DNA from: Candidatus Gastranaerophilales bacterium HUM_9
GTDB taxonomy: Bacteria > Cyanobacteriota > Vampirovibrionia > Gastranaerophilales > Gastranaerophilaceae
Direction: 5' to 3'
Length of the DNA stretch: 64,000 bases
Assembly (NCBI GenBank): GCA_002103075.1
Contig: DABG01000018.1
Span: forward strand, 400,836-464,835
The notes below the pieces were generated by a model, which saw only the letters and a program-made list of their open reading frames with translations, did no database searches and was not told the origin of the DNA. The number at the start of each line of letters is the position of its first letter. Position 1 is the stretch's first letter. The position numbers and the translations under genes were made by a program. Shown piece after piece: positions 1 through 64,000 of the stretch.

Positions 1-2
1 AA

Positions 3-557
3 ATGGTTCACGAACTTCAAGCAGAATATCTTCCAGAGTCATTAAAAGAAGAAAATGAAATGCAGCCAATTCTAGACCTAGCTCAAGATTTGCCAACAAC
101 AAAAACTGATGTAAATGCGTTTATAGTTGAAATGTCGGATAAAGATGATAGTGTAATTGCTAAGAGATTGATAAGTGAATCGATTGGTACAATTGAGCAC
201 GTTGTTCCTGAGTCAAAAGGTGGAGAAAATGAGGCTGACAACTTTATGTTTGTTACTAAAGCACGTAATGAAGAACGTGGTAATAAGTCTTTAAACAAGT
301 TTAAAAAGATGCACCCAGATATTCCTAAAAATTGCCAGCAGTATCTTGATGATGTTATCAAAAACTGTGAAGACGGTAGAATGCGTGGTTATGAATGGTA
401 TCCTTTTGTGATTAGAGATATTATAAAATCTGAGGTTGGGGTTAATGTTGCGATAAAATCTTATAGAATGTCGCCACAAAAAGCATTTAGAACTTTTCCA
501 AATAGATTAAAGGAAAAATATCCACAGTATAGTAAGTACTTTACAAAACCGCAATAA
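3..557 (+). CDS. HNH (His-Me finger) nuclease-domain protein, probably the C-terminal part of a longer ORF cut by the window edge
   Basis: The frame is open from the window edge. The motif IEHVVPES..DN..TKARNEERGNKS fits a cysteine-free HNH finger (H...N...N). The upstream part is not visible. Confidence 0.55.
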   Translation: MVHELQAEYLPESLKEENEMQPILDLAQDLPTTKTDVNAFIVEMSDKDDSVIAKRLISESIGTIEHVVPESKGGENEADNFMFVTKARNEERGNKSLNKFKKMHPDIPKNCQQYLDDVIKNCEDGRMRGYEWYPFVIRDIIKSEVGVNVAIKSYRMSPQKAFRTFPNRLKEKYPQYSKYFTKPQ

Positions 558-596
558 AACCTTGCAAACACTATCTAATTTACATAAAATTATGGT

Positions 597-2459
597 ATGG
601 GTAGGATTAAACAATTAAGTCAACATACAATAAATCAAATTGCGGCAGGAGAAGTTATTGAACGTCCGTCATCTGTTGTGAAAGAGCTTGTTGAAAACTC
701 AATTGATGCAGGTGCAACACGTGTAAGTATCGAAATTTCAAACGAATGCAGAAATATTCGTGTTGCTGATAACGGTTCTGGTATTCATCCAGACGATATC
801 GTGCTTGCATTTTCAAAGCATGCAACTAGTAAAATTTCGACAGGTGAAGATTTGTATAATATTCATACTCTAGGGTTTAGAGGTGAAGCACTTGCAAGCA
901 TTATTTCTATCTCAAAAGTTACTTGTACTACTCGTACAAAAGATTATGATTATGGTACAAAGGTTGTGTGTGAAAACTCTGAAATAGAACATACTCAAAC
1001 AGGTTGTGCTGTCGGTACGATTATGGAAATCAAAGACCTTTTTTATAATATTCCTGTTAGGTTGAAGTTTTTAAAAAGTGAAAAAACAGAGTTTTCTTAT
1101 ATTTCAGAACTTGTTACAGCTATTGCAATCTCAAACCCAAGTGTTGCAATTGAGCTTAAGAATAACGGTAAAACAACGCTTAAAACTGACGGTGTAGCAG
1201 GATTAGAGGGCGTTATAAAAACCTTGTTTTCTAAGACTATTTTTTCAAACCTTAGACCTGTAGAAAACGATGACGTGATATCTAAAATTAATATTTCAGG
1301 TTATGTAAGTACTCCAGATTTTACAAGAACAAGCAAAAAAGATTATCATATTTTTGTGAATAATAGAACAGTTAAATGTCCTGTTTTTATAAAAGCTATT
1401 GATATGGCATACCGAAACTCTTTGCCTAATGGAAAATATCCTTTTGTTGTTTTGAATTTAACTATGCCACCTGAGGATATTGATATAAATGTTCACCCAA
1501 CAAAAAAAGAAGTTAAGTATAAAAACCCTAACCAAATTTTTAATTTTATAAGAACCTCTGTCGAGGCTGGGTTGATAAATTCTCAACGCATTGTAAAAGC
1601 AGAAAATGTTTATAATGTGAGCCAAAATGTTTTTCGACCAACAGAGCCAAAGGCTCCTGAAATGGACTCAATTGATGAAACTTCTATTAATTTTAATAAA
1701 ATAAATAATGCGTTTGATTATATAAATAATATGAATTCAGGTGATGATGGAGCTGAAAATACGACACAGGATGGAGAATTTTCACAATCAGAACCGCAAG
1801 TTCAAGAGCATGCTCTTAAACAAAACCAGTTTTATTTTGCACAAAAACAGATGAATAATTCTTTGGATTTTGAGCAAGGTCAATTTATTAAAAAAGAGGT
1901 TGCAGAGCGTGATAATATTATCGGTCAGTATAAAAACACGTATATCTTGATTGAAAAAGAAGACGGGTTAGAGATAGTTGACCAGCATATTGCAGATGAG
2001 AGATATATTTATGAAACTTTGCAGGCACAACATGAACCTATGTCGCAGATGTTGTTTATATCTGATGTTTTAGAGGTTACACCAGAAGAAGTTGAGATAA
2101 TAAAAAATAATATCGAAAAATTTGAAAAGTTCGGATATGGAATAGAATTTTTGAGTGAAAAAGAGCTTATTTTTAGAAAGATACCTCAATTATTGTCAAA
2201 GTATAGTCCCAAAGATATTTTGGCAGATATTTTAGAAAATATAGAGGGTGATATTAATAATTTAGAAGAAAAGATTTTGATAACGACATCGTGTAAAGCT
2301 GCAGTTAAGGCAAATACACCGTTGAATATGTTCCAAATGGAAGAAATAATAAAAAATTGGAGAGGTTGTAAATTGCCTTATACATGTCCACACGGTAGAC
2401 CTATTGCAAAACTTTTGAAACATAGTGATATAGCTAGTTTCTTCATGCGTCCAGAGTAG
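597..2459 (+). CDS. mutL: DNA mismatch repair protein MutL (endonuclease-type)
   Basis: N-terminal GHKL ATPase motifs are present (QIAAGEV, ELVENSIDAG, DNGSGI, GFRGEAL). The C-terminus carries DQHIADERYIYE and CPHGRP motifs. Confidence 0.95.
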   Translation: MGRIKQLSQHTINQIAAGEVIERPSSVVKELVENSIDAGATRVSIEISNECRNIRVADNGSGIHPDDIVLAFSKHATSKISTGEDLYNIHTLGFRGEALASIISISKVTCTTRTKDYDYGTKVVCENSEIEHTQTGCAVGTIMEIKDLFYNIPVRLKFLKSEKTEFSYISELVTAIAISNPSVAIELKNNGKTTLKTDGVAGLEGVIKTLFSKTIFSNLRPVENDDVISKINISGYVSTPDFTRTSKKDYHIFVNNRTVKCPVFIKAIDMAYRNSLPNGKYPFVVLNLTMPPEDIDINVHPTKKEVKYKNPNQIFNFIRTSVEAGLINSQRIVKAENVYNVSQNVFRPTEPKAPEMDSIDETSINFNKINNAFDYINNMNSGDDGAENTTQDGEFSQSEPQVQEHALKQNQFYFAQKQMNNSLDFEQGQFIKKEVAERDNIIGQYKNTYILIEKEDGLEIVDQHIADERYIYETLQAQHEPMSQMLFISDVLEVTPEEVEIIKNNIEKFEKFGYGIEFLSEKELIFRKIPQLLSKYSPKDILADILENIEGDINNLEEKILITTSCKAAVKANTPLNMFQMEEIIKNWRGCKLPYTCPHGRPIAKLLKHSDIASFFMRPE

Positions 2460-2492
2460 GATTTTGTATGTATGTGGGGAGTCTTTTAATTT

Positions 2493-2664
2493 GTAATGCG
2501 TAATGCACAATGCACAATGACGGTTTGTGTTTGCAGGGGTCCTGAATCAAGTTCAGGACGACGTTCGGGTGGTTACAGAACGGTTGGTTTATGGATTGCC
2601 ACAAATTTGCGTTGCAAATTTTCGCAATGACTGATTAAAATTATCATGGACAGTAATGAAGACA
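2493..2664. repeat. Mosaic extragenic palindromic repeat cluster A
   Basis: Contains the hairpin module ggtCCTGAAtcaagTTCAGGAcgac, the module cagaacggttggtttatggattgccaca...cgcaatgac, and aaaattatcatggacagtaatg. All three recur in other intergenic regions of this window. Confidence 0.85.
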
Positions 2665-2765
2665 GATTCAGTATCCCTCTAAAGTCTTTGCCTAATAACT
2701 TATCTTATAAATAACTAGCTAATTAGGTAATAGTTCAAATAATTGGACTTATCTATTCTGAAAAT

Positions 2766-3392
2766 ATGAAGAATGTTTTATGTTTTGGTGACAGTAATAC
2801 TTACGGTTTTAATCCTGAAAACGGTGGTAGATATGATGATAACATTCGCTGGACAGGGGTGTTACAACACTTGCTTAAAGATGAATACAATATTATAGAA
2901 GAAGGTTGTAACGCAAGAACCGTTATATTTAAAGACTTTGGAGATTACAAAACCTGTAGTATTGATTATTTGCCAGACTGTTTGAAAAAATATAAAAATA
3001 CAGATTTAGTAATATTTATGCTCGGTCTGAACGATTTTCAAACGATTTTTCATGCCTCTGTTGATGCTGTTTTGACGGGGATAAAAACTTTGGTTAATAT
3101 TATTAGAAATTCTGATGTGAATTTTAAAACTGAAATTTTACTTCTTCCTCCTGCAATTATTGGTAAAAATATTCAACAAAGTAACTTCGGTTGTATGTTT
3201 AACAAATACTCAATCAAGAAAACTATTGAATTTACTCAAAAATTAAAAGACCTTGCTCACTCAGAACACTGTGAATATTTTAATATAAACAGAATAATTA
3301 AAACTTGTTCAGAAGATAGTATTCATTTTAAGCCAGAGGCCCATAGAAAAATTGCTGAAACTTTATCTGTATTAATTCCACAAATTTTATAA
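2766..3392 (+). CDS. SGNH/GDSL-family hydrolase (arylesterase/lipase-like)
   Basis: Block I is LCFGDSNTYG, the GLND block is FMLGLNDF, and the C-terminal DSIHF supplies the DxxH block. Confidence 0.85.
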   Translation: MKNVLCFGDSNTYGFNPENGGRYDDNIRWTGVLQHLLKDEYNIIEEGCNARTVIFKDFGDYKTCSIDYLPDCLKKYKNTDLVIFMLGLNDFQTIFHASVDAVLTGIKTLVNIIRNSDVNFKTEILLLPPAIIGKNIQQSNFGCMFNKYSIKKTIEFTQKLKDLAHSEHCEYFNINRIIKTCSEDSIHFKPEAHRKIAETLSVLIPQIL

Positions 3393-3484
3393 AAACTTCT
3401 TTACAAAATGTCACAAACATGGCAATTTTCTTGCGTATATCGACTTAGTATATATATAATATATAAAATAACTAGGAGATTGCT

Positions 3485-4411
3485 ATGGCGATAACGCTTA
3501 ATACAGATGATTATCATTTAAAGACACAGTTGAATTTGTCGACATCTAGGTGGCAAGGCTATGCTGACAAATCTATTGATGAAGTTATTGAAGCGGAAGC
3601 AGAAAGCGGCAATACGCTTGCAAAAGATTATGGAAGAAAATTATTTGGAAGTGCTGATGAACTTATCAATACTTTCCAATTAAATGACCCAAGCAATAAG
3701 TACAATATTATTAACAAATTGTCAGCAGAGCAAAGAGAAAAAGTTCTTCAAATGCTTGATACTGATGATATGGTAGTAGGATTGAATTTCTTTACTCAAG
3801 ATAAACTACAAGAAATGCTTCAATACGCATCACCTGCTGAAAATATTAACGTTGCATTGGAAGCGTTCCCATTGCAAAAAATCATACAAATGATGCCTGA
3901 AGATGAACTTGAAGGATTTTTCATGAGTGATGATTTAAAAAAAGAAGTAATAACAGCTCAATTGAGAAACCTTGATCCTGAGTCATTAATCCAAATGACA
4001 GAGGGAATTACAGGGCAATCAGTTGACACAAACGACATCTCCAAAGTACTCAACCAACTAACTTCATTGCCTGATAAACAGTTCAAGGAAACAATGGCAA
4101 CACTTGACCCAGAGGTTCAACAAGCAATAATCTTACAGATGGCAAATGAAGATATGAGTGTAATGTCGAACTTTTCAACGGGTGCATATATTGATATGGT
4201 TAGCCAACAACAAAAACCAGACATGGTTAAATCAATGGTCGCTCTAAACCCTGAGTCATTGCAAATAATGACACGTGAACTACCAGATGATTTATTCTCA
4301 ATTGTTGCATCACAAATTGACACTAAACAGCTTGCTCAATTCCTTATCAATAAGTGTCCGCAAGTGTTAGAACAGTTTGTTTCGATGGGTAACGCTGGTT
4401 CTATTCATTAG
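3485..4411 (+). CDS. Hypothetical acidic helical-repeat protein (weak FliG/MgtE_N-like L-x-PE repeats)
   Basis: A 308-aa ORF with SD aggag upstream. It has repeated LDPE/LNPES...Q(I)M segments and no signal peptide. Its N-terminus MAITLNT is shared with the 19316..19801 gene. Confidence 0.6.
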   Translation: MAITLNTDDYHLKTQLNLSTSRWQGYADKSIDEVIEAEAESGNTLAKDYGRKLFGSADELINTFQLNDPSNKYNIINKLSAEQREKVLQMLDTDDMVVGLNFFTQDKLQEMLQYASPAENINVALEAFPLQKIIQMMPEDELEGFFMSDDLKKEVITAQLRNLDPESLIQMTEGITGQSVDTNDISKVLNQLTSLPDKQFKETMATLDPEVQQAIILQMANEDMSVMSNFSTGAYIDMVSQQQKPDMVKSMVALNPESLQIMTRELPDDLFSIVASQIDTKQLAQFLINKCPQVLEQFVSMGNAGSIH

Positions 4412-4901
4412 GCGTTGTTAAAAATTCTTTTAACATCTCTAAAGCACATTGTGTGAATTGATATTTCATCTTTTCACGTTTTAGCTTTGGATTCAGTCTG
4501 AATTCTTGAACAACTGCTTTGTAGTTTGATTTTATGGCAACATACATAAGACCTACTGGTTTGGTTGGTGTACCACCAGTTGGGCCTGCAATTCCTGTTG
4601 TGCAAACCACTATATCAGCATGTGTTTTTGCGTGTAATCCCAATGCCATTTCTGCGGCACATTCACGGCTAACAGCTCCGCAGTTTTCAAGTGTTTGGGT
4701 TGTAACACCTAATAGTGCGTGCTTAACTTCGTTTGAATATGTCACAAAGTTCAATTTTGTATATCTTGAACTGCCAGAAACATCTGTAAGACGAGAGCTT
4801 AAAAGTCCGCCTGTGCAAGATTCCGCAGTGGAAATTACTAGCGAATTATCGAATAATATTTGTGCTATTTCTTCTTCTATTTTTTTCTTTCTTCTAAACA
4901 T
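4401..4901 (-). CDS. pncC: CinA C-terminal domain / nicotinamide-nucleotide amidase PncC-like
   Basis: Hallmark motif AESCTGGLLSSRLTDVSGSS is present and the length is about 165 aa. Confidence 0.88.
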   Translation of the reverse strand: MFRRKKKIEEEIAQILFDNSLVISTAESCTGGLLSSRLTDVSGSSRYTKLNFVTYSNEVKHALLGVTTQTLENCGAVSRECAAEMALGLHAKTHADIVVCTTGIAGPTGGTPTKPVGLMYVAIKSNYKAVVQEFRLNPKLKREKMKYQFTQCALEMLKEFLTTPNE

Positions 4902-4984
4902 AACATCTATAATTTATTGCACATAAAAAGGTTTGTCAATAAACAATTTAGATGAGTTTATTGGGTAAAATTTTAGACAAATAG

Positions 4985-5017
4985 AAAAGGGGCGGAGCCT
5001 CTGGCTCCGCCCCTTTT
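4985..5017 (-). terminator. Rho-independent terminator downstream of the EF-hand gene
   Basis: An 11-bp GC stem ggggcggagcc/ggctccgcccc has a 3-nt loop and is flanked by A4 and T4 runs. Confidence 0.8.
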
Positions 5018-5028
5018 CAGTGTTTTAA

Positions 5029-5595
5029 TTATGAGTTACTATCATCATCATCTTGCAACCATTTATAAGATAAAAGACTTGATGATGAACTGTTGTTTGC
5101 ATTTTCATCACCATAGAATAATGATGTATGATTAATCATTCTATTTTGGTCTTTTGTTTTTTGGTTTTCTAGTTTTGATTGAAGTGTATAGCCTTGAACT
5201 TCTGCGTTACTTACGTAACCATCGTGGTTTGTGTCGATATCGTTGAAGTGGTCAAGGATAGTTGCTTGAGTTTCTGCTGAAATTCCACTCATGCTACCAA
5301 GTGATTGGATTTGAGCTCTTGTCATGCCTTGTGTAGAAAGTTGGTTCATAAGTGTTTGAACCTCGTCAGCAGATAGTGTGCCGTTTTTGTTTTTATCAAG
5401 TGAACTAAAGTTTTGACTTAAGTATGAAGCGAAAGTCGTTCCGTATTGGCTCGTTAATACAGAATTGTTTGACAATGCTTTTGTTAGATTTTTTTGTGTT
5501 AAGCCGTCTGAGTACAAATTTGAAAGTATAGCGTATGAATTTGCAACACCAGCGTTAACGCCTGTAAATAGTGATGAGCCACTAAGTTTTGACAT
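5029..5595 (-). CDS. EF-hand calcium-binding protein, lineage-specific
   Basis: Two canonical 12-residue EF loops are present, DKNKNGTLSADE and DTNHDGYVSNAE. There is no signal peptide. The N-terminus is MSKLSGSSLFTGVNAG. Confidence 0.7.
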   Translation of the reverse strand: MSKLSGSSLFTGVNAGVANSYAILSNLYSDGLTQKNLTKALSNNSVLTSQYGTTFASYLSQNFSSLDKNKNGTLSADEVQTLMNQLSTQGMTRAQIQSLGSMSGISAETQATILDHFNDIDTNHDGYVSNAEVQGYTLQSKLENQKTKDQNRMINHTSLFYGDENANNSSSSSLLSYKWLQDDDDSNS

Positions 5596-5749
5596 TTGGG
5601 GTAATCTCCTATAAATTCTCTCTAGTTGTTATACATTATTATTCTAATGATTTTTTAAAAGATTTCAACCATTCATTTGGATTATTTTTAGTGAAAAATA
5701 GATTTTTGACATAAGTAGACACTCTGTTATAGAATAATTGTGGAGGGAT

Positions 5750-6517
5750 ATGTTGGATAAACATTATACAACTGACGTGATAACGCTCAAGTCGTATGAC
5801 TTGAACGATGCAGATAAAATTTTAGTCATGTATTCAAAAGAAAAAGGTCTTATGCGTAGTGTTGCAAAAGGGATTAAACGACCTAAAAGTAAGCTGGGTT
5901 CAAGGCTTGATTTGTTGATGGCTAATAACTTACAACTTAGTCGTGGTAGGAATATGGACACTATTTGTCAGGCACAGACTATCAATAACTTTAAGGATAT
6001 AAGAGAGGATATTTCTAAACTTATGATTTCTTCTTATATATCTGAGATTGTGGCGAATTATGGAATGGAAAATGACCCAAGTTCTAATGAGGTTTATGAA
6101 CTTTTGTACAGAGCTATCGAAAACATTTCTAGGGCAGAAACTAAAGTTCAAATATTATTGGGTGCTTTAAAGTTTCAATTAAAGATGATGTATCTGACTG
6201 GGGTTATGCCTGAATTGAATTATTGTGTCGGGTGTAGAAAAGAATTAACTACACAGGATATGTATTTTTCTGTAGAAAAGGGTGGAGTATTTTGTTCTTG
6301 TTGTAATACGGTTTCTAACCATTCTGTTGAAATTCCTTATAAAGTGAGAGATTTTTTGTATACTTTACTTAATACGAATTTTGAAGATGAAAGTGAGTAT
6401 GAAAAGAAAGCTACTGAAAAGGTTTGTTTAGTGTGTTTTAATTTATTGAAGGATTATTTGACAAAACATTCATCAAAGAAATTTAAGTCTGATAAGATTT
6501 TAGCAAGTATTTTGTAA
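5750..6517 (+). CDS. recO: DNA repair protein RecO
   Basis: The N-terminal OB region (VITLKSYDLNDADKILVMYSKEKGLMRSVAKGIKRPKSKL) and the zinc motif CVGC...CSCC are present. The track ORF starts at a TTG at 5738; I prefer the ATG at 5750, just after GGAGG. Confidence 0.85.
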   Translation: MLDKHYTTDVITLKSYDLNDADKILVMYSKEKGLMRSVAKGIKRPKSKLGSRLDLLMANNLQLSRGRNMDTICQAQTINNFKDIREDISKLMISSYISEIVANYGMENDPSSNEVYELLYRAIENISRAETKVQILLGALKFQLKMMYLTGVMPELNYCVGCRKELTTQDMYFSVEKGGVFCSCCNTVSNHSVEIPYKVRDFLYTLLNTNFEDESEYEKKATEKVCLVCFNLLKDYLTKHSSKKFKSDKILASIL

Positions 6518-6608
6518 TTTTTACAAATATTTATGGTTTAAAAACAAAATGCCCTATTTATATAGGACATTTTTTTAATGTTTATAAACAAATCTTAAAT
6601 AAAATTTG

Positions 6609-6851
6609 TTATTTTAATTTTACTGTTACTGAACGAATTTTCTTAGTATATTCAATTTTGTCTTCTCTTGACAACCAACCAAGACCCATTTCAGCAAAGT
6701 TTTCATATAAGTTCAAATCTTTTTTTAGCTTAGAGATAGATACTTCACCTTTGTCTGACAAATAGTTGTAAATCATACCTGCTGCGTTAATGATTTCTTG
6801 TTGAATGTTAGCATCAGCTGCTAATGTTGCTTTTTTCTTTAATAGTGCCAT
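6609..6851 (-). CDS. Small winged-helix protein (DUF2582-like)
   Basis: An 80-aa ORF with the pattern IYNYLSDKGEVSISKLKKDL...MGLGWLSREDKI, typical of this small wHTH family. This rests on recollection, not a search. Confidence 0.5.
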   Translation of the reverse strand: MALLKKKATLAADANIQQEIINAAGMIYNYLSDKGEVSISKLKKDLNLYENFAEMGLGWLSREDKIEYTKKIRSVTVKLK

Positions 6852-6928
6852 ATTAACTAACTCCTTTTCTTGATTACATATATATATTATTTTAAAAATT
6901 TAATTTATGCAATATAATATTAATTAAT

Positions 6929-9900
6929 ATGATAATAAATAAAATTTCTGATAAAAATAACGTAAAAATTATAACAAAGCAATATCTGGAATGGCTTGAT
7001 ATGGGTGCTATTTCGTCTGAGATATTAGTGTTAAGTTTTAATTCAAATTCTAAAAAAAATATTGAAAAAAATATACTAAAATTAACAAAAAAAAATCTAT
7101 TATCAGAATTTAAAATTCATACTTTTAACGGTTTAATTTATAACACAATTTTGGATAATTGGAGCAAGTTAGAAGATTTGCTAGATAAAGAAGATTGTAT
7201 AATTTCACCTAATCTTGTAGGACTTGAAGTTTCACAGCTTCTGTTTAAGCAGATTATTCAGGAACAAGTGGTTAAGGGTTATAATTCTAAAAAATCCTTG
7301 TTGCAACAGATTTTTAGACGTTATTCTTTAATTGTAAATAATCACCTTTCCCCAACAGAAATTAAACATAAATCAGAAATTTTGCACGAAGCATTTGGAG
7401 AAGATGCAAATAATATTATCAATCTTTATAAGTCGAAAACTATTGATTTGAGAAGTTTTGATTATATTAGACAGGCTCAAATTTTTGGATATATTTATAA
7501 AAATACTGAGTATTTTAAAAATATTAAATATTTAATAATTGAAGATGGCGATGAAGTGACGCCATTGTTAATAGATTTTGTAAAATTGATTGCTAAGCAA
7601 TTGAAAGATAGCTTAATTTTGTTAGATGTAAATGGCGGAAGTCGTTGTGGATATTTGTGTGCAGACCTTGAGGCACCACAAAAGTTTGAGAAAATTTTTA
7701 AAGAAAAAATTCAAAATTATGATGATAAATTTGTTGATAAAACTATTTGGGAAAATGTTTTTTCTGAAACAAAAACTCCGATAAAAAATATTAAGAATTT
7801 TTCTGCTTCAAAACGTCTAGATATGATTGATGAAGTTATCCAGAAAATTATTAAATTGTTGAATAAAAATGTAAAACCGTCTGACATTGCAATTATTACA
7901 CCTATTCAAGATAGTATGCTAAAGTGTCTTTTGCAAGAGGGATTGAATAATTATGATTTAAAATTTTTATCGGGTAATGAAAAACTCGTTCAGAACCCTT
8001 TGGTTAAATCGATTTTGGTTATGCTTAAACTTGTTCAAGGTAAACCTGTTGACGAATATGAATTAAGACTTGTACTTTCAAATTCTTTAAAAATTCCAAT
8101 AAGATATTGTGAAAATATTTTGAAAACATTTGGAAAAACAGGCGAACTTAGGGAATATGAGATAGGAAGTTATACTGAAAAATATGAACAGCTCTGTAAA
8201 GTTGTTGAATTCTTACGTGGTTCAAAATATAAACTATCTAAAAAAGCAAGCTATATTTATGAAAATTTGATTGAATCAGTTGATGAACAAGAATTGAAAA
8301 AGTTTTCGTTTTTTGTAAAAGAATTGCAGGATTTTGAAAAAACTTTTGCAAATAATTATGATGAAAAAGTTGAAGATGAAATTATTGTACAATTAGAAAA
8401 TACTGTTATTGCAGAAAATCCTTATTCTGTATTAGAAATCAAAGATAGTGAAATAATAGTTTCTACTCCACAAAAAATTATTGATAATAAAATTACAACT
8501 AAATATCAGTTTTGGCTAGATATATCTTCTGGTGAGTGGCAAAAAATGGATATTGGTCCATTATATAATTCGTGGGTGTTCCAAAAGAATTGGACAAAAG
8601 ATGAGTATACGGTTGAGGATAATATTAAGTTCACTAACGAAAAAACTGCAAGGTTTTTGTGGAAACTTTATCATAACGCTAAAAAAATTGTTGTTTGTTC
8701 AAGTTTGTTTGATACACAAGGAGTTGAAAACCTTGGTGGAATTGAAAAATTTGTTGTTGTGGAAACAGAAGTTCCAAAAGAAAAGCCTAAACAATTTAAA
8801 ATTATACCACGTGACGACCAAAAACCAGTACTTGAGTATAAATCAGGCAAAATGGCGATTTCAGCAGTTCCTGGGGCGGGAAAAACTACTATTTTGTTAG
8901 CGTTGATTGTGAAACTTTTGAAGCGTGGTATAAAACCAGAGAATATTTATGTAATGACTTATATGGAATCTGCTGCCAGAAATTTTAAAGAACGTATCAA
9001 AGCACTTTATCCGTCTTCTTCTAAGTTGCCCAATATTAGTACTATTCATGGACTTGCGTTGAGGATTATTAAAGAAAATTCGAATTATGAACGTATTGGA
9101 TTAAACCCTGATTTTGAGATTTGTGACGATATCCAGCGAGGGAGAATAATAAAATTTTTATCCAAAAACCTTAAAAAAGAAGATGTGGACGACTTTGATA
9201 GAGCAGTGTCTGTGCTAAAACTATGTGGTGCTAATTTGAACTATAAACAAAATCCGGAGATGGCACGTATTATGGGATTAAAGCGTGGCACGGTTGAAGA
9301 AGCTAAAATGGCTAGATTTTTGAAGTTTTTCTATGCTTACCAAAGAACACTGATTTCTCAAGGGTTGATTGATTATGATGATATTTTGATTTCTGCGGTT
9401 AGGTTGCTCGAACAAAATCCTGATGTACTTGAATATTATCAGAATATCTGTGAATACATGATTGAAGATGAGGCTCAAGATTCTTCGTTTATTCAACAAA
9501 AGTTGATAAATATGCTTTGTGCAAAACATAACAATTTAATAAGATGCGGGGATATCAATCAAGCGATTACAACGACTTTTACCAATGCAGATATATCTGG
9601 ATTTAAACAGTTTATTGATGAGTCACAAAAGGTTAGTATGAATTGCTCTCAACGTTGTAGTGAGGGTGTTTGGAAACTTGCAAATTCGCTTGTTGATGTA
9701 GGGGAAAGACTGCTTCCAAATGCATTTTATAAAATATATATGAATCCTGTTGAGGGTAGAAATCCGGAAGAGAAAAAGCCTATTGTATCAGAGTTTTATA
9801 ATAATGGTATTGATGAAAAAATTAAGGTCGTTAATACGATTAAGACGTTGTTTAGACAAAATCCTAAAAGTACTGTTGGGGTTTTGTTGAGAAATAATTA

Positions 9901-10789
9901 TCAGGTTAATGCGTGGGCAAAGTATATTAATGATTCTGGTTTGAATGCGATTACAAGAAATGAGTGTTTGGCTCAAAAAAATATTTTTAAAGTGATTTAT
10001 TCTATTTTGAAACTTGTTGCAAATCCTTTTGATAACGAGATTGTGGCGAATGCGTATGAGAATATGGCAGAGGCTGGGATTTTGAAGTTTGGCAAGAAAG
10101 AATATATTACAGCTTTTATGGGTAGTTTTTTAGCTCAAAATAACGATATTATTGAAGATAAAGAGTTGAGTAAATTTCATTGGGATATGAACTATTGGTT
10201 GTCATTTACAGAGTTGACAATTGATGAGTTGGCTTTGAAAATTGGCTTGAATTATTTTTCAGGAAATATTGAAAAGTCTAATATATTCTTGATTTCAACT
10301 TTGATTGCAAAGATTAATAATGGGAATTTTAAACAAACGCTTGATAGGCTCAATGATTTATCCTCAAAACCTAATTTGAGTGGGTTTAAATTCTTTACTC
10401 CAGAAGATGAGAACCAAGAAAGTTATGGAAAAGTTCAAATTATGACCTTGCATAAGTCTAAGGGTGATGAGTTTGACTATGTGTTCTTGCCAGAGATGAG
10501 CGAAAAGAATCTTACACTCGATATTGATGAATTGTCATTGAAGAAATCATCAGGGTTTATGGAGAATGTAAGAGGTTTGAAAGCTGGGTATAAGAAAAAG
10601 AGTGAATATGAGCAAAAGCAAGATATTATTGCTGAAGATTTTAGATTGTTGTATGTTGCAATTACTCGAGCAAAAAGACGTTTGTATATATCAGTGGCAA
10701 AGAAAGATAAACATTTTGGGCGTATGCAAACGGTTGTGCCGAGCATAATTTTTGACGAATTGTTAGGAAAATATCCTCTAAATAGTTGA
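6929..10789 (+). CDS. UvrD/Rep/AddA-superfamily helicase with an N-terminal degenerate second helicase module
   Basis: The C-terminal half has Walker A AVPGAGKTT (about aa 649), IEDEAQD (motif II), HKSKGDEFDYVF and LLYVAITRAKRRLYIS. The N-terminal roughly 640 aa has UvrD-like motif remnants (ILVLSFN, IHTFNG, LIIEDGDE) but no P-loop. Confidence 0.85.
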   Translation: MIINKISDKNNVKIITKQYLEWLDMGAISSEILVLSFNSNSKKNIEKNILKLTKKNLLSEFKIHTFNGLIYNTILDNWSKLEDLLDKEDCIISPNLVGLEVSQLLFKQIIQEQVVKGYNSKKSLLQQIFRRYSLIVNNHLSPTEIKHKSEILHEAFGEDANNIINLYKSKTIDLRSFDYIRQAQIFGYIYKNTEYFKNIKYLIIEDGDEVTPLLIDFVKLIAKQLKDSLILLDVNGGSRCGYLCADLEAPQKFEKIFKEKIQNYDDKFVDKTIWENVFSETKTPIKNIKNFSASKRLDMIDEVIQKIIKLLNKNVKPSDIAIITPIQDSMLKCLLQEGLNNYDLKFLSGNEKLVQNPLVKSILVMLKLVQGKPVDEYELRLVLSNSLKIPIRYCENILKTFGKTGELREYEIGSYTEKYEQLCKVVEFLRGSKYKLSKKASYIYENLIESVDEQELKKFSFFVKELQDFEKTFANNYDEKVEDEIIVQLENTVIAENPYSVLEIKDSEIIVSTPQKIIDNKITTKYQFWLDISSGEWQKMDIGPLYNSWVFQKNWTKDEYTVEDNIKFTNEKTARFLWKLYHNAKKIVVCSSLFDTQGVENLGGIEKFVVVETEVPKEKPKQFKIIPRDDQKPVLEYKSGKMAISAVPGAGKTTILLALIVKLLKRGIKPENIYVMTYMESAARNFKERIKALYPSSSKLPNISTIHGLALRIIKENSNYERIGLNPDFEICDDIQRGRIIKFLSKNLKKEDVDDFDRAVSVLKLCGANLNYKQNPEMARIMGLKRGTVEEAKMARFLKFFYAYQRTLISQGLIDYDDILISAVRLLEQNPDVLEYYQNICEYMIEDEAQDSSFIQQKLINMLCAKHNNLIRCGDINQAITTTFTNADISGFKQFIDESQKVSMNCSQRCSEGVWKLANSLVDVGERLLPNAFYKIYMNPVEGRNPEEKKPIVSEFYNNGIDEKIKVVNTIKTLFRQNPKSTVGVLLRNNYQVNAWAKYINDSGLNAITRNECLAQKNIFKVIYSILKLVANPFDNEIVANAYENMAEAGILKFGKKEYITAFMGSFLAQNNDIIEDKELSKFHWDMNYWLSFTELTIDELALKIGLNYFSGNIEKSNIFLISTLIAKINNGNFKQTLDRLNDLSSKPNLSGFKFFTPEDENQESYGKVQIMTLHKSKGDEFDYVFLPEMSEKNLTLDIDELSLKKSSGFMENVRGLKAGYKKKSEYEQKQDIIAEDFRLLYVAITRAKRRLYISVAKKDKHFGRMQTVVPSIIFDELLGKYPLNS

Positions 10790-10938
10790 AATATTGAGGG
10801 TAAAATCACAAATATGTTTGAAAAATAATAATGATATGTTAATATAAGTACGTTAGAGTAGATAATATAAGGAGAAAAGCCATAGCACCGGAAGATAGAA
10901 GGTTTGGAAACAGACGAGATAATAAAGATAAAGCAATA

Positions 10939-11430
10939 ATGAATGAAAGAATTCGTTCAGCAGAAGTAAGACTAATTGACCAAAACGGAGATAATCACGG
11001 TGTGGTTGCGACTTCAAAAGCGTTAGCGATGGCAGAAGACGCAGATATGGACTTGGTTTTAATAAGCCCTAACCAAGAACCTCCTGTAGCAAAAATATTG
11101 AACTACGGTAAATATAAATACGAGTTGGAAAAGAAAGCAAAAGAAGCTAAGAAAAAACAACATACCGTAGATGTAAAAGAAGTAAAAGTAAGATATAAGA
11201 TTGATACTCACGATTATCAAGTTAGAATTAAGAATATCAATAAATTTATTGCACAAGGCAATAAGGTAAAGATTGTTGTAATGTTACGTGGTAGAGAAAT
11301 GCAACATTCAAACTTAGCATTTGATTTGGCTAACAAGTTTATGGAAGACTTGGTGGGTGATACGATTGCTGTTGAAAAGAAACCACAATTAGAAGGCAGA
11401 AACGTAACATTGTTCTTAGCTCCAGTATAA
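10939..11430 (+). CDS. infC: Translation initiation factor IF-3 (the true start is probably a non-AUG codon at 10882)
   Basis: NERIRSAEVRLIDQNG, PPVAKILNYGKYKYE and the C-domain KEVKVRYKIDTHDYQVR are present. The frame is open upstream to 10843, with aaggag at 10869..10874 followed 7 nt later by ATA. Confidence 0.92.
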   Translation: MNERIRSAEVRLIDQNGDNHGVVATSKALAMAEDADMDLVLISPNQEPPVAKILNYGKYKYELEKKAKEAKKKQHTVDVKEVKVRYKIDTHDYQVRIKNINKFIAQGNKVKIVVMLRGREMQHSNLAFDLANKFMEDLVGDTIAVEKKPQLEGRNVTLFLAPV

Positions 11431-11444
11431 AAATAAAAAAGTTA

Positions 11445-11472
11445 TTGACTAAAAATCTTTATACGGTAGAAT
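11445..11472 (+). promoter_or_regulatory. Candidate sigma70-type promoter (TTGACT-16 nt-TAGAAT) upstream of the tRNA-Phe region
   Basis: A -35 TTGACT lies at 11445..11450 and a -10 TAGAAT at 11467..11472. This is sequence match only. Confidence 0.4.
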
Positions 11473-11513
11473 AGACATACAGGGTTGAGAAAGAAGTTTT
11501 TCGGCCGTGTCTG

Positions 11514-11668
11514 AAAATGACAATTAAATATAGAATAAATAATGTGTGCCGCAATAGCTCCCCAGTGAAGCGAAGCGGAACGAAAAGGAAAAATAGTAGA
11601 GCAAGGCTCTACCAACGTTTCCAAAATGACAATTAAATATAAACAAATAATGTGTGCCGCAATAGCTC
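11514..11668 (+). repeat. Direct duplication of the tRNA-Phe upstream region plus the first 13 nt of the tRNA, enclosing a scrambled pseudo-tRNA fragment
   Basis: Copies at 11514..11560 and 11623..11668 are near-identical (aaaatgacaattaaatata..aataatgtgtgccgcaatagctc). The interior contains tagagcaagg (tRNA-like) and its inverted partner ctctaccaac. Confidence 0.8.
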
Positions 11669-11731
11669 AGTTGGTAGAGCAAGGGACTGAAAATCCCTGT
11701 GTCCTTGGTTCAATTCCGAGTTGCGGCACCA
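11656..11731 (+). tRNA. tRNA-Phe (anticodon GAA), CCA encoded
   Basis: Manual cloverleaf: acceptor GCCGCAA/TTGCGGC, D arm GCTC..GAGC, anticodon stem AGGGA/TCCCT with loop CTGAAAA, T arm CTTGG TTCAATT CCGAG, and 3' ACCA. Confidence 0.93.
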
Positions 11732-11747
11732 TTTTTGTTTGTATAAT

Positions 11748-11922
11748 GTCATTCATAGGGAGTGCAACGACCGAAGAATCCCCTTGAACATGTATAGCAC
11801 GTCATTACGAGGAACGGAGTGACGTGGTAATCCAGAAAAAGTTTTTTTATGTACGCAGAACTATTGGTTTATAGATTGCCACACTTAATACATTGCATAC
11901 CGTTAAATTGCTTGTAATGATG
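11748..11922. repeat. Mosaic extragenic palindromic repeat cluster B
   Basis: Contains gtcattcatagggagtgcaacgaccgaagaatcccc and the long unit cgtcattacgaggaacggagtgacgtggtaatccagaaaaag...tatagattgccacacttaatacattgcataccg. Confidence 0.85.
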
Positions 11923-12018
11923 TATTAAACTCACCCACAAAAACGAAGAAAGGCCACATCATCTCGACGTGAGCCCCTCTTACCATATTTAACAACGAAA
12001 AAGAAATTTTTATATTTA

Positions 12019-13848
12019 CTAGCCACCGAACGTTTTGAAACTTGATTCAACGTTTTTACTAACAACTTTCTGACAAGCTTCCATTTCTGTTTGAAGTGCA
12101 GATTGTTCAGTATTTAATTGTTCAAGTCTTAATTGAAGCTGTCTATCTTCTGCCTGAATAATTTCAGTTTTTGCGTTAATTCTTGCAACTTCGTTATCGT
12201 ACTGTTCTTGTTTGTAACGATATTGGTTCATTGCATTGTTATACGCATCTTCATCAGTAATAGCTTCACAGTTCAATGTATATACTACGCTATCATCTTC
12301 AAATTTGATTGATTTGAAACGACCTGTGCCATCTGTTTCACATAATGCGTTCTTAACCTCTTCAACTTTTGTTTTGATGTATGAAGCGTTATAGTATTTA
12401 AGTTTGAATTGTCCATCAATACCGTTTTCTGCGATATTGTTTTTGTCAGCACCTTCACAAGCCTTTGATAAATCATCGGTAGTTGTGTAGTATGTTGTGC
12501 CATTCATTTGGAATTTATAAATCCCACCTAAATATTCGCCAGTATCAGGGTCAAAACACTTAGACAAGTTTGCATAAGCCTGTGGATCATTAGCTTTCAT
12601 ATCCTTAAGTACTTGTTCAAGCTCTGTTTTCATGTTCTTTTGATCAGCATCTGTCCAGTCATCTGGCAAGATTTCTGTCAAATTGCAGTTACCAACTGAT
12701 GTGTAGTTTGAATATGTAGGGTTGTTTTCTGCTGAATGTAAGAACAATTTATCCTTAACGTCAGCTGGATTATCTGGGTTTAATACTAAATTAGAAATTT
12801 CTTTAGCAGATAAGTAGCTTGTGCCATCTGTATAGTATACATTTGTATCACCACTTCTTACGGTTGCTGTAGCAACATCGCCTTGAGCGTTTGCTGTCTT
12901 ATCCATTTCATTTCCGCTTATGAATACATAATTACCGTCATCAAGTTTTGTTGCATAATATGTATCATTGATATCAAAATTTGCACCATAACTTTGTGTA
13001 ATAAGGTTCTTAAGTGCTGGGTTGTTGTCTAAATCAACTTCTGAGAATGCTGTTCCAGCTGCAACAGTTTTTTCAATAAAACGTGGGTTATCTGCTGCAT
13101 CTTCTGCTTTTGTATCGTCAAAATCAGGGTTTGGAACTTTAACTTTTACATCTTGAGCAAATGCCCATTGATTTGTTGTAGCAGCTGCACCACCAGCATT
13201 ATCAACCCAAGAACTTGTACCACCGTCCCAAGTTTTTGGTATGGCACCAGCTTTTGTGAAGTTTGCACGTGCTCCACTTGCTGTTTGTGTTGTTCTTGAA
13301 TAGATTGCATCTAGTGCATCTACTTGATCTGGATCAGATGTTGCATCAACTCTTCGGAATGTCTTAGTTGATTCAACACCGTTTCTCAACATTGTAAATG
13401 TGTAAGTGTCATCACCAGCACCAGTCTTAGACTCTTGCTTGTAGTCCACATTAAGAATTTGATACTCTGTATCAGGTTTGTTCGTAAAGTGGTTTGTCTT
13501 AAGTGCTTGAACTTGAGGATCGTTAAGTTTTTTCGCAGAACCTGTGTATACGTCCTCATAGTGATAACTTGTTACAACATAGTTGTAATCTTCTTGTGGT
13601 GTACCTAGCCTGTAAAAATCTGAAACTACAGAATTATTGATGCCATCACTCCAAGAATATTGAAGAGTGGTGTAATCTGTGCTGTCAGGACAAGTTGGTA
13701 CAGACATCGTCAACATCTGATTAAATAAATCAGCTGATTGGTTTGACAAGTTTAACCTTTGTTGGTTTAACTGTTGGCCTTCATATTCGGTATTTGTCTT
13801 TCTGGCAGACAAAGCCAAATATCGAGCCTGCGTAGCTGCCATACCCAT
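12019..13848 (-). CDS. Lineage-specific 609-aa protein with helical Q/N-rich termini and a long variable central region
   Basis: A strong SD (aaggag 6 nt before the ATG) precedes it. The N-terminus is MGMAATQARYLALSARKTNTEYEGQQLNQQRLNLSN and the C-terminus has heptad-like text EDRQLQLRLEQLNTEQSALQTEME. I recognise no family. Confidence 0.75.
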   Translation of the reverse strand: MGMAATQARYLALSARKTNTEYEGQQLNQQRLNLSNQSADLFNQMLTMSVPTCPDSTDYTTLQYSWSDGINNSVVSDFYRLGTPQEDYNYVVTSYHYEDVYTGSAKKLNDPQVQALKTNHFTNKPDTEYQILNVDYKQESKTGAGDDTYTFTMLRNGVESTKTFRRVDATSDPDQVDALDAIYSRTTQTASGARANFTKAGAIPKTWDGGTSSWVDNAGGAAATTNQWAFAQDVKVKVPNPDFDDTKAEDAADNPRFIEKTVAAGTAFSEVDLDNNPALKNLITQSYGANFDINDTYYATKLDDGNYVFISGNEMDKTANAQGDVATATVRSGDTNVYYTDGTSYLSAKEISNLVLNPDNPADVKDKLFLHSAENNPTYSNYTSVGNCNLTEILPDDWTDADQKNMKTELEQVLKDMKANDPQAYANLSKCFDPDTGEYLGGIYKFQMNGTTYYTTTDDLSKACEGADKNNIAENGIDGQFKLKYYNASYIKTKVEEVKNALCETDGTGRFKSIKFEDDSVVYTLNCEAITDEDAYNNAMNQYRYKQEQYDNEVARINAKTEIIQAEDRQLQLRLEQLNTEQSALQTEMEACQKVVSKNVESSFKTFGG

Positions 13849-14093
13849 AGGCTTCTCCTTTCGTTGTTAATATGTGTTAAATATGTTTTTTCATGGTTTC
13901 TTTTAATGCTACTTTTTTATTTTTCAATTTTTTATTACATAGCACTACTATTATGTTACATTTCTTAACATTTCTTTTCAACGGTTATAGATTTGTATTC
14001 TATACAAATGTATAAAGGATTTCATACTAAAGTATGAGAGATTAGGGGTTGTTGATGATTTTTGGTGATTTTGTCGTGTACGCATTAAATACG

Positions 14094-14813
14094 CTATCTC
14101 AAAAGCATTTCAATAGTAGATGCAGCAAACACAGCCATCTTTGTTTCAACCTGAGCCAAAGACATAGGGGCAGAGCCATCTGCCAAGTCTGAAATTGCTC
14201 TTATTATCATACAAGGTACCCCATTTTTGTTTGCGGTTTGGGCAATTGCTCCACCCTCCATTTCAACAGCAGTCGCATTGAATAATTCTAAGAGTTCACG
14301 TTTTTTTTCAGATGATGATACAAAAGTGTCACCTGTTGCAATAACTCCCTTATGTACAGTTATATCTGTTGAGTTTAAAGTTTTCATAGTTATTTCAAAA
14401 TCATTAATCAAATTCTTATCAGAATAAAATAATGTTGGTTTATTAGGTTCAATCCCTGTACACATATATCCTTTTGCATATCCGAGTGCCGTAGCATCAA
14501 AATCATGTTGAACTAAGGTCTCGCCAATAACGATGTCGCCAACCCTTAAGTTAGCATCTATTCCACCTGCAACACCTGTATTAATAATACAATCAGGTTC
14601 AAACTTATCTATAATATACTGAGTATTCAAAGCTGCGTTGACCTTGCCAACTCCGCTTTTTGCAAGGATAACTTCGTGGTTGTTTATCTTGCCTGTATAA
14701 ATAGTTAAGTCATGATAATCGTCTTTTTTTAAGTCCTGCATAATCGCTTGAAGTTTTTCAACCTCACAGTCCATAGCACCAATGATTGCGTATCGTTTAA
14801 TTCTATTCGGCAT
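14094..14813 (-). CDS. mtnN: 5'-methylthioadenosine/S-adenosylhomocysteine nucleosidase
   Basis: IIGAMDCEVE, SGVGKVNAA and VEMEGGAIAQ motifs are present. It overlaps the luxS stop by 11 nt. Confidence 0.92.
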   Translation of the reverse strand: MPNRIKRYAIIGAMDCEVEKLQAIMQDLKKDDYHDLTIYTGKINNHEVILAKSGVGKVNAALNTQYIIDKFEPDCIINTGVAGGIDANLRVGDIVIGETLVQHDFDATALGYAKGYMCTGIEPNKPTLFYSDKNLINDFEITMKTLNSTDITVHKGVIATGDTFVSSSEKKRELLELFNATAVEMEGGAIAQTANKNGVPCMIIRAISDLADGSAPMSLAQVETKMAVFAASTIEMLLR

Positions 14814-15264
14814 AATACATCTTATCCTCGTTCCAATCTTTCAAAACTTCAAGCATATCAACTGCTATAGCCTTAGCACCATCAAGGTCGTGTTCAAGAT
14901 AGTTCCCGCATTCTTCTTTGTTTGTTCCAGGAATTTTACCCTCAAAATCTTTTATAAATGCCAAAGACTCTTTTAATATATTAAGTGCCTGAGTATGAGT
15001 AATTGAATCTCTAACCAAGAAATAGAACCCTGTACGGCAGCCCATTGGACCAATATAAACAATCTTGTCCTGAAATTCTGTGTTCCTTGCATACGTTGCG
15101 AACAAGTGTTCAAATGTGTGCATTGCACCGTTTGACAAAAAATCGTTCATATTAGGACGTTTCATTCTGATATCATAAGTTACAATATCGCCATCTATTC
15201 TTGAAATATACATACCTTTTTGTAAAGTATCGTGGTTAATTTTAAAACTTTCTATCTTTTCCAT
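14803..15264 (-). CDS. luxS: S-ribosylhomocysteine lyase LuxS
   Basis: The HTFEHLFA (HxxEH) metal motif and GPMGCRTGFY are present. Length is 153 aa. Confidence 0.93.
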   Translation of the reverse strand: MEKIESFKINHDTLQKGMYISRIDGDIVTYDIRMKRPNMNDFLSNGAMHTFEHLFATYARNTEFQDKIVYIGPMGCRTGFYFLVRDSITHTQALNILKESLAFIKDFEGKIPGTNKEECGNYLEHDLDGAKAIAVDMLEVLKDWNEDKMYYAE

Positions 15265-15310
15265 AATTTTCTCTTTTCATTGTGTCTATATATTATTAAT
15301 TATAAATGAA

Positions 15311-15447
15311 AAAAGTTTATATGTACGCAGAAATAATATATTTAATTTGTAGTACGTAATGCGCCATTATGTATTCGCAGGGATTCTTCGCTTCGCTCTG
15401 AATGACGATTGAGGTATGCAGTATAGTAAGTTCGGAATAACGTCACT
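15311..15447. repeat. Mosaic extragenic palindromic repeat cluster C (degenerate)
   Basis: Contains aaaaagtttatatgtacgcagaa, cgcagggattcttcgcttcgctctgaatgac and gtaagttcggaataacgtcac, all related to modules seen elsewhere. Confidence 0.7.
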
Positions 15448-15451
15448 ATTC

Positions 15452-15700
15452 CTATTCTTCGTCATTATTAGCGTCGTTTTCGTCACTTGCTAGTTCAAGC
15501 ATTCTATAAACCATATAAGCACCTAGTGCTACAGCTTTGGGGTCTAAATCAGTATTTTTAGCTGCCTCTAAAATAGAAGTATTAACCTCTGGGTTTTCTT
15601 CTTTAATATAATGAATCATATTTTTACGCCATTGGTGAACATCTTGAAATGCCTCTGCAAATACTAATGATGATTGTTCTTCTGTAATTAATGGCAACAT
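15452..15700 (-). CDS. Hypothetical small acidic protein
   Basis: An 82-aa ORF with a plausible SD (aggag). No recognisable motif. Confidence 0.5.
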   Translation of the reverse strand: MLPLITEEQSSLVFAEAFQDVHQWRKNMIHYIKEENPEVNTSILEAAKNTDLDPKAVALGAYMVYRMLELASDENDANNDEE

Positions 15701-15806
15701 ACAATTCTCCTATTTTTCTTAATTATATATAAAAATATTTACTTTTCAAAAAATGTTAAGTTTGTTAATTTAATGAAATCTGAAAAAATTTCAGTATAAT
15801 TATAGT

Positions 15807-16457
15807 ATGAAGAAGTTTTGGGTGATATTATTAATAACAATGTTGGCATTACCTGTTTTTGCAAGTAAAAAAGAGGCACAACCAAACATTCCATCACAAA
15901 CTTTTATGAACCAAAAAGGTTATGAGGGTTCTTTGCCTGATATTATTGATAAATTTCAGCCATCAAAGCCTGCAAGTGCAACACCAGTATTTGAAGCAGA
16001 AGAGGGTTTTGATGACCCTGACAAACTTAAGCCAACTCCTCGTGACAACCCAGCATTTGTAAACATAATCCTTAAAAAAGACAAAACCTCAACATACATA
16101 TATGATATAAATAAAATTATCTTACTTGTTGAAGCTCTAATCGATTGTATTGAAAACGAAGAAAACGTACAGCTGTTCGTTGCAAAAGCTACAAATTTAG
16201 AATTTGCAATTGGTGGACTACGTGATAGTTTTGAGGGTAAACCGGAAAGTTATTATACTTCTTATGTAAAATTGATGTCACTTTGTATGCATGTAAAAGC
16301 TATGGCAGAACTAAGAAGAGAGGGTGCAGAGTACAATAAATATCTTGCATATCAAGCAGCAGGCTCTGTTTTTGCACCGGACAATGTAAACAAAGAGCTT
16401 CACTACCTGCTTGATGAACTTCAAGAGGTACTTGTTATCCTAAGAGAAGTTGAGTAA
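15807..16457 (+). CDS. Hypothetical secreted protein (Sec signal peptide)
   Basis: The N-terminus MKKFWVILLITMLALPVFASKKE is a classical signal peptide. No family is recognised. Confidence 0.65.
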   Translation: MKKFWVILLITMLALPVFASKKEAQPNIPSQTFMNQKGYEGSLPDIIDKFQPSKPASATPVFEAEEGFDDPDKLKPTPRDNPAFVNIILKKDKTSTYIYDINKIILLVEALIDCIENEENVQLFVAKATNLEFAIGGLRDSFEGKPESYYTSYVKLMSLCMHVKAMAELRREGAEYNKYLAYQAAGSVFAPDNVNKELHYLLDELQEVLVILREVE

Positions 16458-16484
16458 ATTTTTTGTATGATAAGATTATTATCA

Positions 16485-16508
16485 GGGTTCAATAATTTTA
16501 TTGAACCC
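16485..16508. terminator. Bidirectional hairpin terminator between convergent genes
   Basis: Stem gggttcaat/attgaaccc with a 6-nt loop in an AT-rich context. Confidence 0.55.
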
Positions 16509-16522
16509 CGATAAAATTATTA

Positions 16523-17545
16523 TTATTTTCCAAATAATCCCATTTCAATAACTTTTTTACAAAGTCTTACGGTGTTTAAAGCTGCACCAATTCTTAAGTT
16601 ATCAGCCACGCACCATAAAGAGATACCGTTTTTGAATGCAAGGTTTTTTCTTACCCTACCAACAAATACAGGGTCAACGTTTTCAGCATCTCTTGTAGTT
16701 GGATATACATAATTTTCAGGGTCGTCCATAACCTCTACCCCAAAAGTATTTGATAAAATTTCTCTCACTTCATCAGGAGTAATTTCTTCTTCAAACTCGA
16801 TATCAACAGCTTCTGAGTGACCAGTAAATACAGGAACTCTAACTGCTGTACAAGAAATTGGCGTTTCTTCTGCTAAGTGAAGAATTTTCTTTGTTTCATT
16901 AACAACTTTTAATTCTTCTTTTGTATAACCGTTTTCATCAAACACGTCAATCTGAGGAATAACGTTGAAAGAAATAGGTTTTTTAAATACTTCGTTCTTA
17001 AATTCTTTGCCATTCAAATAAGCGTCAACATCTTGTTTTAATTCATCAATACCATTTTTGCCAGCACCGCTAACAGCTTGGTATGTAGAAACAATCAAGC
17101 GTTTAATTTTTGCTCGTTCATTTAGCGGTTTCAAAACCAACATCAATTGTGATGTAGAACAGTTTGGATTAGCAACAATACCTTTATGGTTCTTTAAGTC
17201 CTCGTCATTAACAGATGCAATAACTAACGGTACGTCTTTTTCCATTCTAAAGGCACTAGAGTTATCAATAATAACTCCGCCACGTTTTACAATTTCAGGA
17301 GCAAATTTTTTACTTGTTCCGCCACCAGCAGATGCAAGAACAATATCTACACCATCAAATGAATCAGGGGTTGCTTCTTCAACTGTATATTTTTTACCTT
17401 GAAACTCAAGTTCTGTACCTGCACTTTTTGCACTTGATAAAAATTTAATTGTTTCAAATTCTACGTTCAATTCAGTAATGATTTCTGAAATTTTTCTACC
17501 TACAACACCTGTTGCACCTAAAATTGCAAGATTTGGTTTTCTCAT
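16523..17545 (-). CDS. asd: Aspartate-semialdehyde dehydrogenase
   Basis: ILGATGVVG (NADP fold), the active-site region ANPNCSTSQL, and YQAVSGAG are present. Confidence 0.95.
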   Translation of the reverse strand: MRKPNLAILGATGVVGRKISEIITELNVEFETIKFLSSAKSAGTELEFQGKKYTVEEATPDSFDGVDIVLASAGGGTSKKFAPEIVKRGGVIIDNSSAFRMEKDVPLVIASVNDEDLKNHKGIVANPNCSTSQLMLVLKPLNERAKIKRLIVSTYQAVSGAGKNGIDELKQDVDAYLNGKEFKNEVFKKPISFNVIPQIDVFDENGYTKEELKVVNETKKILHLAEETPISCTAVRVPVFTGHSEAVDIEFEEEITPDEVREILSNTFGVEVMDDPENYVYPTTRDAENVDPVFVGRVRKNLAFKNGISLWCVADNLRIGAALNTVRLCKKVIEMGLFGK

Positions 17546-17585
17546 CTTTTTACCTTTCCTTGTCCTACATTCTAATTATTTTATA

Positions 17586-18332
17586 TTACATTATATTATC
17601 TAAGCCATACACAAAGTTTTTGTTCTCAACTGCGTATCTAGTTGCAAGAAGAACACCTGCCATATAGCATTCACGGTTCATAGAGTCGTGTCTTATTGTC
17701 AAAATTTGTCCAGATGCACCTAGTATAACCTCTTGTGATGCAATATATCCAGGCATTCTAACTGAATGAATATGAATATTGTTATATGAATTTGCACCTC
17801 TAGCACCTTTTATTGTTTCTGTTTCAGGGCAGTTGCCTTTTGTGAAATCATTATTGTTTTCAGCCATCATTGCAGCTGTTTTTACAGCTGTACCTGATGG
17901 AGCGTCTTTCTTTTGGTTATGGTGAAGTTCAATGATTTCTGCATTATCAAAATATTTTGCCGCCATCTTTGAAAACATCATCATCAAAACAGCACCTGTT
18001 GAAAAATTAGGTGCAATAAAACAAGCTGTTTTATTAGCTTCTGACATTTGTTTAAGTTCTTCTATTTGTTCGTCTTTTAAACCAGTTGTGCCGATTACAA
18101 TATTTATTTTGTTAGACAAACAGTATTTTGCATTATTATATATTGAGTTTGGTTGAGTAAAGTCAATTAAAACGTCGATTTTTTTTGAGTTATGAGCTTC
18201 TTCGATTGTTGTGAATTCACCCTCAAAAATATCAATCTTGGCAACAAGTTCCATATCTTCTGCATTGTTTACTGCATTAACAACTTCTTTACCCATTTTC
18301 CCGTTTGCACCACATACTGCAACTTTTATCAT
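17586..18332 (-). CDS. dapB: 4-hydroxy-tetrahydrodipicolinate reductase
   Basis: VAVCGANGKMG is present along with the signature ELHHNQKKDAPSGTA. Confidence 0.95.
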   Translation of the reverse strand: MIKVAVCGANGKMGKEVVNAVNNAEDMELVAKIDIFEGEFTTIEEAHNSKKIDVLIDFTQPNSIYNNAKYCLSNKINIVIGTTGLKDEQIEELKQMSEANKTACFIAPNFSTGAVLMMMFSKMAAKYFDNAEIIELHHNQKKDAPSGTAVKTAAMMAENNNDFTKGNCPETETIKGARGANSYNNIHIHSVRMPGYIASQEVILGASGQILTIRHDSMNRECYMAGVLLATRYAVENKNFVYGLDNIM

Positions 18333-18472
18333 AATAGCCTCTTTTCTTTTTATAAATTTAATTGCTACAAGTATTACACAATTAATAAGAAAAATAAAGC
18401 CTTAATTTATAGACAATTAGGGGAAGAAATTTAACCTTAAAAACTAATAATAAAAATAAAAAAGGAGAAAAT

Positions 18473-18703
18473 ATGATAGAACTATTTATGTTGGATTATT
18501 GCGGATATTGTCAAAAGGTTATGGAATACTTGAATATTCACAAAATACCCTACAAAAAGATTGACATATCTGATAAAGCAAACGAAGAAGCTCTAATAAG
18601 AATTGGTGGCAAACGTCAAGTACCTTTTATTGTAGATAAAGAACACGGAATAGAAATGTATGAGTCTAAAGTTATTATTGAATATTTAAAAACTTTGAAA
18701 TAA
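18473..18703 (+). CDS. Glutaredoxin-like (NrdH/Grx) small redox protein
   Basis: A 76-aa ORF with a CGYC active site and the RQVPFIV cis-Pro region. Confidence 0.8.
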   Translation: MIELFMLDYCGYCQKVMEYLNIHKIPYKKIDISDKANEEALIRIGGKRQVPFIVDKEHGIEMYESKVIIEYLKTLK

Positions 18704-18743
18704 AGTTGGTATTTTCTATCAAATTTTTATTATTACTTACAAA

Positions 18744-19310
18744 TTAGTTTTTGTAAAATCCTGATGTGTAATAATCAAAACCTTTGAGCTCACCAGATTT
18801 TTTGTAAACAGGTGTAAATGCAACTTTGAATACTCTATCACTGCATTTTTTGTCTGCCAACTCAACAGATTTGTCATAATATCTGTTCACAGCATTAATT
18901 GTTTCAAAAGAGTTTGGGTATCCTGTTCTTTCAATGCTTTCACGCTTTGCTTTTCCGATTGCCTTACCATAGTTTTCGTCAATAAACTTTGCGTCCTTAC
19001 CTGTAATCACACGGATAAATCCCTCACAGCTATTTTTTGCCTTTTTATAAACAGCTCTTATTTTAGGAATATTAAAATAGTCAACATCTCCGCCAACTCT
19101 TTTTCCAGTAGCGTCAATTTGACCATATTTGAATGTGTCAACCAAGTCCATATTGCGTTTTTTTACACGTTTAGAGTTGTTCAAATGTGCTTCAACATAG
19201 TGAAGACATTTTTTCATGTTTTCGTCAGAAACAATACGTCTGCCATCATTCGTATAAAAATACATTTTATACGAGCTATTAAAAGATTGGTTGTCGCCTG
19301 ATATACGCAT
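18744..19310 (-). CDS. Hypothetical lysine-rich protein with MRIS N-terminus
   Basis: A 188-aa ORF beginning 5 nt after the stop of the upstream gene. Its start ATGCGTAT is shared at nucleotide level with the 2081-aa and 602-aa genes. There is no signal peptide. Confidence 0.6.
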   Translation of the reverse strand: MRISGDNQSFNSSYKMYFYTNDGRRIVSDENMKKCLHYVEAHLNNSKRVKKRNMDLVDTFKYGQIDATGKRVGGDVDYFNIPKIRAVYKKAKNSCEGFIRVITGKDAKFIDENYGKAIGKAKRESIERTGYPNSFETINAVNRYYDKSVELADKKCSDRVFKVAFTPVYKKSGELKGFDYYTSGFYKN

Positions 19311-19315
19311 AATTT

Positions 19316-19801
19316 TTATTCGTTATGACCTGTTTGCCAACGGTGGTCGATATCAGCTTTTTTAGCGTTTGCATTCAAGTTTGCTATGAATAAATGATAT
19401 GCCATAACTGTTAAACCAACGGCACCTGCAATAACTTTACCCTTTGTTGAAATAGCTTTTGGTGCTTTTTTAACGACATTTCTTATTGCATCAACACCAA
19501 TTACGCCTACAGCTCCAATTCCGCCATAAGCTAAGCCCTTAAATGTGCCTTTGATGTACTCTCCAGTGGTAACTATTGCTTTTTTAAAGTTTGTATACCC
19601 GTTTTTAAATCTTTGCCATAAAGATTTTTTCTTTTGTGGTTCTTCTGTTGTTTTGTTTTGCACTACGACTTCATCGCTTGCAGGCTCTGTTTTTGTTTCT
19701 GGTTGAACATTTCCTGTAAATGTCGGAGCTTGAGTAACTCTTGATGCGTTACTACGCATTGTGTCAAAAACGTTGTTTTGGGTATTTAATGTTACTGCCA
19801 T
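19316..19801 (-). CDS. Hypothetical membrane protein with MAVTLNT N-terminus
   Basis: Two predicted TM segments (GLAYGGIGAVGVIGVDAI, VIAGAVGLTVMAYHLFIANL). I prefer the ATG at 19801 (AGGTGA 5 nt upstream) over the GTG at 19810 used in the track. Confidence 0.6.
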   Translation of the reverse strand: MAVTLNTQNNVFDTMRSNASRVTQAPTFTGNVQPETKTEPASDEVVVQNKTTEEPQKKKSLWQRFKNGYTNFKKAIVTTGEYIKGTFKGLAYGGIGAVGVIGVDAIRNVVKKAPKAISTKGKVIAGAVGLTVMAYHLFIANLNANAKKADIDHRWQTGHNE

Positions 19802-19942
19802 ATACATCACCTATTTCACTACACACTTACTTAAAAACATGAAACTACAATTATTTGCTAGTTTTTAACAAAATTTTACAATAAATGAAGCAAAATTTTC
19901 TTATATGTTACAATATATTATAAGAAAATTTTAGGAGAAAAG

Positions 19943-20299
19943 ATGAATACTGTAATAATTGTTGGTAGAGTTGGCAAAGATGCAGAAATTAAAGACTACG
20001 AATCAGGAAGATCACGTACAACGTTTTCTTTAGCAGTCAATCGCTGGGATAGCAAAACAGCATCAGAAGTTACTGATTGGTTTAACTGTGAAGTTTGGGA
20101 TATAACCAATGATTTGAGTTCATCAGGCAAAAAATCTCGTGCTAGATTAGCGTATGAATATATCAAAAAAGGACGTCTTGTTGCTGTAGATGGTCGTATT
20201 AGAGCTAATTCTTGGCAAGACCAATCAGGTGAAAATAGATTGTCATATATTATTACAGTTTCAGATTATAGATTATTAGGTTCAAAGAAAGAGTCATAA
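19943..20299 (+). CDS. ssb: Single-stranded DNA-binding protein (short form, no acidic C-terminal tip)
   Basis: OB-fold text VIIVGRVGKDAEIK...TFSLAVNR...TDWFNCEVWD...GRLVAVDGRIRANSW. The protein ends LLGSKKES. Confidence 0.85.
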   Translation: MNTVIIVGRVGKDAEIKDYESGRSRTTFSLAVNRWDSKTASEVTDWFNCEVWDITNDLSSSGKKSRARLAYEYIKKGRLVAVDGRIRANSWQDQSGENRLSYIITVSDYRLLGSKKES

Positions 20300-20300
20300 G

Positions 20301-21614
20301 ATGAAATTATCTAATATTGTGGGAATTATAGCCGATGATTTGACTGGTGCTAATGATACAGCACTTCAATTTAAAAAATGTGTTGCGGAAACAAAAATTT
20401 TGTTAAATCCAACTGTTCCGCCAGTAAATGATTATAATACAGAAGTATGGGCGATTTCGACTGAATCTAGAAATGTCGCTCCCGAAATCGCCCAACAAAA
20501 GATTAAGTCTGCTTTGAAAACACTTAATACTAATCTTAATCTTGAACATTTTTATAAAAAAATAGACTCTACGATAAGAGGAAATATCGCAGTTGAAACT
20601 CTTACTATGTTAGAAGAACTTGATTATGATGTTGCAATAATTATTCCAGCTTTCCCAACTGAGGGTAGAATAACTGTTGGCGGTTATCATTTATCAAAAT
20701 GTGTTCCTATTGGTAGAACTGAAATGGCACGTGACCCGCATTCACCAATCACGGAGTCACACGTTCCAACATTGTTTAAAACTCAGCTTGGTCCAGATAA
20801 GGCGGATTTGGTTGCAACTCTTGATTTAAAAACAATTATGAATGGTGCAGGTCCTATTCTTGTTAAAATAAATGAGCTAGTAAAACAAGGTAAAAAACTT
20901 ATTGTTGCAGATGCTGTGAGCCTTGTAGATATTGAACAAATAGCTCTTGCTATCAATAAATCAAGTTATAAAATTTTGCCTGCGGGAACTGCTTCAACAG
21001 GTCGAGCTCTTGCAAAGCAGTGGCTTGAAGAACAAGATGCCTCAGTAGAATGTGAAAAAATTACTGTACCTAAACTTCCTAAATTGATTGTTTCAGGAAG
21101 TGCAACGCATATAAATTCTACTCAGATTGAACATCTTGAACAAAGTTATGATTATGACAACTTAGTATTTTTATCATTAACTCCTAAAAATATTATTGAT
21201 GGTGTGACAGATGACGTTATTAACCATATTGTTGATAATTTGATGAGAGAAAATACTGTAATTGTTCATTCTTCAAAACTCTTGGAAAATTTTGACGGGT
21301 TCTCTGATGATTCGTTAAAAGAAGAATTGACAAGACCGAAGTTTGCAATCAAGATTACTGATTATCTTGCAGAACTTACAAAACGTGTTCAAGAAAAGAT
21401 AAACATAATTTTGATATTATTGGGTGGTGAAACCTCGTTTAAGTGTTGTAATGCAATTTCTGCAACTGAGTTAACTATGTTAGATGAAGTTGCTCCTGCG
21501 ATTGCACTTTGTCATGATGAACATAATCAGTTGATTATTACAAAGTCTGGGAATTTAGGTACTCCAAAAACATTAATAGATATTTTACATTATATAGAAA
21601 AACATGAAGTATAG
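20301..21614 (+). CDS. Four-carbon acid sugar kinase family protein (DUF1537; OtnK/DtnK/YgbK-like)
   Basis: The N-terminal IIADDLTGANDTALQF signature is present and the length is about 430 aa. It overlaps the adjacent pdxA-family gene. Confidence 0.8.
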   Translation: MKLSNIVGIIADDLTGANDTALQFKKCVAETKILLNPTVPPVNDYNTEVWAISTESRNVAPEIAQQKIKSALKTLNTNLNLEHFYKKIDSTIRGNIAVETLTMLEELDYDVAIIIPAFPTEGRITVGGYHLSKCVPIGRTEMARDPHSPITESHVPTLFKTQLGPDKADLVATLDLKTIMNGAGPILVKINELVKQGKKLIVADAVSLVDIEQIALAINKSSYKILPAGTASTGRALAKQWLEEQDASVECEKITVPKLPKLIVSGSATHINSTQIEHLEQSYDYDNLVFLSLTPKNIIDGVTDDVINHIVDNLMRENTVIVHSSKLLENFDGFSDDSLKEELTRPKFAIKITDYLAELTKRVQEKINIILILLGGETSFKCCNAISATELTMLDEVAPAIALCHDEHNQLIITKSGNLGTPKTLIDILHYIEKHEV

Positions 21615-22527
21615 TAATAAAATAGCAATAACAACAGGTGATATAAACGGTATAGGTACAGAGGTTACGATTAAGGCACTTAATAGTCTTGATATTGACC
21701 CTGAAAAGATTGTGCTTATTACTAATAAAAAATCATTAGAATTGTATCCAAAATTGAATAAGGATTATGAAATTATAGATATACCTTTTGAGGGTGAGGT
21801 TGAGTTTGGAAAACTTACAAAAGCGTCAGGAGAGTTTTCTTTTCAGGCTTTGAAAAAAGCGTGTGAGATTAGACCTAAGTTTATTGTGACAGCACCTATT
21901 TCCAAAGAAGCGTTTTATCTTGCAGGACACAAGTTTAATGGTCAAACAGAGGTGCTTGAACATTACTTGGCAAAAGGCGGACAAAAAGCTGAAATGTTGT
22001 TTGTATCAAATGGGTTTAATGTATTGTTGTTAACAAGACATTGTGCATTAAAAGATATAAAGATATCAGAAGAAATGATAATTGAAAAAGTCGAGCGTTT
22101 ACAAACTTTTTGGAAAAAACATTATAAAAATTCTATTCCAAAATTTGCTTTGTGTTCATTGAACCCACATGCTGGAGAGGGCGGTATATTGGGTGATGAG
22201 GAAGAAAAAATTATTATTCCTGCTATAAACAAATTGAGAGCAAATGGGATTGATATAACCAATCCATTACCGGCAGATACATTGTTTATTGAAGCAGGGC
22301 AAAATTATATTAAGGGTAAAAAGGCTCCGTATGATTGTTATATTGCGATGTATCACGATCAAGGATTAATTCCGATTAAGACTGTTGCGAGTGAAAAAAC
22401 AGTTAATATGACAATTGGATTGGATATAATAAGGACGTCACCTTGTCATGGCACAGCTTTTGATATTGCAGGTAAGAATGTTGCAAACCCACAATCAATG
22501 ATTGAGGCTATTAAACAGGCGTTATAA
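21604..22527 (+). CDS. pdxA: PdxA-family 4-hydroxythreonate-4-phosphate dehydrogenase (PdxA/PdxA2)
   Basis: TGDINGIG, NPHAGEGG, MYHDQGLIP and IRTSPCHGTAFDIAGK motifs are present. Confidence 0.88.
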   Translation: MKYSNKIAITTGDINGIGTEVTIKALNSLDIDPEKIVLITNKKSLELYPKLNKDYEIIDIPFEGEVEFGKLTKASGEFSFQALKKACEIRPKFIVTAPISKEAFYLAGHKFNGQTEVLEHYLAKGGQKAEMLFVSNGFNVLLLTRHCALKDIKISEEMIIEKVERLQTFWKKHYKNSIPKFALCSLNPHAGEGGILGDEEEKIIIPAINKLRANGIDITNPLPADTLFIEAGQNYIKGKKAPYDCYIAMYHDQGLIPIKTVASEKTVNMTIGLDIIRTSPCHGTAFDIAGKNVANPQSMIEAIKQAL

Positions 22528-22540
22528 TAAACATATCAAG

Positions 22541-22747
22541 AATTGTAGGTTGGGGTTTCCACCCCAACAAAATATGTTCAGATGTTCACAGGGATTCCAC
22601 GCTTTCTTTAAAAGATATTTGTTGCACGCTCTGAATGACATACCTAGTGTCATCCAGAGGGAGTGAAACGACCGAAGGATCCCCCTGAACATACAGAATT
22701 GTTGATTTATGGATTACTGCACTTAATATATTGCATACCGTGAGTGG
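22541..22747. repeat. Mosaic extragenic palindromic repeat cluster D
   Basis: Modules in order: aattgtaggTTGGGGTttccACCCCAAcaaaa; ..cagggattccacgc...gcacgctctgaatgac; gtcatccagagggagtgaaacgaccgaaggatccccctgaac; ..ttatggattactgcacttaatatattgcataccg. The cluster abuts the stop codon of the 633-aa gene. Confidence 0.9.
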
Positions 22748-24649
22748 CTACGCACTTTCTTCTTCTTGCAATTCTTTGATATGCATTTGAACAATTTGTG
22801 GTGCGTTATTTATGTAAGCTGGGTGAAGTTCTACATAAGTCAATAATTTTTGGTCGTTCATGTAGTTGTATTTATTCATGAACGAACGAACTTTTTCGTT
22901 TGCATTTAAGTACAATTCGCCTGACGTATTATTATCCATTGAATCAAAGAATGCCAAAATTTTCGGCTTAAACTTGTCTGGAATATTAGTGTAGTTTTCA
23001 ATAAGTTTGTTCATTGAAGAGGTGAAGTTATTCTTGAACGCTGATTTTGTACGTTGATATTCGCCCATGGTCATTCCAGTACCTTTGAAATCAAGATATT
23101 CTTGAACATTGCTGAATGATTCTTTGTATTGTTCTGGAATTTCAATCTTATTGACTGATTGTTGTTCTTGATATTGTTGAGAAGCCTCACGCAATTCATT
23201 GACATAGCTTATTTGAATAGCATTTTGTTGGATTGGGTTTGTCATCAAAACTTCTGCATTTGGGTTAGTTCCAGAAGTTTCTTTTGATGGTTTATCAGCA
23301 GTTGTTGAATTTCCTCCTTTTATAATTTCTGCTGAATTTTCTACAATATTATTTAACATAGCTTTTCTTGTTTCATCATTTGTGTTTTCAGAAACGTATT
23401 TTGCTATATTATTTAATCTATCAACATAATCAGCGTTATTTTGATAAAGTATTGTTAAATGTTCTGCATCAGCATTTTGCATAACTGTTTGCATTGCTAA
23501 TGCTTCAAGTGTTGAGTCACTTTCTTCATTAGACTGGTAAGTTTCAGAATATTTGTTGGCTAATTCCATTAAATATTCTGGTGACATGTCTTGACCTATT
23601 GACATAATGTAGTTTAAAGAATCGTTATCTTTAAACAATGTTTCCATATATGATTTAGCAACAATTGCGAAGTTTTCTTCATTTCCATCTTCAATGTTTT
23701 TGTGTGCTATTGTCAACACAGTTGCCATATATGACTGTGTTACAGAATATTTCGCTAATAGTTGGTAATCATCTTCTGACAAATTGTCAAAGTCAAATTT
23801 ACCAGCGTACATTTCACGTTCTTTATCAGTTACTCCTTCGGTTTTTAAACGTTCGAGTTCTAAATTATACTTACTATTTTCATTAGACTCGTCCATGTCC
23901 GCAGTGTACTTTTTATCCATTGATTTGGCAAGCAAAGTACCTTTTTGCTTCCAGTTAGCATTATTCCATTCTTTTTCCGAAACGCCAATATCTTGTGCGA
24001 CATCATTCAAAGACATTTCACTATAATGCATATCTGCTTTGCTAAAATCAACACGTTGTTTGATTAATTCATTAAGCATTTCGTGACGTTGTTCGTGTGT
24101 CATTGAATTATATTTGTCATACAGAATCTGTACATCAGTTGAATCTGCATTGATTCCACTTTTGTTTATTAAGTATTCAAATTTTTTCTCACTTATACCT
24201 AAATTATCTTCGTTGGTTTTTAAAGAATTTGTTGCTGTTGTAACTTGTTTAGATTGTTTTGTTTGAGTGTTTTTAGCCACAGCGTCTGTTTGCACATTTT
24301 TTGAAACTTTTTGAGCAGTAACAGCCTTTTTAGTATCTTTAGTGGTATTTTGAGATACAGCTTCTTTTTCTTGGGTTTTTGTTTTTTCTGATTTAGGTTT
24401 AATACCTAGTTCTTTTTCTGAATATACATCATATTCGTTTTGTGATATAACCTCATCGCCATCAGTATTATATTTTGTAAATAAGCTGCTTAAAGAAGTG
24501 TTAGCTGAGGCTTCTGTTTTGGTTAAACCAACACGAAAAATGCCTGCTGACTCTTGTTCTTTGGGTTGTATGTTTTGTGTATTACCTGAAGTTGTTTGTT
24601 TGTCGGTCTTTTGTAGTATTTCAGGATTTGTATTCATTTCTGAAATCAT
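22748..24649 (-). CDS. Lineage-specific 633-aa protein with one EF-hand-like loop
   Basis: A long ORF with the N-terminal loop NTDGDEVISQNE, a K/T/Q-rich linker and no signal peptide. Confidence 0.7.
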   Translation of the reverse strand: MISEMNTNPEILQKTDKQTTSGNTQNIQPKEQESAGIFRVGLTKTEASANTSLSSLFTKYNTDGDEVISQNEYDVYSEKELGIKPKSEKTKTQEKEAVSQNTTKDTKKAVTAQKVSKNVQTDAVAKNTQTKQSKQVTTATNSLKTNEDNLGISEKKFEYLINKSGINADSTDVQILYDKYNSMTHEQRHEMLNELIKQRVDFSKADMHYSEMSLNDVAQDIGVSEKEWNNANWKQKGTLLAKSMDKKYTADMDESNENSKYNLELERLKTEGVTDKEREMYAGKFDFDNLSEDDYQLLAKYSVTQSYMATVLTIAHKNIEDGNEENFAIVAKSYMETLFKDNDSLNYIMSIGQDMSPEYLMELANKYSETYQSNEESDSTLEALAMQTVMQNADAEHLTILYQNNADYVDRLNNIAKYVSENTNDETRKAMLNNIVENSAEIIKGGNSTTADKPSKETSGTNPNAEVLMTNPIQQNAIQISYVNELREASQQYQEQQSVNKIEIPEQYKESFSNVQEYLDFKGTGMTMGEYQRTKSAFKNNFTSSMNKLIENYTNIPDKFKPKILAFFDSMDNNTSGELYLNANEKVRSFMNKYNYMNDQKLLTYVELHPAYINNAPQIVQMHIKELQEEESA

Positions 24650-24781
24650 AATAAAGCTCTTTTTTTCTTCTAGTACATGTATAAAAAGTGTTTAAAATGC
24701 ACTGAATTTCATGGTTTTCATGATTTGTTACATTTGTAATATTTGGTGATAAAATAGAATTATATAATAAGGAGTAAAAAT

Positions 24782-26065
24782 ATGGTTAAATCAATAATAT
24801 TAGCAGCAGGTAAAGGTACAAGAATGAAGTCAGACACTCCAAAAGTGTTACATCAAATTTTTAATAAAACACTTTTAGGTTATGTAATTGATGCTGTTAA
24901 TAATACTAAATTGGCTGATGAAAATTACGTTATTGTTGGTCATCAGGCAGAAAAAGTTGAAGAATATGTAAATGAACATTATGATAATGCAAAAACTGTT
25001 CTTCAATCACCACAACTTGGTACAGGTCACGCTGTTAGTATGGTTTGTCCATATTTAGAAGATTTTGAAGGTGAAGTTATTATTTTATGTGGTGACACAC
25101 CTTTGATTACTTCAGATACTCTAAAAACATTTATTGCAGGTCATAGAGAATTAAATTCTGATATAACAGTAATGAGTGCTGTTTTTGATAACCCTACAAA
25201 TTATGGAAGAATTGTTAGAAATGCTGATGGTTCACTAAATTCAATTGTGGAAGAAAAAGATGCAACAGTTGAACAAAAGGCTATCAAAGAAATAAATGCA
25301 GGTATATATTGTTTGAACTGGGCAAAGGTTAAAAACTCATTCTCTCAATTGAAAACTAATAATGCTCAAGGTGAGTATTATTTAACAGATATTATTAAAT
25401 GGGGTAATGAAAACGGACTTAGTGTAAATGCTCATATTCTTGAACGTAATGAAGAAATATATGGTATAAATTCTAAAATAAATCTTGCAGAAGCAACAAA
25501 GATTATGAATAATAGAACACTAAATCGCTTGATGTCAGAAGGTGTTACTATTGTTGACCCATCATCAACTTGGATTGATGAAGAAACAGAAATTGGAAAA
25601 GATACTATTATTTATCCATCTACTTATATTGAGGGTAAAAATAAGATTGGTTCACATTGTAAAATAGGACCTTTTGCACATTTAAGAGGGGACGTTGTTC
25701 TTGAAGATTATGTAAAAGTAGGAAACTTCGTAGAGGTTAAAAAGGCAACTATCAAATCTCATACTAATGCTTGTCATTTGACATATATTGGAGATAGTGA
25801 AATCGGCTCTAATGTAAATATTGGTGCTGGTACGATTACTGCAAATTATAACCCATTGAACAAGGTTAAGAGTAAGACGGTTATCAAGGATAATGTAAAA
25901 ATTGGCTCAAACTCTGTTCTTGTAGCACCTGTAGAGGTTGAAGAAGGTGCAAATGTTGGTGCGTTGAGTATTATTACTAAAGATGTTCCAGAATGGTCTT
26001 TGGCTATTACAAGAGCTCCAATGAAAGTGTTTAAGGATTGGGTTAAAAGTAAACTTGGCAAATAA
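24782..26065 (+). CDS. glmU: Bifunctional UDP-N-acetylglucosamine pyrophosphorylase / GlcN-1-P acetyltransferase
   Basis: LAAGKGTRMKSDTPKVLH and GTGHAV are present, followed by C-terminal left-handed beta-helix hexapeptide repeats. Confidence 0.92.
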   Translation: MVKSIILAAGKGTRMKSDTPKVLHQIFNKTLLGYVIDAVNNTKLADENYVIVGHQAEKVEEYVNEHYDNAKTVLQSPQLGTGHAVSMVCPYLEDFEGEVIILCGDTPLITSDTLKTFIAGHRELNSDITVMSAVFDNPTNYGRIVRNADGSLNSIVEEKDATVEQKAIKEINAGIYCLNWAKVKNSFSQLKTNNAQGEYYLTDIIKWGNENGLSVNAHILERNEEIYGINSKINLAEATKIMNNRTLNRLMSEGVTIVDPSSTWIDEETEIGKDTIIYPSTYIEGKNKIGSHCKIGPFAHLRGDVVLEDYVKVGNFVEVKKATIKSHTNACHLTYIGDSEIGSNVNIGAGTITANYNPLNKVKSKTVIKDNVKIGSNSVLVAPVEVEEGANVGALSIITKDVPEWSLAITRAPMKVFKDWVKSKLGK

Positions 26066-27167
26066 TATGAAAAAACTTGAGGACTTCAAAGAAGAGATAC
26101 ATCGCTGTTCAAAATGTGGAATTTGTCAGCATGCATGTCCTGTTTATCAAGAATTGGGCAATGATTGTGCTGTGTCTAGAGGTCAGTTTATTATGCTTGA
26201 TGGCGTGATAAAAGGTGACTTGAAACTTAATAAGAATATTAATAAGTATCTGGATTTATGCCTGAAATGTAATAAATGTAAGTCTGCATGTCCTACTGGA
26301 ATAGATGTTGTTCAGATTATTTTGAGTGCAAAATATGAATATTTGAAAAATACTTTTTGGGGAAATTTAGAAAATGCTATGTATTCGTTTTTGGAATCAA
26401 AGTTTGTTTTTGATAATTTTTTGAATTTTGCAGGCATGATTTCACGATTGTTTAGACCAAAGAAAAATCAAAAAAAATTGGAGTGTTCTCGTGCAAAAGC
26501 TGTTTATTGGGGCGGTTGTGTCGAAAAATTTAGACCTGATGTCAGAGATTATGTGATTGAATTATTGAACAAGATGAATATTGAAGTGATTGATGTTGAT
26601 TTAGGTTGTTGTGGCATGCCATTTTTATCAACAGGAAATCTTGATAGGTTTGAAGAACAAAAACAAGAAAATCTTAAGAAACTTGAAGAGCTTGAGTATG
26701 ATTTTATTGTGACTGATTGTGCAAGTTGTGAATACGTTTTAGATGAACTTTATACAAATGGTGATTTGAAAAAAAATGGAAAGTTAAAGAGCATTTATGA
26801 GCTTATCGCTGAAAGCGATTTAGAGTTTGTCGCTAAGAAGCCGGTGGCTATTACTTATCATAAACCTTGCCATGAAAAACATTCTGATGAGATTAAAAAA
26901 GTTATTGAAAAATGCAAGAACGTAGAATATAAAGAGATGAACGATTATGATAGTTGTTGTGGTCTTGCAGGGTTAGAACATTTATCAACAATTAAAACTG
27001 TTTCTAGAATAATAAAGAAAAAAGGGCAAAATATTTTAGATGTCGGAGCTGATATTCTGACTACGAGTTGTGTTGGGTGCTTTGTGGCTACAAAGATTTC
27101 TACTTTGTTTAAACAAAAAACAAAGAGGTTGGTAACGTTTTTGAAAGAAGAATGCCGTTGTAAGTAG
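26055..27167 (+). CDS. (Fe-S)-binding CCG-domain protein (GlcF / LutA / HdrD-like)
   Basis: Two ferredoxin-type clusters (CSKCGICQHACP, CLKCNKCKSACP) and two CCG motifs (GCCGMP, SCCGLAG). The start may instead be the ATG at 26067. Confidence 0.8.
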   Translation: MANNMKKLEDFKEEIHRCSKCGICQHACPVYQELGNDCAVSRGQFIMLDGVIKGDLKLNKNINKYLDLCLKCNKCKSACPTGIDVVQIILSAKYEYLKNTFWGNLENAMYSFLESKFVFDNFLNFAGMISRLFRPKKNQKKLECSRAKAVYWGGCVEKFRPDVRDYVIELLNKMNIEVIDVDLGCCGMPFLSTGNLDRFEEQKQENLKKLEELEYDFIVTDCASCEYVLDELYTNGDLKKNGKLKSIYELIAESDLEFVAKKPVAITYHKPCHEKHSDEIKKVIEKCKNVEYKEMNDYDSCCGLAGLEHLSTIKTVSRIIKKKGQNILDVGADILTTSCVGCFVATKISTLFKQKTKRLVTFLKEECRCK

Positions 27168-27297
27168 ATTTTGATGATATTTTATACGTCATCCTTACAA
27201 TCTTATTTTTCATGAATTTATGTAAAAAATACTTCATTTAGTTGATGTTTTTTATAAAATAGTGCAAGATAATACGGTAGAGGGGGATTGTAAATAG

Positions 27298-27654
27298 ATG
27301 TTTGATAATTTGGATTACGAAATAATATCTAAAACACAAACTAATAATAAGATATTGCAAGATACAGTATCTGATGATTTGTTTGCAAAAACAATCTCTT
27401 ATTCAGGTATACAAAACAATTTTCATATTGATATACCTGAGATTTTGAGTTATGAAAAACAGTTAGAAGACCGTAAAAATGATATTAAAAAGTTTACTGA
27501 GCTTGCAATAAGTGATGTTGAGAACCTTTCTCATAATGATTTAGTCATGGAGATTTATAAAAACGATTTTTGTGGCTCAGAATTTGAATCAGAAATTTTA
27601 TCAGAACTATCAAATAATGAAAAATTGTTAAAAGATTTGGGTTTGGAATATTAA
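27298..27654 (+). CDS. Hypothetical acidic protein
   Basis: A 118-aa ORF preceded by gaggggg. No motif recognised. Confidence 0.5.
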   Translation: MFDNLDYEIISKTQTNNKILQDTVSDDLFAKTISYSGIQNNFHIDIPEILSYEKQLEDRKNDIKKFTELAISDVENLSHNDLVMEIYKNDFCGSEFESEILSELSNNEKLLKDLGLEY

Positions 27655-27659
27655 AGAAA

Positions 27660-28095
27660 TTGTCATTGTGAAGCTCAAACATAGTTTGAGCTGTGGCAAT
27701 CCATAAACAAACGGTTCTGCAAATTGTAGGTTGGGGTTTCCACCCCAACAAAAATATTCACATGTTCAGGGGGATTCTTCGGTCGTTGCACTCCCTCTGA
27801 ATGACAGTCTGGGTGCGTCATTCAGAGCGTGCTGTAAATATTCTGTGTCGCAAGCGTGGAATCTCTGTAAACAGTAACCGTCATTGCGAACGATTGAATG
27901 GTATGTAATGTATTAAGTGTGGCAATCCATAATTCAACGGTTTTGCAAATTGTAGGTTGGGGTTTCCACCCCAACAAAATATTCACATGTTCAGGGGGAT
28001 TCTTCGGTCGTTGCACTCCCTCTGAATGACAGTCTGGGTGCGTCATTCAGAGCGTGCTGTAATTATTTTTGTAACGCAAGCGTGGAATCCCTGCA
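27660..28095. repeat. Mosaic repeat cluster E: two tandem copies of a composite of about 220 bp
   Basis: aaattgtaggttggggtttccaccccaaca occurs at 27721 and again at about 27947. Each copy has the order W-unit, G hairpin, S module, R module. Confidence 0.92.
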
Positions 28096-28388
28096 AGCAC
28101 AAAAAATTTGAAATTATTCTCTTGAACTATAATCAATCAATACAGCAACAAACCTTAAACAACATGGATATAATTACAAAGAATTAGTTATAAAGAATTA
28201 TCTATGTAACAGAACGTTACATTTTTAAGCTCTGAAAAGTACCAGTTTAACAGGGTTTTTTATAACTTATGGTAAAAACTTTATAGAAAAATATTGAAAT
28301 TATGCTATGTTGTTGGTATAAATGAGAAAGTTCTATATATTTTTATATAGTTCTAAAGTATTATAAGAAAAAAGTAAAGGATTTAATT

Positions 28389-30077
28389 ATGTCATTACCA
28401 AATGTAGCATACTTCTCAATGGAGATTGCACTTGACCAATCACTAAACACATATTCAGGTGGTTTAGGATTTTTAGCAGGTTCACACATGTTATCAGCAG
28501 GCTATTTGCAAATGCCTATGGTTGGGGTAACAATGTTGTGGTCTTATGGTTATTACGACCAAAGAATTGATCATTCAGGAAACGTAGAAGTTGCTTATAT
28601 CAGAAAGTACTACGATTTCTTAACAGATTTAGACGTAACCGTTGAAGTTGAAACATTCGGCGAAAAAGTAAAAGTTAAAGCATACAAAGTAGAAGCTGAC
28701 TTGTTCGGTGCTTGTCCTGTATACTTGTTGACTACAGATATCGAAGGCAACAGCGAATGGGCTAGAAGAATTTCTCACAGATTGTATGATGGAGATGAAA
28801 GAATCAGAATCGCACAAGAAACAGTTCTTGGTGTAGCTGGTATCAGAGTTCTTCAAGCAGTAGGATATGATTTTGATGTTGTTCACATGAACGAAGGTCA
28901 CGCACTTCCTGCAGCATTTGAAATGTTAAGACAATATGACGGTGACTTAGAAAAAGTTAAAAGAAAAACTGTATTCACAACTCACACACCAGTTGCTGCT
29001 GGTAACGAAGTTCACTGGGTAGACACTTTATTACAAGGTGGTTTCTTTGCTGGTGCATCAAGAGAAAGAGCTGTTGAATTAGGTGGTGAAAACTTCTCAT
29101 TGACAGTTGCAGCTTTGAGAATGTCAAGAATTGCTAACGCTGTATCACAATTACACGGCTTAGTAGCTAACAAGATGTGGGAATGGGTTGATGGAAGATG
29201 TCCTATCAGAGCTATCACCAACGCTGTTAACCTACATTATTGGCAAGATAAGAGAATTTCAGGTGATGATTCATCAGAAAAACTTCTTGCTACAAAACGT
29301 GAAATGAAAAAAGAATTATTCAAGTATATTGCTAACGTAGCTGGTAAGAGATTTGACCCAGATGTATTGACTATTACTTGGGCAAGAAGATTTGCTGACT
29401 ACAAACGTGCTTGGTTAATCTTAATGGATAAAGATAGAATCAACAAGTTGTTAGACGAAAACAAAATCCAAATTATCTTTGCTGGTAAATTCCACCCAGA
29501 TGATGTTATGGGTAAAGAAATGTTCAACAAGTTGTTGAATCGTTCACATACATTGAAGAATGTTGTAGTTCTTCCTGGTTATGAACTTCAGTTGTCAGGC
29601 ATGTTAAAGAGAGGTACAGATATTTGGTTGAACACACCTCTAAGACCATTCGAAGCATCAGGTACATCAGGTATGTCAGCTAACGCTAACGGTGCTTTGC
29701 ACTTGTCTATTTTTGACGGTTGGACAGTAGAAGGTACATTCGATGGTATCAACGGTTACACTGTTGAATACGAAGGACTTGACGATGAAATGCCATGGGA
29801 AGAAAGACATTGGAAAGACCACGAATGTATTATGGATATTATCGAAAACAGAATTATCCCTACATACTACAACAACAAAGAAGAATGGGCTAGAATGATG
29901 CGTCAAGCAATCAGAACAGCTAATGCATACTTCAACTCTGACAGAATGGTTGTAGAATACTATAACAGATTGTACAAACCAATCGCTCACGATGATGTAT
30001 GTTCAGAAGAAAAGAAAGAATTAAATTTCACAGAAATCCCAGCTTGTGATGCTTGGACTTATTCAAACATTAAGTAG
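28389..30077 (+). CDS. GT35 alpha-glucan phosphorylase-family protein (short form) with Ser in place of the PLP-binding Lys
   Basis: YFSMEIAL, YSGGLGFLAG and the C-terminal PFEASGTSGMSANANGALHLSIFDGW are present. The canonical text is EASGTSGMK. Confidence 0.85.
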   Translation: MSLPNVAYFSMEIALDQSLNTYSGGLGFLAGSHMLSAGYLQMPMVGVTMLWSYGYYDQRIDHSGNVEVAYIRKYYDFLTDLDVTVEVETFGEKVKVKAYKVEADLFGACPVYLLTTDIEGNSEWARRISHRLYDGDERIRIAQETVLGVAGIRVLQAVGYDFDVVHMNEGHALPAAFEMLRQYDGDLEKVKRKTVFTTHTPVAAGNEVHWVDTLLQGGFFAGASRERAVELGGENFSLTVAALRMSRIANAVSQLHGLVANKMWEWVDGRCPIRAITNAVNLHYWQDKRISGDDSSEKLLATKREMKKELFKYIANVAGKRFDPDVLTITWARRFADYKRAWLILMDKDRINKLLDENKIQIIFAGKFHPDDVMGKEMFNKLLNRSHTLKNVVVLPGYELQLSGMLKRGTDIWLNTPLRPFEASGTSGMSANANGALHLSIFDGWTVEGTFDGINGYTVEYEGLDDEMPWEERHWKDHECIMDIIENRIIPTYYNNKEEWARMMRQAIRTANAYFNSDRMVVEYYNRLYKPIAHDDVCSEEKKELNFTEIPACDAWTYSNIK

Positions 30078-30102
30078 TTAGGATTTTGAATATAACTTCT
30101 GA

Positions 30103-30137
30103 GGACAGAGAACCAATTTGGTTCTCTGTCCTTTTTT
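30103..30137 (+). terminator. Rho-independent terminator of the phosphorylase gene
   Basis: A 12-bp stem ggacagagaacc/ggttctctgtcc with loop aattt, followed by T6. Confidence 0.85.
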
Positions 30138-30194
30138 GTGAAATTGTCAGTAAGTATAGCAATTCAATGCAAAACAATTTACTTGACATGTATA

Positions 30195-30333
30195 ATTGCG
30201 AGGAGTGAAACGATGTGGCAATCCATAAACCAACTGTTATGCATGTTTAGGGAGATCCTGAAATGAATTCAGGATGACATCAAAATCAAATATAATATGT
30301 CATTCCGAACTTGTTTCGGAATCCCTGCAAACA
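30195..30333. repeat. Mosaic extragenic palindromic repeat cluster F
   Basis: Contains attgcgaggagtgaaacgatgtggcaatccataaacc, gagATCCTGAAatgaaTTCAGGATgac and gtcATTCCGAActtgtTTCGGAATccctgc. Confidence 0.88.
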
Positions 30334-30439
30334 AAAACTTTATTACCCTTTGTAAATATATATATTAAAAATGAACAATTCTTTTAATAAAAGAATAAAA
30401 TACCTTATACCATCACGCATAAAATATTAAAGTTTTTAA

Positions 30440-30766
30440 TTATCTATTCCTCATCTTAATAAAATCCATAAATGAATCGTCTTTTTCCAACTCAGGATTT
30501 GTTCTAAGCAACCAATCCTGTAAGAACTTTTTGTTAGCCAAATGAACCTTGCTCAAACTGACATACGCTTGGTGGTTTGCAGTTGTTATAGACTTGACAA
30601 ATTTGGGAATATAGTAAATAATAAAAATAGCAGGGTGGCACTTCGCCAAAAGTGTCAAGTACTCTGTAAGAGGTTTAAATGGTTCTTATCTTTTGGGGTA
30701 AGAGCCGTTTTTTATTATGTATAAAATTAAAAATAACATTATTAGAGTTAAATTTAAGTTTTCCAT
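30440..30766 (-). pseudogene. Unknown ORF interrupted by one in-frame TAA (possible pseudogene, or two small ORFs)
   Basis: aggagacatt precedes the ATG at 30766. After 26 codons (MENLNLTLIMLFLILYIIKNGSYPKR) there is a TAA at 30688..30686, and the same frame continues for 82 more codons to 30440. Confidence 0.35.
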
Positions 30767-31160
30767 AATGTCTCCTTTCTAGTCAGGAACCAACCTGAGG
30801 TTTAAATATTGATGTGGTTGTTCCGTTTCGAAAAGAGTACTTTATCTTGGATTATTGCTTCACACTATGCAGTCGCTCACTGCATTTGCTATCGCAAATT
30901 TGTGTTCGCTTTGCTCCGTGATACTTCGAGTTTCGCTTCGCTCACTCTACGCAAAATCCGCTTTACCCTGCATAATTATTTTAATATATTTCCTGTTTTT
31001 TGTCTAATCTCTTAATATCTTTAATTAGTTTATAGAAAATTGTAACTAACGTTGATTTATTTGTAAATTTTTATTAATATAGTAGTAGCATGATGGCAAA
31101 AAATTCTATTATTATTTTTCTTATTAATAAGAAATAATATAAATATAAGGGGCGTTCTGT

Positions 31161-34100
31161 ATGAAAATTAATGAGTCTAATTCAATTAAAAAAGTTTCTT
31201 TTCAAGGACATCAACACGAGAAAACCGAGTCAGGGGAAGAGGCTTACAGATTTAACTGCCTTTATGACAAGAACAAATATGATTGTGAAGTCCAGTTTTT
31301 CAAGGTTGGACAAGATAAAAAGAACAATTTCTTCATAGAAAAAGGTTGTAATGGTACTATGGAGCCATTTTATAGCGCAGAAGTTGGCGATCATGGGGTT
31401 CAAGTTGATGCAGATTATGACCTAGACTTACAAAAGAACGAACCATTTGCATATAGATTTAAGTTGAAATCAAAAGACGGTAGCAAAACCGAGTATCCAC
31501 AATCAAACGGGTTCACAATTGACGGTTGTTCAGTTATCACACGTCGTGGAACCTCTGTTACTAAGCAAGGTCCTATGTATTTGACTATCGCTGATACCTT
31601 TAACCCAGGGTATGTTTACGCTGGGTTCAATGATGCTGATACAGGTAAAATTAAAGGTATGGAAACAGCGGACAAACGAAAAGTAGTCGCTGATAAAGTA
31701 CGTAATTCAAACCGTACTTTCTCAAACACTATCGGTGGTACTATGGCAGGTATTGAAGTTAAAGTTCCTGAACTTAGAAAAGCTGGTTTCAAAAGAATTA
31801 TCACTTGTCCATTAAAGGGTGGTGACAACGCATCATCTCACAAATATTGGAACGAAAACAACTTCTTAATGGCAGGTGGAATTGGTAACATAAATAACTA
31901 TAACTCATTGCAACGTACAGCGTTTAAACACGGTATGAACCTTGTTGATGATGGTACGTTTACATCTGAGGGTTTGCAAGGGGTACACTTCCAACGTGCA
32001 ATCAAATGGATGGATCCAGATAACAAACCTGATGAATACTATATGTTCAGAATGTCAGGGCTACAAGATGATAGTCTTGGTTTAGGTGTTGTTCCTGAAA
32101 ACTATGAGAATATGAGATTAAAGGTTGTAAATGGTGTTTCTGATTATGAAAAACAATCAGATGGTCAATATAAAATTGTAAAAAATAAAGATTACAACCC
32201 AAAACAACCTACATATATTCAATTATATGATGATACCATGGTTTCAGACGAACAAAGAGCTGATAAAACTCACGTTATCACACAGTATGACAAAGTTAAT
32301 TCAGACAGTAGTTTGAGTGCTAATACTCACGATGATACGCCTGTACCATACACATTTGAAGCAACAAATCCTTATGAATTGGATAAGAATATCAAGAGTC
32401 TTAATGAAGTGAATAAAATGAGAGGTTCATCTGAAAGAATTGACAAAGATTCACCTGCTGGAGCTATGTTCTTAGGTTCATTATCAAACATTAAGATTGC
32501 ACCTAAAGAAGAGGGCGGATTTGTTTGTTGGGACGCTAACACAGATATGGTTAAGATGAACTACTTCACGTCAAACTATGATGATGAGTTATTGGCATCA
32601 GAAAAAGACCCTGCTAAACGTGCTATTGAAATGGATAAATATAGACGTGCAAATTATCAGGTTCAAGATATGACACTTGCTGCAGGTCGTTATTGGACAA
32701 AAGAAGTTAGAAACACACACAACGAATATGTTGCTAAAACTATCGGTGAAATTTCATCTAACCCAACAAAAGCATTTAACAGAATTGATTCTATTTTGAA
32801 TTCACAAAACCCTGATAAACCAGTTCTTCCAGAAGACGTAAGAGTTTCAAAAGCTGTTGTAGAAAATGTTCTTAATGGTGATTATATAATGCGTGAAAAA
32901 TCAGATAATTATGATGATTTGGTTAATTCTGCAATTATGGACTTGCCACTTGATTCATTAGAATTTGCTAATGATACAGCAGGTGCGTTGTCATCACCTT
33001 ATATTTCAAAGCGTTCTACAGATGAAGAACATCTTGGTCAAACAAGATTTGAGTCTATTAATGACCCAAGTTTCAAGGTTGATAAAAAATATGCAAAAAC
33101 TTTTAATAAGATGAACGATGTTTACACAAAAGACATCAAGGGTTTTGCAGACAAAGTTTTGAACCAAGTTAATGAAAACTCAAAAGAAAAATTATTTGAT
33201 GAAGAGGGTGAAGTTACTGAATACGGACAATATGTAATTCCTCTAGTTGCTGGCGATATTGCAAAATATGCGTTGGTAAAATCATTGATGCCATCAGTTA
33301 AGGCTAAACAAATCGAAGGTGGCGAAATCGCTTATGATTATGACACAATGCGAGAAGAAGGAACACTTAGAAATCTTGGTATCAACGGCGATTCTCAAGA
33401 GGACGAAGCTAATCAGGTTGTTAATAAGATTAGCAAGGGTGTAAACCTTTTGAAATCAAGCGATGTTGATTTTGTATCAAAATCAATTAATAAACGTATC
33501 CAAAATACTAATGCTAACAGTTTTAAGTTGGCAGAGGTTATGGTAGACCGTTCAGGTTTAGGTTTGGACTGGAGATTAGATGCGGCAAAAGACGTTGCAG
33601 ATATGGATTCAGTTAGAAATATGGATCAAACTTTTGACAAGGCTTGGGATAATGTGGTTAAATTCTGGGGTAACTTTGTTGATACAGTTAAGGAAGAAAA
33701 CCCTAATTCTTATCTTGTTGCAGAAATTACTGACGTTGGCGATTTGATTAAGAGCCAACCTGATGATAAATCTGATTTGAAATATAATTCAGAAGAAAAA
33801 TCAATGAACTCATTATTTAATGTTGCAGGTATTACATCTGAGGCAAACTATTCATATTTCTTTGACGGAATTACAAGTATGTTTGCAAAAGATTTTACTA
33901 ACGGTAATGATAATGTTGGTAATAACGATAACGCAAGAGTTGGCAAGTTGGAAGATTCTATCTCTAGATTTGTTAAAATGCCATTGGATTACCAAAGAAA
34001 CTCTTATGTGTTCGCAAGCAATCACGATAAGCCACGTATGATACACTTTATGTCAATGGATATGGGGTTGTATCATTCTGATTTAAAAGTTGGTAAAGAT

Positions 34101-35468
34101 AATGATAGAAAAATCGCATATATGATTACTCATGATAAGATGGATATTCCTAAAAATGAAGAGGATAAAATACTTCATGATCCTGATATGTTCAACAATG
34201 TGAGTGCAAAGGCTGTTGCAAATGGTGCTTTGTTGAGAAACAGTATTGGTGCTATCAATGAACAAATGAAGCAACAAGAACTTAGAAAGATAGATAAATC
34301 TGATAAATCAGAACATGAAAAGAATGTAGAACGAGAAAATACTCATAAGAAATACGATGCGATTTATTCAGCGTTGTCTGGAGCTGTTGCAGACGTAGTA
34401 AATGGCAAATATTATAAGAACGAAGATGAATCAAAGACTAATAAGACACCTGATTCAATCAAGAAAATCAATGAAAAAGACGGTTTTGGTTCAAAACCTA
34501 TTCCTACAGCGTTTGATATTGTGTATGATCAGGCTGTACATTCTAAAAAACTTGATGAATTGTTATCAGGTGATGAAAAAGAAGCATATAAAGATGCTGT
34601 TTATATGAAAGCAACTGAGGTTGGTCGAGCAAAGACAAGAATTATCACAAGATATTTAAGTGCATTGTCAGGTAACCCTACAATTTATGCAGGTGATGAA
34701 GGCTTGGCTATGACAGGGGCTGAGGATAAGTGTCAAAACACATTCTTACAAAACCGTAATGCATTAGATTGGTCGTTGGTTGATAAAGATAGCCCAAATG
34801 CTAATAAAGACGTTCAAAACTTTATGAACGATATGTTTGGAATCACAAGGGTAAGAATGGACGATAACGGTAATAAGATGGAAGCATTGAACAATGGTAC
34901 AATGACAAAACTTGTTACTCAAAATAGATACATTTTTGCCGATAAACATAATGATAACAAGCAATGTCCTGCGGTTATTTATCAAGCAGGTAATGGGGCA
35001 ATGAGTGTGTCTTTATTTAATCCAAACGGTATTACAACTGCTCAAAATGTAAGCCCAGATGATTTACACCCAAATCAATTTACACTAGAGGGCGGTATCA
35101 ACTTGGAACAAGATGTTAAAGGTAGACGTGAAAAGATTAGCTTGACACCTGGAACTGAGTTTAAGAATGCGAATAATCCTGACTATAATTATCGAGTATT
35201 TGAACATGACGGTAATTATTGCATAAAACAGATTGATTCAAATGGTAAGGAATCAGGTATTGAGTTGAATGAAAAGACAGCTCCTGATGGGGTATTGATG
35301 TTGTACCACGTACCTGAGGATATCGCAAACGAACGTAGTGAAATGGCAGAAACAAAGAAACGTGAATATTATAATAAACAACATAATATTATGCCAAACG
35401 GCGGTTATCAAAGTTCTGTAGATGAAGGAGAAACAGGACATAACTTGAATGTAACATCAGAAGAATAA
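31161..35468 (+). CDS. Giant (1435 aa) GH13 alpha-amylase-superfamily protein with a very large insertion
   Basis: GH13 region II GLDWRLDAAKD (Asp807), region III LVAEITD (Glu855) and region IV FASNHDKPR (Asp956) are present, along with the beta1-2 text GGTMAGIEVKVPELRKAGFKRIITCP. There is no signal peptide. The N-terminus is MKINESNS. Confidence 0.8.
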   Translation: MKINESNSIKKVSFQGHQHEKTESGEEAYRFNCLYDKNKYDCEVQFFKVGQDKKNNFFIEKGCNGTMEPFYSAEVGDHGVQVDADYDLDLQKNEPFAYRFKLKSKDGSKTEYPQSNGFTIDGCSVITRRGTSVTKQGPMYLTIADTFNPGYVYAGFNDADTGKIKGMETADKRKVVADKVRNSNRTFSNTIGGTMAGIEVKVPELRKAGFKRIITCPLKGGDNASSHKYWNENNFLMAGGIGNINNYNSLQRTAFKHGMNLVDDGTFTSEGLQGVHFQRAIKWMDPDNKPDEYYMFRMSGLQDDSLGLGVVPENYENMRLKVVNGVSDYEKQSDGQYKIVKNKDYNPKQPTYIQLYDDTMVSDEQRADKTHVITQYDKVNSDSSLSANTHDDTPVPYTFEATNPYELDKNIKSLNEVNKMRGSSERIDKDSPAGAMFLGSLSNIKIAPKEEGGFVCWDANTDMVKMNYFTSNYDDELLASEKDPAKRAIEMDKYRRANYQVQDMTLAAGRYWTKEVRNTHNEYVAKTIGEISSNPTKAFNRIDSILNSQNPDKPVLPEDVRVSKAVVENVLNGDYIMREKSDNYDDLVNSAIMDLPLDSLEFANDTAGALSSPYISKRSTDEEHLGQTRFESINDPSFKVDKKYAKTFNKMNDVYTKDIKGFADKVLNQVNENSKEKLFDEEGEVTEYGQYVIPLVAGDIAKYALVKSLMPSVKAKQIEGGEIAYDYDTMREEGTLRNLGINGDSQEDEANQVVNKISKGVNLLKSSDVDFVSKSINKRIQNTNANSFKLAEVMVDRSGLGLDWRLDAAKDVADMDSVRNMDQTFDKAWDNVVKFWGNFVDTVKEENPNSYLVAEITDVGDLIKSQPDDKSDLKYNSEEKSMNSLFNVAGITSEANYSYFFDGITSMFAKDFTNGNDNVGNNDNARVGKLEDSISRFVKMPLDYQRNSYVFASNHDKPRMIHFMSMDMGLYHSDLKVGKDNDRKIAYMITHDKMDIPKNEEDKILHDPDMFNNVSAKAVANGALLRNSIGAINEQMKQQELRKIDKSDKSEHEKNVERENTHKKYDAIYSALSGAVADVVNGKYYKNEDESKTNKTPDSIKKINEKDGFGSKPIPTAFDIVYDQAVHSKKLDELLSGDEKEAYKDAVYMKATEVGRAKTRIITRYLSALSGNPTIYAGDEGLAMTGAEDKCQNTFLQNRNALDWSLVDKDSPNANKDVQNFMNDMFGITRVRMDDNGNKMEALNNGTMTKLVTQNRYIFADKHNDNKQCPAVIYQAGNGAMSVSLFNPNGITTAQNVSPDDLHPNQFTLEGGINLEQDVKGRREKISLTPGTEFKNANNPDYNYRVFEHDGNYCIKQIDSNGKESGIELNEKTAPDGVLMLYHVPEDIANERSEMAETKKREYYNKQHNIMPNGGYQSSVDEGETGHNLNVTSEE

Positions 35469-35489
35469 ATACAAGGATTTTAGACAAAA

Positions 35490-35521
35490 GGGCGGTGCGT
35501 TGAAAACGCACCGCCCTTTTG
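35490..35521. terminator. Bidirectional rho-independent terminator between convergent genes
   Basis: Stem gggcggtgcg/cgcaccgccc with loop ttgaaaa, flanked by an A-run and a T-run. Confidence 0.85.
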
Positions 35522-35538
35522 TATTTATAATTTTAAAG

Positions 35539-36402
35539 TTATAATTTTTTTCTTAGATAATTTCTAGGTTGAGATAAAACGTCGCTGTCTTGACGACGGA
35601 TACTTTTGTAGTAGTTTTTTAGATATGTGAATGGTAATTTAGGCAACCATGTAAAGTTCATTATGACAGAAACTGCATCTCCACCTTTTGCAAACATTAG
35701 TTCATCAATTGTTGCTTCATAAGCTGGTGATAATGATGAGAACAGTTTAAGTACATAGTCTGTAAAGGTTAAAACTGTATAGCCAGATGCAGCACTCGTT
35801 TTCACCATTATTTCACCTAGTGAATTTCCGTCTTCTTCTTCTGATGGCTTAACCTCAAAATTAATACCATCTTCTTTTGCAATCGCTAATTTGTACCATT
35901 CGCCTTGATATTGCAAAACAAGTGTCCCTTCTTTAGGAATAAATATTGTATCGAAATCGTTGCGCAGTACAATATTGCCAGATAAATCTATCAAACCATA
36001 TTTATAATTTTTACAAGTGATAAAAAAATCTTTTGAGATACGTTCAATTAATGAATATTCAGGTGGGATAATTATCTTTCCATTATCATCATATACGCCA
36101 TAATCATTGTCATTCCCAAGTTTAACGAGATTTTGTGCAACTCTATCTGCCCAACGATATTTCGGTTTGATAATGTATTCACCTTTGTGGTTCATTATTC
36201 CATATTTGTGTTTATATTGAACAATCCACGCATTTTCGCCTAATTTGATTATTTTTGAATATTCAGGCTTTGTGATTTCAGTATTTTCAAGTTTTAATCC
36301 GAAATTTTTCTTATAGCAGTATACTTCTGGTCTTACGCTATCTGCATAAGCCATAGAAGTTAGCGAAATTAGTACTAATAATGTCAATAATCCCTTTTTC
36401 AT
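35539..36402 (-). CDS. WG-repeat (KWG-like) secreted protein
   Basis: The signal peptide is MKKGLLTLLVLISLTSMAYA. Repeats KYGIMNHKGEYIIKPKY, DYGVYDDNGKIIIPPEY and KYGLIDLSGNIVLRNDF follow. Confidence 0.7.
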   Translation of the reverse strand: MKKGLLTLLVLISLTSMAYADSVRPEVYCYKKNFGLKLENTEITKPEYSKIIKLGENAWIVQYKHKYGIMNHKGEYIIKPKYRWADRVAQNLVKLGNDNDYGVYDDNGKIIIPPEYSLIERISKDFFITCKNYKYGLIDLSGNIVLRNDFDTIFIPKEGTLVLQYQGEWYKLAIAKEDGINFEVKPSEEEDGNSLGEIMVKTSAASGYTVLTFTDYVLKLFSSLSPAYEATIDELMFAKGGDAVSVIMNFTWLPKLPFTYLKNYYKSIRRQDSDVLSQPRNYLRKKL

Positions 36403-36423
36403 AAAAGCATTTTAGCATAAAAA

Positions 36424-37506
36424 CTAGTTTTTCTCATTTTTCACGGTTGTATTGCTATTTGTTTTGGAATTTGCATTATTTTCAGTATTAGCATTGTTCT
36501 TTTTGTCGTTTCTGTAACCTATACCTGTTCTGTAACCAGAAATGCCGTAAAGAATAGGTAGGGCAGGTTCTATCCATTTTAGACCAGACATAACTGCAAT
36601 TGTTGCAATGTCGTCTGAGTGTAAACAGATATCAAGTGCTTCTGGTTTGCGTTCGTCTTGTTTAGATTTTTGACCTTTATCAAAGATAGGGTTTATGAAA
36701 TTTCTTCCGATAAAGTTAGCGATTTTGCTACCGCCAACAATTCCTGTTGCTACAATACCTGTAACCATACCGACTACACGTGCTGCTTTTGATTTGATAT
36801 TCATCTTTTCTAATCCTGCAAGTGCAAGACCGGCTCCAACGTTGCATAAGAAGATGTTTGCTAGATATTGATAAGAACCCTCTTTTACTCTATCTGCCAT
36901 TTTGTTTTTGTCTACTTTTTTCTCTGTTAAGACATCGCCTGTTATCCCACCTGCTGTTCCACCAACGATTGGAATGAATCCGTATAGTGATAGTCTTCCG
37001 ATTTCGTTTTTAATATCTTTTGCTGTGATGTTATCAGGCTCTGGGATAAGTTTGTTGAATAATTTTTTACCTTTTGGAGTTTGAGATAATTCGTTATTCA
37101 GAGTTTTTACTTCTTTAAATTTTAAAACTTTTGATTTTGCCTTTTCTAATAAGTTAAGTCCTTCGTTTGATAGGTTGTGTCCTTCTTCTGTAGCTGATTT
37201 GACAAATGAATCAACAGCTTGAGTATTGTTTTTAATTATTTCAGCTGTGCGATATTTTTGATAAGGGAGCCTAAGAATTTTGGCTGAAAGTTTTGGTGCA
37301 TAAAGTGATGAAACGGTTGTTGCTGTTAGAACTGATGCTGTTCTTATTGCTGTTTCTTTTTTCTTTTCTTGAGGTGCTTTTCTAATTTCGTTTGCTCCAT
37401 AAACTGTTGCACCGCTTATAAAGATTGGTGCTACTGCTTTTTTGTAGTTTTCTACCAATAATGGTTGGTCAAGATATTTCCCTAAAGTTTTAATTCCACT
37501 AATCAT
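36424..37506 (-). CDS. Hypothetical membrane protein with glycine-zipper-like segments
   Basis: A 360-aa ORF with hydrophobic G-rich segments (GFIPIVGGTAGGITG, VGMVTGIVATGIVGG). It overlaps the upstream DtxR-family gene by 8 nt. Confidence 0.6.
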   Translation of the reverse strand: MISGIKTLGKYLDQPLLVENYKKAVAPIFISGATVYGANEIRKAPQEKKKETAIRTASVLTATTVSSLYAPKLSAKILRLPYQKYRTAEIIKNNTQAVDSFVKSATEEGHNLSNEGLNLLEKAKSKVLKFKEVKTLNNELSQTPKGKKLFNKLIPEPDNITAKDIKNEIGRLSLYGFIPIVGGTAGGITGDVLTEKKVDKNKMADRVKEGSYQYLANIFLCNVGAGLALAGLEKMNIKSKAARVVGMVTGIVATGIVGGSKIANFIGRNFINPIFDKGQKSKQDERKPEALDICLHSDDIATIAVMSGLKWIEPALPILYGISGYRTGIGYRNDKKNNANTENNANSKTNSNTTVKNEKN

Positions 37507-37873
37507 TTAAAAACCTCTTTAATTGTGTGAATGCGTTTTCTGTAATAACGTGTTCAATTCTACAAGCGTTTTCTGTTGCTTCTTTTTTTGATAGTTTCAA
37601 GATTTTTTCAAAAAACGTTGTTAGGATTTGATGTTTTTCGATAACGGTTTGAGATTTTTCAATGCCGGTATCTAAAAGATTTATTTTGCCATAGCGTTCA
37701 TAACTGATATAACCTTTGCTTGCAAGTCTTTTAAGTGCATCTGTTACAGAAGCTCTTGAAACATTCAATTCTCTAGATATATCAATTGCTTTTACAGAAC
37801 CTTTATTTTGTATATTGTTGTAAATACATTCAAGATAATCTTCTAATCCTGAGCTTAATCGGTTTTCAACCAT
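37499..37873 (-). CDS. DtxR/MntR-family metal-dependent transcriptional regulator (DNA-binding and dimerisation core only)
   Basis: LEDYLECIY...ISRELNVSRASVTDALKRLASKGYI...EKHQILTTF is present. The track ORF starts at a GTG at 37891; I prefer the ATG at 37873. Confidence 0.85.
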   Translation of the reverse strand: MVENRLSSGLEDYLECIYNNIQNKGSVKAIDISRELNVSRASVTDALKRLASKGYISYERYGKINLLDTGIEKSQTVIEKHQILTTFFEKILKLSKKEATENACRIEHVITENAFTQLKRFLND

Positions 37874-37894
37874 AAAATCCCCATCTTGCACATT

Positions 37895-37912
37895 TGTTAG
37901 CCTTTTCTAACA
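37895..37912. promoter_or_regulatory. Candidate operator palindrome upstream of the DtxR-family gene
   Basis: TGTTAG-cctttt-CTAACA is a perfect 6-bp inverted repeat containing GTTAGCC, as in the DtxR box core. It lies directly upstream of the regulator start. Confidence 0.4.
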
Positions 37913-37964
37913 TTATAAGTACCAAGAACAAAATTAAATGTCAAGTATGTCTAACATTTTTCAT

Positions 37965-38062
37965 GGAATTGTTGTTCAGACGGTATGAATGATATTTTGT
38001 GTTAATAGAACCGTACTTCTGGATTATCACGGCTCTCACTACGTTTGAGCCTCGCAATGACG
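37965..38062. repeat. Mosaic extragenic repeat cluster G (degenerate)
   Basis: ttctggattatcacggctctcactacgtttgagcctcgcaatgacg resembles ttctggattaccacgtcgcttcgctcctcgtaatgacg at 54916..54953. Confidence 0.65.
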
Positions 38063-38064
38063 AA

Positions 38065-38103
38065 TAAAAAAGAGTAATGCCCGAGCTTCGCTCGGGCATT
38101 ACT
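38065..38103 (-). terminator. Rho-independent terminator of the 133-aa gene
   Basis: A 13-bp stem agtaatgcccgag/ctcgggcattact, with a T-run on the minus strand. Confidence 0.85.
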
Positions 38104-38135
38104 TGTATAAAAATTTTAAATTTCAGCTTTAAGTT

Positions 38136-38537
38136 TTATTCAGCATCTAATCTTTTTTCAAAATCGTCGTCGTCGTCATCTTCTTCTTCTTTTTTGATTT
38201 CTTCGACAACCATTTTTGCCATTTCAACTGCGATAACTTTTCTTGTTTCTTCTGGGCAGTTTTGAAGCATGCTTATTGCGGTTCTTAGGGTTTCGTCGAT
38301 ATCATACCAACGGTTACGTTTTTGGGTTGCCAAGTCAACTTCTGTAGCGTTTATGATGTCAGTTACTTCTTCATATTCTGAATCTGCAATATTGTGTTCA
38401 GTAATAATCTTAATCAAGTTCAATGCAATCTTGATTTGAGTATCGTCATTAGATTCTTCTAATGTTTTCATAGCAGAAGACAATACAGGATCTTGGTCAT
38501 ACCAACGTCTTGTGCTTGTTGTAAATTCTTCTTTCAT
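38136..38537 (-). CDS. Hypothetical acidic protein with internal duplication and poly-Asp tail
   Basis: Two repeats occur, RRWYDQDPVLSSAMKTLEE and NRWYDIDETLRTAISMLQN. The C-terminus contains EEEDDDDDD. Confidence 0.6.
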   Translation of the reverse strand: MKEEFTTSTRRWYDQDPVLSSAMKTLEESNDDTQIKIALNLIKIITEHNIADSEYEEVTDIINATEVDLATQKRNRWYDIDETLRTAISMLQNCPEETRKVIAVEMAKMVVEEIKKEEEDDDDDDFEKRLDAE

Positions 38538-38726
38538 ACTAATTCTCCTATAATGTTTTCGACCACAAATGAATTATACAATATTAGTGAATATTTGTAA
38601 AATGTTTATATTTAAGTTACACTTTCTTAAGAAATACGAATAGTTTGGATAAAAATAAGAAAACAAATCAGGCATGAGCTGATTTATAAATTATCCATTT
38701 ATTAAAGAAAGAACGGAGTTTTTGTT

Positions 38727-39740
38727 ATGTTAATAATCATGCGTGAGCACGTAAGCCAAGAATGTATTGATAAAGTTGTAAGTTTTATTGAATCAAAAGG
38801 TTTTAAAGCACATATATCTGTTGGTGAAGTACAAACTATTATTGGTGCAATCGGTTCAACAAGCATTGACCCACGTAATATAGAACTCCTAGAGGGTGTA
38901 CAAGAAGTAGTTAAAATTTCTTCTGGATACAAGTTGACTAGTCGAATTTTTAAACCGGAAGACACTGTTATTGAAGTAAATGGTGTTAAATTTGGTGGTG
39001 GTAATGTTGGTTTGATAGCTGGTCCTTGTACTGTTGAAAGTTATGAGCAAATGGATAAGACTGCTGATGAGTTGATGAAGTCAAATGTAAAAATTTTGCG
39101 TGGCGGTGCATTTAAACCAAGAACTTCGCCTTATGCTTTTCAAGGTTTAGGTGAAGAGGGTTTGAAGATGATGAGAAGTGTTGCTGACAATCATGGCATG
39201 GCTGTAACTTCTGAAATCATGGAGAATTCGCAGATTGATATGTTTGAAAAGTATGTTGATATTTTGCAGATTGGTGCGAGAAACATGCAAAACTATAATT
39301 TGTTAAAAGATATGGGAAAAGTTGATAAGCCGATTATCTTGAAACGTGGTTTGTCAGCAACATTTGAAGAATGGCTTTTGTCTGCTGAATATATTGTATC
39401 AAGTGGTAACCCTAATGTAATTTTATGTGAAAGAGGGATAAGAACCTTTGAAAAATACACAAGAAACACACTTGATTTATCTGCAATTCCTGTTATAAAA
39501 AAACTTAGTCATTTACCGATTATAACAGACCCAAGCCACGGTACTGGTTTGAGAGATAAGGTTGCTCCTATGTCTAGAGCAAGTGTTGCAGCTGGTTGTG
39601 ATGGCTTGTTGATTGAGGTTCACTATGATGCTGATAACGCTATGTGTGACGGTGCTCAATCATTATATCCTGATGAGTACCACGAATTGTACGAAGATTT
39701 AAAACAGATTGCTCCTGTTGTTCATAAGACAATATTGTAG
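38727..39740 (+). CDS. aroF: 3-deoxy-7-phosphoheptulonate (DAHP) synthase, type I-beta with N-terminal ferredoxin-like regulatory domain
   Basis: An N-terminal domain of about 70 aa resembles that of Thermotoga DAH7PS. It is followed by GPCTVES, KPRTSPYAFQGLG and DPSHGTG. Confidence 0.9.
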   Translation: MLIIMREHVSQECIDKVVSFIESKGFKAHISVGEVQTIIGAIGSTSIDPRNIELLEGVQEVVKISSGYKLTSRIFKPEDTVIEVNGVKFGGGNVGLIAGPCTVESYEQMDKTADELMKSNVKILRGGAFKPRTSPYAFQGLGEEGLKMMRSVADNHGMAVTSEIMENSQIDMFEKYVDILQIGARNMQNYNLLKDMGKVDKPIILKRGLSATFEEWLLSAEYIVSSGNPNVILCERGIRTFEKYTRNTLDLSAIPVIKKLSHLPIITDPSHGTGLRDKVAPMSRASVAAGCDGLLIEVHYDADNAMCDGAQSLYPDEYHELYEDLKQIAPVVHKTIL

Positions 39741-39769
39741 TGAAGGGATAAATTTCTGTTAAGACTAAT

Positions 39770-40148
39770 CGTCATTGTGAACGATTGAACGGTTTGTAGA
39801 ATTGTAGGTTGGGGTTTCTACCCCAACAATAATATGTACTGGGGGATCCTGAAATAAATTCCACTACTGTCCATGATAATTTTTATTCGTCATTGCGAAC
39901 GATTGAACAGTTTGCAAAGTAGTAAGTGCGGCAATCCATAAACCAACAGTTCTGCATGCTCAGGGGGATTCTTCGGTCGTTACACTCCCTCTGAATGACA
40001 GTCTGGGTGCGTCATTCAGAGCGTGCTGTAAATATTCTGTATCGAAAGCGTGGAATCTCTGCAAAAAGTTAAGGAGACCCTGAAACGAGTTCAGGGTGAC
40101 TAGAACTAAATAATAGTAGTCATTCCGAACTTGTTTTGGAATCCCTGT
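39770..40148. repeat. Mosaic extragenic palindromic repeat cluster H (largest array of modules)
   Basis: Order: W-unit, G hairpin (loop variant ttct), X module (inverted), W-unit, S, R, hairpin gaCCCTGAAacgagTTCAGGGtgac, hairpin gtcattccgaacttgttttggaatccctg. Confidence 0.92.
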
Positions 40149-40688
40149 GTAGATATAACGCATTATGCATTATAAATTAAAATAAAATTATTAAAAATCG
40201 CAAAAAAAAAACCACTCTTTTGATTGAGTGGATTGCTTTCTGCATCCTAATGGTCTTTTAGTGTTTATTATATTTTATTTTTTAGGAGTTCAAAACAATT
40301 GCGTTTTTTATTATTTAGTGTTTTATATACACTTAAAGCGTGTACATTTATAATTATGCCATATTATTTGAGAATGTCAACACTTTCTTTTAATTAAATT
40401 TGTTTTTTTGAAAAATTCAGTAGCAATGCAGGTTCTGGACTTAATAAAACTTAATAAAACTGAATAATGAGTGTAAAAATGACACTGTTTAATCTATGAA
40501 TGATAAAATTGGGGGATTTGTAACATTTTGTGATTTTTTAATTGAGTCTACATTATGGTAATGCTCTCTTTTTTTCAACTCCCTGAAACCATGTGATTAT
40601 AACTATTTGTAACAATTTTTTAGTAAACTAACAAACTTTTTTTTTGAGGTTCATTTGTATAACAACGGAAAAATGAAAAGGACCAACT

Positions 40689-43600
40689 ATGCGTATAAAT
40701 TCAATTAATTCAACTACTCCCAAATTTAAAAGTGTTAGAGAAGACAGAAATACAACTTCTCAATTAAGTAAAAACAATGATTATTCGTTAACTGAACCAA
40801 ATCAAAGACGAATAAATAAGGCTATTGAGAATTTGGCAAAACAGCGTGGTGAAGAAAATATCAAGTTCTTGTTAAATGTTGGTGAGAATTTAACGTATCA
40901 AACAAATATTCCTGATGCTAAACCTACTAAAAATGAGTGGCGTTCAAAACTAAAAGATGCTACAGAAAAATCTTTGGCAATATCAGATCCTATCTTGAAG
41001 TCTAAATATGAATCTGAAATTTCAAGAGTATTTGACGAACCTAAGAAATTGTCTGATGATGAAAAATCTATTCTTGAACATAAGAAATCAATCATGTCAC
41101 GTGTAGATTTAGATAGTATAAAATCTAATCCAAATGAAAATATTAGAAATTTAGAAAAGAACATGGACTACTTCATATCTTCTACAGAAACTCCAATCAA
41201 GCAAAAAGCCTATGTTATGGAACGTTTAGATTATATGATGAGTCCTGATTATCATATTAATCCTCAGTTAAAAGATAAAAAAACTCAAGTTTTGGCTGAA
41301 ATGATGAACGATATGGTTATTAATACACCAGAATCAAAAGTTCCAAACATGAAAGCTGTAAACCAAAAAACTCACGGTATGTGTGCAGCTATCTCAATCG
41401 CAAGAAAAGCTGTAGCGTATGAAGATAAACCTGATTATGTAGATACATTGATGTCTGAACTTGATGATACAAATAAAGTAATGGTTTACGATAGACACAA
41501 CATTGGTAGTGGAAAACGTGTTCCAGTTGAAAAAACTGCTGTAGATTTTGATTATGCTCAAGATAAAGGTTACAGAATTATTGACGCATCTACTCTTCAA
41601 TGGATGGGTATTGCTGGCATGTACGGTAATAAGAGTGAAAAACTTCACGATTTCTTCGCTTTTGATAAAAATAATTTTGATGCGTTCCACGATTCATTCT
41701 TTATGAAGACTATTAACAAAGATGATTTGAAAACAAAACATTGTTACTTCCAATCTTTAACTAAAGCAAAAGATGAAATCGGTAGTGTTAAAGCTGATAA
41801 AACTCTTAAAAATATGGAAGTTAAATCAAGAAACCATAATAACGAAGAAAGTATAAAATTAATTCAAAAATATAATGATGATACGATGAAAAATATTAAG
41901 GAAATCGTTCCTGATATTTCAAAAGAAGAGCTTCGTGAAGATATAAATAATCTTGCAAAACTTTATGCTCCATCATCAGAAAAATTAGAAAAACATTCTG
42001 AAGATATAAAAGGATATAGTTTTATTCCAAACGAAGAAAAAACTCAAAAAGAGAAAAAAGTAAAAGCATATTTTGTGGATAAATATGCAGAAAGAATTTC
42101 TGATAAAGATTCAAAAGACAATATTTCTAATCTTGTTTCAAACATAGAAACAGTTCATTCATTGGAAAATTCTTTGTCAACTTCAAAACCTTTATCATCA
42201 AAAATTGGTCAAGCGAGAAAGCTATATAATGCTGAATCAGCATACAGAGCAAGTATTGCTACAGGACTTAGAGATGATGATATTTTAACAGACTATCTTA
42301 TCCATTATAATATTCCAGATAGACAAACAAGAATTTCTGACGGTTATCAAACCGTAATTGATAGAATTACTAAAAAAGATGATAAAAAATTATTAAATCA
42401 TTATACAACCGTATTTGGTTTAGAGCCAGATGATAAAGAGGGTGCAATAGAATCATTAAAAGCGGTTAAAAAATCTGTTGACACTATTCAAACAGCTGGT
42501 ATTGATGATTTGTATACAAGAATGGGTATTGGTACAAGAAAATATTTGTTGATGAGTGAAATAAATTCTGTAAAAACTCTTGTTGAAGATGGCGATAAGG
42601 CAGAATTGAAACGTATTTCATCAACAATGGGTATGAAACCTGATAAAAAAGCTGTGACTAAAGAACTTTCTAAAATGGAAGACTCTTTATTGAAATCATC
42701 AGATGAAAAAGTTTATAAACACGTATTTAATAAAATGGGCTACAAAGATGAAGTAATAAACTTTGTTGATGTATATGGAATGTTCGTTGCGAAATTGAAT
42801 GACCAAGATGATCCGATGTCAGCAGCAGCATATTTGCAATCATTTAAAAATACAAATGGATTAGCAGAAGATGCTTCTCCTGAAGAATTAACAAATGCTA
42901 TCAATGGTATCGGACAAACATTTAATATCTATTCTCAAACATTAGAAAATGCAGAAATGTTGTTGAATGTTGCAAATGATGACGGTACAGCTTATTTCAC
43001 AGTTGATGGCCCACAAGTTGTTATGAAAAAAATGGAGAATGAGGGTAAACTTGTTCCTGCAAAAGATATGAGAATGTTACAAACAAGATTTAATAAAATT
43101 GACAAAATTCGTTCTTCTGACGAGTTTTCAAGCAGACAAGGAAAGATTTCTGATCCATCATTATATAAATTGTCTAACTCAGAAAAAGCTGCGGTTAAAC
43201 AAATAAACGGCAAAATAAACATGATGTATTCTGATACAGTAAAAGAATATGAAAACATGTTTAAAACAATAAGAGAACCATTAGAAAAACATATTAGATA
43301 TATTGGTACAAACGAAGGTACTTATTGGGTTGGTTCAGACGGTCACAGTGGTTTAAGCAGTTCTCAACAAGTTAAGATTATTGAACAAATGACAGATAAA
43401 CCATATCAAGCTGTATCAAATATTGAAGGTGCAATTGAGCAAATCAAAAACACAGAGCATTCTGGTGTATCTTCAACAAGTGTATTCAATGACAAACATG
43501 GCTGGCATGCTCAATATATTGCTGACGTAAATGAAGTTGGTAAAGATGGTAGAACTGCAATGTTCCACGATAACACTTGGGGTGCATCTGAACACGAAAA

Positions 43601-46600
43601 TACTTGGGTTGATTCAGAAGGATTAACAAGAACAGATTATTCTGATAATCGTGGTGGTGAATTTGGTTATATCACAAATGATGATTGGAGAAATGGTAAC
43701 TATGTTGACAACTTAACTAGAAAAGCAGGTCATATTACTCCACACGATATTGATAACAAAATGTATAAAAAACTAAGACCAGCAGGAGAAGAATACGATT
43801 TCTCTACAATTTCAGATATTATTGTCCTTGGGGAAAGTAATACTTATAAAGATATTGCTGCATCTATCAAAGATACAATATTTGTTCCTGATTCAGTATT
43901 CTTGCCTACATTGAAAAAAGAAGCTAGTCAAATGACAACAAGGGAAATCCAAAAGGCTATCTTTAAAAATGATTCTGCAGGATTAGGTTATCACGCAAAA
44001 TTTGATAAAATGGATAAACGTATCAAAGGTGATAGCTTGCACGACGGTATCAAAACATTAGAAGATTATAACAAGTTATCTGATAATGACCCGATTAAAA
44101 TAACTTTTGAAAAAGCTGCAATCAAGTTAGCATATAGTGACGCTTCTATGTACAAAGAACTTGGTAAAGCTACTACAATGAAAGAAGTTCAAAAAGTTAA
44201 ACAAGAACAAAGAAAAGAAGCAATTAAAAACTTTGATTATTCATTCGGTAAATCAGAAGAAACTTTGACATATTTAGCAAAAGAACATAGAACTGATATT
44301 GCAAATATTGTTGTAAACGCTTTGAAAAACAATAATATAGATGCAAATAAAGGTATTGATATCGTTAAAAACGTAGTAGTTTTTGAAAACGAAGATGAAA
44401 AAGCTAAATTCACAGGTAGCGTAAAAGATACTATCAAGTTTGTATTAGACAAGACATCAAAACAATTTGATGCAGCTGTAGATGATTCAGAAGATTCAAG
44501 AAAAGCAAAAGCTGAAATAATGACTAGTATGAAAGCTATGTTAGAAGATTCTTTATACTTCAATAAAGAAGATTTGAACGCAAAAGGTTCAAAAATCAGA
44601 GGTATAAGAAACTGGATTGATACTAAGTTTAATCCGAAATCTGACGAAGAATTTGTACAAATTTATAGAAATCTTCAAGATATGCCTGCTAAAGATTTTG
44701 AAAAAGTTAGAGCAGATGTAACTGACAAACAATTGGGTATGTCTGAACAAACAGGATTTGATGTATTGCAAAAATACAATGCGGCAAATGATGAAGCAGA
44801 ATCAACAGTAAAAAATATCTTGTTCTATGAAGAATATACTAAGGACTTGCAAGAAAGTAAGTTGAAAACAACTTATAAGTATAACAAACTTGAACGTAAG
44901 ACAAGAGGTGCTGTTTACGTTGGTGAAAGAACTTTTGATGATTTGTATCGTTCGATGAAGTTTACTTTAAGCAGTGTAACTTATGAAAAAATGTTCAACA
45001 AGTATAAAGATAGAAATATCAAAAAATACGGTGCATTCCCAGCATATCCAAAACTTGATATGAGTAATAACAAAGGTATTCAATCTCAAGTTGATTTGTT
45101 GAACGACAAAGTTAATTCTTTAATGACAGATATTATTCAAAAGAAAAATATTAAACGTGATTATGAAATCTCAGACGAGATGAAGAATTATGTATCACAA
45201 ATGAACCCTGAAATGAAACCAACTGCAACTGAACGTAAGTATATGCAAAAGTTGGCAGGTGAATTTATCACATTGAATATGAATGATGAAAGTATCCCTG
45301 CTTCTACTGAAGCTGCATATAATTTGTTAGATATGGATAGGGATACAACTTATGCAGATTTGAAATCAAATGCAGATGTTATTATCAACGAATTTGAAGC
45401 AATTAAAAAAGCTAATGCAAGCGTTGATTTAGATGAATATACAAAGAATTTGAGCAAGGCATTAGATAATTATACTAATACAATTATTGATGTTGGTATT
45501 CCACCAAAATATCAAAGAAAACTAAAAGAAGATGCTAAAATTTGGCAAACACTTGAGTTTAAACTTGCTACTGATTCAGGTAAACAGTCAAATGACTTGC
45601 AACAATTGAAATCTAAGATAAAGGCAGGTTCAATCAATTATGGTTCTGAAAAGCAACTTAATAGTTTTGAAAAAATTCAAGATATGGTTATTAAAACAAG
45701 CAAGTTGAATAAATCAGATGCTAAAAAGGTTGATGAGTCTGGTTATAAGCCATTAGACATTGCTATGTCTAAGAAAGATGCAGATTTAAAGAAAGCAAGA
45801 GTTGCTGAAAAACAAGCTGAAATCTCAGAAGCAATCGATAGATATGTAAATAAATATATTAAAGAAGATTCTAGAGATAACATAAAAGCAAATATGGCTG
45901 ATTGGGCGAATAAAGAAATTCGTGGTGGAAATCGTCGTAAGGTAACTGAAGACGAAGTTGTTGAAGCTAGAGAAAAATTCGCAGATGATTATTATAAATA
46001 TCATTTGACTAATAACCCAATTGAATTATTGGATAGATACTTGTTATTGACAGCGAAAGATGCAAAAGAAAAATATCCAAATTCAGCAAGTAACGCTGTT
46101 TCTTATGAACGAGTTTTATCAGATGAATTGAGTTTAACAAGATATGTAGAAATTCAAGACGCTCTAATGGAAGCAGTTCATGAGGGTAACCCAGCTCACG
46201 TAAAACATTATTTTGATGATTATACAATTGATGCAGATAATAAAGTGAGCATGAATAGTGATGAAGCAATTAGTCACATGGTTGTAAGTTTGTTGATGGA
46301 AGATAACACTAAGCCGGCTAAGATGTTTGTTGAAAAACTTGGACTTGGTGACAGAGTTATGGATATTGAAACAAAAGTTCTTCATGATGCAAAACCAAAA
46401 AAACAAGTTGATAAATTGGCAAAAACATTGAGATCAATTGGTCAATTCCAATCTACTGCAAATAGTGAGTTTGAGGAATTGATGAATAGAATTACTGATT
46501 CAGATAATCCAGATGCTGAAATTGAAACAATGAAGCAAAATATCTTGAAAAACTTGCGTGGCATGCCAAAGAACAGCAAGGTAGTAAAAGCATATTTTGC

Positions 46601-55124: not shown

Positions 55125-55952
55125 TTATTTATTAATATTCTTCTTTGCTGTTTCTTTGATTTTTTTAAGGTGTTGTTCAAATGCACGATACCATTTTAGT
55201 TTTTGTTGGAATAATGTTTCATAGCCATCGAATCTGGCATGAGAGATGTTTTTTAATTGGTTGTCGCATAAACTTTCAAGAGTTTCTGCTAGGTATTCTG
55301 CGTATTCTTTTCTGTTTATTTTGTCATCAGCTAATTCAATTACATCACCAAATTCAACCCATACTTCTGGTCTGTTATCTCTCAAGAATAAGTAATCAAC
55401 AGCTACAGGTACAAGGTTAACTTTTCCGTATTTTTTTACAGCTTTTTGTGCGATATATGATAAACCTGATTGAAATTCGATTGGTCTAAAATACGGTGGT
55501 CTAATAATACCCTGAGGAAACAAATACAAGATGTTATCAAGGTTTCCAACCACTTCGACTGAGTATTTTAGAGATTCCATAGAGGCTTGTGGAGATTTTT
55601 TGTTTACGCTAAAAGCTCCGCCACGTCTAAGTAACGGAAAACGATTAAGTTCTTCAACCATTAGTCTAATTTGTTTTTTACATATACGGTTGCAGATATT
55701 GTAACCAACAATTCCGTCCCACCAGTTTGTGTGTGGTGCAAACATAATTGTAGGGATTTCTTTGTTGCGAGCGTTATATTTTTCAACTCCTTTATACCTG
55801 AAGGCATAAAAACGGTTTTCTAACATTCCATAGAAAAATCTATCTGCAACCCATAACCAAAATGGTGATGTTTTTGCAGCTCTAAACCTTTCGTCTTTTT
55901 TCCTCAACTTTGTAGGAGGAACTTCACAATATAACTCGTCTAAATTTCCCAT
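55125..55952 (-). CDS. Lysophospholipid (1-acyl-sn-glycerol-3-phosphate-type) acyltransferase family protein
   Basis: The HX4D motif FAPHTNWWDG and the FPQG block are present. Confidence 0.78.
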   Translation of the reverse strand: MGNLDELYCEVPPTKLRKKDERFRAAKTSPFWLWVADRFFYGMLENRFYAFRYKGVEKYNARNKEIPTIMFAPHTNWWDGIVGYNICNRICKKQIRLMVEELNRFPLLRRGGAFSVNKKSPQASMESLKYSVEVVGNLDNILYLFPQGIIRPPYFRPIEFQSGLSYIAQKAVKKYGKVNLVPVAVDYLFLRDNRPEVWVEFGDVIELADDKINRKEYAEYLAETLESLCDNQLKNISHARFDGYETLFQQKLKWYRAFEQHLKKIKETAKKNINK

Positions 55953-56077
55953 ATAACTATCATATCACTAGATAGGCGGTTTTGTGAATAAGTAAAAAGG
56001 ATTATATTAAAAATTTTTACAAAACTTAGGTTTTGTTTAAAAAAATATGATATACTCTTAAAAAACAAGGAGTTTTT

Positions 56078-56710
56078 ATGAAGAAAATAATAGTTTTAAT
56101 ATCGTTTTTTATGTTAGGAATTCTGCCAGTACTTGCTGATACAATGGTTGTACAGGCGGTGACAGATATTTCTACCGCTAATCCTGAACAAGAGGTTAAG
56201 GTAAGAGTTTTAAGAAATTGTACTTTAGCAGATATGCCTTTGAAAATAGGTGATGTCTTAGAGGGCAAGATGATAGCTACTGATCCTAAACGATTGAAAC
56301 GTGATGCTACTTTTACGTTTTATCCTTTGAGTTGTATTGATTTGAATGGTAAAGTAACAAGATTTTCAATGTTATATTATGGCAAATTTTCTGCAAAGTT
56401 TGAATTAGATGTAGGAAAGGTTGCCGAAAGTGCGGTTGTATCTGTAGCGAATCATTTTGTTAAAGGGATTGGAACAGGGTTTTATGCTGTTCAGGGTGCT
56501 GTGAAGAATAAAGACGGTAATCCAATAAAATCAGCAGTGGTTAATGTGTATGAAAATTCTATTCTTTCTTATGCAAACAAAGGTGAAGAACTTACGATAC
56601 CTAAAGATAGTGTGTTTGGGTTGAAGTTTTCTGAATGTGAAAATGAACCATTGAGCGATGAGGAAAAAGAGGAACTTCAAAATATTCAAGAACAACAGAA
56701 GAAGAAGTAA
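56078..56710 (+). CDS. Hypothetical secreted protein
   Basis: The signal peptide is MKKIIVLISFFMLGILPVLA. No motif is recognised. Confidence 0.6.
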   Translation: MKKIIVLISFFMLGILPVLADTMVVQAVTDISTANPEQEVKVRVLRNCTLADMPLKIGDVLEGKMIATDPKRLKRDATFTFYPLSCIDLNGKVTRFSMLYYGKFSAKFELDVGKVAESAVVSVANHFVKGIGTGFYAVQGAVKNKDGNPIKSAVVNVYENSILSYANKGEELTIPKDSVFGLKFSECENEPLSDEEKEELQNIQEQQKKK

Positions 56711-56763
56711 AATTGAAACAATAATCTATGATAGTTTCAGGGGCTCTCAAAAGTTTTTATACA

Positions 56764-56935
56764 CGTCATTACGAGGAACGGAGTGACGTGGTAATCCAGA
56801 AAAAGCCTTTTTATGTACGCAGAACCGTTGATTTATGGATTGCCACACTTAATACATTACAAACTGTTCAATCGCTCGCAATGACGGTTTAAAATTATCA
56901 TGGACAGTAGTGGAACTAGTTTCGGAATCCCTGCG
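56764..56935. repeat. Mosaic extragenic palindromic repeat cluster K
   Basis: A complete long W unit (cgtcattacgaggaacggagtgacgtggtaatccag...ttatggattgccacacttaatacatt...ctcgcaatgacg), followed by the X module aaaattatcatggacagtagtgg and a partial ttcggaatccctgcg. Confidence 0.92.
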
Positions 56936-56964
56936 TACATAATAAAAACAATTTATCCAATTTA

Positions 56965-56995
56965 AAAACCTTAGTCCATAAAAGACCAAGGTTTT
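56965..56995. terminator. Hairpin terminator between convergent genes
   Basis: Stem aaaaccttagtc/gaccaaggtttt with one mismatch, T-rich on both strands. Confidence 0.5.
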
Positions 56996-57026
56996 GGTTT
57001 TATTAGATATTTTCAGTTATTCTTAT

Positions 57027-57386
57027 TTATTCACTTAGTGATAGAAGTGATTTAACAGAGCTTGCGTTTTCTCTCACTTCTTGAACAGAGTGCATATTGA
57101 TTGTATCGTCAAGAATTCTGATTGCTTCTGACTTGTCTTCAAGAGCAAGAATTTCATTAACTGTACTCATTGCAACTACTGGACTCATATCGTTGATGCC
57201 TTTACCTTCGTTTATGATAACAACTTTTAATGAGTCGTGAATATTTTTTCTAACTAATGCTTGTGCTGTTCTTTCTCTGATTTCAGCATCAGCAGAGTTT
57301 GTTCCCAATTCTTCTAAAACAGCGATTGATTCTGTATCTTCGTGTGATTCTAATGCACTGATGATTTTTTCTATAGTACTGTTCAT
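57027..57386 (-). CDS. Small acidic HEAT-like helical protein
   Basis: A 119-aa ORF whose ATG overlaps the upstream stop in TAATG. It has HEAT-like text DAEIRERTAQALV and VQEVRENA. Confidence 0.6.
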   Translation of the reverse strand: MNSTIEKIISALESHEDTESIAVLEELGTNSADAEIRERTAQALVRKNIHDSLKVVIINEGKGINDMSPVVAMSTVNEILALEDKSEAIRILDDTINMHSVQEVRENASSVKSLLSLSE

Positions 57387-57916
57387 TACGCAGCCACCCT
57401 TTCTTTACCAAGTGCACTTTCTAAACTGATTTTTGCATTTTCAGCCAACCAAGTTGAACGTAAGTCTTGAACAGATGCTTTATTGTTAATATGTTTAGTT
57501 GCCAAAATTTTTGGACCGTTAGCTTCTTCTAAATGTTCAATATTATGGCTATGAAAAACGCTAGAAATTTTGTCTTGTACATTTCTACCCATTTCAGCGA
57601 TAGAGTTTTTAGTAGCTTTCATAGCTGCTATTCCATTGTTGAATGTTTGTTTAACATTGTGAGCAAACTTCACGATTGGTTGAGTGATGCTTGTTTTGAA
57701 GTTGTTCATAGCACCAACTACTGCACTAGCAACCATTTTTATTTTGCTTGGCTTTTGTTCAATCGGTTTAATAGATTGGAACACGTCAGCGAATGGTAAT
57801 ACGCTACCTGTGAATGATTTGCCTTTAAAACTATTATGTTCAAATGGATTTGTAGATGTTTTTTTATTAATACTTAGAGAACCGAATTTTGCCCCTAATA
57901 TAGCCTTGATTTCCAT
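57386..57916 (-). CDS. Hypothetical protein (N-terminal SFKGKSFTG motif)
   Basis: A 176-aa ORF translationally coupled to the downstream 119-aa ORF. There is no signal peptide. Confidence 0.6.
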   Translation of the reverse strand: MEIKAILGAKFGSLSINKKTSTNPFEHNSFKGKSFTGSVLPFADVFQSIKPIEQKPSKIKMVASAVVGAMNNFKTSITQPIVKFAHNVKQTFNNGIAAMKATKNSIAEMGRNVQDKISSVFHSHNIEHLEEANGPKILATKHINNKASVQDLRSTWLAENAKISLESALGKERVAA

Positions 57917-58126
57917 ATATACTACCTCGTTTATGTGATATTTAACACTTCTAGCATAACATTTACAAATAAAAACAAATCATCTATATGGTGTAGATTG
58001 TTTTGTAACCTGATTTTTAAACATTTTGTAAATAAATGTAACGAAAATAACCCGCCGTGAAATTGAGAAAAGTGTATATACTTTATATATATGTAAGCAT
58101 TAAATAAACACGAAAGTGAGAGAGCG

Positions 58127-58294
58127 ATGTCAGTAATTAACACATACGACATAAATGCGAAAGCAAACATAATTTCTGAAGAGTTGAAAAAAGTTGACTC
58201 AGCAGAAAGTGACGAATCTTGCATATTGTATAAGGAAATGCAGCTTATGGCAATGAACAATATGCAAAGATTTAAACTAGGTTTAAAAAAATAA
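58127..58294 (+). CDS. Possible small ORF (55 aa), below the ORF-track threshold
   Basis: MSVINTYDINAKANIISEELKK... is followed by its own plus-strand terminator at 58330..58359. The SD is weak (gagag). Confidence 0.35.
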   Translation: MSVINTYDINAKANIISEELKKVDSAESDESCILYKEMQLMAMNNMQRFKLGLKK

Positions 58295-58329
58295 CTTAAC
58301 TCAACTTAATTCCCACTAACTTAATTTTA

Positions 58330-58359
58330 GCGTCTGATTATTCTCAGTCGCTTTTTTTT
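58330..58359 (+). terminator. Rho-independent terminator (plus strand)
   Basis: Stem gcgtctga/tcagtcgc with one mismatch and loop ttattc, followed by T8. Confidence 0.6.
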
Positions 58360-58371
58360 GCGGATTTTGTT

Positions 58372-58403
58372 CAAAAAAGACGGGTCGAAATTTTCGACCC
58401 GCC
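58372..58403 (-). terminator. Rho-independent terminator of the 104-aa gene (minus strand)
   Basis: Stem cgggtcgaaa/tttcgacccg, with a T-run on the minus strand (A-run 58372..58378 on plus). Confidence 0.75.
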
Positions 58404-58426
58404 TTAAAACTTTTTACGATAAAAAA

Positions 58427-58741
58427 TTAGTTACCATAAACTCTTGTAGTTAGTTTTTTGAAACCGCAAATGTTTTTTACGTGTGTATCATAGTAAGTAA
58501 TATTTGAAATTTTACCGTTTTTAGCAGCAGCATTTACACTGCAATCGCCTAAAGCAACGATACCAAAGTAACTTGTTGCAGTTGCAACACCTCTTTTGCT
58601 TGCAGAACCGTTAGCAAAACCAACACCAGCTTCTGTAGCATCTTTGTATACGAAACCGCAAACACCTTCAGCCATAGCTGCTTGTGCGTTAACAAAACCA
58701 AATGCTGCTAAGATAGCTAATACACCTAACATCTTTTTCAT
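58427..58741 (-). CDS. Small secreted protein, TRL-like family candidate
   Basis: Signal peptide MKKMLGVLAILAAFGFVNAQA, with the mature part containing GDCSVNAAAKNGKISNITYYD. The family assignment is from memory only. Confidence 0.55.
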   Translation of the reverse strand: MKKMLGVLAILAAFGFVNAQAAMAEGVCGFVYKDATEAGVGFANGSASKRGVATATSYFGIVALGDCSVNAAAKNGKISNITYYDTHVKNICGFKKLTTRVYGN

Positions 58742-58914
58742 AATTTTCTCCCTCTTATCTAAATAATGTTAAACATGATAGTTCATAAACGAATATACCA
58801 TTTTAGCTTGTATTTTGTCAATAATTTCAAGTTGATTATTAAGAAATGCTTAATACACTTGGGGGATTGAGAAAATAGTTGTATAATATAATCGTAGTAT
58901 AGAAGGAGAAAATT

Positions 58915-59649
58915 ATGGCAAATCCAATATTGAACGACAACTTTGCTTCAGCACAGGCTGGTGATAGAGTTATTGTAGGTGGAACGATGTCTGTGTCAGG
59001 TACAATCGACAAAGCATTTTTGATGTTCTTATGTGCGTTTATTCCTGCAGCTTATACGTGGCAACAGTTTACGCTAGGTTTTACAGATAAAGTTAGTATG
59101 TTGATGATGATAGGACTTATTGTAGGCTTTGTATCTGCACTGATAGCTTCATTTACTCGTAACAAAATTTTTATGGTGCTGTATGCAGTGTGTGAGGGAT
59201 TATTTTTAGGTGGTATTTCTGCTGTATTTAATCAGGCATACCCTGGAATAGTTCTTCAAGCAGTTACTGCAACATTTGCTGCGTTGTTGTCAATGCTTGG
59301 GTTATATAGATTTAATATAATTAAATGTACAGATAAATTCAGAAGCATTATATATATTTCAACAATATCAATAGCTGTTTTATACTTAATGCAGTGGATT
59401 GCATCATTCTTCCATTATAGCATTCCGTTTATTTTTGGTAACGGTACATTTGGAATTGGTTTTAGTGTTGTAGTTGTTGGTATTGCAGCATTAAACTTGA
59501 TTTTAGACTTTGATTTTATCGAAAAAGGTGTTCAAAACATGTTACCAAAAGATTTTGAATGGTATGGTGCATTTGGACTTATGGTTACGTTGGTTTGGTT
59601 GTACCTAGAAATTCTTAGACTTTTGGCAAAATTAAGAGATAATAATTAA
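58915..59649 (+). CDS. Bax inhibitor-1/YccA-like integral membrane protein
   Basis: A 244-aa ORF with 6-7 predicted TM helices. The MANPILN.. N-terminus is typical of the BaxI_1 family. Confidence 0.7.
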   Translation: MANPILNDNFASAQAGDRVIVGGTMSVSGTIDKAFLMFLCAFIPAAYTWQQFTLGFTDKVSMLMMIGLIVGFVSALIASFTRNKIFMVLYAVCEGLFLGGISAVFNQAYPGIVLQAVTATFAALLSMLGLYRFNIIKCTDKFRSIIYISTISIAVLYLMQWIASFFHYSIPFIFGNGTFGIGFSVVVVGIAALNLILDFDFIEKGVQNMLPKDFEWYGAFGLMVTLVWLYLEILRLLAKLRDNN

Positions 59650-59753
59650 AAGTTTTATTGGGAATTTATTAAAATTAAAAAAATCTGCTTGAAACATAGC
59701 AGATTTTTTGTTGTTGAAATGGCAAAAAAAATTATTAGAAGTGTTATATAAAT

Positions 59754-61562
59754 ATGCGTATCAATCCATTTATTACAACTCCAAATCTTTTGAATCTTCA
59801 ACAAAATAGACAGTATTGTTTTTTTAAACATAATAATTTATCGCCATTAAAACAAGATACTGTTAGTTTTGGTGCGATGAAAAAACAAGAGTTTTCAGGG
59901 ATTGATAGAGTATGTGTAGATAAATTCAAAGCTCCAATTGAGAAATTTAATACAAATGAGGATTTGCAAGATTGGGCAGGTGAAAAACTCCAAACAATTT
60001 TGACAACTGATTATGAAGGGCGTAGAGAAGAAACTCAAATTCAACGAAAAGCGTTGATAAAAGAATGGGGAGATTATTTAACAAAAGAAAATGATGCGTA
60101 TAACAAAACGGCAGGTTTATTGGTGATGTCTGCAATCACAAAGGATTTAGAACCAAATAATGATGAATTGCCACCGTGTTTGAATAAAGGTGTTCTTGCT
60201 GATGTGATGTCAAAAGTTGATAATGGTGAAAATGTAAATATACTAAAAGAGTATAAGACTGGGCTTAGACATCAGTACTTTGATGAAACCAAAACGGTTG
60301 GGACGGGTAAAGAATGGATAGAAATTCCGTCAAAAGAACATGACCCAGAAAATTTTGAAAAGAATGTTGATAAATTAAAAACTTTATCCCACAAAAACTG
60401 GTGTACACATAGTTTTAACGCAGAACCATATCTATCAGAGGGTGATTTTCATATTCTATTAGATAACGGAAAACCAAGACTTGGTGTGAGGTTTTATGAG
60501 GATACAATTGCTGAAATTCAAGGTGTGCAAAATAATAGTCAAATTCCGTTGGAGTATTTTGAAGATGCAAAAGAGCATGTAGAAAAAAATAATTATGAAT
60601 TGGATTATAGAGCGATTGATGAATTTGAGGACGCTGAAATTAAAAAAGAAGAATGTGAAGAAGCAAAAAAAGTACTTCAACCAGCAATAGAAAAAAATGA
60701 TTTTCCTAAAATTTTAGATTATTTTCATATCAAATCAAAAGAGGATAAAGATGGGTTTTATACTATTTCCCATTATGATTTAAAGCATACAGGTCGTGGA
60801 ATTAAGCCTGCTGATTTAGGGGTAAATGAAGATGCAATGTTTACAAAAATAAAACGTATCGAAGGCAAGATGAATTTAGAAGGTTCAAAACTAACGGATA
60901 CAGGAGAATTGGAAAGCATTGGTGGTTATACAACTATCCCAAATTGTGAACTAAAATCTTTAGGTAAAATTAAACACATAAAAGATGGTTTAGATATAAG
61001 TTATTCTCAATTAACAGATTTAGGTGATTTAGAAAAAGTTTATGGAAGTTTTAAGGCAGAAATGTCAGGGTTAAAAAGTTTGGGAAAACTGAAATATATT
61101 AGCGGGCATGCTGATTTTAGAGATTCACAAATAAAAAATTTGGGTGAACTTGAGTATATTGGTGGAAGTGCAAATTTTAATTATTCACCAATTGAGGATT
61201 TAGGAAATCTAAAATTTATTGGTGGCAAAGCTACCTTTAATGATAAAATAAAGAGTTTAAAAAATTTAGAACGAATTGAAGGTAGTGCTGATTTTACTGA
61301 TTCTGTGGTTGAGGATTTGGGGAATTTGAAATACATAGGGTTTAATGCTATTTTTAGTAAAGATGCAACAAAACAGTTAAATTCGATTTTTGCACCGCAT
61401 AATCCGGAGTCATTAAAAAAAGAGCCTGAACAAAAATATAATAAACCGACAGCGAAACGCTTGAAGAATTTGAAGGTTAAATCATTCAGAATAAAAGGTT
61501 CAAAACTAAGAAGAAGTGACTTTTTTAATGTAAAAATTGACGGTCAACTCATAGCTGATTAG
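59754..61562 (+). CDS. Lineage-specific 602-aa protein: PcfJ-like central region plus C-terminal leucine-rich repeats
   Basis: NWCTHSFNAEPYLSEGDFHILLDNGKPRLGVRFYEDTIAEIQGVQNN is PcfJ-like. About eight repeats of 22-23 aa follow, with pattern L..LG.L..IGG.A.F. The N-terminus is MRINPFITT and there is no signal peptide. Confidence 0.7.
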   Translation: MRINPFITTPNLLNLQQNRQYCFFKHNNLSPLKQDTVSFGAMKKQEFSGIDRVCVDKFKAPIEKFNTNEDLQDWAGEKLQTILTTDYEGRREETQIQRKALIKEWGDYLTKENDAYNKTAGLLVMSAITKDLEPNNDELPPCLNKGVLADVMSKVDNGENVNILKEYKTGLRHQYFDETKTVGTGKEWIEIPSKEHDPENFEKNVDKLKTLSHKNWCTHSFNAEPYLSEGDFHILLDNGKPRLGVRFYEDTIAEIQGVQNNSQIPLEYFEDAKEHVEKNNYELDYRAIDEFEDAEIKKEECEEAKKVLQPAIEKNDFPKILDYFHIKSKEDKDGFYTISHYDLKHTGRGIKPADLGVNEDAMFTKIKRIEGKMNLEGSKLTDTGELESIGGYTTIPNCELKSLGKIKHIKDGLDISYSQLTDLGDLEKVYGSFKAEMSGLKSLGKLKYISGHADFRDSQIKNLGELEYIGGSANFNYSPIEDLGNLKFIGGKATFNDKIKSLKNLERIEGSADFTDSVVEDLGNLKYIGFNAIFSKDATKQLNSIFAPHNPESLKKEPEQKYNKPTAKRLKNLKVKSFRIKGSKLRRSDFFNVKIDGQLIAD

Positions 61563-61588
61563 TTTTTATCAATATTTTTAAATTGTAG

Positions 61589-61618
61589 GTCGTGTTCAAC
61601 GGTTTGATTGAACACGAC
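61589..61618. terminator. Bidirectional hairpin terminator between convergent genes
   Basis: An 11-bp stem gtcgtgttcaa/ttgaacacgac with an 8-nt loop. Confidence 0.7.
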
Positions 61619-61625
61619 AAAAACA

Positions 61626-62117
61626 TTATAATTTGAAGTCGCCGTTTTTCTTTATGTGTTCAACAAGTCCACCGTCTTCTAGCATCTTAATCATCACAGG
61701 TGGTAACGGTTCAATAGATATCATAACCCCTTTTGTAAGGTTGTTGATATACCCTTTTTCTATGTCTAAATCTAATTCGTCACCTGCATCAATTGCATCT
61801 GTATCACATTCGATTGCTAACAAACCAATATTGATTGCGTTTCTATAAAAAATTCTTGCAAATGATTTTGCTAGAACTGCACTTACTCCAGAAATTTTGA
61901 TAATCTGTGGGGCGTGTTCTCTTGAAGAACCTAATCCAAAGTTGTTCCCAGCTACAACAAAATCACCTTTTTTCATCTGTGAGGCAAAATTTGGGTCAGC
62001 ATCTTCTAAAACGTGTTTTGCAAATTCAGGTAAATTTGAACGCAAGTGGAACAATCGTCCTGGGGCTATATGGTCTGTTGAGATATTATCTCCGAATTTG
62101 AATGCTTTTCCTCTCAT
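61626..62117 (-). CDS. leuD: 3-isopropylmalate dehydratase small subunit (LeuD/aconitase swivel domain, type 2)
   Basis: FGDNISTDHIAPGR and GLGSSREHAP are present. Length is 163 aa. Confidence 0.85.
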   Translation of the reverse strand: MRGKAFKFGDNISTDHIAPGRLFHLRSNLPEFAKHVLEDADPNFASQMKKGDFVVAGNNFGLGSSREHAPQIIKISGVSAVLAKSFARIFYRNAINIGLLAIECDTDAIDAGDELDLDIEKGYINNLTKGVMISIEPLPPVMIKMLEDGGLVEHIKKNGDFKL

Positions 62118-62162
62118 CTTACTCTCCTTTTTAGTCTTATTATGACAATTTTTATTAAATAA

Positions 62163-62181
62163 GAGGGGTTAGAAACCCCTC
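62163..62181 (-). terminator. Hairpin terminator downstream of the 99-aa gene
   Basis: Stem gaggggtt/aacccctc with a 3-nt loop, T-rich downstream on the minus strand. Confidence 0.5.
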
Positions 62182-62209
62182 AAAAAATCTTGAACTACAT
62201 AATGAAGAA

Positions 62210-62509
62210 TTATTCAAAACGAATATCTTCAGTGGCTTGAAGTTGTTTTTTTCTGATTGAATGCATTGTTGCATCTACTAATAATTGATAAGAACTATTG
62301 CTGATTTCAGGGAAATCTGTTCTTATCTGTTCGCCGACCATCGCTTCTAGCCTTCTTGTGTCAGCTAATGATTGTAGTTCTACATCAGAGGTTAACATGT
62401 CTACATAATCTCTACGAACGGTTCTTTGTGATTGGCTGAATGCTGACCACAATTCCTTTGGATTAATGTTACGAATCTTTGATATTGATTTCTTCACATT
62501 TTCAAACAT
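62210..62509 (-). CDS. Hypothetical protein
   Basis: A 99-aa ORF preceded by aggag. No motif recognised. Confidence 0.5.
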   Translation of the reverse strand: MFENVKKSISKIRNINPKELWSAFSQSQRTVRRDYVDMLTSDVELQSLADTRRLEAMVGEQIRTDFPEISNSSYQLLVDATMHSIRKKQLQATEDIRFE

Positions 62510-62609
62510 GTTATTCTCCTACACACTGTTATACTTATTTAAGTATTATTATAAAAAATTATTAACATACTTTTGCAATAATTTTACAATTTTTTACAAA
62601 TTAAGTCTA

Positions 62610-64000: not shown

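Follow-up and report, generated by a model that had tools for sequence, protein, structure and literature searches.

Some bacteria without motility, e.g., Buchnera, retain flagellar basal bodies for the export of proteins. The early rod and hook substrates of Salmonella carry an N-terminal signal of small hydrophobic residues together with a gate recognition motif of the form F-x-x-x-hydrophobic, which docks at FlhB-C (PMC8983047). In FlgD the two signals are 2-SIAV-5 and 36-FLTLL-40, and the spacing between such signals is at least 19 residues, with an optimum of 24-30 (PMC8983047). Flagellin itself begins with a D0 segment of the M-x-x-x-I-N-T-N type (PF00669).

We analyzed a window of 64,000 nucleotides (the whole stretch of DNA under study) from Candidatus Gastranaerophilales bacterium HUM_9, an uncultured gut relative of cyanobacteria. 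Two of the proteins encoded there, hereafter A and B, start with nearly the same heptapeptide, MAITLNT in A and MAVTLNT in B. Both starts have the hydrophobic-x-hydrophobic-N-x-N/D layout of the flagellin N-terminus (A, MAITLNTDDYHL; A family, MSIVIDTDLTTL; B, MAVTLNTQNNVF), but the likeness spans only some 8-12 residues and neither protein has a flagellin domain: Flagellin_N and Flagellin_C were both absent when they were scanned against Pfam. At the level of genes, the genome resembles the Buchnera-type retained basal bodies in having gate, MS-ring, and rod genes without flagellin. It differs from them in that a separate FlhA paralogue lies at the core of the retained set; in the flagellated relatives, this paralogue occurs side by side with a full flagellar set. 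Our best explanation of the whole, to which we give about an even chance, is that the two starts follow a convergent pattern, that the leader of B is a putative export signal, and that the start of A is a separate element.

The common heptapeptide and its conservation

Both strings were recovered from the DNA at the positions given in the original prediction, each behind a Shine-Dalgarno sequence (Table 1), the first ten residues being MAITLNTDDY in A and MAVTLNTQNN in B. The BLASTP alignment of the two proteins is limited to residues 1-9. Hence, they are otherwise unrelated, as had been claimed. The codons differ at four of the five identical non-methionine residues (GCG/GCA, ACG/ACA, CTT/TTA, and ACA/ACC in A and B, respectively), so the heptapeptide is not a shared piece of DNA.

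Table 1. Features of genes A and B and of the gene next to B, with positions in the window.
Feature	Position	Strand	Description
Gene A	3485..4411	+	308 aa, acidic (pI 4.3), all-helical repeats, weak MgtE_N-type domain
Shine-Dalgarno of gene A, AGGAG	3474..3478	+	6 nt before the ATG at 3485
A residues 1-7, MAITLNT	3485..3505	+	Low-confidence tail ahead of helix 1 (residues 7-15) in the AlphaFold2 model
Gene B	19316..19801	-	161 aa, basic (pI 9.9), disordered N-terminal 60 residues, two-helix hairpin, conserved DHRWQTGHN end
Shine-Dalgarno of gene B, AGGTGA	19807..19812	-	5 nt upstream of the ATG at 19801
B residues 1-7, MAVTLNT	19781..19801	-	First module of the two-part leader
B residues 27-30, TFTG (F box)	19712..19723	-	Second module of the leader
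B residues 1-60	19622..19801	-	Predicted disordered; leader, acidic/Pro-rich linker, Lys patch
B residues 87-142	19376..19543	-	Hydrophobic Gly/Ala-rich segments at about 87-110 and 122-142, forming a helical hairpin
188-aa gene	18744..19310	-	Begins 5 nt past the stop of B; product starts MRISGDNQSFNS, a short leader of the class of B

The start of B had been proposed at the ATG at 19801, and this choice was borne out. The alternative starts, a GTG (19810) and an ATG (19807), fall within the AGGTGA Shine-Dalgarno. In the orthologue of genome G006, which starts MSVTLNTQNT, the aligned ATG is preceded by a stop at a distance of two codons. Across the genus, the ATG and an AGGTG-type Shine-Dalgarno are kept and the upstream GTG and ATG codons are not. 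Public gene calls for the family are also of 161 aa and start with MAVTLNT, MTVTLNT, or MAVSMNT. Taken together, the stop in G006, the conserved ATG and Shine-Dalgarno, and the public calls identify 19801 as the start.

Both N-termini are genuine and each is kept within its own family, which answers the demand for conservation in orthologues made in the original prediction. Gene A is present in one copy per genome in 59 of the 61 genomes of the order, and its start reads M[TS]ISLNTDQY in the genus consensus and MSIVIDTDL in the family consensus. Orthologues of B start with M[ATSV][VI][TS][LFM]x. The exact string dissolves within the genus in both families, which argues against MA[IV]TLNT being a distinct second signal. 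The exact 7-mer is young, and the conserved unit is a pattern, not a string; the loose form M-x-[IVL]-x-[IVLF]-[ND]-x-[NDQ] fits both starts. The 7-residue identity is probably the result of convergence within the genus onto this flagellin-like pattern, not of a fixed signal string. Short exact N-terminal matches should thus not be read as signals, since the pattern is what is conserved.

The match is more or less surprising according to how the question is put. For the string of A, 0.0035 other proteins of the proteome are expected to match equally well, and the hexapeptide is found in the proteome twice at N-termini and once internally (post hoc P ~1e-5). A null model in which the N-terminal columns of the 1772 proteins were shuffled yields 2-3 equally good pairs somewhere in the proteome. 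Identity alone is therefore weak evidence: the exact match lies within chance once all possible pairs are counted, and the claim that it is unlikely by chance is not supported. A third six-frame match, (I)AITLNT at C17:8494, lacks a Shine-Dalgarno and an ATG, GTG, or TTG start (it has an ATT after a stop) and was taken as chance.

These numbers raise the possibility of pure coincidence, in which the start of A would be a structural strand with a helix cap and that of B the beginning of a disordered tail. Their likeness to each other and to flagellin would then reflect the AT-richness of the genome and the abundance of I, N, T, and S at its N-termini. Besides the shuffled pairs, other unrelated pairs with 5/6 identity exist (e.g., MPINTDY/MPINTDK and MISSVVS/MISSVFS), the universal PheT start MKVSLNWL also fits the loose pattern, and a control with the reversed pattern drew more DNA matches than the forward one. 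Yet, the two N-termini are conserved well above the adjoining positions, and the hexapeptide occurs far more often at position 2 than inside proteins. The same start also recurs on additional unrelated families with an F box (the motif described in the next section). M[AST][IV][TS][LF]NT opens at least three further unrelated protein families elsewhere in the order, so the search for more examples was successful, and families in other genera begin with M[ST][VI]S[LF]NT. Among these, a 155-aa family without homology to B reads MSVSLNTITFTG, with the F box directly behind the start. Finally, flagellin-like starts are 2-8 times commoner at N-termini than at internal methionines. With these observations, we consider a pure coincidence rather improbable.

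The conservation could also stem from constraints on translation initiation or N-terminal processing, e.g., a small residue 2 for methionine removal and an unstructured A/T-rich mRNA start, and not from a protein signal. In both families, position 2 is occupied by small residues alone (A, S, T, P, G, or V), and the codons are A/T-rich. However, the conserved positions are 3, 5, 6, and 8, not 2 and 4, and the choice of synonymous codons is free, both from A to B and from one orthologue to the next, which means that the residues are what is under selection. This makes such constraints a very improbable explanation.

The two-part leader of B

The order-wide two-part leader of Gastranaerophilales is defined by an M-x-[IVL] start, a polar acid-poor spacer without a hydrophobic core, and a box of the form [STNP]-F-[KGT]-[GAS] (the F box) within 60 residues, all in a disordered region and retained in orthologues. 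B has every one of these features, and it is among around 30-40 proteins of the genome whose N-terminus is polar and non-hydrophobic and closes with [STNP]F[KGT][GAS]. Its heptapeptide is the first module of the leader, a short hydrophobic/polar start that is followed by an uncharged polar spacer and then by a [STNP]-F-[KT]-[GA] box. The leader lies on a disordered stretch of some 60 residues that precedes the membrane hairpin. In the AlphaFold2 model of B, most of residues 1-60 have a pLDDT below 50 and the hairpin comes after them. The F box reads PSFT[AS], PSFAS, PSFKA, VNFSA, or LTFTS in close orthologues and is absent in some members of the genus. The pairing of B with the 188-aa gene is maintained in relatives of the genus.

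The original prediction had grouped both starts with those of the MRIN proteins in a family of related N-terminal signals. This is supported for B, which belongs to a wider leader group including the MRIN proteins, but not for A, from which the spacer and the F box are both missing. The membership of B rests on the architecture of its leader and not on the heptapeptide, because a strict position matrix built from the F-box proteins of the genome gives neither heptapeptide a high score (A ranks 829th and B 1508th). This matrix, whose training set was small and dominated by N and S, was dropped as a membership test, and it counts against a tight motif.

B recalls the Salmonella dual signal: it has AVTL at positions 2-5, then a spacer that is disordered and uncharged, and, 22 residues further on, F28-T-G-N-V32. 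The genome is also alike in encoding FlhB, FlhA, FliP, and rod proteins, and its FliE starts MTFGFNG and has GDFKAVF further along. Small hydrophobic residues are found within positions 2-7 of both proteins (A2, I3, and L5 in A; A2, V3, and L5 in B). While F28-TGN-V32 fits the F-x-x-x-hydrophobic form, the consensus of the leader class is different ([STNP]F[KT][GA]). Similarly, the 22 residues in B exceed the minimum of 19, whereas the class as a whole falls short of it: the box lies merely 2-8 residues from the start in many leaders, such as MNNVSFTG, MISNVSFGS, MIQPVSFTG, and MSVSLNTITFTG. Hence, this system differs from the Salmonella one in the consensus of the box, the short spacing in many leaders, the non-axial carriers, and the lack of a box in A.

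Neither A nor B has the hydrophobic core of 10-15 residues behind a basic n-region that marks Sec, Tat, and lipoprotein signal peptides: within the first 40 residues, the hydropathy of 12-residue stretches peaks at -0.1 in A and 0.3 in B. A type IV prepilin leader, i.e., a G/F-T-L-I-E site followed by a hydrophobic helix, was not found in B, where polar residues come after the F box (TFTG-NVQPETK) and the first hydrophobic stretch is at residue 87. PHROGs and PADLOC gave no matches for A, B, or the 188-aa gene next to B, and the NCBIfam scan gave noise alone, including holin_lambda at E = 0.08 for B. A literature search for a published account of such a leader in Gastranaerophilales found nothing relevant.

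The N-terminal element of A

In contrast to B, A shows only the M-x-[IVL] start of the order-wide leader: its residues 8-9 are Asp, a helix is predicted from residue 7, and there is no box. Its two phenylalanines checked for the F-x-x-x-hydrophobic form, F54 and F64, are inside helices and have Asp at +4. In the AlphaFold2 model, residues 1-7 have a pLDDT below 50 and what follows helix 1 consists of confident helical repeats. Across orthologues, I3, L5, N/D6, and D/N8 are kept and positions 2 and 4 are variable. The conserved pattern, I3, [LIV]5, [ND]6, [DN]8, [LIY]9, and L12, is flagellin-like, and its register is fixed among 30 orthologues. The heptapeptide of A opens a conserved element of fixed length in an acidic helical-repeat protein of the soluble type, in which buried-type residues alternate (positions 3 and 5) ahead of an N/D-x-D cap and helix 1. 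We think it likely that the element has a structural role or binds a partner, and that it differs from the signal of B.

The earlier reading in full was that MA[IV]TLNT is a variant of one export signal, with A and B both substrates of a retained flagellar-type apparatus. It draws on the starts of both proteins being among the 2% of N-termini that most resemble those of the flagellins of the order, on residues 1-7 of A being modelled as a free tail, on its conserved positions mirroring the flagellin pattern, and on the presence of the gate without flagellin. Because of this suggestive pattern, A could be an export substrate or a gate-binding protein. Nonetheless, besides the missing spacer and F box, leaders are acid-poor whereas A has Asp at 8-9 (at positions 6 and 8 in most orthologues outside the genus). 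Its element has a fixed length and leads directly into a conserved folded domain, and substrate-like disorder ends at residue 7. Hence, the idea that A carries the signal of B is not supported, and we regard the full reading as unlikely.

The MgtE_N domain (PF03448) matches residues 57-119 of A with 28.4 bits, for a curated Pfam cut-off of 25.9. This match and the paired-helix repeats of the model recall the intracellular N domain of MgtE and the FliG superfamily, but A has no transporter part. The FliG_N, FliG_M, and FliG_C domains have no match in A, FliG_M only reaching E = 0.4. Neither a fold search with the model nor a sequence-profile search found relatives of A in the PDB, and structure-based labels for A (FliG-like, MgtE-like, or gatekeeper-like) were dropped as these searches gave nothing usable. 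Profile comparison likewise showed no relation between A and the gene in the FliE-FlhA cluster that weakly resembles FliG_M. Upstream of A, a sigma-54-like reading of TGGCAATTTTCTTGC was discarded since the spacing is not maintained in orthologues.

Flagellin-like starts and the retained export gate

The likeness to flagellin N-termini, for which the original prediction had invoked a general flagellin type, holds against the flagellins of the order. In flagellated Gastranaerophilales, these begin with MS[IL][VT][VI]NNN[IV]ASL and follow the pattern of A and B (MSIVVNNNIASL). When all 1772 N-termini were scored against them, that of A came 20th and that of B 31st. The flagellins thus provide an independent template for the first leader module.

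A search for PF00669 (Flagellin_N) across the whole genome gave no match. This flagellin-less genome retains FlhA, FlhB, FliP, FliF, FliE, FliH, and rod genes, with FlhB at C6:203072-204133 and FlhA at C14:13182-15257. The FlhA paralogue at the core of this set, of about 720 bits, is present in all 61 genomes of the order, and another, of about 870 bits, tracks flagellin (36/61); the latter and flagellin are both missing from the whole genus. An export-signal reading of the leader of B is plausible, and we tentatively suggest, at somewhat less than an even chance, that it targets a flagellin-independent type III export gate kept by this genus. Its mode of action would parallel that of the dual signal in early flagellar subunits, with the F box responsible for docking at the gate and the hydrophobic extreme N-terminus engaging the gate afterwards.

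A broader possibility, which we also hold to be unlikely, is that M-x-[IV]-x-[LIV]-N-x-[ND] starts mimic the flagellin N-terminus and are read by a second, flagellin-independent type III export apparatus in every Gastranaerophilales genome, with B exported and A exported or docked at the gate. By analogy, B would then be an exported membrane-hairpin protein with a translocator-like layout. A, an acidic helical protein with a free flagellin-like tail, would be exported or act as a gatekeeper-like regulator docking at the gate.

If the leader acts as an export tag, the proteins that carry it would be the cargo of a secretion route not yet described, in a gut lineage that is widespread and uncultured. 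The gate of this route would stem from the flagellum and have been retained after it or next to it, and the split between the universal and the flagellin-linked FlhA paralogues points to the likely machine.

The likeness between proteins A and B and the start of B

Close homologues bear the names 'Cyanobacteria bacterium RUI128' and 'Candidatus Gastranaerophilales bacterium', which puts the window in Gastranaerophilales, an order of non-photosynthetic cyanobacteria. The window encodes an acidic (pI 4.3) helical-repeat protein, A, whose start MAITLNTDDY is preceded by AGGAG, and a basic protein, B, which starts MAVTLNT if the last of three candidate codons is used. The only Shine-Dalgarno-like string at B, AGGTGA, lies 5 nt upstream of ATG 19801, and the two other candidates fall within it. 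In the orthologue from genome G006 (MSVTLNTQNT), only one codon separates an upstream stop codon from the aligned ATG, the stop being the second codon before it. Members of the genus conserve this ATG together with an AGGTG-type site, but not the codons further upstream. The family is given in public gene calls as 161 aa, starting MAVTLNT, MTVTLNT or MAVSMNT. Judged by their sequences, the orthologues fix the start of B at ATG 19801 and, with the public calls, rule out the upstream GTG that the original prediction had named as the reading on which the likeness would be lost.

BLASTP of A against B finds residues 1-9 only in common. Of the five non-Met residues that are identical, four have different codons in the two genes, which places the likeness in the proteins and not in the DNA. 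The seven-residue match had been called unlikely by chance. The expected number of other N-termini matching the string of A is 0.0035, and the hexapeptide occurs in the proteome (~530,000 residues) twice directly after Met and once internally. When N-terminal columns were shuffled across the 1772 proteins, 2-3 pairs per proteome equalled A and B in quality, and several unrelated pairs of this quality are present in the real proteome. Hence, identity alone is weak evidence, the argument from chance is not supported, and the weight must come from conservation and context.

Features of the genome discussed in the text (C followed by a number denotes a contig; locations without one are window positions)
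Feature	Location	Strand	Description
Window	C19:400836-464835		assembly of 1.86 Mb, 32% GC
Protein A	3485-4411	+	308 aa
Conserved block upstream of A	~3400-3470	+	GCAATTTTT ... TACTTA-TATATATATAATATATA
Protein B reading frame	19316-19810	-	candidate starts GTG 19810, ATG 19807, ATG 19801
AGGTGA at B	19812-19807	-	Shine-Dalgarno-like
Conserved block upstream of B	~19830-19900	-	TTGTAAAATTTTGTTAA ... TAGCAAAT
B and 188-aa MRIS gene	18744-19801	-	leader on both products
MG[ML] paralogue	12019-13848	-	
MG[ML] paralogue	C14:2235-3881		548 aa
MG[ML] paralogue	C14:5490-5834		
FliE	C14:9302-9649		MTFGFNG, then GDFKAVF ~40 residues on
FlhA	C14:13182-15257		compared with relatives
Soluble FlhA match	C20:97498-98955		485 aa
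Gene directly downstream of FlhB	C6:202402-203037		211 aa

Conservation of the two N-termini

Protein A is single-copy, present in 59 of the 61 genomes of the order and rare in the class beyond it. Its N-terminus reads M[ASTP]I[TAS]LNTD[DQ]Y[HY]L at the genus level and MSIVIDTDLTTL, MIVLDTDL, MIQLDVDL and similar at the family level. Column scores give I3, [LIV]5, [ND]6, [DN]8 and L12 as conserved and positions 2, 4 and 9 as free, and the N-terminus stands in fixed register with a downstream conserved block, LNIS..[KR]M..Y..S[IV]DEI[IV].AEA..GN. The AlphaFold2 model has confident helical repeats (mean pLDDT 81.8), with pLDDT below 50 for residues 1-7 and a first helix at residues 7-15. Pfam gave a borderline MgtE_N match and nothing else, searches of the PDB by fold and by profile found no relative, and no hydrophobic segment was found in the protein.

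The family of B is present in 38 of the 61 genomes. Its orthologues start M[ATSV][VI][TS][LFM]x, followed by a polar stretch and, in most close relatives, by a box such as PTFTG, PSFAS, PSFKA, VNFSA or LTFTS. In the predicted model, residues 1-60 are disordered and precede a low-confidence helical hairpin of two hydrophobic Gly/Ala-rich segments (~residues 87-110 and 122-142). Only 5 nt lie between the stop of B and the start of a 188-aa gene; the encoded protein begins MRISGDNQSFNS. The pair is kept in genus relatives, where the downstream products begin MNSGMSVNNAPNF, MQIQANQQSFN and MNISGNNNTSFG, and neither gene has a match in Pfam, PHROGs or PADLOC. Upstream of both A and B, orthologue alignments contain a conserved block (see table), and the two blocks have a GCAA[AT]T element in common.

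The original prediction had likened these starts to flagellin N-termini, and this resemblance was borne out. Twelve flagellins of flagellated relatives begin MS[IL][VT][VI]NNN[IV]ASLIAQRNL; positions 3, 5, 6, 8, 9 and 12 of A, counted as conserved in this comparison, coincide with the pattern. This template was defined independently of both A and B. When all 1772 N-termini of the genome were scored against it, A ranked 20th and B 31st. Flagellin-like starts are 2-8 times commoner at N-termini than at internal Met windows.

We also searched the DNA of 151 genomes of the order for M[AST][IVM][TS][LF]NT, where [IVM] stands for the codon RTN, which includes ATG. There were 13 matches, fewer than with the reversed pattern that served as control, and the start is thus not in excess at the DNA level. 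Eight matches begin long reading frames, the other five being in short frames or at internal positions. The eight are A and B, four members of a 155-aa family of another genus (MSVSLNTITFTG, MSISLNTANITFTG) with an F box ([STNP]F[KGT][GAS]) directly behind and no homology to B, a 496-aa protein (MAISFNTIVSG) and a 392-aa protein (MAISLNTIKN). Further examples of the start therefore exist beyond the original two, contrary to the absence that the original prediction had named as refuting the link.

A two-part leader on B and a probable different role for A

Around 30-40 proteins of the genome, including B and the MRIN proteins of the window (another group with a common N-terminus), begin with a non-hydrophobic stretch, rich in N, S, T and Q, that closes with an F box. 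Such proteins crowd the top of the flagellin-template list, e.g., MSSPVNNNIN...VSFQES and MFEEINNNIT...VAFKG. A is outside this class. The consensus of the class comes closer to M-[NRK]-I-[NS]-x-I-[NS]-N, and a strict matrix built from the F-box proteins does not favour MA[IV]TLNT, so the heptapeptide is not the consensus. The exact heptapeptide of A and B is probably a recent convergence, and the conserved unit is a loose flagellin-like start. On B, this start is the first module of the two-part leader of the order.

Of the mechanisms described so far, the dual signal that early flagellar subunits carry (PMC8983047) comes closest, and B fits its layout with AVTL at residues 2-5 and F28-x-x-x-V32 22 residues on. 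Taken together, the members of the leader class do not keep to the spacing rule of that signal, and their box consensus is another one. Hence, we do not take it as a member of that system; at best, it would work in an analogous way. A and B have the start alone in common. The idea of one signal on both proteins is not supported: the acidic residues, fixed register and immediate helix of A favour an element that serves structure or the binding of a partner. From its modelled free tail and flagellin-like pattern, A may still have a role related to the type III export gate of flagellar kind.

Flagellar genes in a genome without flagellin

No flagellin was found in this genome. One cluster encodes FliE, FliF, a weak FliG_M-like gene, FliH and FlhA; FlhB adjoins a gene read as sigma-factor-like from its opening residues; and FliP adjoins genes read as FliQ-, FliR- and FliO-like. 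Two Pfam Flg_bb_rod matches, read as FlgB- and FlgC-like, adjoin two ORFs read as FlgF/G-like. Full-length FlhA falls into two paralogous types across the 61 genomes: one of ~870 bits in genomes with flagellin (36 of 61, with one assembly gap), and one of ~720 bits in all 61, including flagellin-less genera and among them the whole genus of the window. A third class of match has a copy in most genomes of the order; here it is a soluble protein that joins an unrelated N-terminal part to the FlhA C-terminal domain (FHIPEP 324-655). The FliE of this genome, itself a genuine early substrate of type III export, shares the two-part layout of the leader. The gene directly downstream of FlhB, read as sigma-factor-like from its sequence, makes a candidate for a regulator of the FliA type.

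The start MG[ML][SA][SA]SQ[AV]R[LY]L.LT.R is common to about 20 paralogues, which range from 226 to 1132 aa. The window contains one of them, and two more are neighbours of the FliE-FliF-FliH-FlhA cluster. The 548-aa member, the one scanned and read through, has no match in Pfam and ends in a coiled-coil-like tail. These paralogues could be filament-like cargo of the retained gate.

What the first reader, a model, noticed from the sequence alone, without database searches (positions are those of the whole stretch)
18744..61562. Four lineage-specific proteins, including the three largest, start with a flagellin-like M-[RK]-I-[NS] N-terminus: candidate non-Sec export leader
**Seen in sequence.**
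- The four N-termini are MKINESNSIK (1435 aa GH13-like, 31161), MRINSINSTT (2081 aa, 40689), MRINPFITTP (602 aa LRR, 59754) and MRISGDNQSF (188 aa, 19310 minus).
- Three of them share the first 8 nt, ATGCGTAT.
- None has a Sec/Tat signal peptide or a TM segment. Their predicted activities (glycosidase, papain-like protease, LRR binder) are typical of extracellular or host-directed proteins.
- No housekeeping protein in the window starts this way. With about 55 proteins, four matches to such a 4-residue pattern look far above a chance expectation; this is a rough by-eye estimate, not a computed statistic.

**Established knowledge.**
- Flagellins begin MRINHN/MRINTN (Bacillus, Clostridia), MGFRINTN (Campylobacter) or MAQVINTN (E. 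coli).
- Flagellar type III export signals lie in the first 20-30 residues.
- Flagellar T3SSs export non-flagellar proteins in some bacteria, such as Campylobacter Cia/FlaC and Yersinia YplA.

**Inference.** These proteins may form a secretome routed through a flagellar-type or other unrecognised export system via a flagellin-mimicking leader.
Basis: partly seen in the sequence, partly recalled or inferred. Interest (0 to 1): 0.8.

Follow-up and report, generated by a model that had tools for sequence, protein, structure and literature searches.

The report
Shared N-terminal tag in gut Melainabacteria
Many unrelated proteins of these uncultured gut relatives of cyanobacteria (Gastranaerophilales) begin with the same short, unstructured peptide (M-x-I/V-N/S … S/T-F-x-G), which looks like an undescribed address label, possibly for export through a flagellum-derived secretion machine, though the route is unproven.

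Summary
The window comes from a Gastranaerophilales (Melainabacteria) genome. All four proteins start as described: 4 observed against 0.48 expected, and none in a 31%-GC control replicon.

Homologues of all four families keep a bipartite N-terminal module:
- Part A is M-x-[IV]-[NSQ], often followed by x-[IV]-[NS].
- Part B lies 3-40 polar residues downstream and reads [NST]-x-F-(K/R/Q/N/T/–)-G.
- Residue 2 is not conserved (K, R, E, Q, F or N), so "M-[RK]-I-[NS]" is only the local form. The F and G are the near-invariant positions.

The same module heads at least 25 unrelated families in about 4 Mb of related loci. They include an SDR epimerase, a GT5 synthase-like protein, a Cdc48-like AAA ATPase, HNH-like proteins, a Ski2-like helicase and small membrane proteins. 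AlphaFold predicts part A and the spacer to be low-confidence, probably disordered, and codon use shows selection at the protein level.

My best guess is a targeting signal for the conserved flagellar-type T3SS core (confidence about 0.4). In one large clade, fliI is a conserved neighbour of the tagged GH13-like gene, and flhB and flhA occur in related genomes. I found no T3SS gene in or within 10 kb of the window, authentic flagellar rod, hook and junction proteins lack the tag, and many tagged proteins are cytosolic-type enzymes. A cytoplasmic docking or regulatory role is therefore a serious rival.

The parts
31161..31208 (+). Tag of the 1435-aa GH13-like protein: MKINESNSIKKVSFQG (part A MKIN, part B SFQG)
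   Evidence: M1, F14 and G16 are invariant in 20 diverse homologues. The tag is present in 119 full-length homologues and in distant representatives down to about 28% identity.
31161..35468 (+). GH13-like giant protein (1435 aa), tagged
   Evidence: No Pfam hit for the window copy, but PF00128 is present in many homologues. Weak PDB hit to neopullulanase 2z1k (E = 7e-4). By eye, 'WRLDAAKD', 'LVAEIT' and 'FASNHDKPR' resemble the conserved GH13 regions.
40689..40733 (+). Tag of the 2081-aa protein: MRINSINSTTPKFKS (part B is FKS here and FKG/FRG in six more distant orthologues)
   Evidence: Orthologues in L001-L008 read M[KR][ILV][NS]-x(5-8)-F[KR]G-[VRT]RED. M1 and F13 are invariant.
40689..46934 (+). 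2081-aa lineage-specific giant protein, tagged, with a possible papain-like catalytic pattern
   Evidence: No Pfam or PDB sequence hit. Q226, C232, H940, N962, W964 and G965 are invariant in 8 orthologues. It is 87% identical to the copy in MAG CANNUY01, whereas the GH13-like protein is 99% identical.
59754..59876 (+). Tag of the 602-aa LRR-type protein: MRINPF…(spacer)…DTVSFGA (F39)
   Evidence: Homologues read M-x-[IV]-x-F-x-P-[IV]-N … NLAPLxxDT[VI]SF(G|KG)AMKK. F39 is nearly invariant. Residues 1-38 have pLDDT below 50.
59754..61562 (+). 602-aa protein: helical domain, an α/β domain and about 20-residue LRR-like repeats, tagged
   Evidence: Weak Pfam hits Recep_L and LRR_EndoS. 415 homologues. 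AlphaFold model with pLDDT 83. No significant PDB fold match.
19275..19310 (-). Tag of the 188-aa protein: MRISGDNQSFNS
   Evidence: 50 homologues read M[QRN]I[QS]xNxQ[NS]F[NGK][GA][SG]Y; M1 and F10 are invariant. Residues 1-10 have mean pLDDT 52, and F10 sits just before the first long strand (13-20).
18744..19310 (-). 188-aa lineage-specific protein, tagged, with an unmatched fold
   Evidence: No Pfam hit. AlphaFold pLDDT 86.6. No PDB fold match.
57806..57916 (-). Probable tag of a 176-aa protein: MEIKAILGAKFGS…NSFKGKSFTG
   Evidence: N-terminus. It matches the pattern of part A plus F[KRQN]G within 40 residues at family level (fam 99). No Pfam hit. The single related protein (L085) conserves it only partly.
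19316..19810 (-). 164-aa protein directly upstream of the 188-aa gene, with a possible tag (…QAPTFTG) and a C-terminal hydrophobic segment
   Evidence: Maximum 19-residue hydropathy is 1.66 at residue 126. Weak assignment.
3..557 (+). C-terminal part of a 447-aa HNH-like protein whose tagged N-terminus (MRIFNNINS…AVRFGSS) lies just outside the window
   Evidence: The full gene is seen in same-species contig L244 at 8618-9961. HNH_5 hits are weak. Paralogues sit next to flhB (L017) and fliI (L096).

Best explanation
The four N-termini are local examples of a lineage-wide, modular N-terminal peptide tag of Gastranaerophilales.

**Shown.**
- The tag is bipartite. Part A is the first residues, M-x-[IV]-[NSQ], often followed by x-[IV]-[NS].
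- A polar spacer of 3-40 residues follows. It is rich in N, S, T, Q and P and poor in D and L.
- Part B is [NST]-x-F-(K/R/Q/N/T or nothing)-G, usually followed by a hydrophobic or aromatic residue.
- The tag is appended in front of otherwise ordinary domains of many unrelated families.
- Part A and the spacer are predicted with low confidence, and selection acts on the protein sequence.

**Inferred.**
- A tag like this is an address label read by one shared machine.
- The most likely reader is the flagellar-type type III export core (FliI ATPase, FlhB/FlhA gate), which this order keeps under strong constraint even where flagella are incomplete.
- The tagged proteins would then be its non-flagellar substrates: the hydrophobic extreme N-terminus and the F-x-G element would engage the export gate or a cytoplasmic adaptor, and FliI would feed the unfolded chain into the channel.
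- Whether the tag is cleaved is unknown. So is the final destination: periplasm, cell surface, medium or another cell.
For: **The tag is real and conserved.**
- It is kept in all four families of the finding.
- In the GH13-like family it persists down to about 28% identity among 352 representatives.

**It is modular.**
- The SDR epimerase domain PF01370 starts at residue 23, directly after the tag. GT5 and AAA proteins carry N-terminal extensions.
- Untagged SDR paralogues exist, and a Ski2-like helicase has the tag in L017 but not in its L090 orthologue.
- An HMM built from GH13 tags alone retrieves SDR N-termini as its best non-self hits (E = 0.002), and most of the best hits lie in the first ~20 residues.

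**Statistics and controls:**

**Disorder.** LRR protein residues 1-38 have pLDDT below 50. The first 10 residues of the 188-aa protein average 52.

**Protein-level selection.** All four Gly codons are used at the conserved G.

**Composition.** N, S, P, Q and T are enriched; D and L are depleted. To my knowledge this resembles reported features of T3S signals.

**Links to the T3SS.**
- A genuine T3SS ATPase is present (EscN 374 bits, FliI 369 bits, F1-β 197 bits). It is 88-94% identical across the species compared, and 304 relatives were found among species-representative genomes.
- fliI followed by the tagged GH13-like gene is a conserved pair across at least 13 different upstream contexts.
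- In some loci the tagged SDR, GT5 and AAA genes are in the same cluster.
- A σ28-like site, TAAA-N15-GCCGAAA, lies about 56 nt upstream of the GH13-like gene in 14 loci.
- flhB (NPTH intact in 8 of 9 copies) is followed by a gene that by eye looks sigma-factor-like (not tested). In L017 it lies beside a tagged HNH-like gene and 5 kb from the GH13-like gene.
- flhA, fliR, fliN, fliE and a fliH-like gene occur in other loci.

**Literature.** Most Gastranaerophilales keep only a subset of flagellar genes, including flhB, fliI and flgG, and these are 'postulated to be involved in extracellular secretion' (PMC4040986; bioRxiv 10.64898/2026.04.24.720558).

**Effector-like domain types** occur among tagged proteins: LRR, a papain-like pattern, HNH, and a weak ADP-ribosyltransferase hit.
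Against: - No T3SS or flagellar gene lies in the 64-kb window or within 10 kb of either end in same-species contigs. The window species (CANNUY01) was not among the 80 fliI loci listed, so presence of the apparatus in this genome is untested.
- Rod, hook and junction proteins of flagellated relatives (FlgE, FlgF, FlgG, FlgK, FlgL) have ordinary N-termini without the tag. The tag is therefore not the generic flagellar signal. No flagellin gene was found.
- Part B is F-x-G-Φ, not the F-x-x-x-Φ gate-recognition motif. In the GH13-like and SDR proteins it lies only about 10 residues from the N-terminus, whereas Salmonella needs at least 19-24 residues between the two signals (PMC8983047).
- Known T3S signals are not sequence-conserved, whereas this one is.
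- Many tagged proteins are NAD-, ATP- or nucleotide-sugar-dependent enzymes (SDR, GT5, Cdc48-like AAA, Ski2-like helicase, ABC1 kinase-like). These would have no substrates outside a cell.
- Some tagged proteins are small membrane proteins.
- The fliI-GH13 adjacency is one inherited synteny block rather than many independent events, and it is absent in the window's own clade.
Confidence: 0.4

Rival explanations
1. The tag acts inside the cell. It docks many enzymes and small membrane proteins onto a common partner or onto each other by β-strand pairing of the F-x-G element. Alternatively it marks them for a shared regulator such as an unfoldase or protease. No export is involved.
For: Most tagged proteins with recognisable domains are cytosolic-type, nucleotide-using enzymes: SDR with an intact GxxGxxG directly after the tag, a GT5 glycogen-synthase-like protein, a Cdc48/p97-like AAA ATPase (E = 1e-95), a Ski2-like helicase and an ABC1 kinase-like protein. 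Small proteins carry the tag followed by a Gly-rich hydrophobic segment, which could anchor such assemblies. A sequence-conserved motif suits a specific binding partner better than a classical T3S signal does. A Cdc48-like unfoldase gene sits in the tagged cluster.
Against: No candidate receptor was identified. This reading does not explain the conserved pairing with fliI or the proximity to flhB. It also does not explain the σ28-like promoter, or why tagged families are strongly lineage-specific and include LRR-, HNH-, ART- and protease-like proteins.
Confidence: 0.3
2. The tag is a leader for a different route: either a propeptide removed by a dedicated protease, in the manner of the Prp-cleaved N-terminal extension of ribosomal protein L27, or a signal for an unrecognised non-Sec transporter.
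For: The tag is short, N-terminal, and shared by unrelated proteins, and it ends in a small residue (G) followed by a conserved hydrophobic or aromatic residue, as expected for a processing site. Part A and the spacer are predicted with low confidence, so they are probably accessible. From my own knowledge, Firmicutes L27 and some phage capsid proteins share an N-terminal motif cut by Prp.
Against: The motif matches no leader class I checked by eye against the sequences. There is no hydrophobic core, no twin arginine, and no GG/GA at positions -2/-1 because the -2 position is variable. There is no [KR]G followed by a hydrophobic helix in most members. No protease or transporter gene was seen consistently next to tagged genes.
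Confidence: 0.15
3. There is no common function. The similarity reflects low-GC N-terminal composition (K-, N- and I-rich starts), an RNA-level feature of the start region, or independent structural needs of each protein.
For: The genome is 33% GC and AT-rich codons favour K, N and I near starts. K-G codons always contain AAGG, an SD- or CsrA-like element. Patterns were defined post hoc. In the 188-aa model F10 lies just before the first long strand.
Against: Shuffling residues 2-50 of the same N-termini gives 10- to 30-fold fewer matches. A 31%-GC control replicon has none. F and G are kept through all synonymous codons and through K/R/Q/N/T substitutions that destroy AAGG. The tag precedes canonical domain starts of unrelated folds and is mostly low-confidence in the two models. 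It is conserved at about 28% overall identity.
Confidence: 0.05

Closest known systems
Flagellar type III export signals: late substrates such as flagellin and FlgL starting MRIN/MRIS, and early rod/hook substrates with a hydrophobic N-terminus plus the F-x-x-x-Φ gate-recognition motif (PMC8983047)
   Same: The tag lies at the extreme N-terminus, is polar, predicted with low confidence and has no hydrophobic core. It is bipartite, with a hydrophobic start and a Phe-containing element downstream. Part A resembles the MRINxN start seen in a flagellin-type N-terminus from another phylum. Tagged genes are linked to fliI and flhB in related genomes.
   Different: The tag is sequence-conserved across unrelated proteins. 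Part B is F-x-G-Φ, not F-x-x-x-Φ. Spacing can be as short as about 10 residues. The lineage's own rod, hook and junction proteins lack it. Export is not demonstrated.
Reduced flagellar basal bodies used as protein exporters, and flagellar T3SS export of non-flagellar proteins (Buchnera; Campylobacter Cia/FlaC; Yersinia YplA).
   Same: Flagellar export genes are retained without a complete flagellum (PMC4040986; bioRxiv 10.64898/2026.04.24.720558), and the orphan fliI is under strong constraint.
   Different: To my knowledge those systems have no consensus leader. Here a recognisable consensus tag marks dozens of candidate substrates.
Chlamydial glycogen-metabolism enzymes secreted by a T3SS (from my own knowledge, not checked here)
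   Same: GT5 glycogen-synthase-like and GH13-like enzymes carry a non-Sec N-terminal signal and sit next to a T3SS ATPase gene.
   Different: Chlamydiae are intracellular and have an injectisome. Gastranaerophilales are not known to contact or enter eukaryotic cells.
Short targeting or processing peptides shared by unrelated proteins: encapsulin and microcompartment cargo peptides, and the Prp-cleaved L27 or phage capsid N-terminal extension (from my own knowledge)
   Same: A short modular peptide is appended to otherwise standard cytosolic enzymes and read by a single partner.
   Different: The motif differs from all of these. It has no amphipathic helix, no GSL-type cargo motif and no FF|A site. 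No shell, compartment or Prp gene was looked for or seen.
Sec, Tat, lipoprotein and type IV pilin (class III) signal peptides, and double-glycine leaders
   Same: All are N-terminal. The G at the end of part B, preceded by K or R, recalls [KR]-G prepilin sites.
   Different: There is no hydrophobic h-region and, by eye, no twin arginine. Most members have no hydrophobic helix after the G, and the position before G is variable.

Membership tests
Flagellar/T3SS N-terminal export signal | The signal lies in the first 20-40 residues and is unstructured, with no hydrophobic core | tested here: met
   pLDDT is below 50 for residues 1-38 of the LRR protein and averages 52 for residues 1-10 of the 188-aa protein. 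Hydropathy; composition.
Flagellar/T3SS N-terminal export signal | An export apparatus (FlhA, FlhB, FliPQR, FliI) is encoded in the same genome | tested here: inconclusive
   None is present in the window or its ±10-kb flanks. FliI, FlhB, FlhA, FliR, FliN and FliE are present in related genomes, including L017 from the window's clade.
Flagellar/T3SS N-terminal export signal | Authentic flagellar substrates of the lineage share the leader | tested here: not met
   FlgE, FlgF, FlgG, FlgK and FlgL in L056, L077, L189 and L206 have ordinary N-termini. No flagellin gene was found in any locus.
Flagellar/T3SS N-terminal export signal | Early-substrate architecture: a hydrophobic N-terminus plus the F-x-x-x-Φ gate-recognition motif at least 19-24 residues downstream | tested here: not met
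   Part B is F-x-G-Φ. The distance is about 10 residues in the GH13-like and SDR proteins, with a range of 9-39. The rule is taken from PMC8983047.
Flagellar/T3SS N-terminal export signal | The protein is actually exported in an apparatus-dependent way | not testable with these tools
   This needs secretome proteomics or reporter fusions.
Sec or Tat signal peptide | A hydrophobic h-region of about 10-15 residues (plus a twin-arginine motif for Tat) | tested here: not met
   The maximum 12-residue hydropathy in the first 50 residues is -0.43 to 0.36, against 2.41 for the control. No RR motif is present in the four N-termini.
Type IV pilin-like (class III) signal | [KR]-G followed immediately by a hydrophobic helix of about 20 residues | tested here: not met
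   After F-K-G come polar sequences (YQHEK, VREDRN, AMKKQE). Only some small proteins have a Gly-rich hydrophobic stretch a few residues later.
Double-glycine (peptidase-ABC transporter) leader | GG, GA or GS at positions -2/-1 with an upstream LSxxELxxIxGG pattern | tested here: not met
   Position -2 is K, R, Q, N, T, S, E or absent, and no such upstream pattern is seen.
GH13 α-amylase family (1435-aa protein) | Match to the PF00128 catalytic domain, with conserved regions carrying the catalytic Asp/Glu/Asp | tested here: inconclusive
   The window copy is below the Pfam threshold. PF00128 is precomputed for many homologues. A weak collinear PDB match exists. D807, E855 and D956 are among the invariant columns, but assigning them as catalytic residues is by eye.
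Papain-like cysteine peptidase (2081-aa protein) | Gln…Cys and His…Asn/Asp catalytic pattern within a clan CA fold | tested here: inconclusive
   Q226, C232, H940, N962, W964 and G965 are invariant. There is no Pfam or PDB hit. The fold was not modelled: the protein exceeds the length limit, and orthologues taken from loci cannot be used as an alignment.

The most novel reading that the evidence does not exclude
Gastranaerophilales have turned a relic flagellar type III apparatus (FliI, FlhB, FlhA and others) into a general protein-export or injection system. It would use an unusually explicit consensus leader (M-x-I/V-N … S/T-F-x-G). From the share of tagged families in the sample (roughly 2-4%), I estimate several dozen substrates per genome. 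These include eukaryote-like and nucleotide-dependent enzymes (Cdc48-like AAA, Ski2-like helicase, ABC1 kinase-like, GT5/GH13 glucan enzymes, LRR, HNH, protease), which would only make sense if they are delivered into another cell. That would imply a contact-dependent, host- or microbe-directed lifestyle for a common human gut lineage.
Probability: 0.15. Interest if true: 0.9.

Novelty: new variant of a known kind. Interest (0 to 1): 0.72.

Why it matters
Gastranaerophilales are widespread, uncultured gut relatives of cyanobacteria, and much of their proteome is unannotated.

A simple sequence tag shared by dozens of unrelated proteins gives a direct handle on a whole functional class. From sequence alone one can list the candidate substrates of one cellular machine.

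If that machine is the retained flagellar export core, two things would follow. It would explain why non-motile members keep a highly conserved fliI and flhB. It would also give a rare case of a T3SS-type signal that is readable as a consensus, which is useful both for prediction and as an engineering tag.

If the tag instead acts inside the cell, it would still define a new docking or regulatory system.

Tried and rejected
- **Rod-motif mimicry.** Tag peptides gave no hit to PF00460 (Flg_bb_rod) at E ≤ 10. The GH13-tag HMM scores a true rod protein only at domain E = 11. I dropped this as evidence.
- **RNA-level explanation (CsrA- or SD-like AAGGA at the K-G codons).** Gly codon use at the conserved G is unbiased, and substitutions that break AGG are tolerated.
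- **Shared promoter word ATTTGTAA upstream of tagged window genes.** It occurs 12 times against 12.2 expected. Rejected.
- **σ28 sites in the window.** None found.
- **Flagellin of the lineage.** I searched around fliW/csrA and flgK/flgL and by motif. None was found, so the 'authentic flagellin shares the leader' test could not be done.
- **fliI in the window species.** The scan returned 304 relatives but listed only the best 80, all at least 87% identical and none from the window's clade.
- **Fold searches.** The LRR and 188-aa models gave no significant PDB match. The GNAT-like hits at E of about 0.3-1 were ignored.
- **Profile of the 2081-aa family against PDB.** No hit.
- **FlgM identity of a 92-aa ORF with a tag-like start (L206 8447-8725).** Not confirmed by Pfam.
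- **Class IB chaperone-binding motif.** The resemblance of 'MFVNKINGVSN' to this motif is recalled from memory, fits only one subfamily, and was not used.

Full report
**Origin and context.** The window is 33% GC. Its 2081-aa and 1435-aa proteins are 87% and 99% identical to proteins of MAG CANNUY01 ('Candidatus Melainabacteria'). More distant relatives all come from Gastranaerophilales MAGs. Pfam annotation of all window ORFs of at least 100 aa shows ordinary housekeeping genes (mutL, recO, infC, luxS, asd, dapB, ssb, pdxA, a glmU-like gene, dnaJ, dut and others) interspersed with lineage-specific genes. No flagellar or secretion gene is present.

**Check of the observation.** The four N-termini and coordinates are correct.
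- None of the four has a signal-peptide-like or transmembrane segment.
- Four M[KR]I[NS] starts among 46 ORFs compare with 0.48 expected (p = 0.0015).
- In a family-level sample from about 3 Mb of related loci the pattern is roughly tenfold over shuffled N-termini.
- In controls from other organisms it is absent from a 31%-GC Clostridium megaplasmid. In loci from other phyla it occurs only in a FliW-like protein and a flagellin-type protein.

**What the feature really is.** Homologues show that the four starts are local versions of a longer, bipartite motif.
- In 119 full-length homologues of the GH13-like giant the N-terminus is M-[KEFLH]-[IVL]-[NKS]-x(6-10)-[VIL][GAS]-F-[KQ]-G-[YH]-Q-H. M1, F14 and G16 are invariant in a diverse subset.
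- In 113 more distant full-length representatives (27-41% identity) most keep a readable M-x-[IVL]…[SNAP]-F-x-G.
- The 2081-aa family has M[KR][ILV][NS]-x(5-8)-F[KR]G.
- The LRR family has M-x-[IV]-x-F-x-P-[IV]-N, a spacer of about 25-35 residues, then DT[VI]SF(G or KG)AMKK.
- The 188-aa family has M[QRN]I[QS]xNxQ[NS]F[NGK][GA].
- Residue 2 is therefore not conserved; the F and G of part B are.

**Breadth.** About 4 Mb of Gastranaerophilales loci were fetched around these genes. In them the same module heads many unrelated families:
- a ~350-aa NAD epimerase, where the tag directly precedes the Rossmann GxxGxxG and PF01370 starts at residue 23
- a ~870-aa GT5/GT1 glycogen-synthase-like protein
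- a ~480-aa AAA ATPase whose AAA module resembles Cdc48/p97 (E = 1e-95)
- HNH-like proteins, including one whose C-terminus is window ORF 3-557
- a Ski2-like DEAD/DSHCT helicase
- an ABC1 kinase-like protein
- a weak ADP-ribosyltransferase-like protein
- small proteins in which the tag is followed by a Gly-rich hydrophobic segment
- runs of small tandem genes

An HMM trained only on GH13 tags finds SDR N-termini as its best foreign hits, and most of the best hits lie in the first ~20 residues. Part A plus F[KRQN]G is 17- to 40-fold enriched at N-termini relative to internal Met positions or shuffles.

**Nature of the tag.** It is an add-on rather than part of each fold.
- It precedes canonical domain starts, and untagged paralogues or orthologues exist.
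- AlphaFold models built from deep alignments give pLDDT below 50 for residues 1-38 of the LRR protein and about 52 for the first ten residues of the 188-aa protein. Part B lies at the edge of the folded body in both.
- All four Gly codons are used at the conserved G, and K/R/Q/N/T alternate before it, so selection acts on the peptide rather than the mRNA.
- The segment between Met1 and the F is enriched in N, S, P, Q and T and depleted in D, L, G and A.

**Mechanism: evidence for a flagellar-type export route.**
- Published genome surveys report that only a minority of Gastranaerophilales encode complete flagella. The rest retain a subset, including flhB, fliI and flgG, that is postulated to serve secretion (PMC4040986; bioRxiv 10.64898/2026.04.24.720558).
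- I found a bona fide T3SS ATPase that is 88-94% identical between the species compared. Those same species' GH13-like proteins are only 35-43% identical to the window's.
- 304 relatives of this ATPase occur among species-representative genomes.
- In the large 'MF[IV]NKI' clade this fliI lies immediately upstream of the tagged GH13-like gene while the gene on its other side varies across at least 13 contexts. In some loci tagged SDR, GT5 and AAA genes join the cluster.
- A σ28-like element precedes the GH13-like gene in 14 loci.
- flhB with an intact NPTH autocleavage motif, followed by a gene that looks sigma-factor-like by eye, occurs in 13 loci. One is L017, from the window's own 'MEIN/MKIN' clade, where it abuts a tagged HNH-like gene.
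- flhA, fliR, fliN, fliE and a fliH-like gene occur elsewhere.

**Mechanism: evidence against, and limits.**
- The window and its ±10-kb flanks in same-species contigs have no such gene. Capped scans prevented checking the rest of that genome.
- Flagellated relatives exist: L056, L077, L189 and L206 carry flgF/G/A/I/H/N/K/L and genes I read by position as fliJ, fliK, flgD and flgE. Their axial proteins have ordinary N-termini. No flagellin gene was found.
- The tag does not fit the Salmonella early-substrate rule of an F-x-x-x-Φ motif at least 19-24 residues from the hydrophobic N-terminus.
- The many NAD-, ATP- or nucleotide-sugar-dependent enzymes among tagged proteins argue against release into the lumen. 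They would make sense only in the cytoplasm of the producer or of a target cell.

**Verdict.** I commit to 'targeting tag read by the flagellar-type T3SS core' at about 0.4. Rivals are an intracellular docking or regulatory tag (about 0.3), another leader or propeptide route (about 0.15) and no common function (about 0.05).

**Comparison with known systems.** The tag fails the defining features of Sec, Tat, pilin-type and double-glycine leaders (see the membership table). It resembles flagellar export signals in position, predicted disorder, polarity and two-part layout. Part A looks like the MRINxN start of flagellins, as in the flagellin-type protein from another phylum. It differs in being a readable consensus, and the lineage's own axial proteins do not carry it. 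I found no description of it in the searchable literature.

**Novelty.** I rate it a new variant of a known kind, namely an N-terminal sorting signal. There is a modest chance that it marks a repurposed flagellar secretion system with a large substrate set.

Noticed in passing
window 12019-13848 (-); L026 16571-17374; L100 3365-4522; L116 5307-6476; L129 7842-9011: This 609-aa protein has no Pfam hit. It shares only its first ~42-69 residues (MGMAA[ST]QAR[YL]L…) with these proteins, and its last ~58 with the L026 one. Three of the four lie 0.1-3.5 kb from the fliI-like gene. Conserved ends with a variable middle recall flagellar filament and axial proteins.
   Followed up: partly
L067 2252-4150(-), L070 1860-2849(-), L099 4113-4514(-), L111 5803-8082(+): Near-perfect σ28-type promoters (CTAAAGTTT-N11-GCCGATAT) lie 9-53 nt upstream of lineage-specific genes of unknown function. 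This suggests a FliA regulon that extends beyond flagellar genes.
   Followed up: no
L030-L164 (fliI-like gene, e.g. L042 4366-5712): The stand-alone T3SS ATPase gene is 88-94% identical between species whose neighbouring GH13-like proteins are only 35-43% identical to the window's. It sits in many non-flagellar contexts.
   Followed up: partly
window 18744-19310(-), 40689-46934(+), 59754-61562(+): Codon 2 (Arg) of the three MRI- genes is CGT, although AGA is the usual Arg codon (60%, against 18% for CGT). Across loci, MRI- starts use CGN while MRV- starts use AGA.
   Followed up: partly
L206 17883-19685: Four consecutive small genes (93-181 aa, no Pfam hit) each begin M[KQ][IV]Q…[ST/N]FG. This is a tandem array of tagged proteins, 5 kb downstream of flgK-flgL.
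   Followed up: partly
window 6929-10789 (+): The third-largest ORF (1286 aa; the UvrD-like helicase domains start near residue 630) begins MIINKIS, which matches part A of the tag. A possible part B (LSFNS at about residue 35) is not conserved in the L002 orthologue.
   Followed up: partly
L042 14859-16325 and orthologues (downstream of the GH13-like gene): A single-ring AAA ATPase has an ATPase module that matches eukaryotic and archaeal Cdc48/p97/VAT at E = 1e-95. It carries the tag and an uncharacterised N-domain of about 220 residues.
   Followed up: partly
L140 5855-14408: One locus has flhA, two small genes, fliI and a gene starting MRIINSIQK. A csrA/fliW-like pair (identified by eye) lies 3 kb further on the opposite strand. 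fliW was detected only in about 13 Gastranaerophilales genomes, with no flagellin gene nearby.
   Followed up: no
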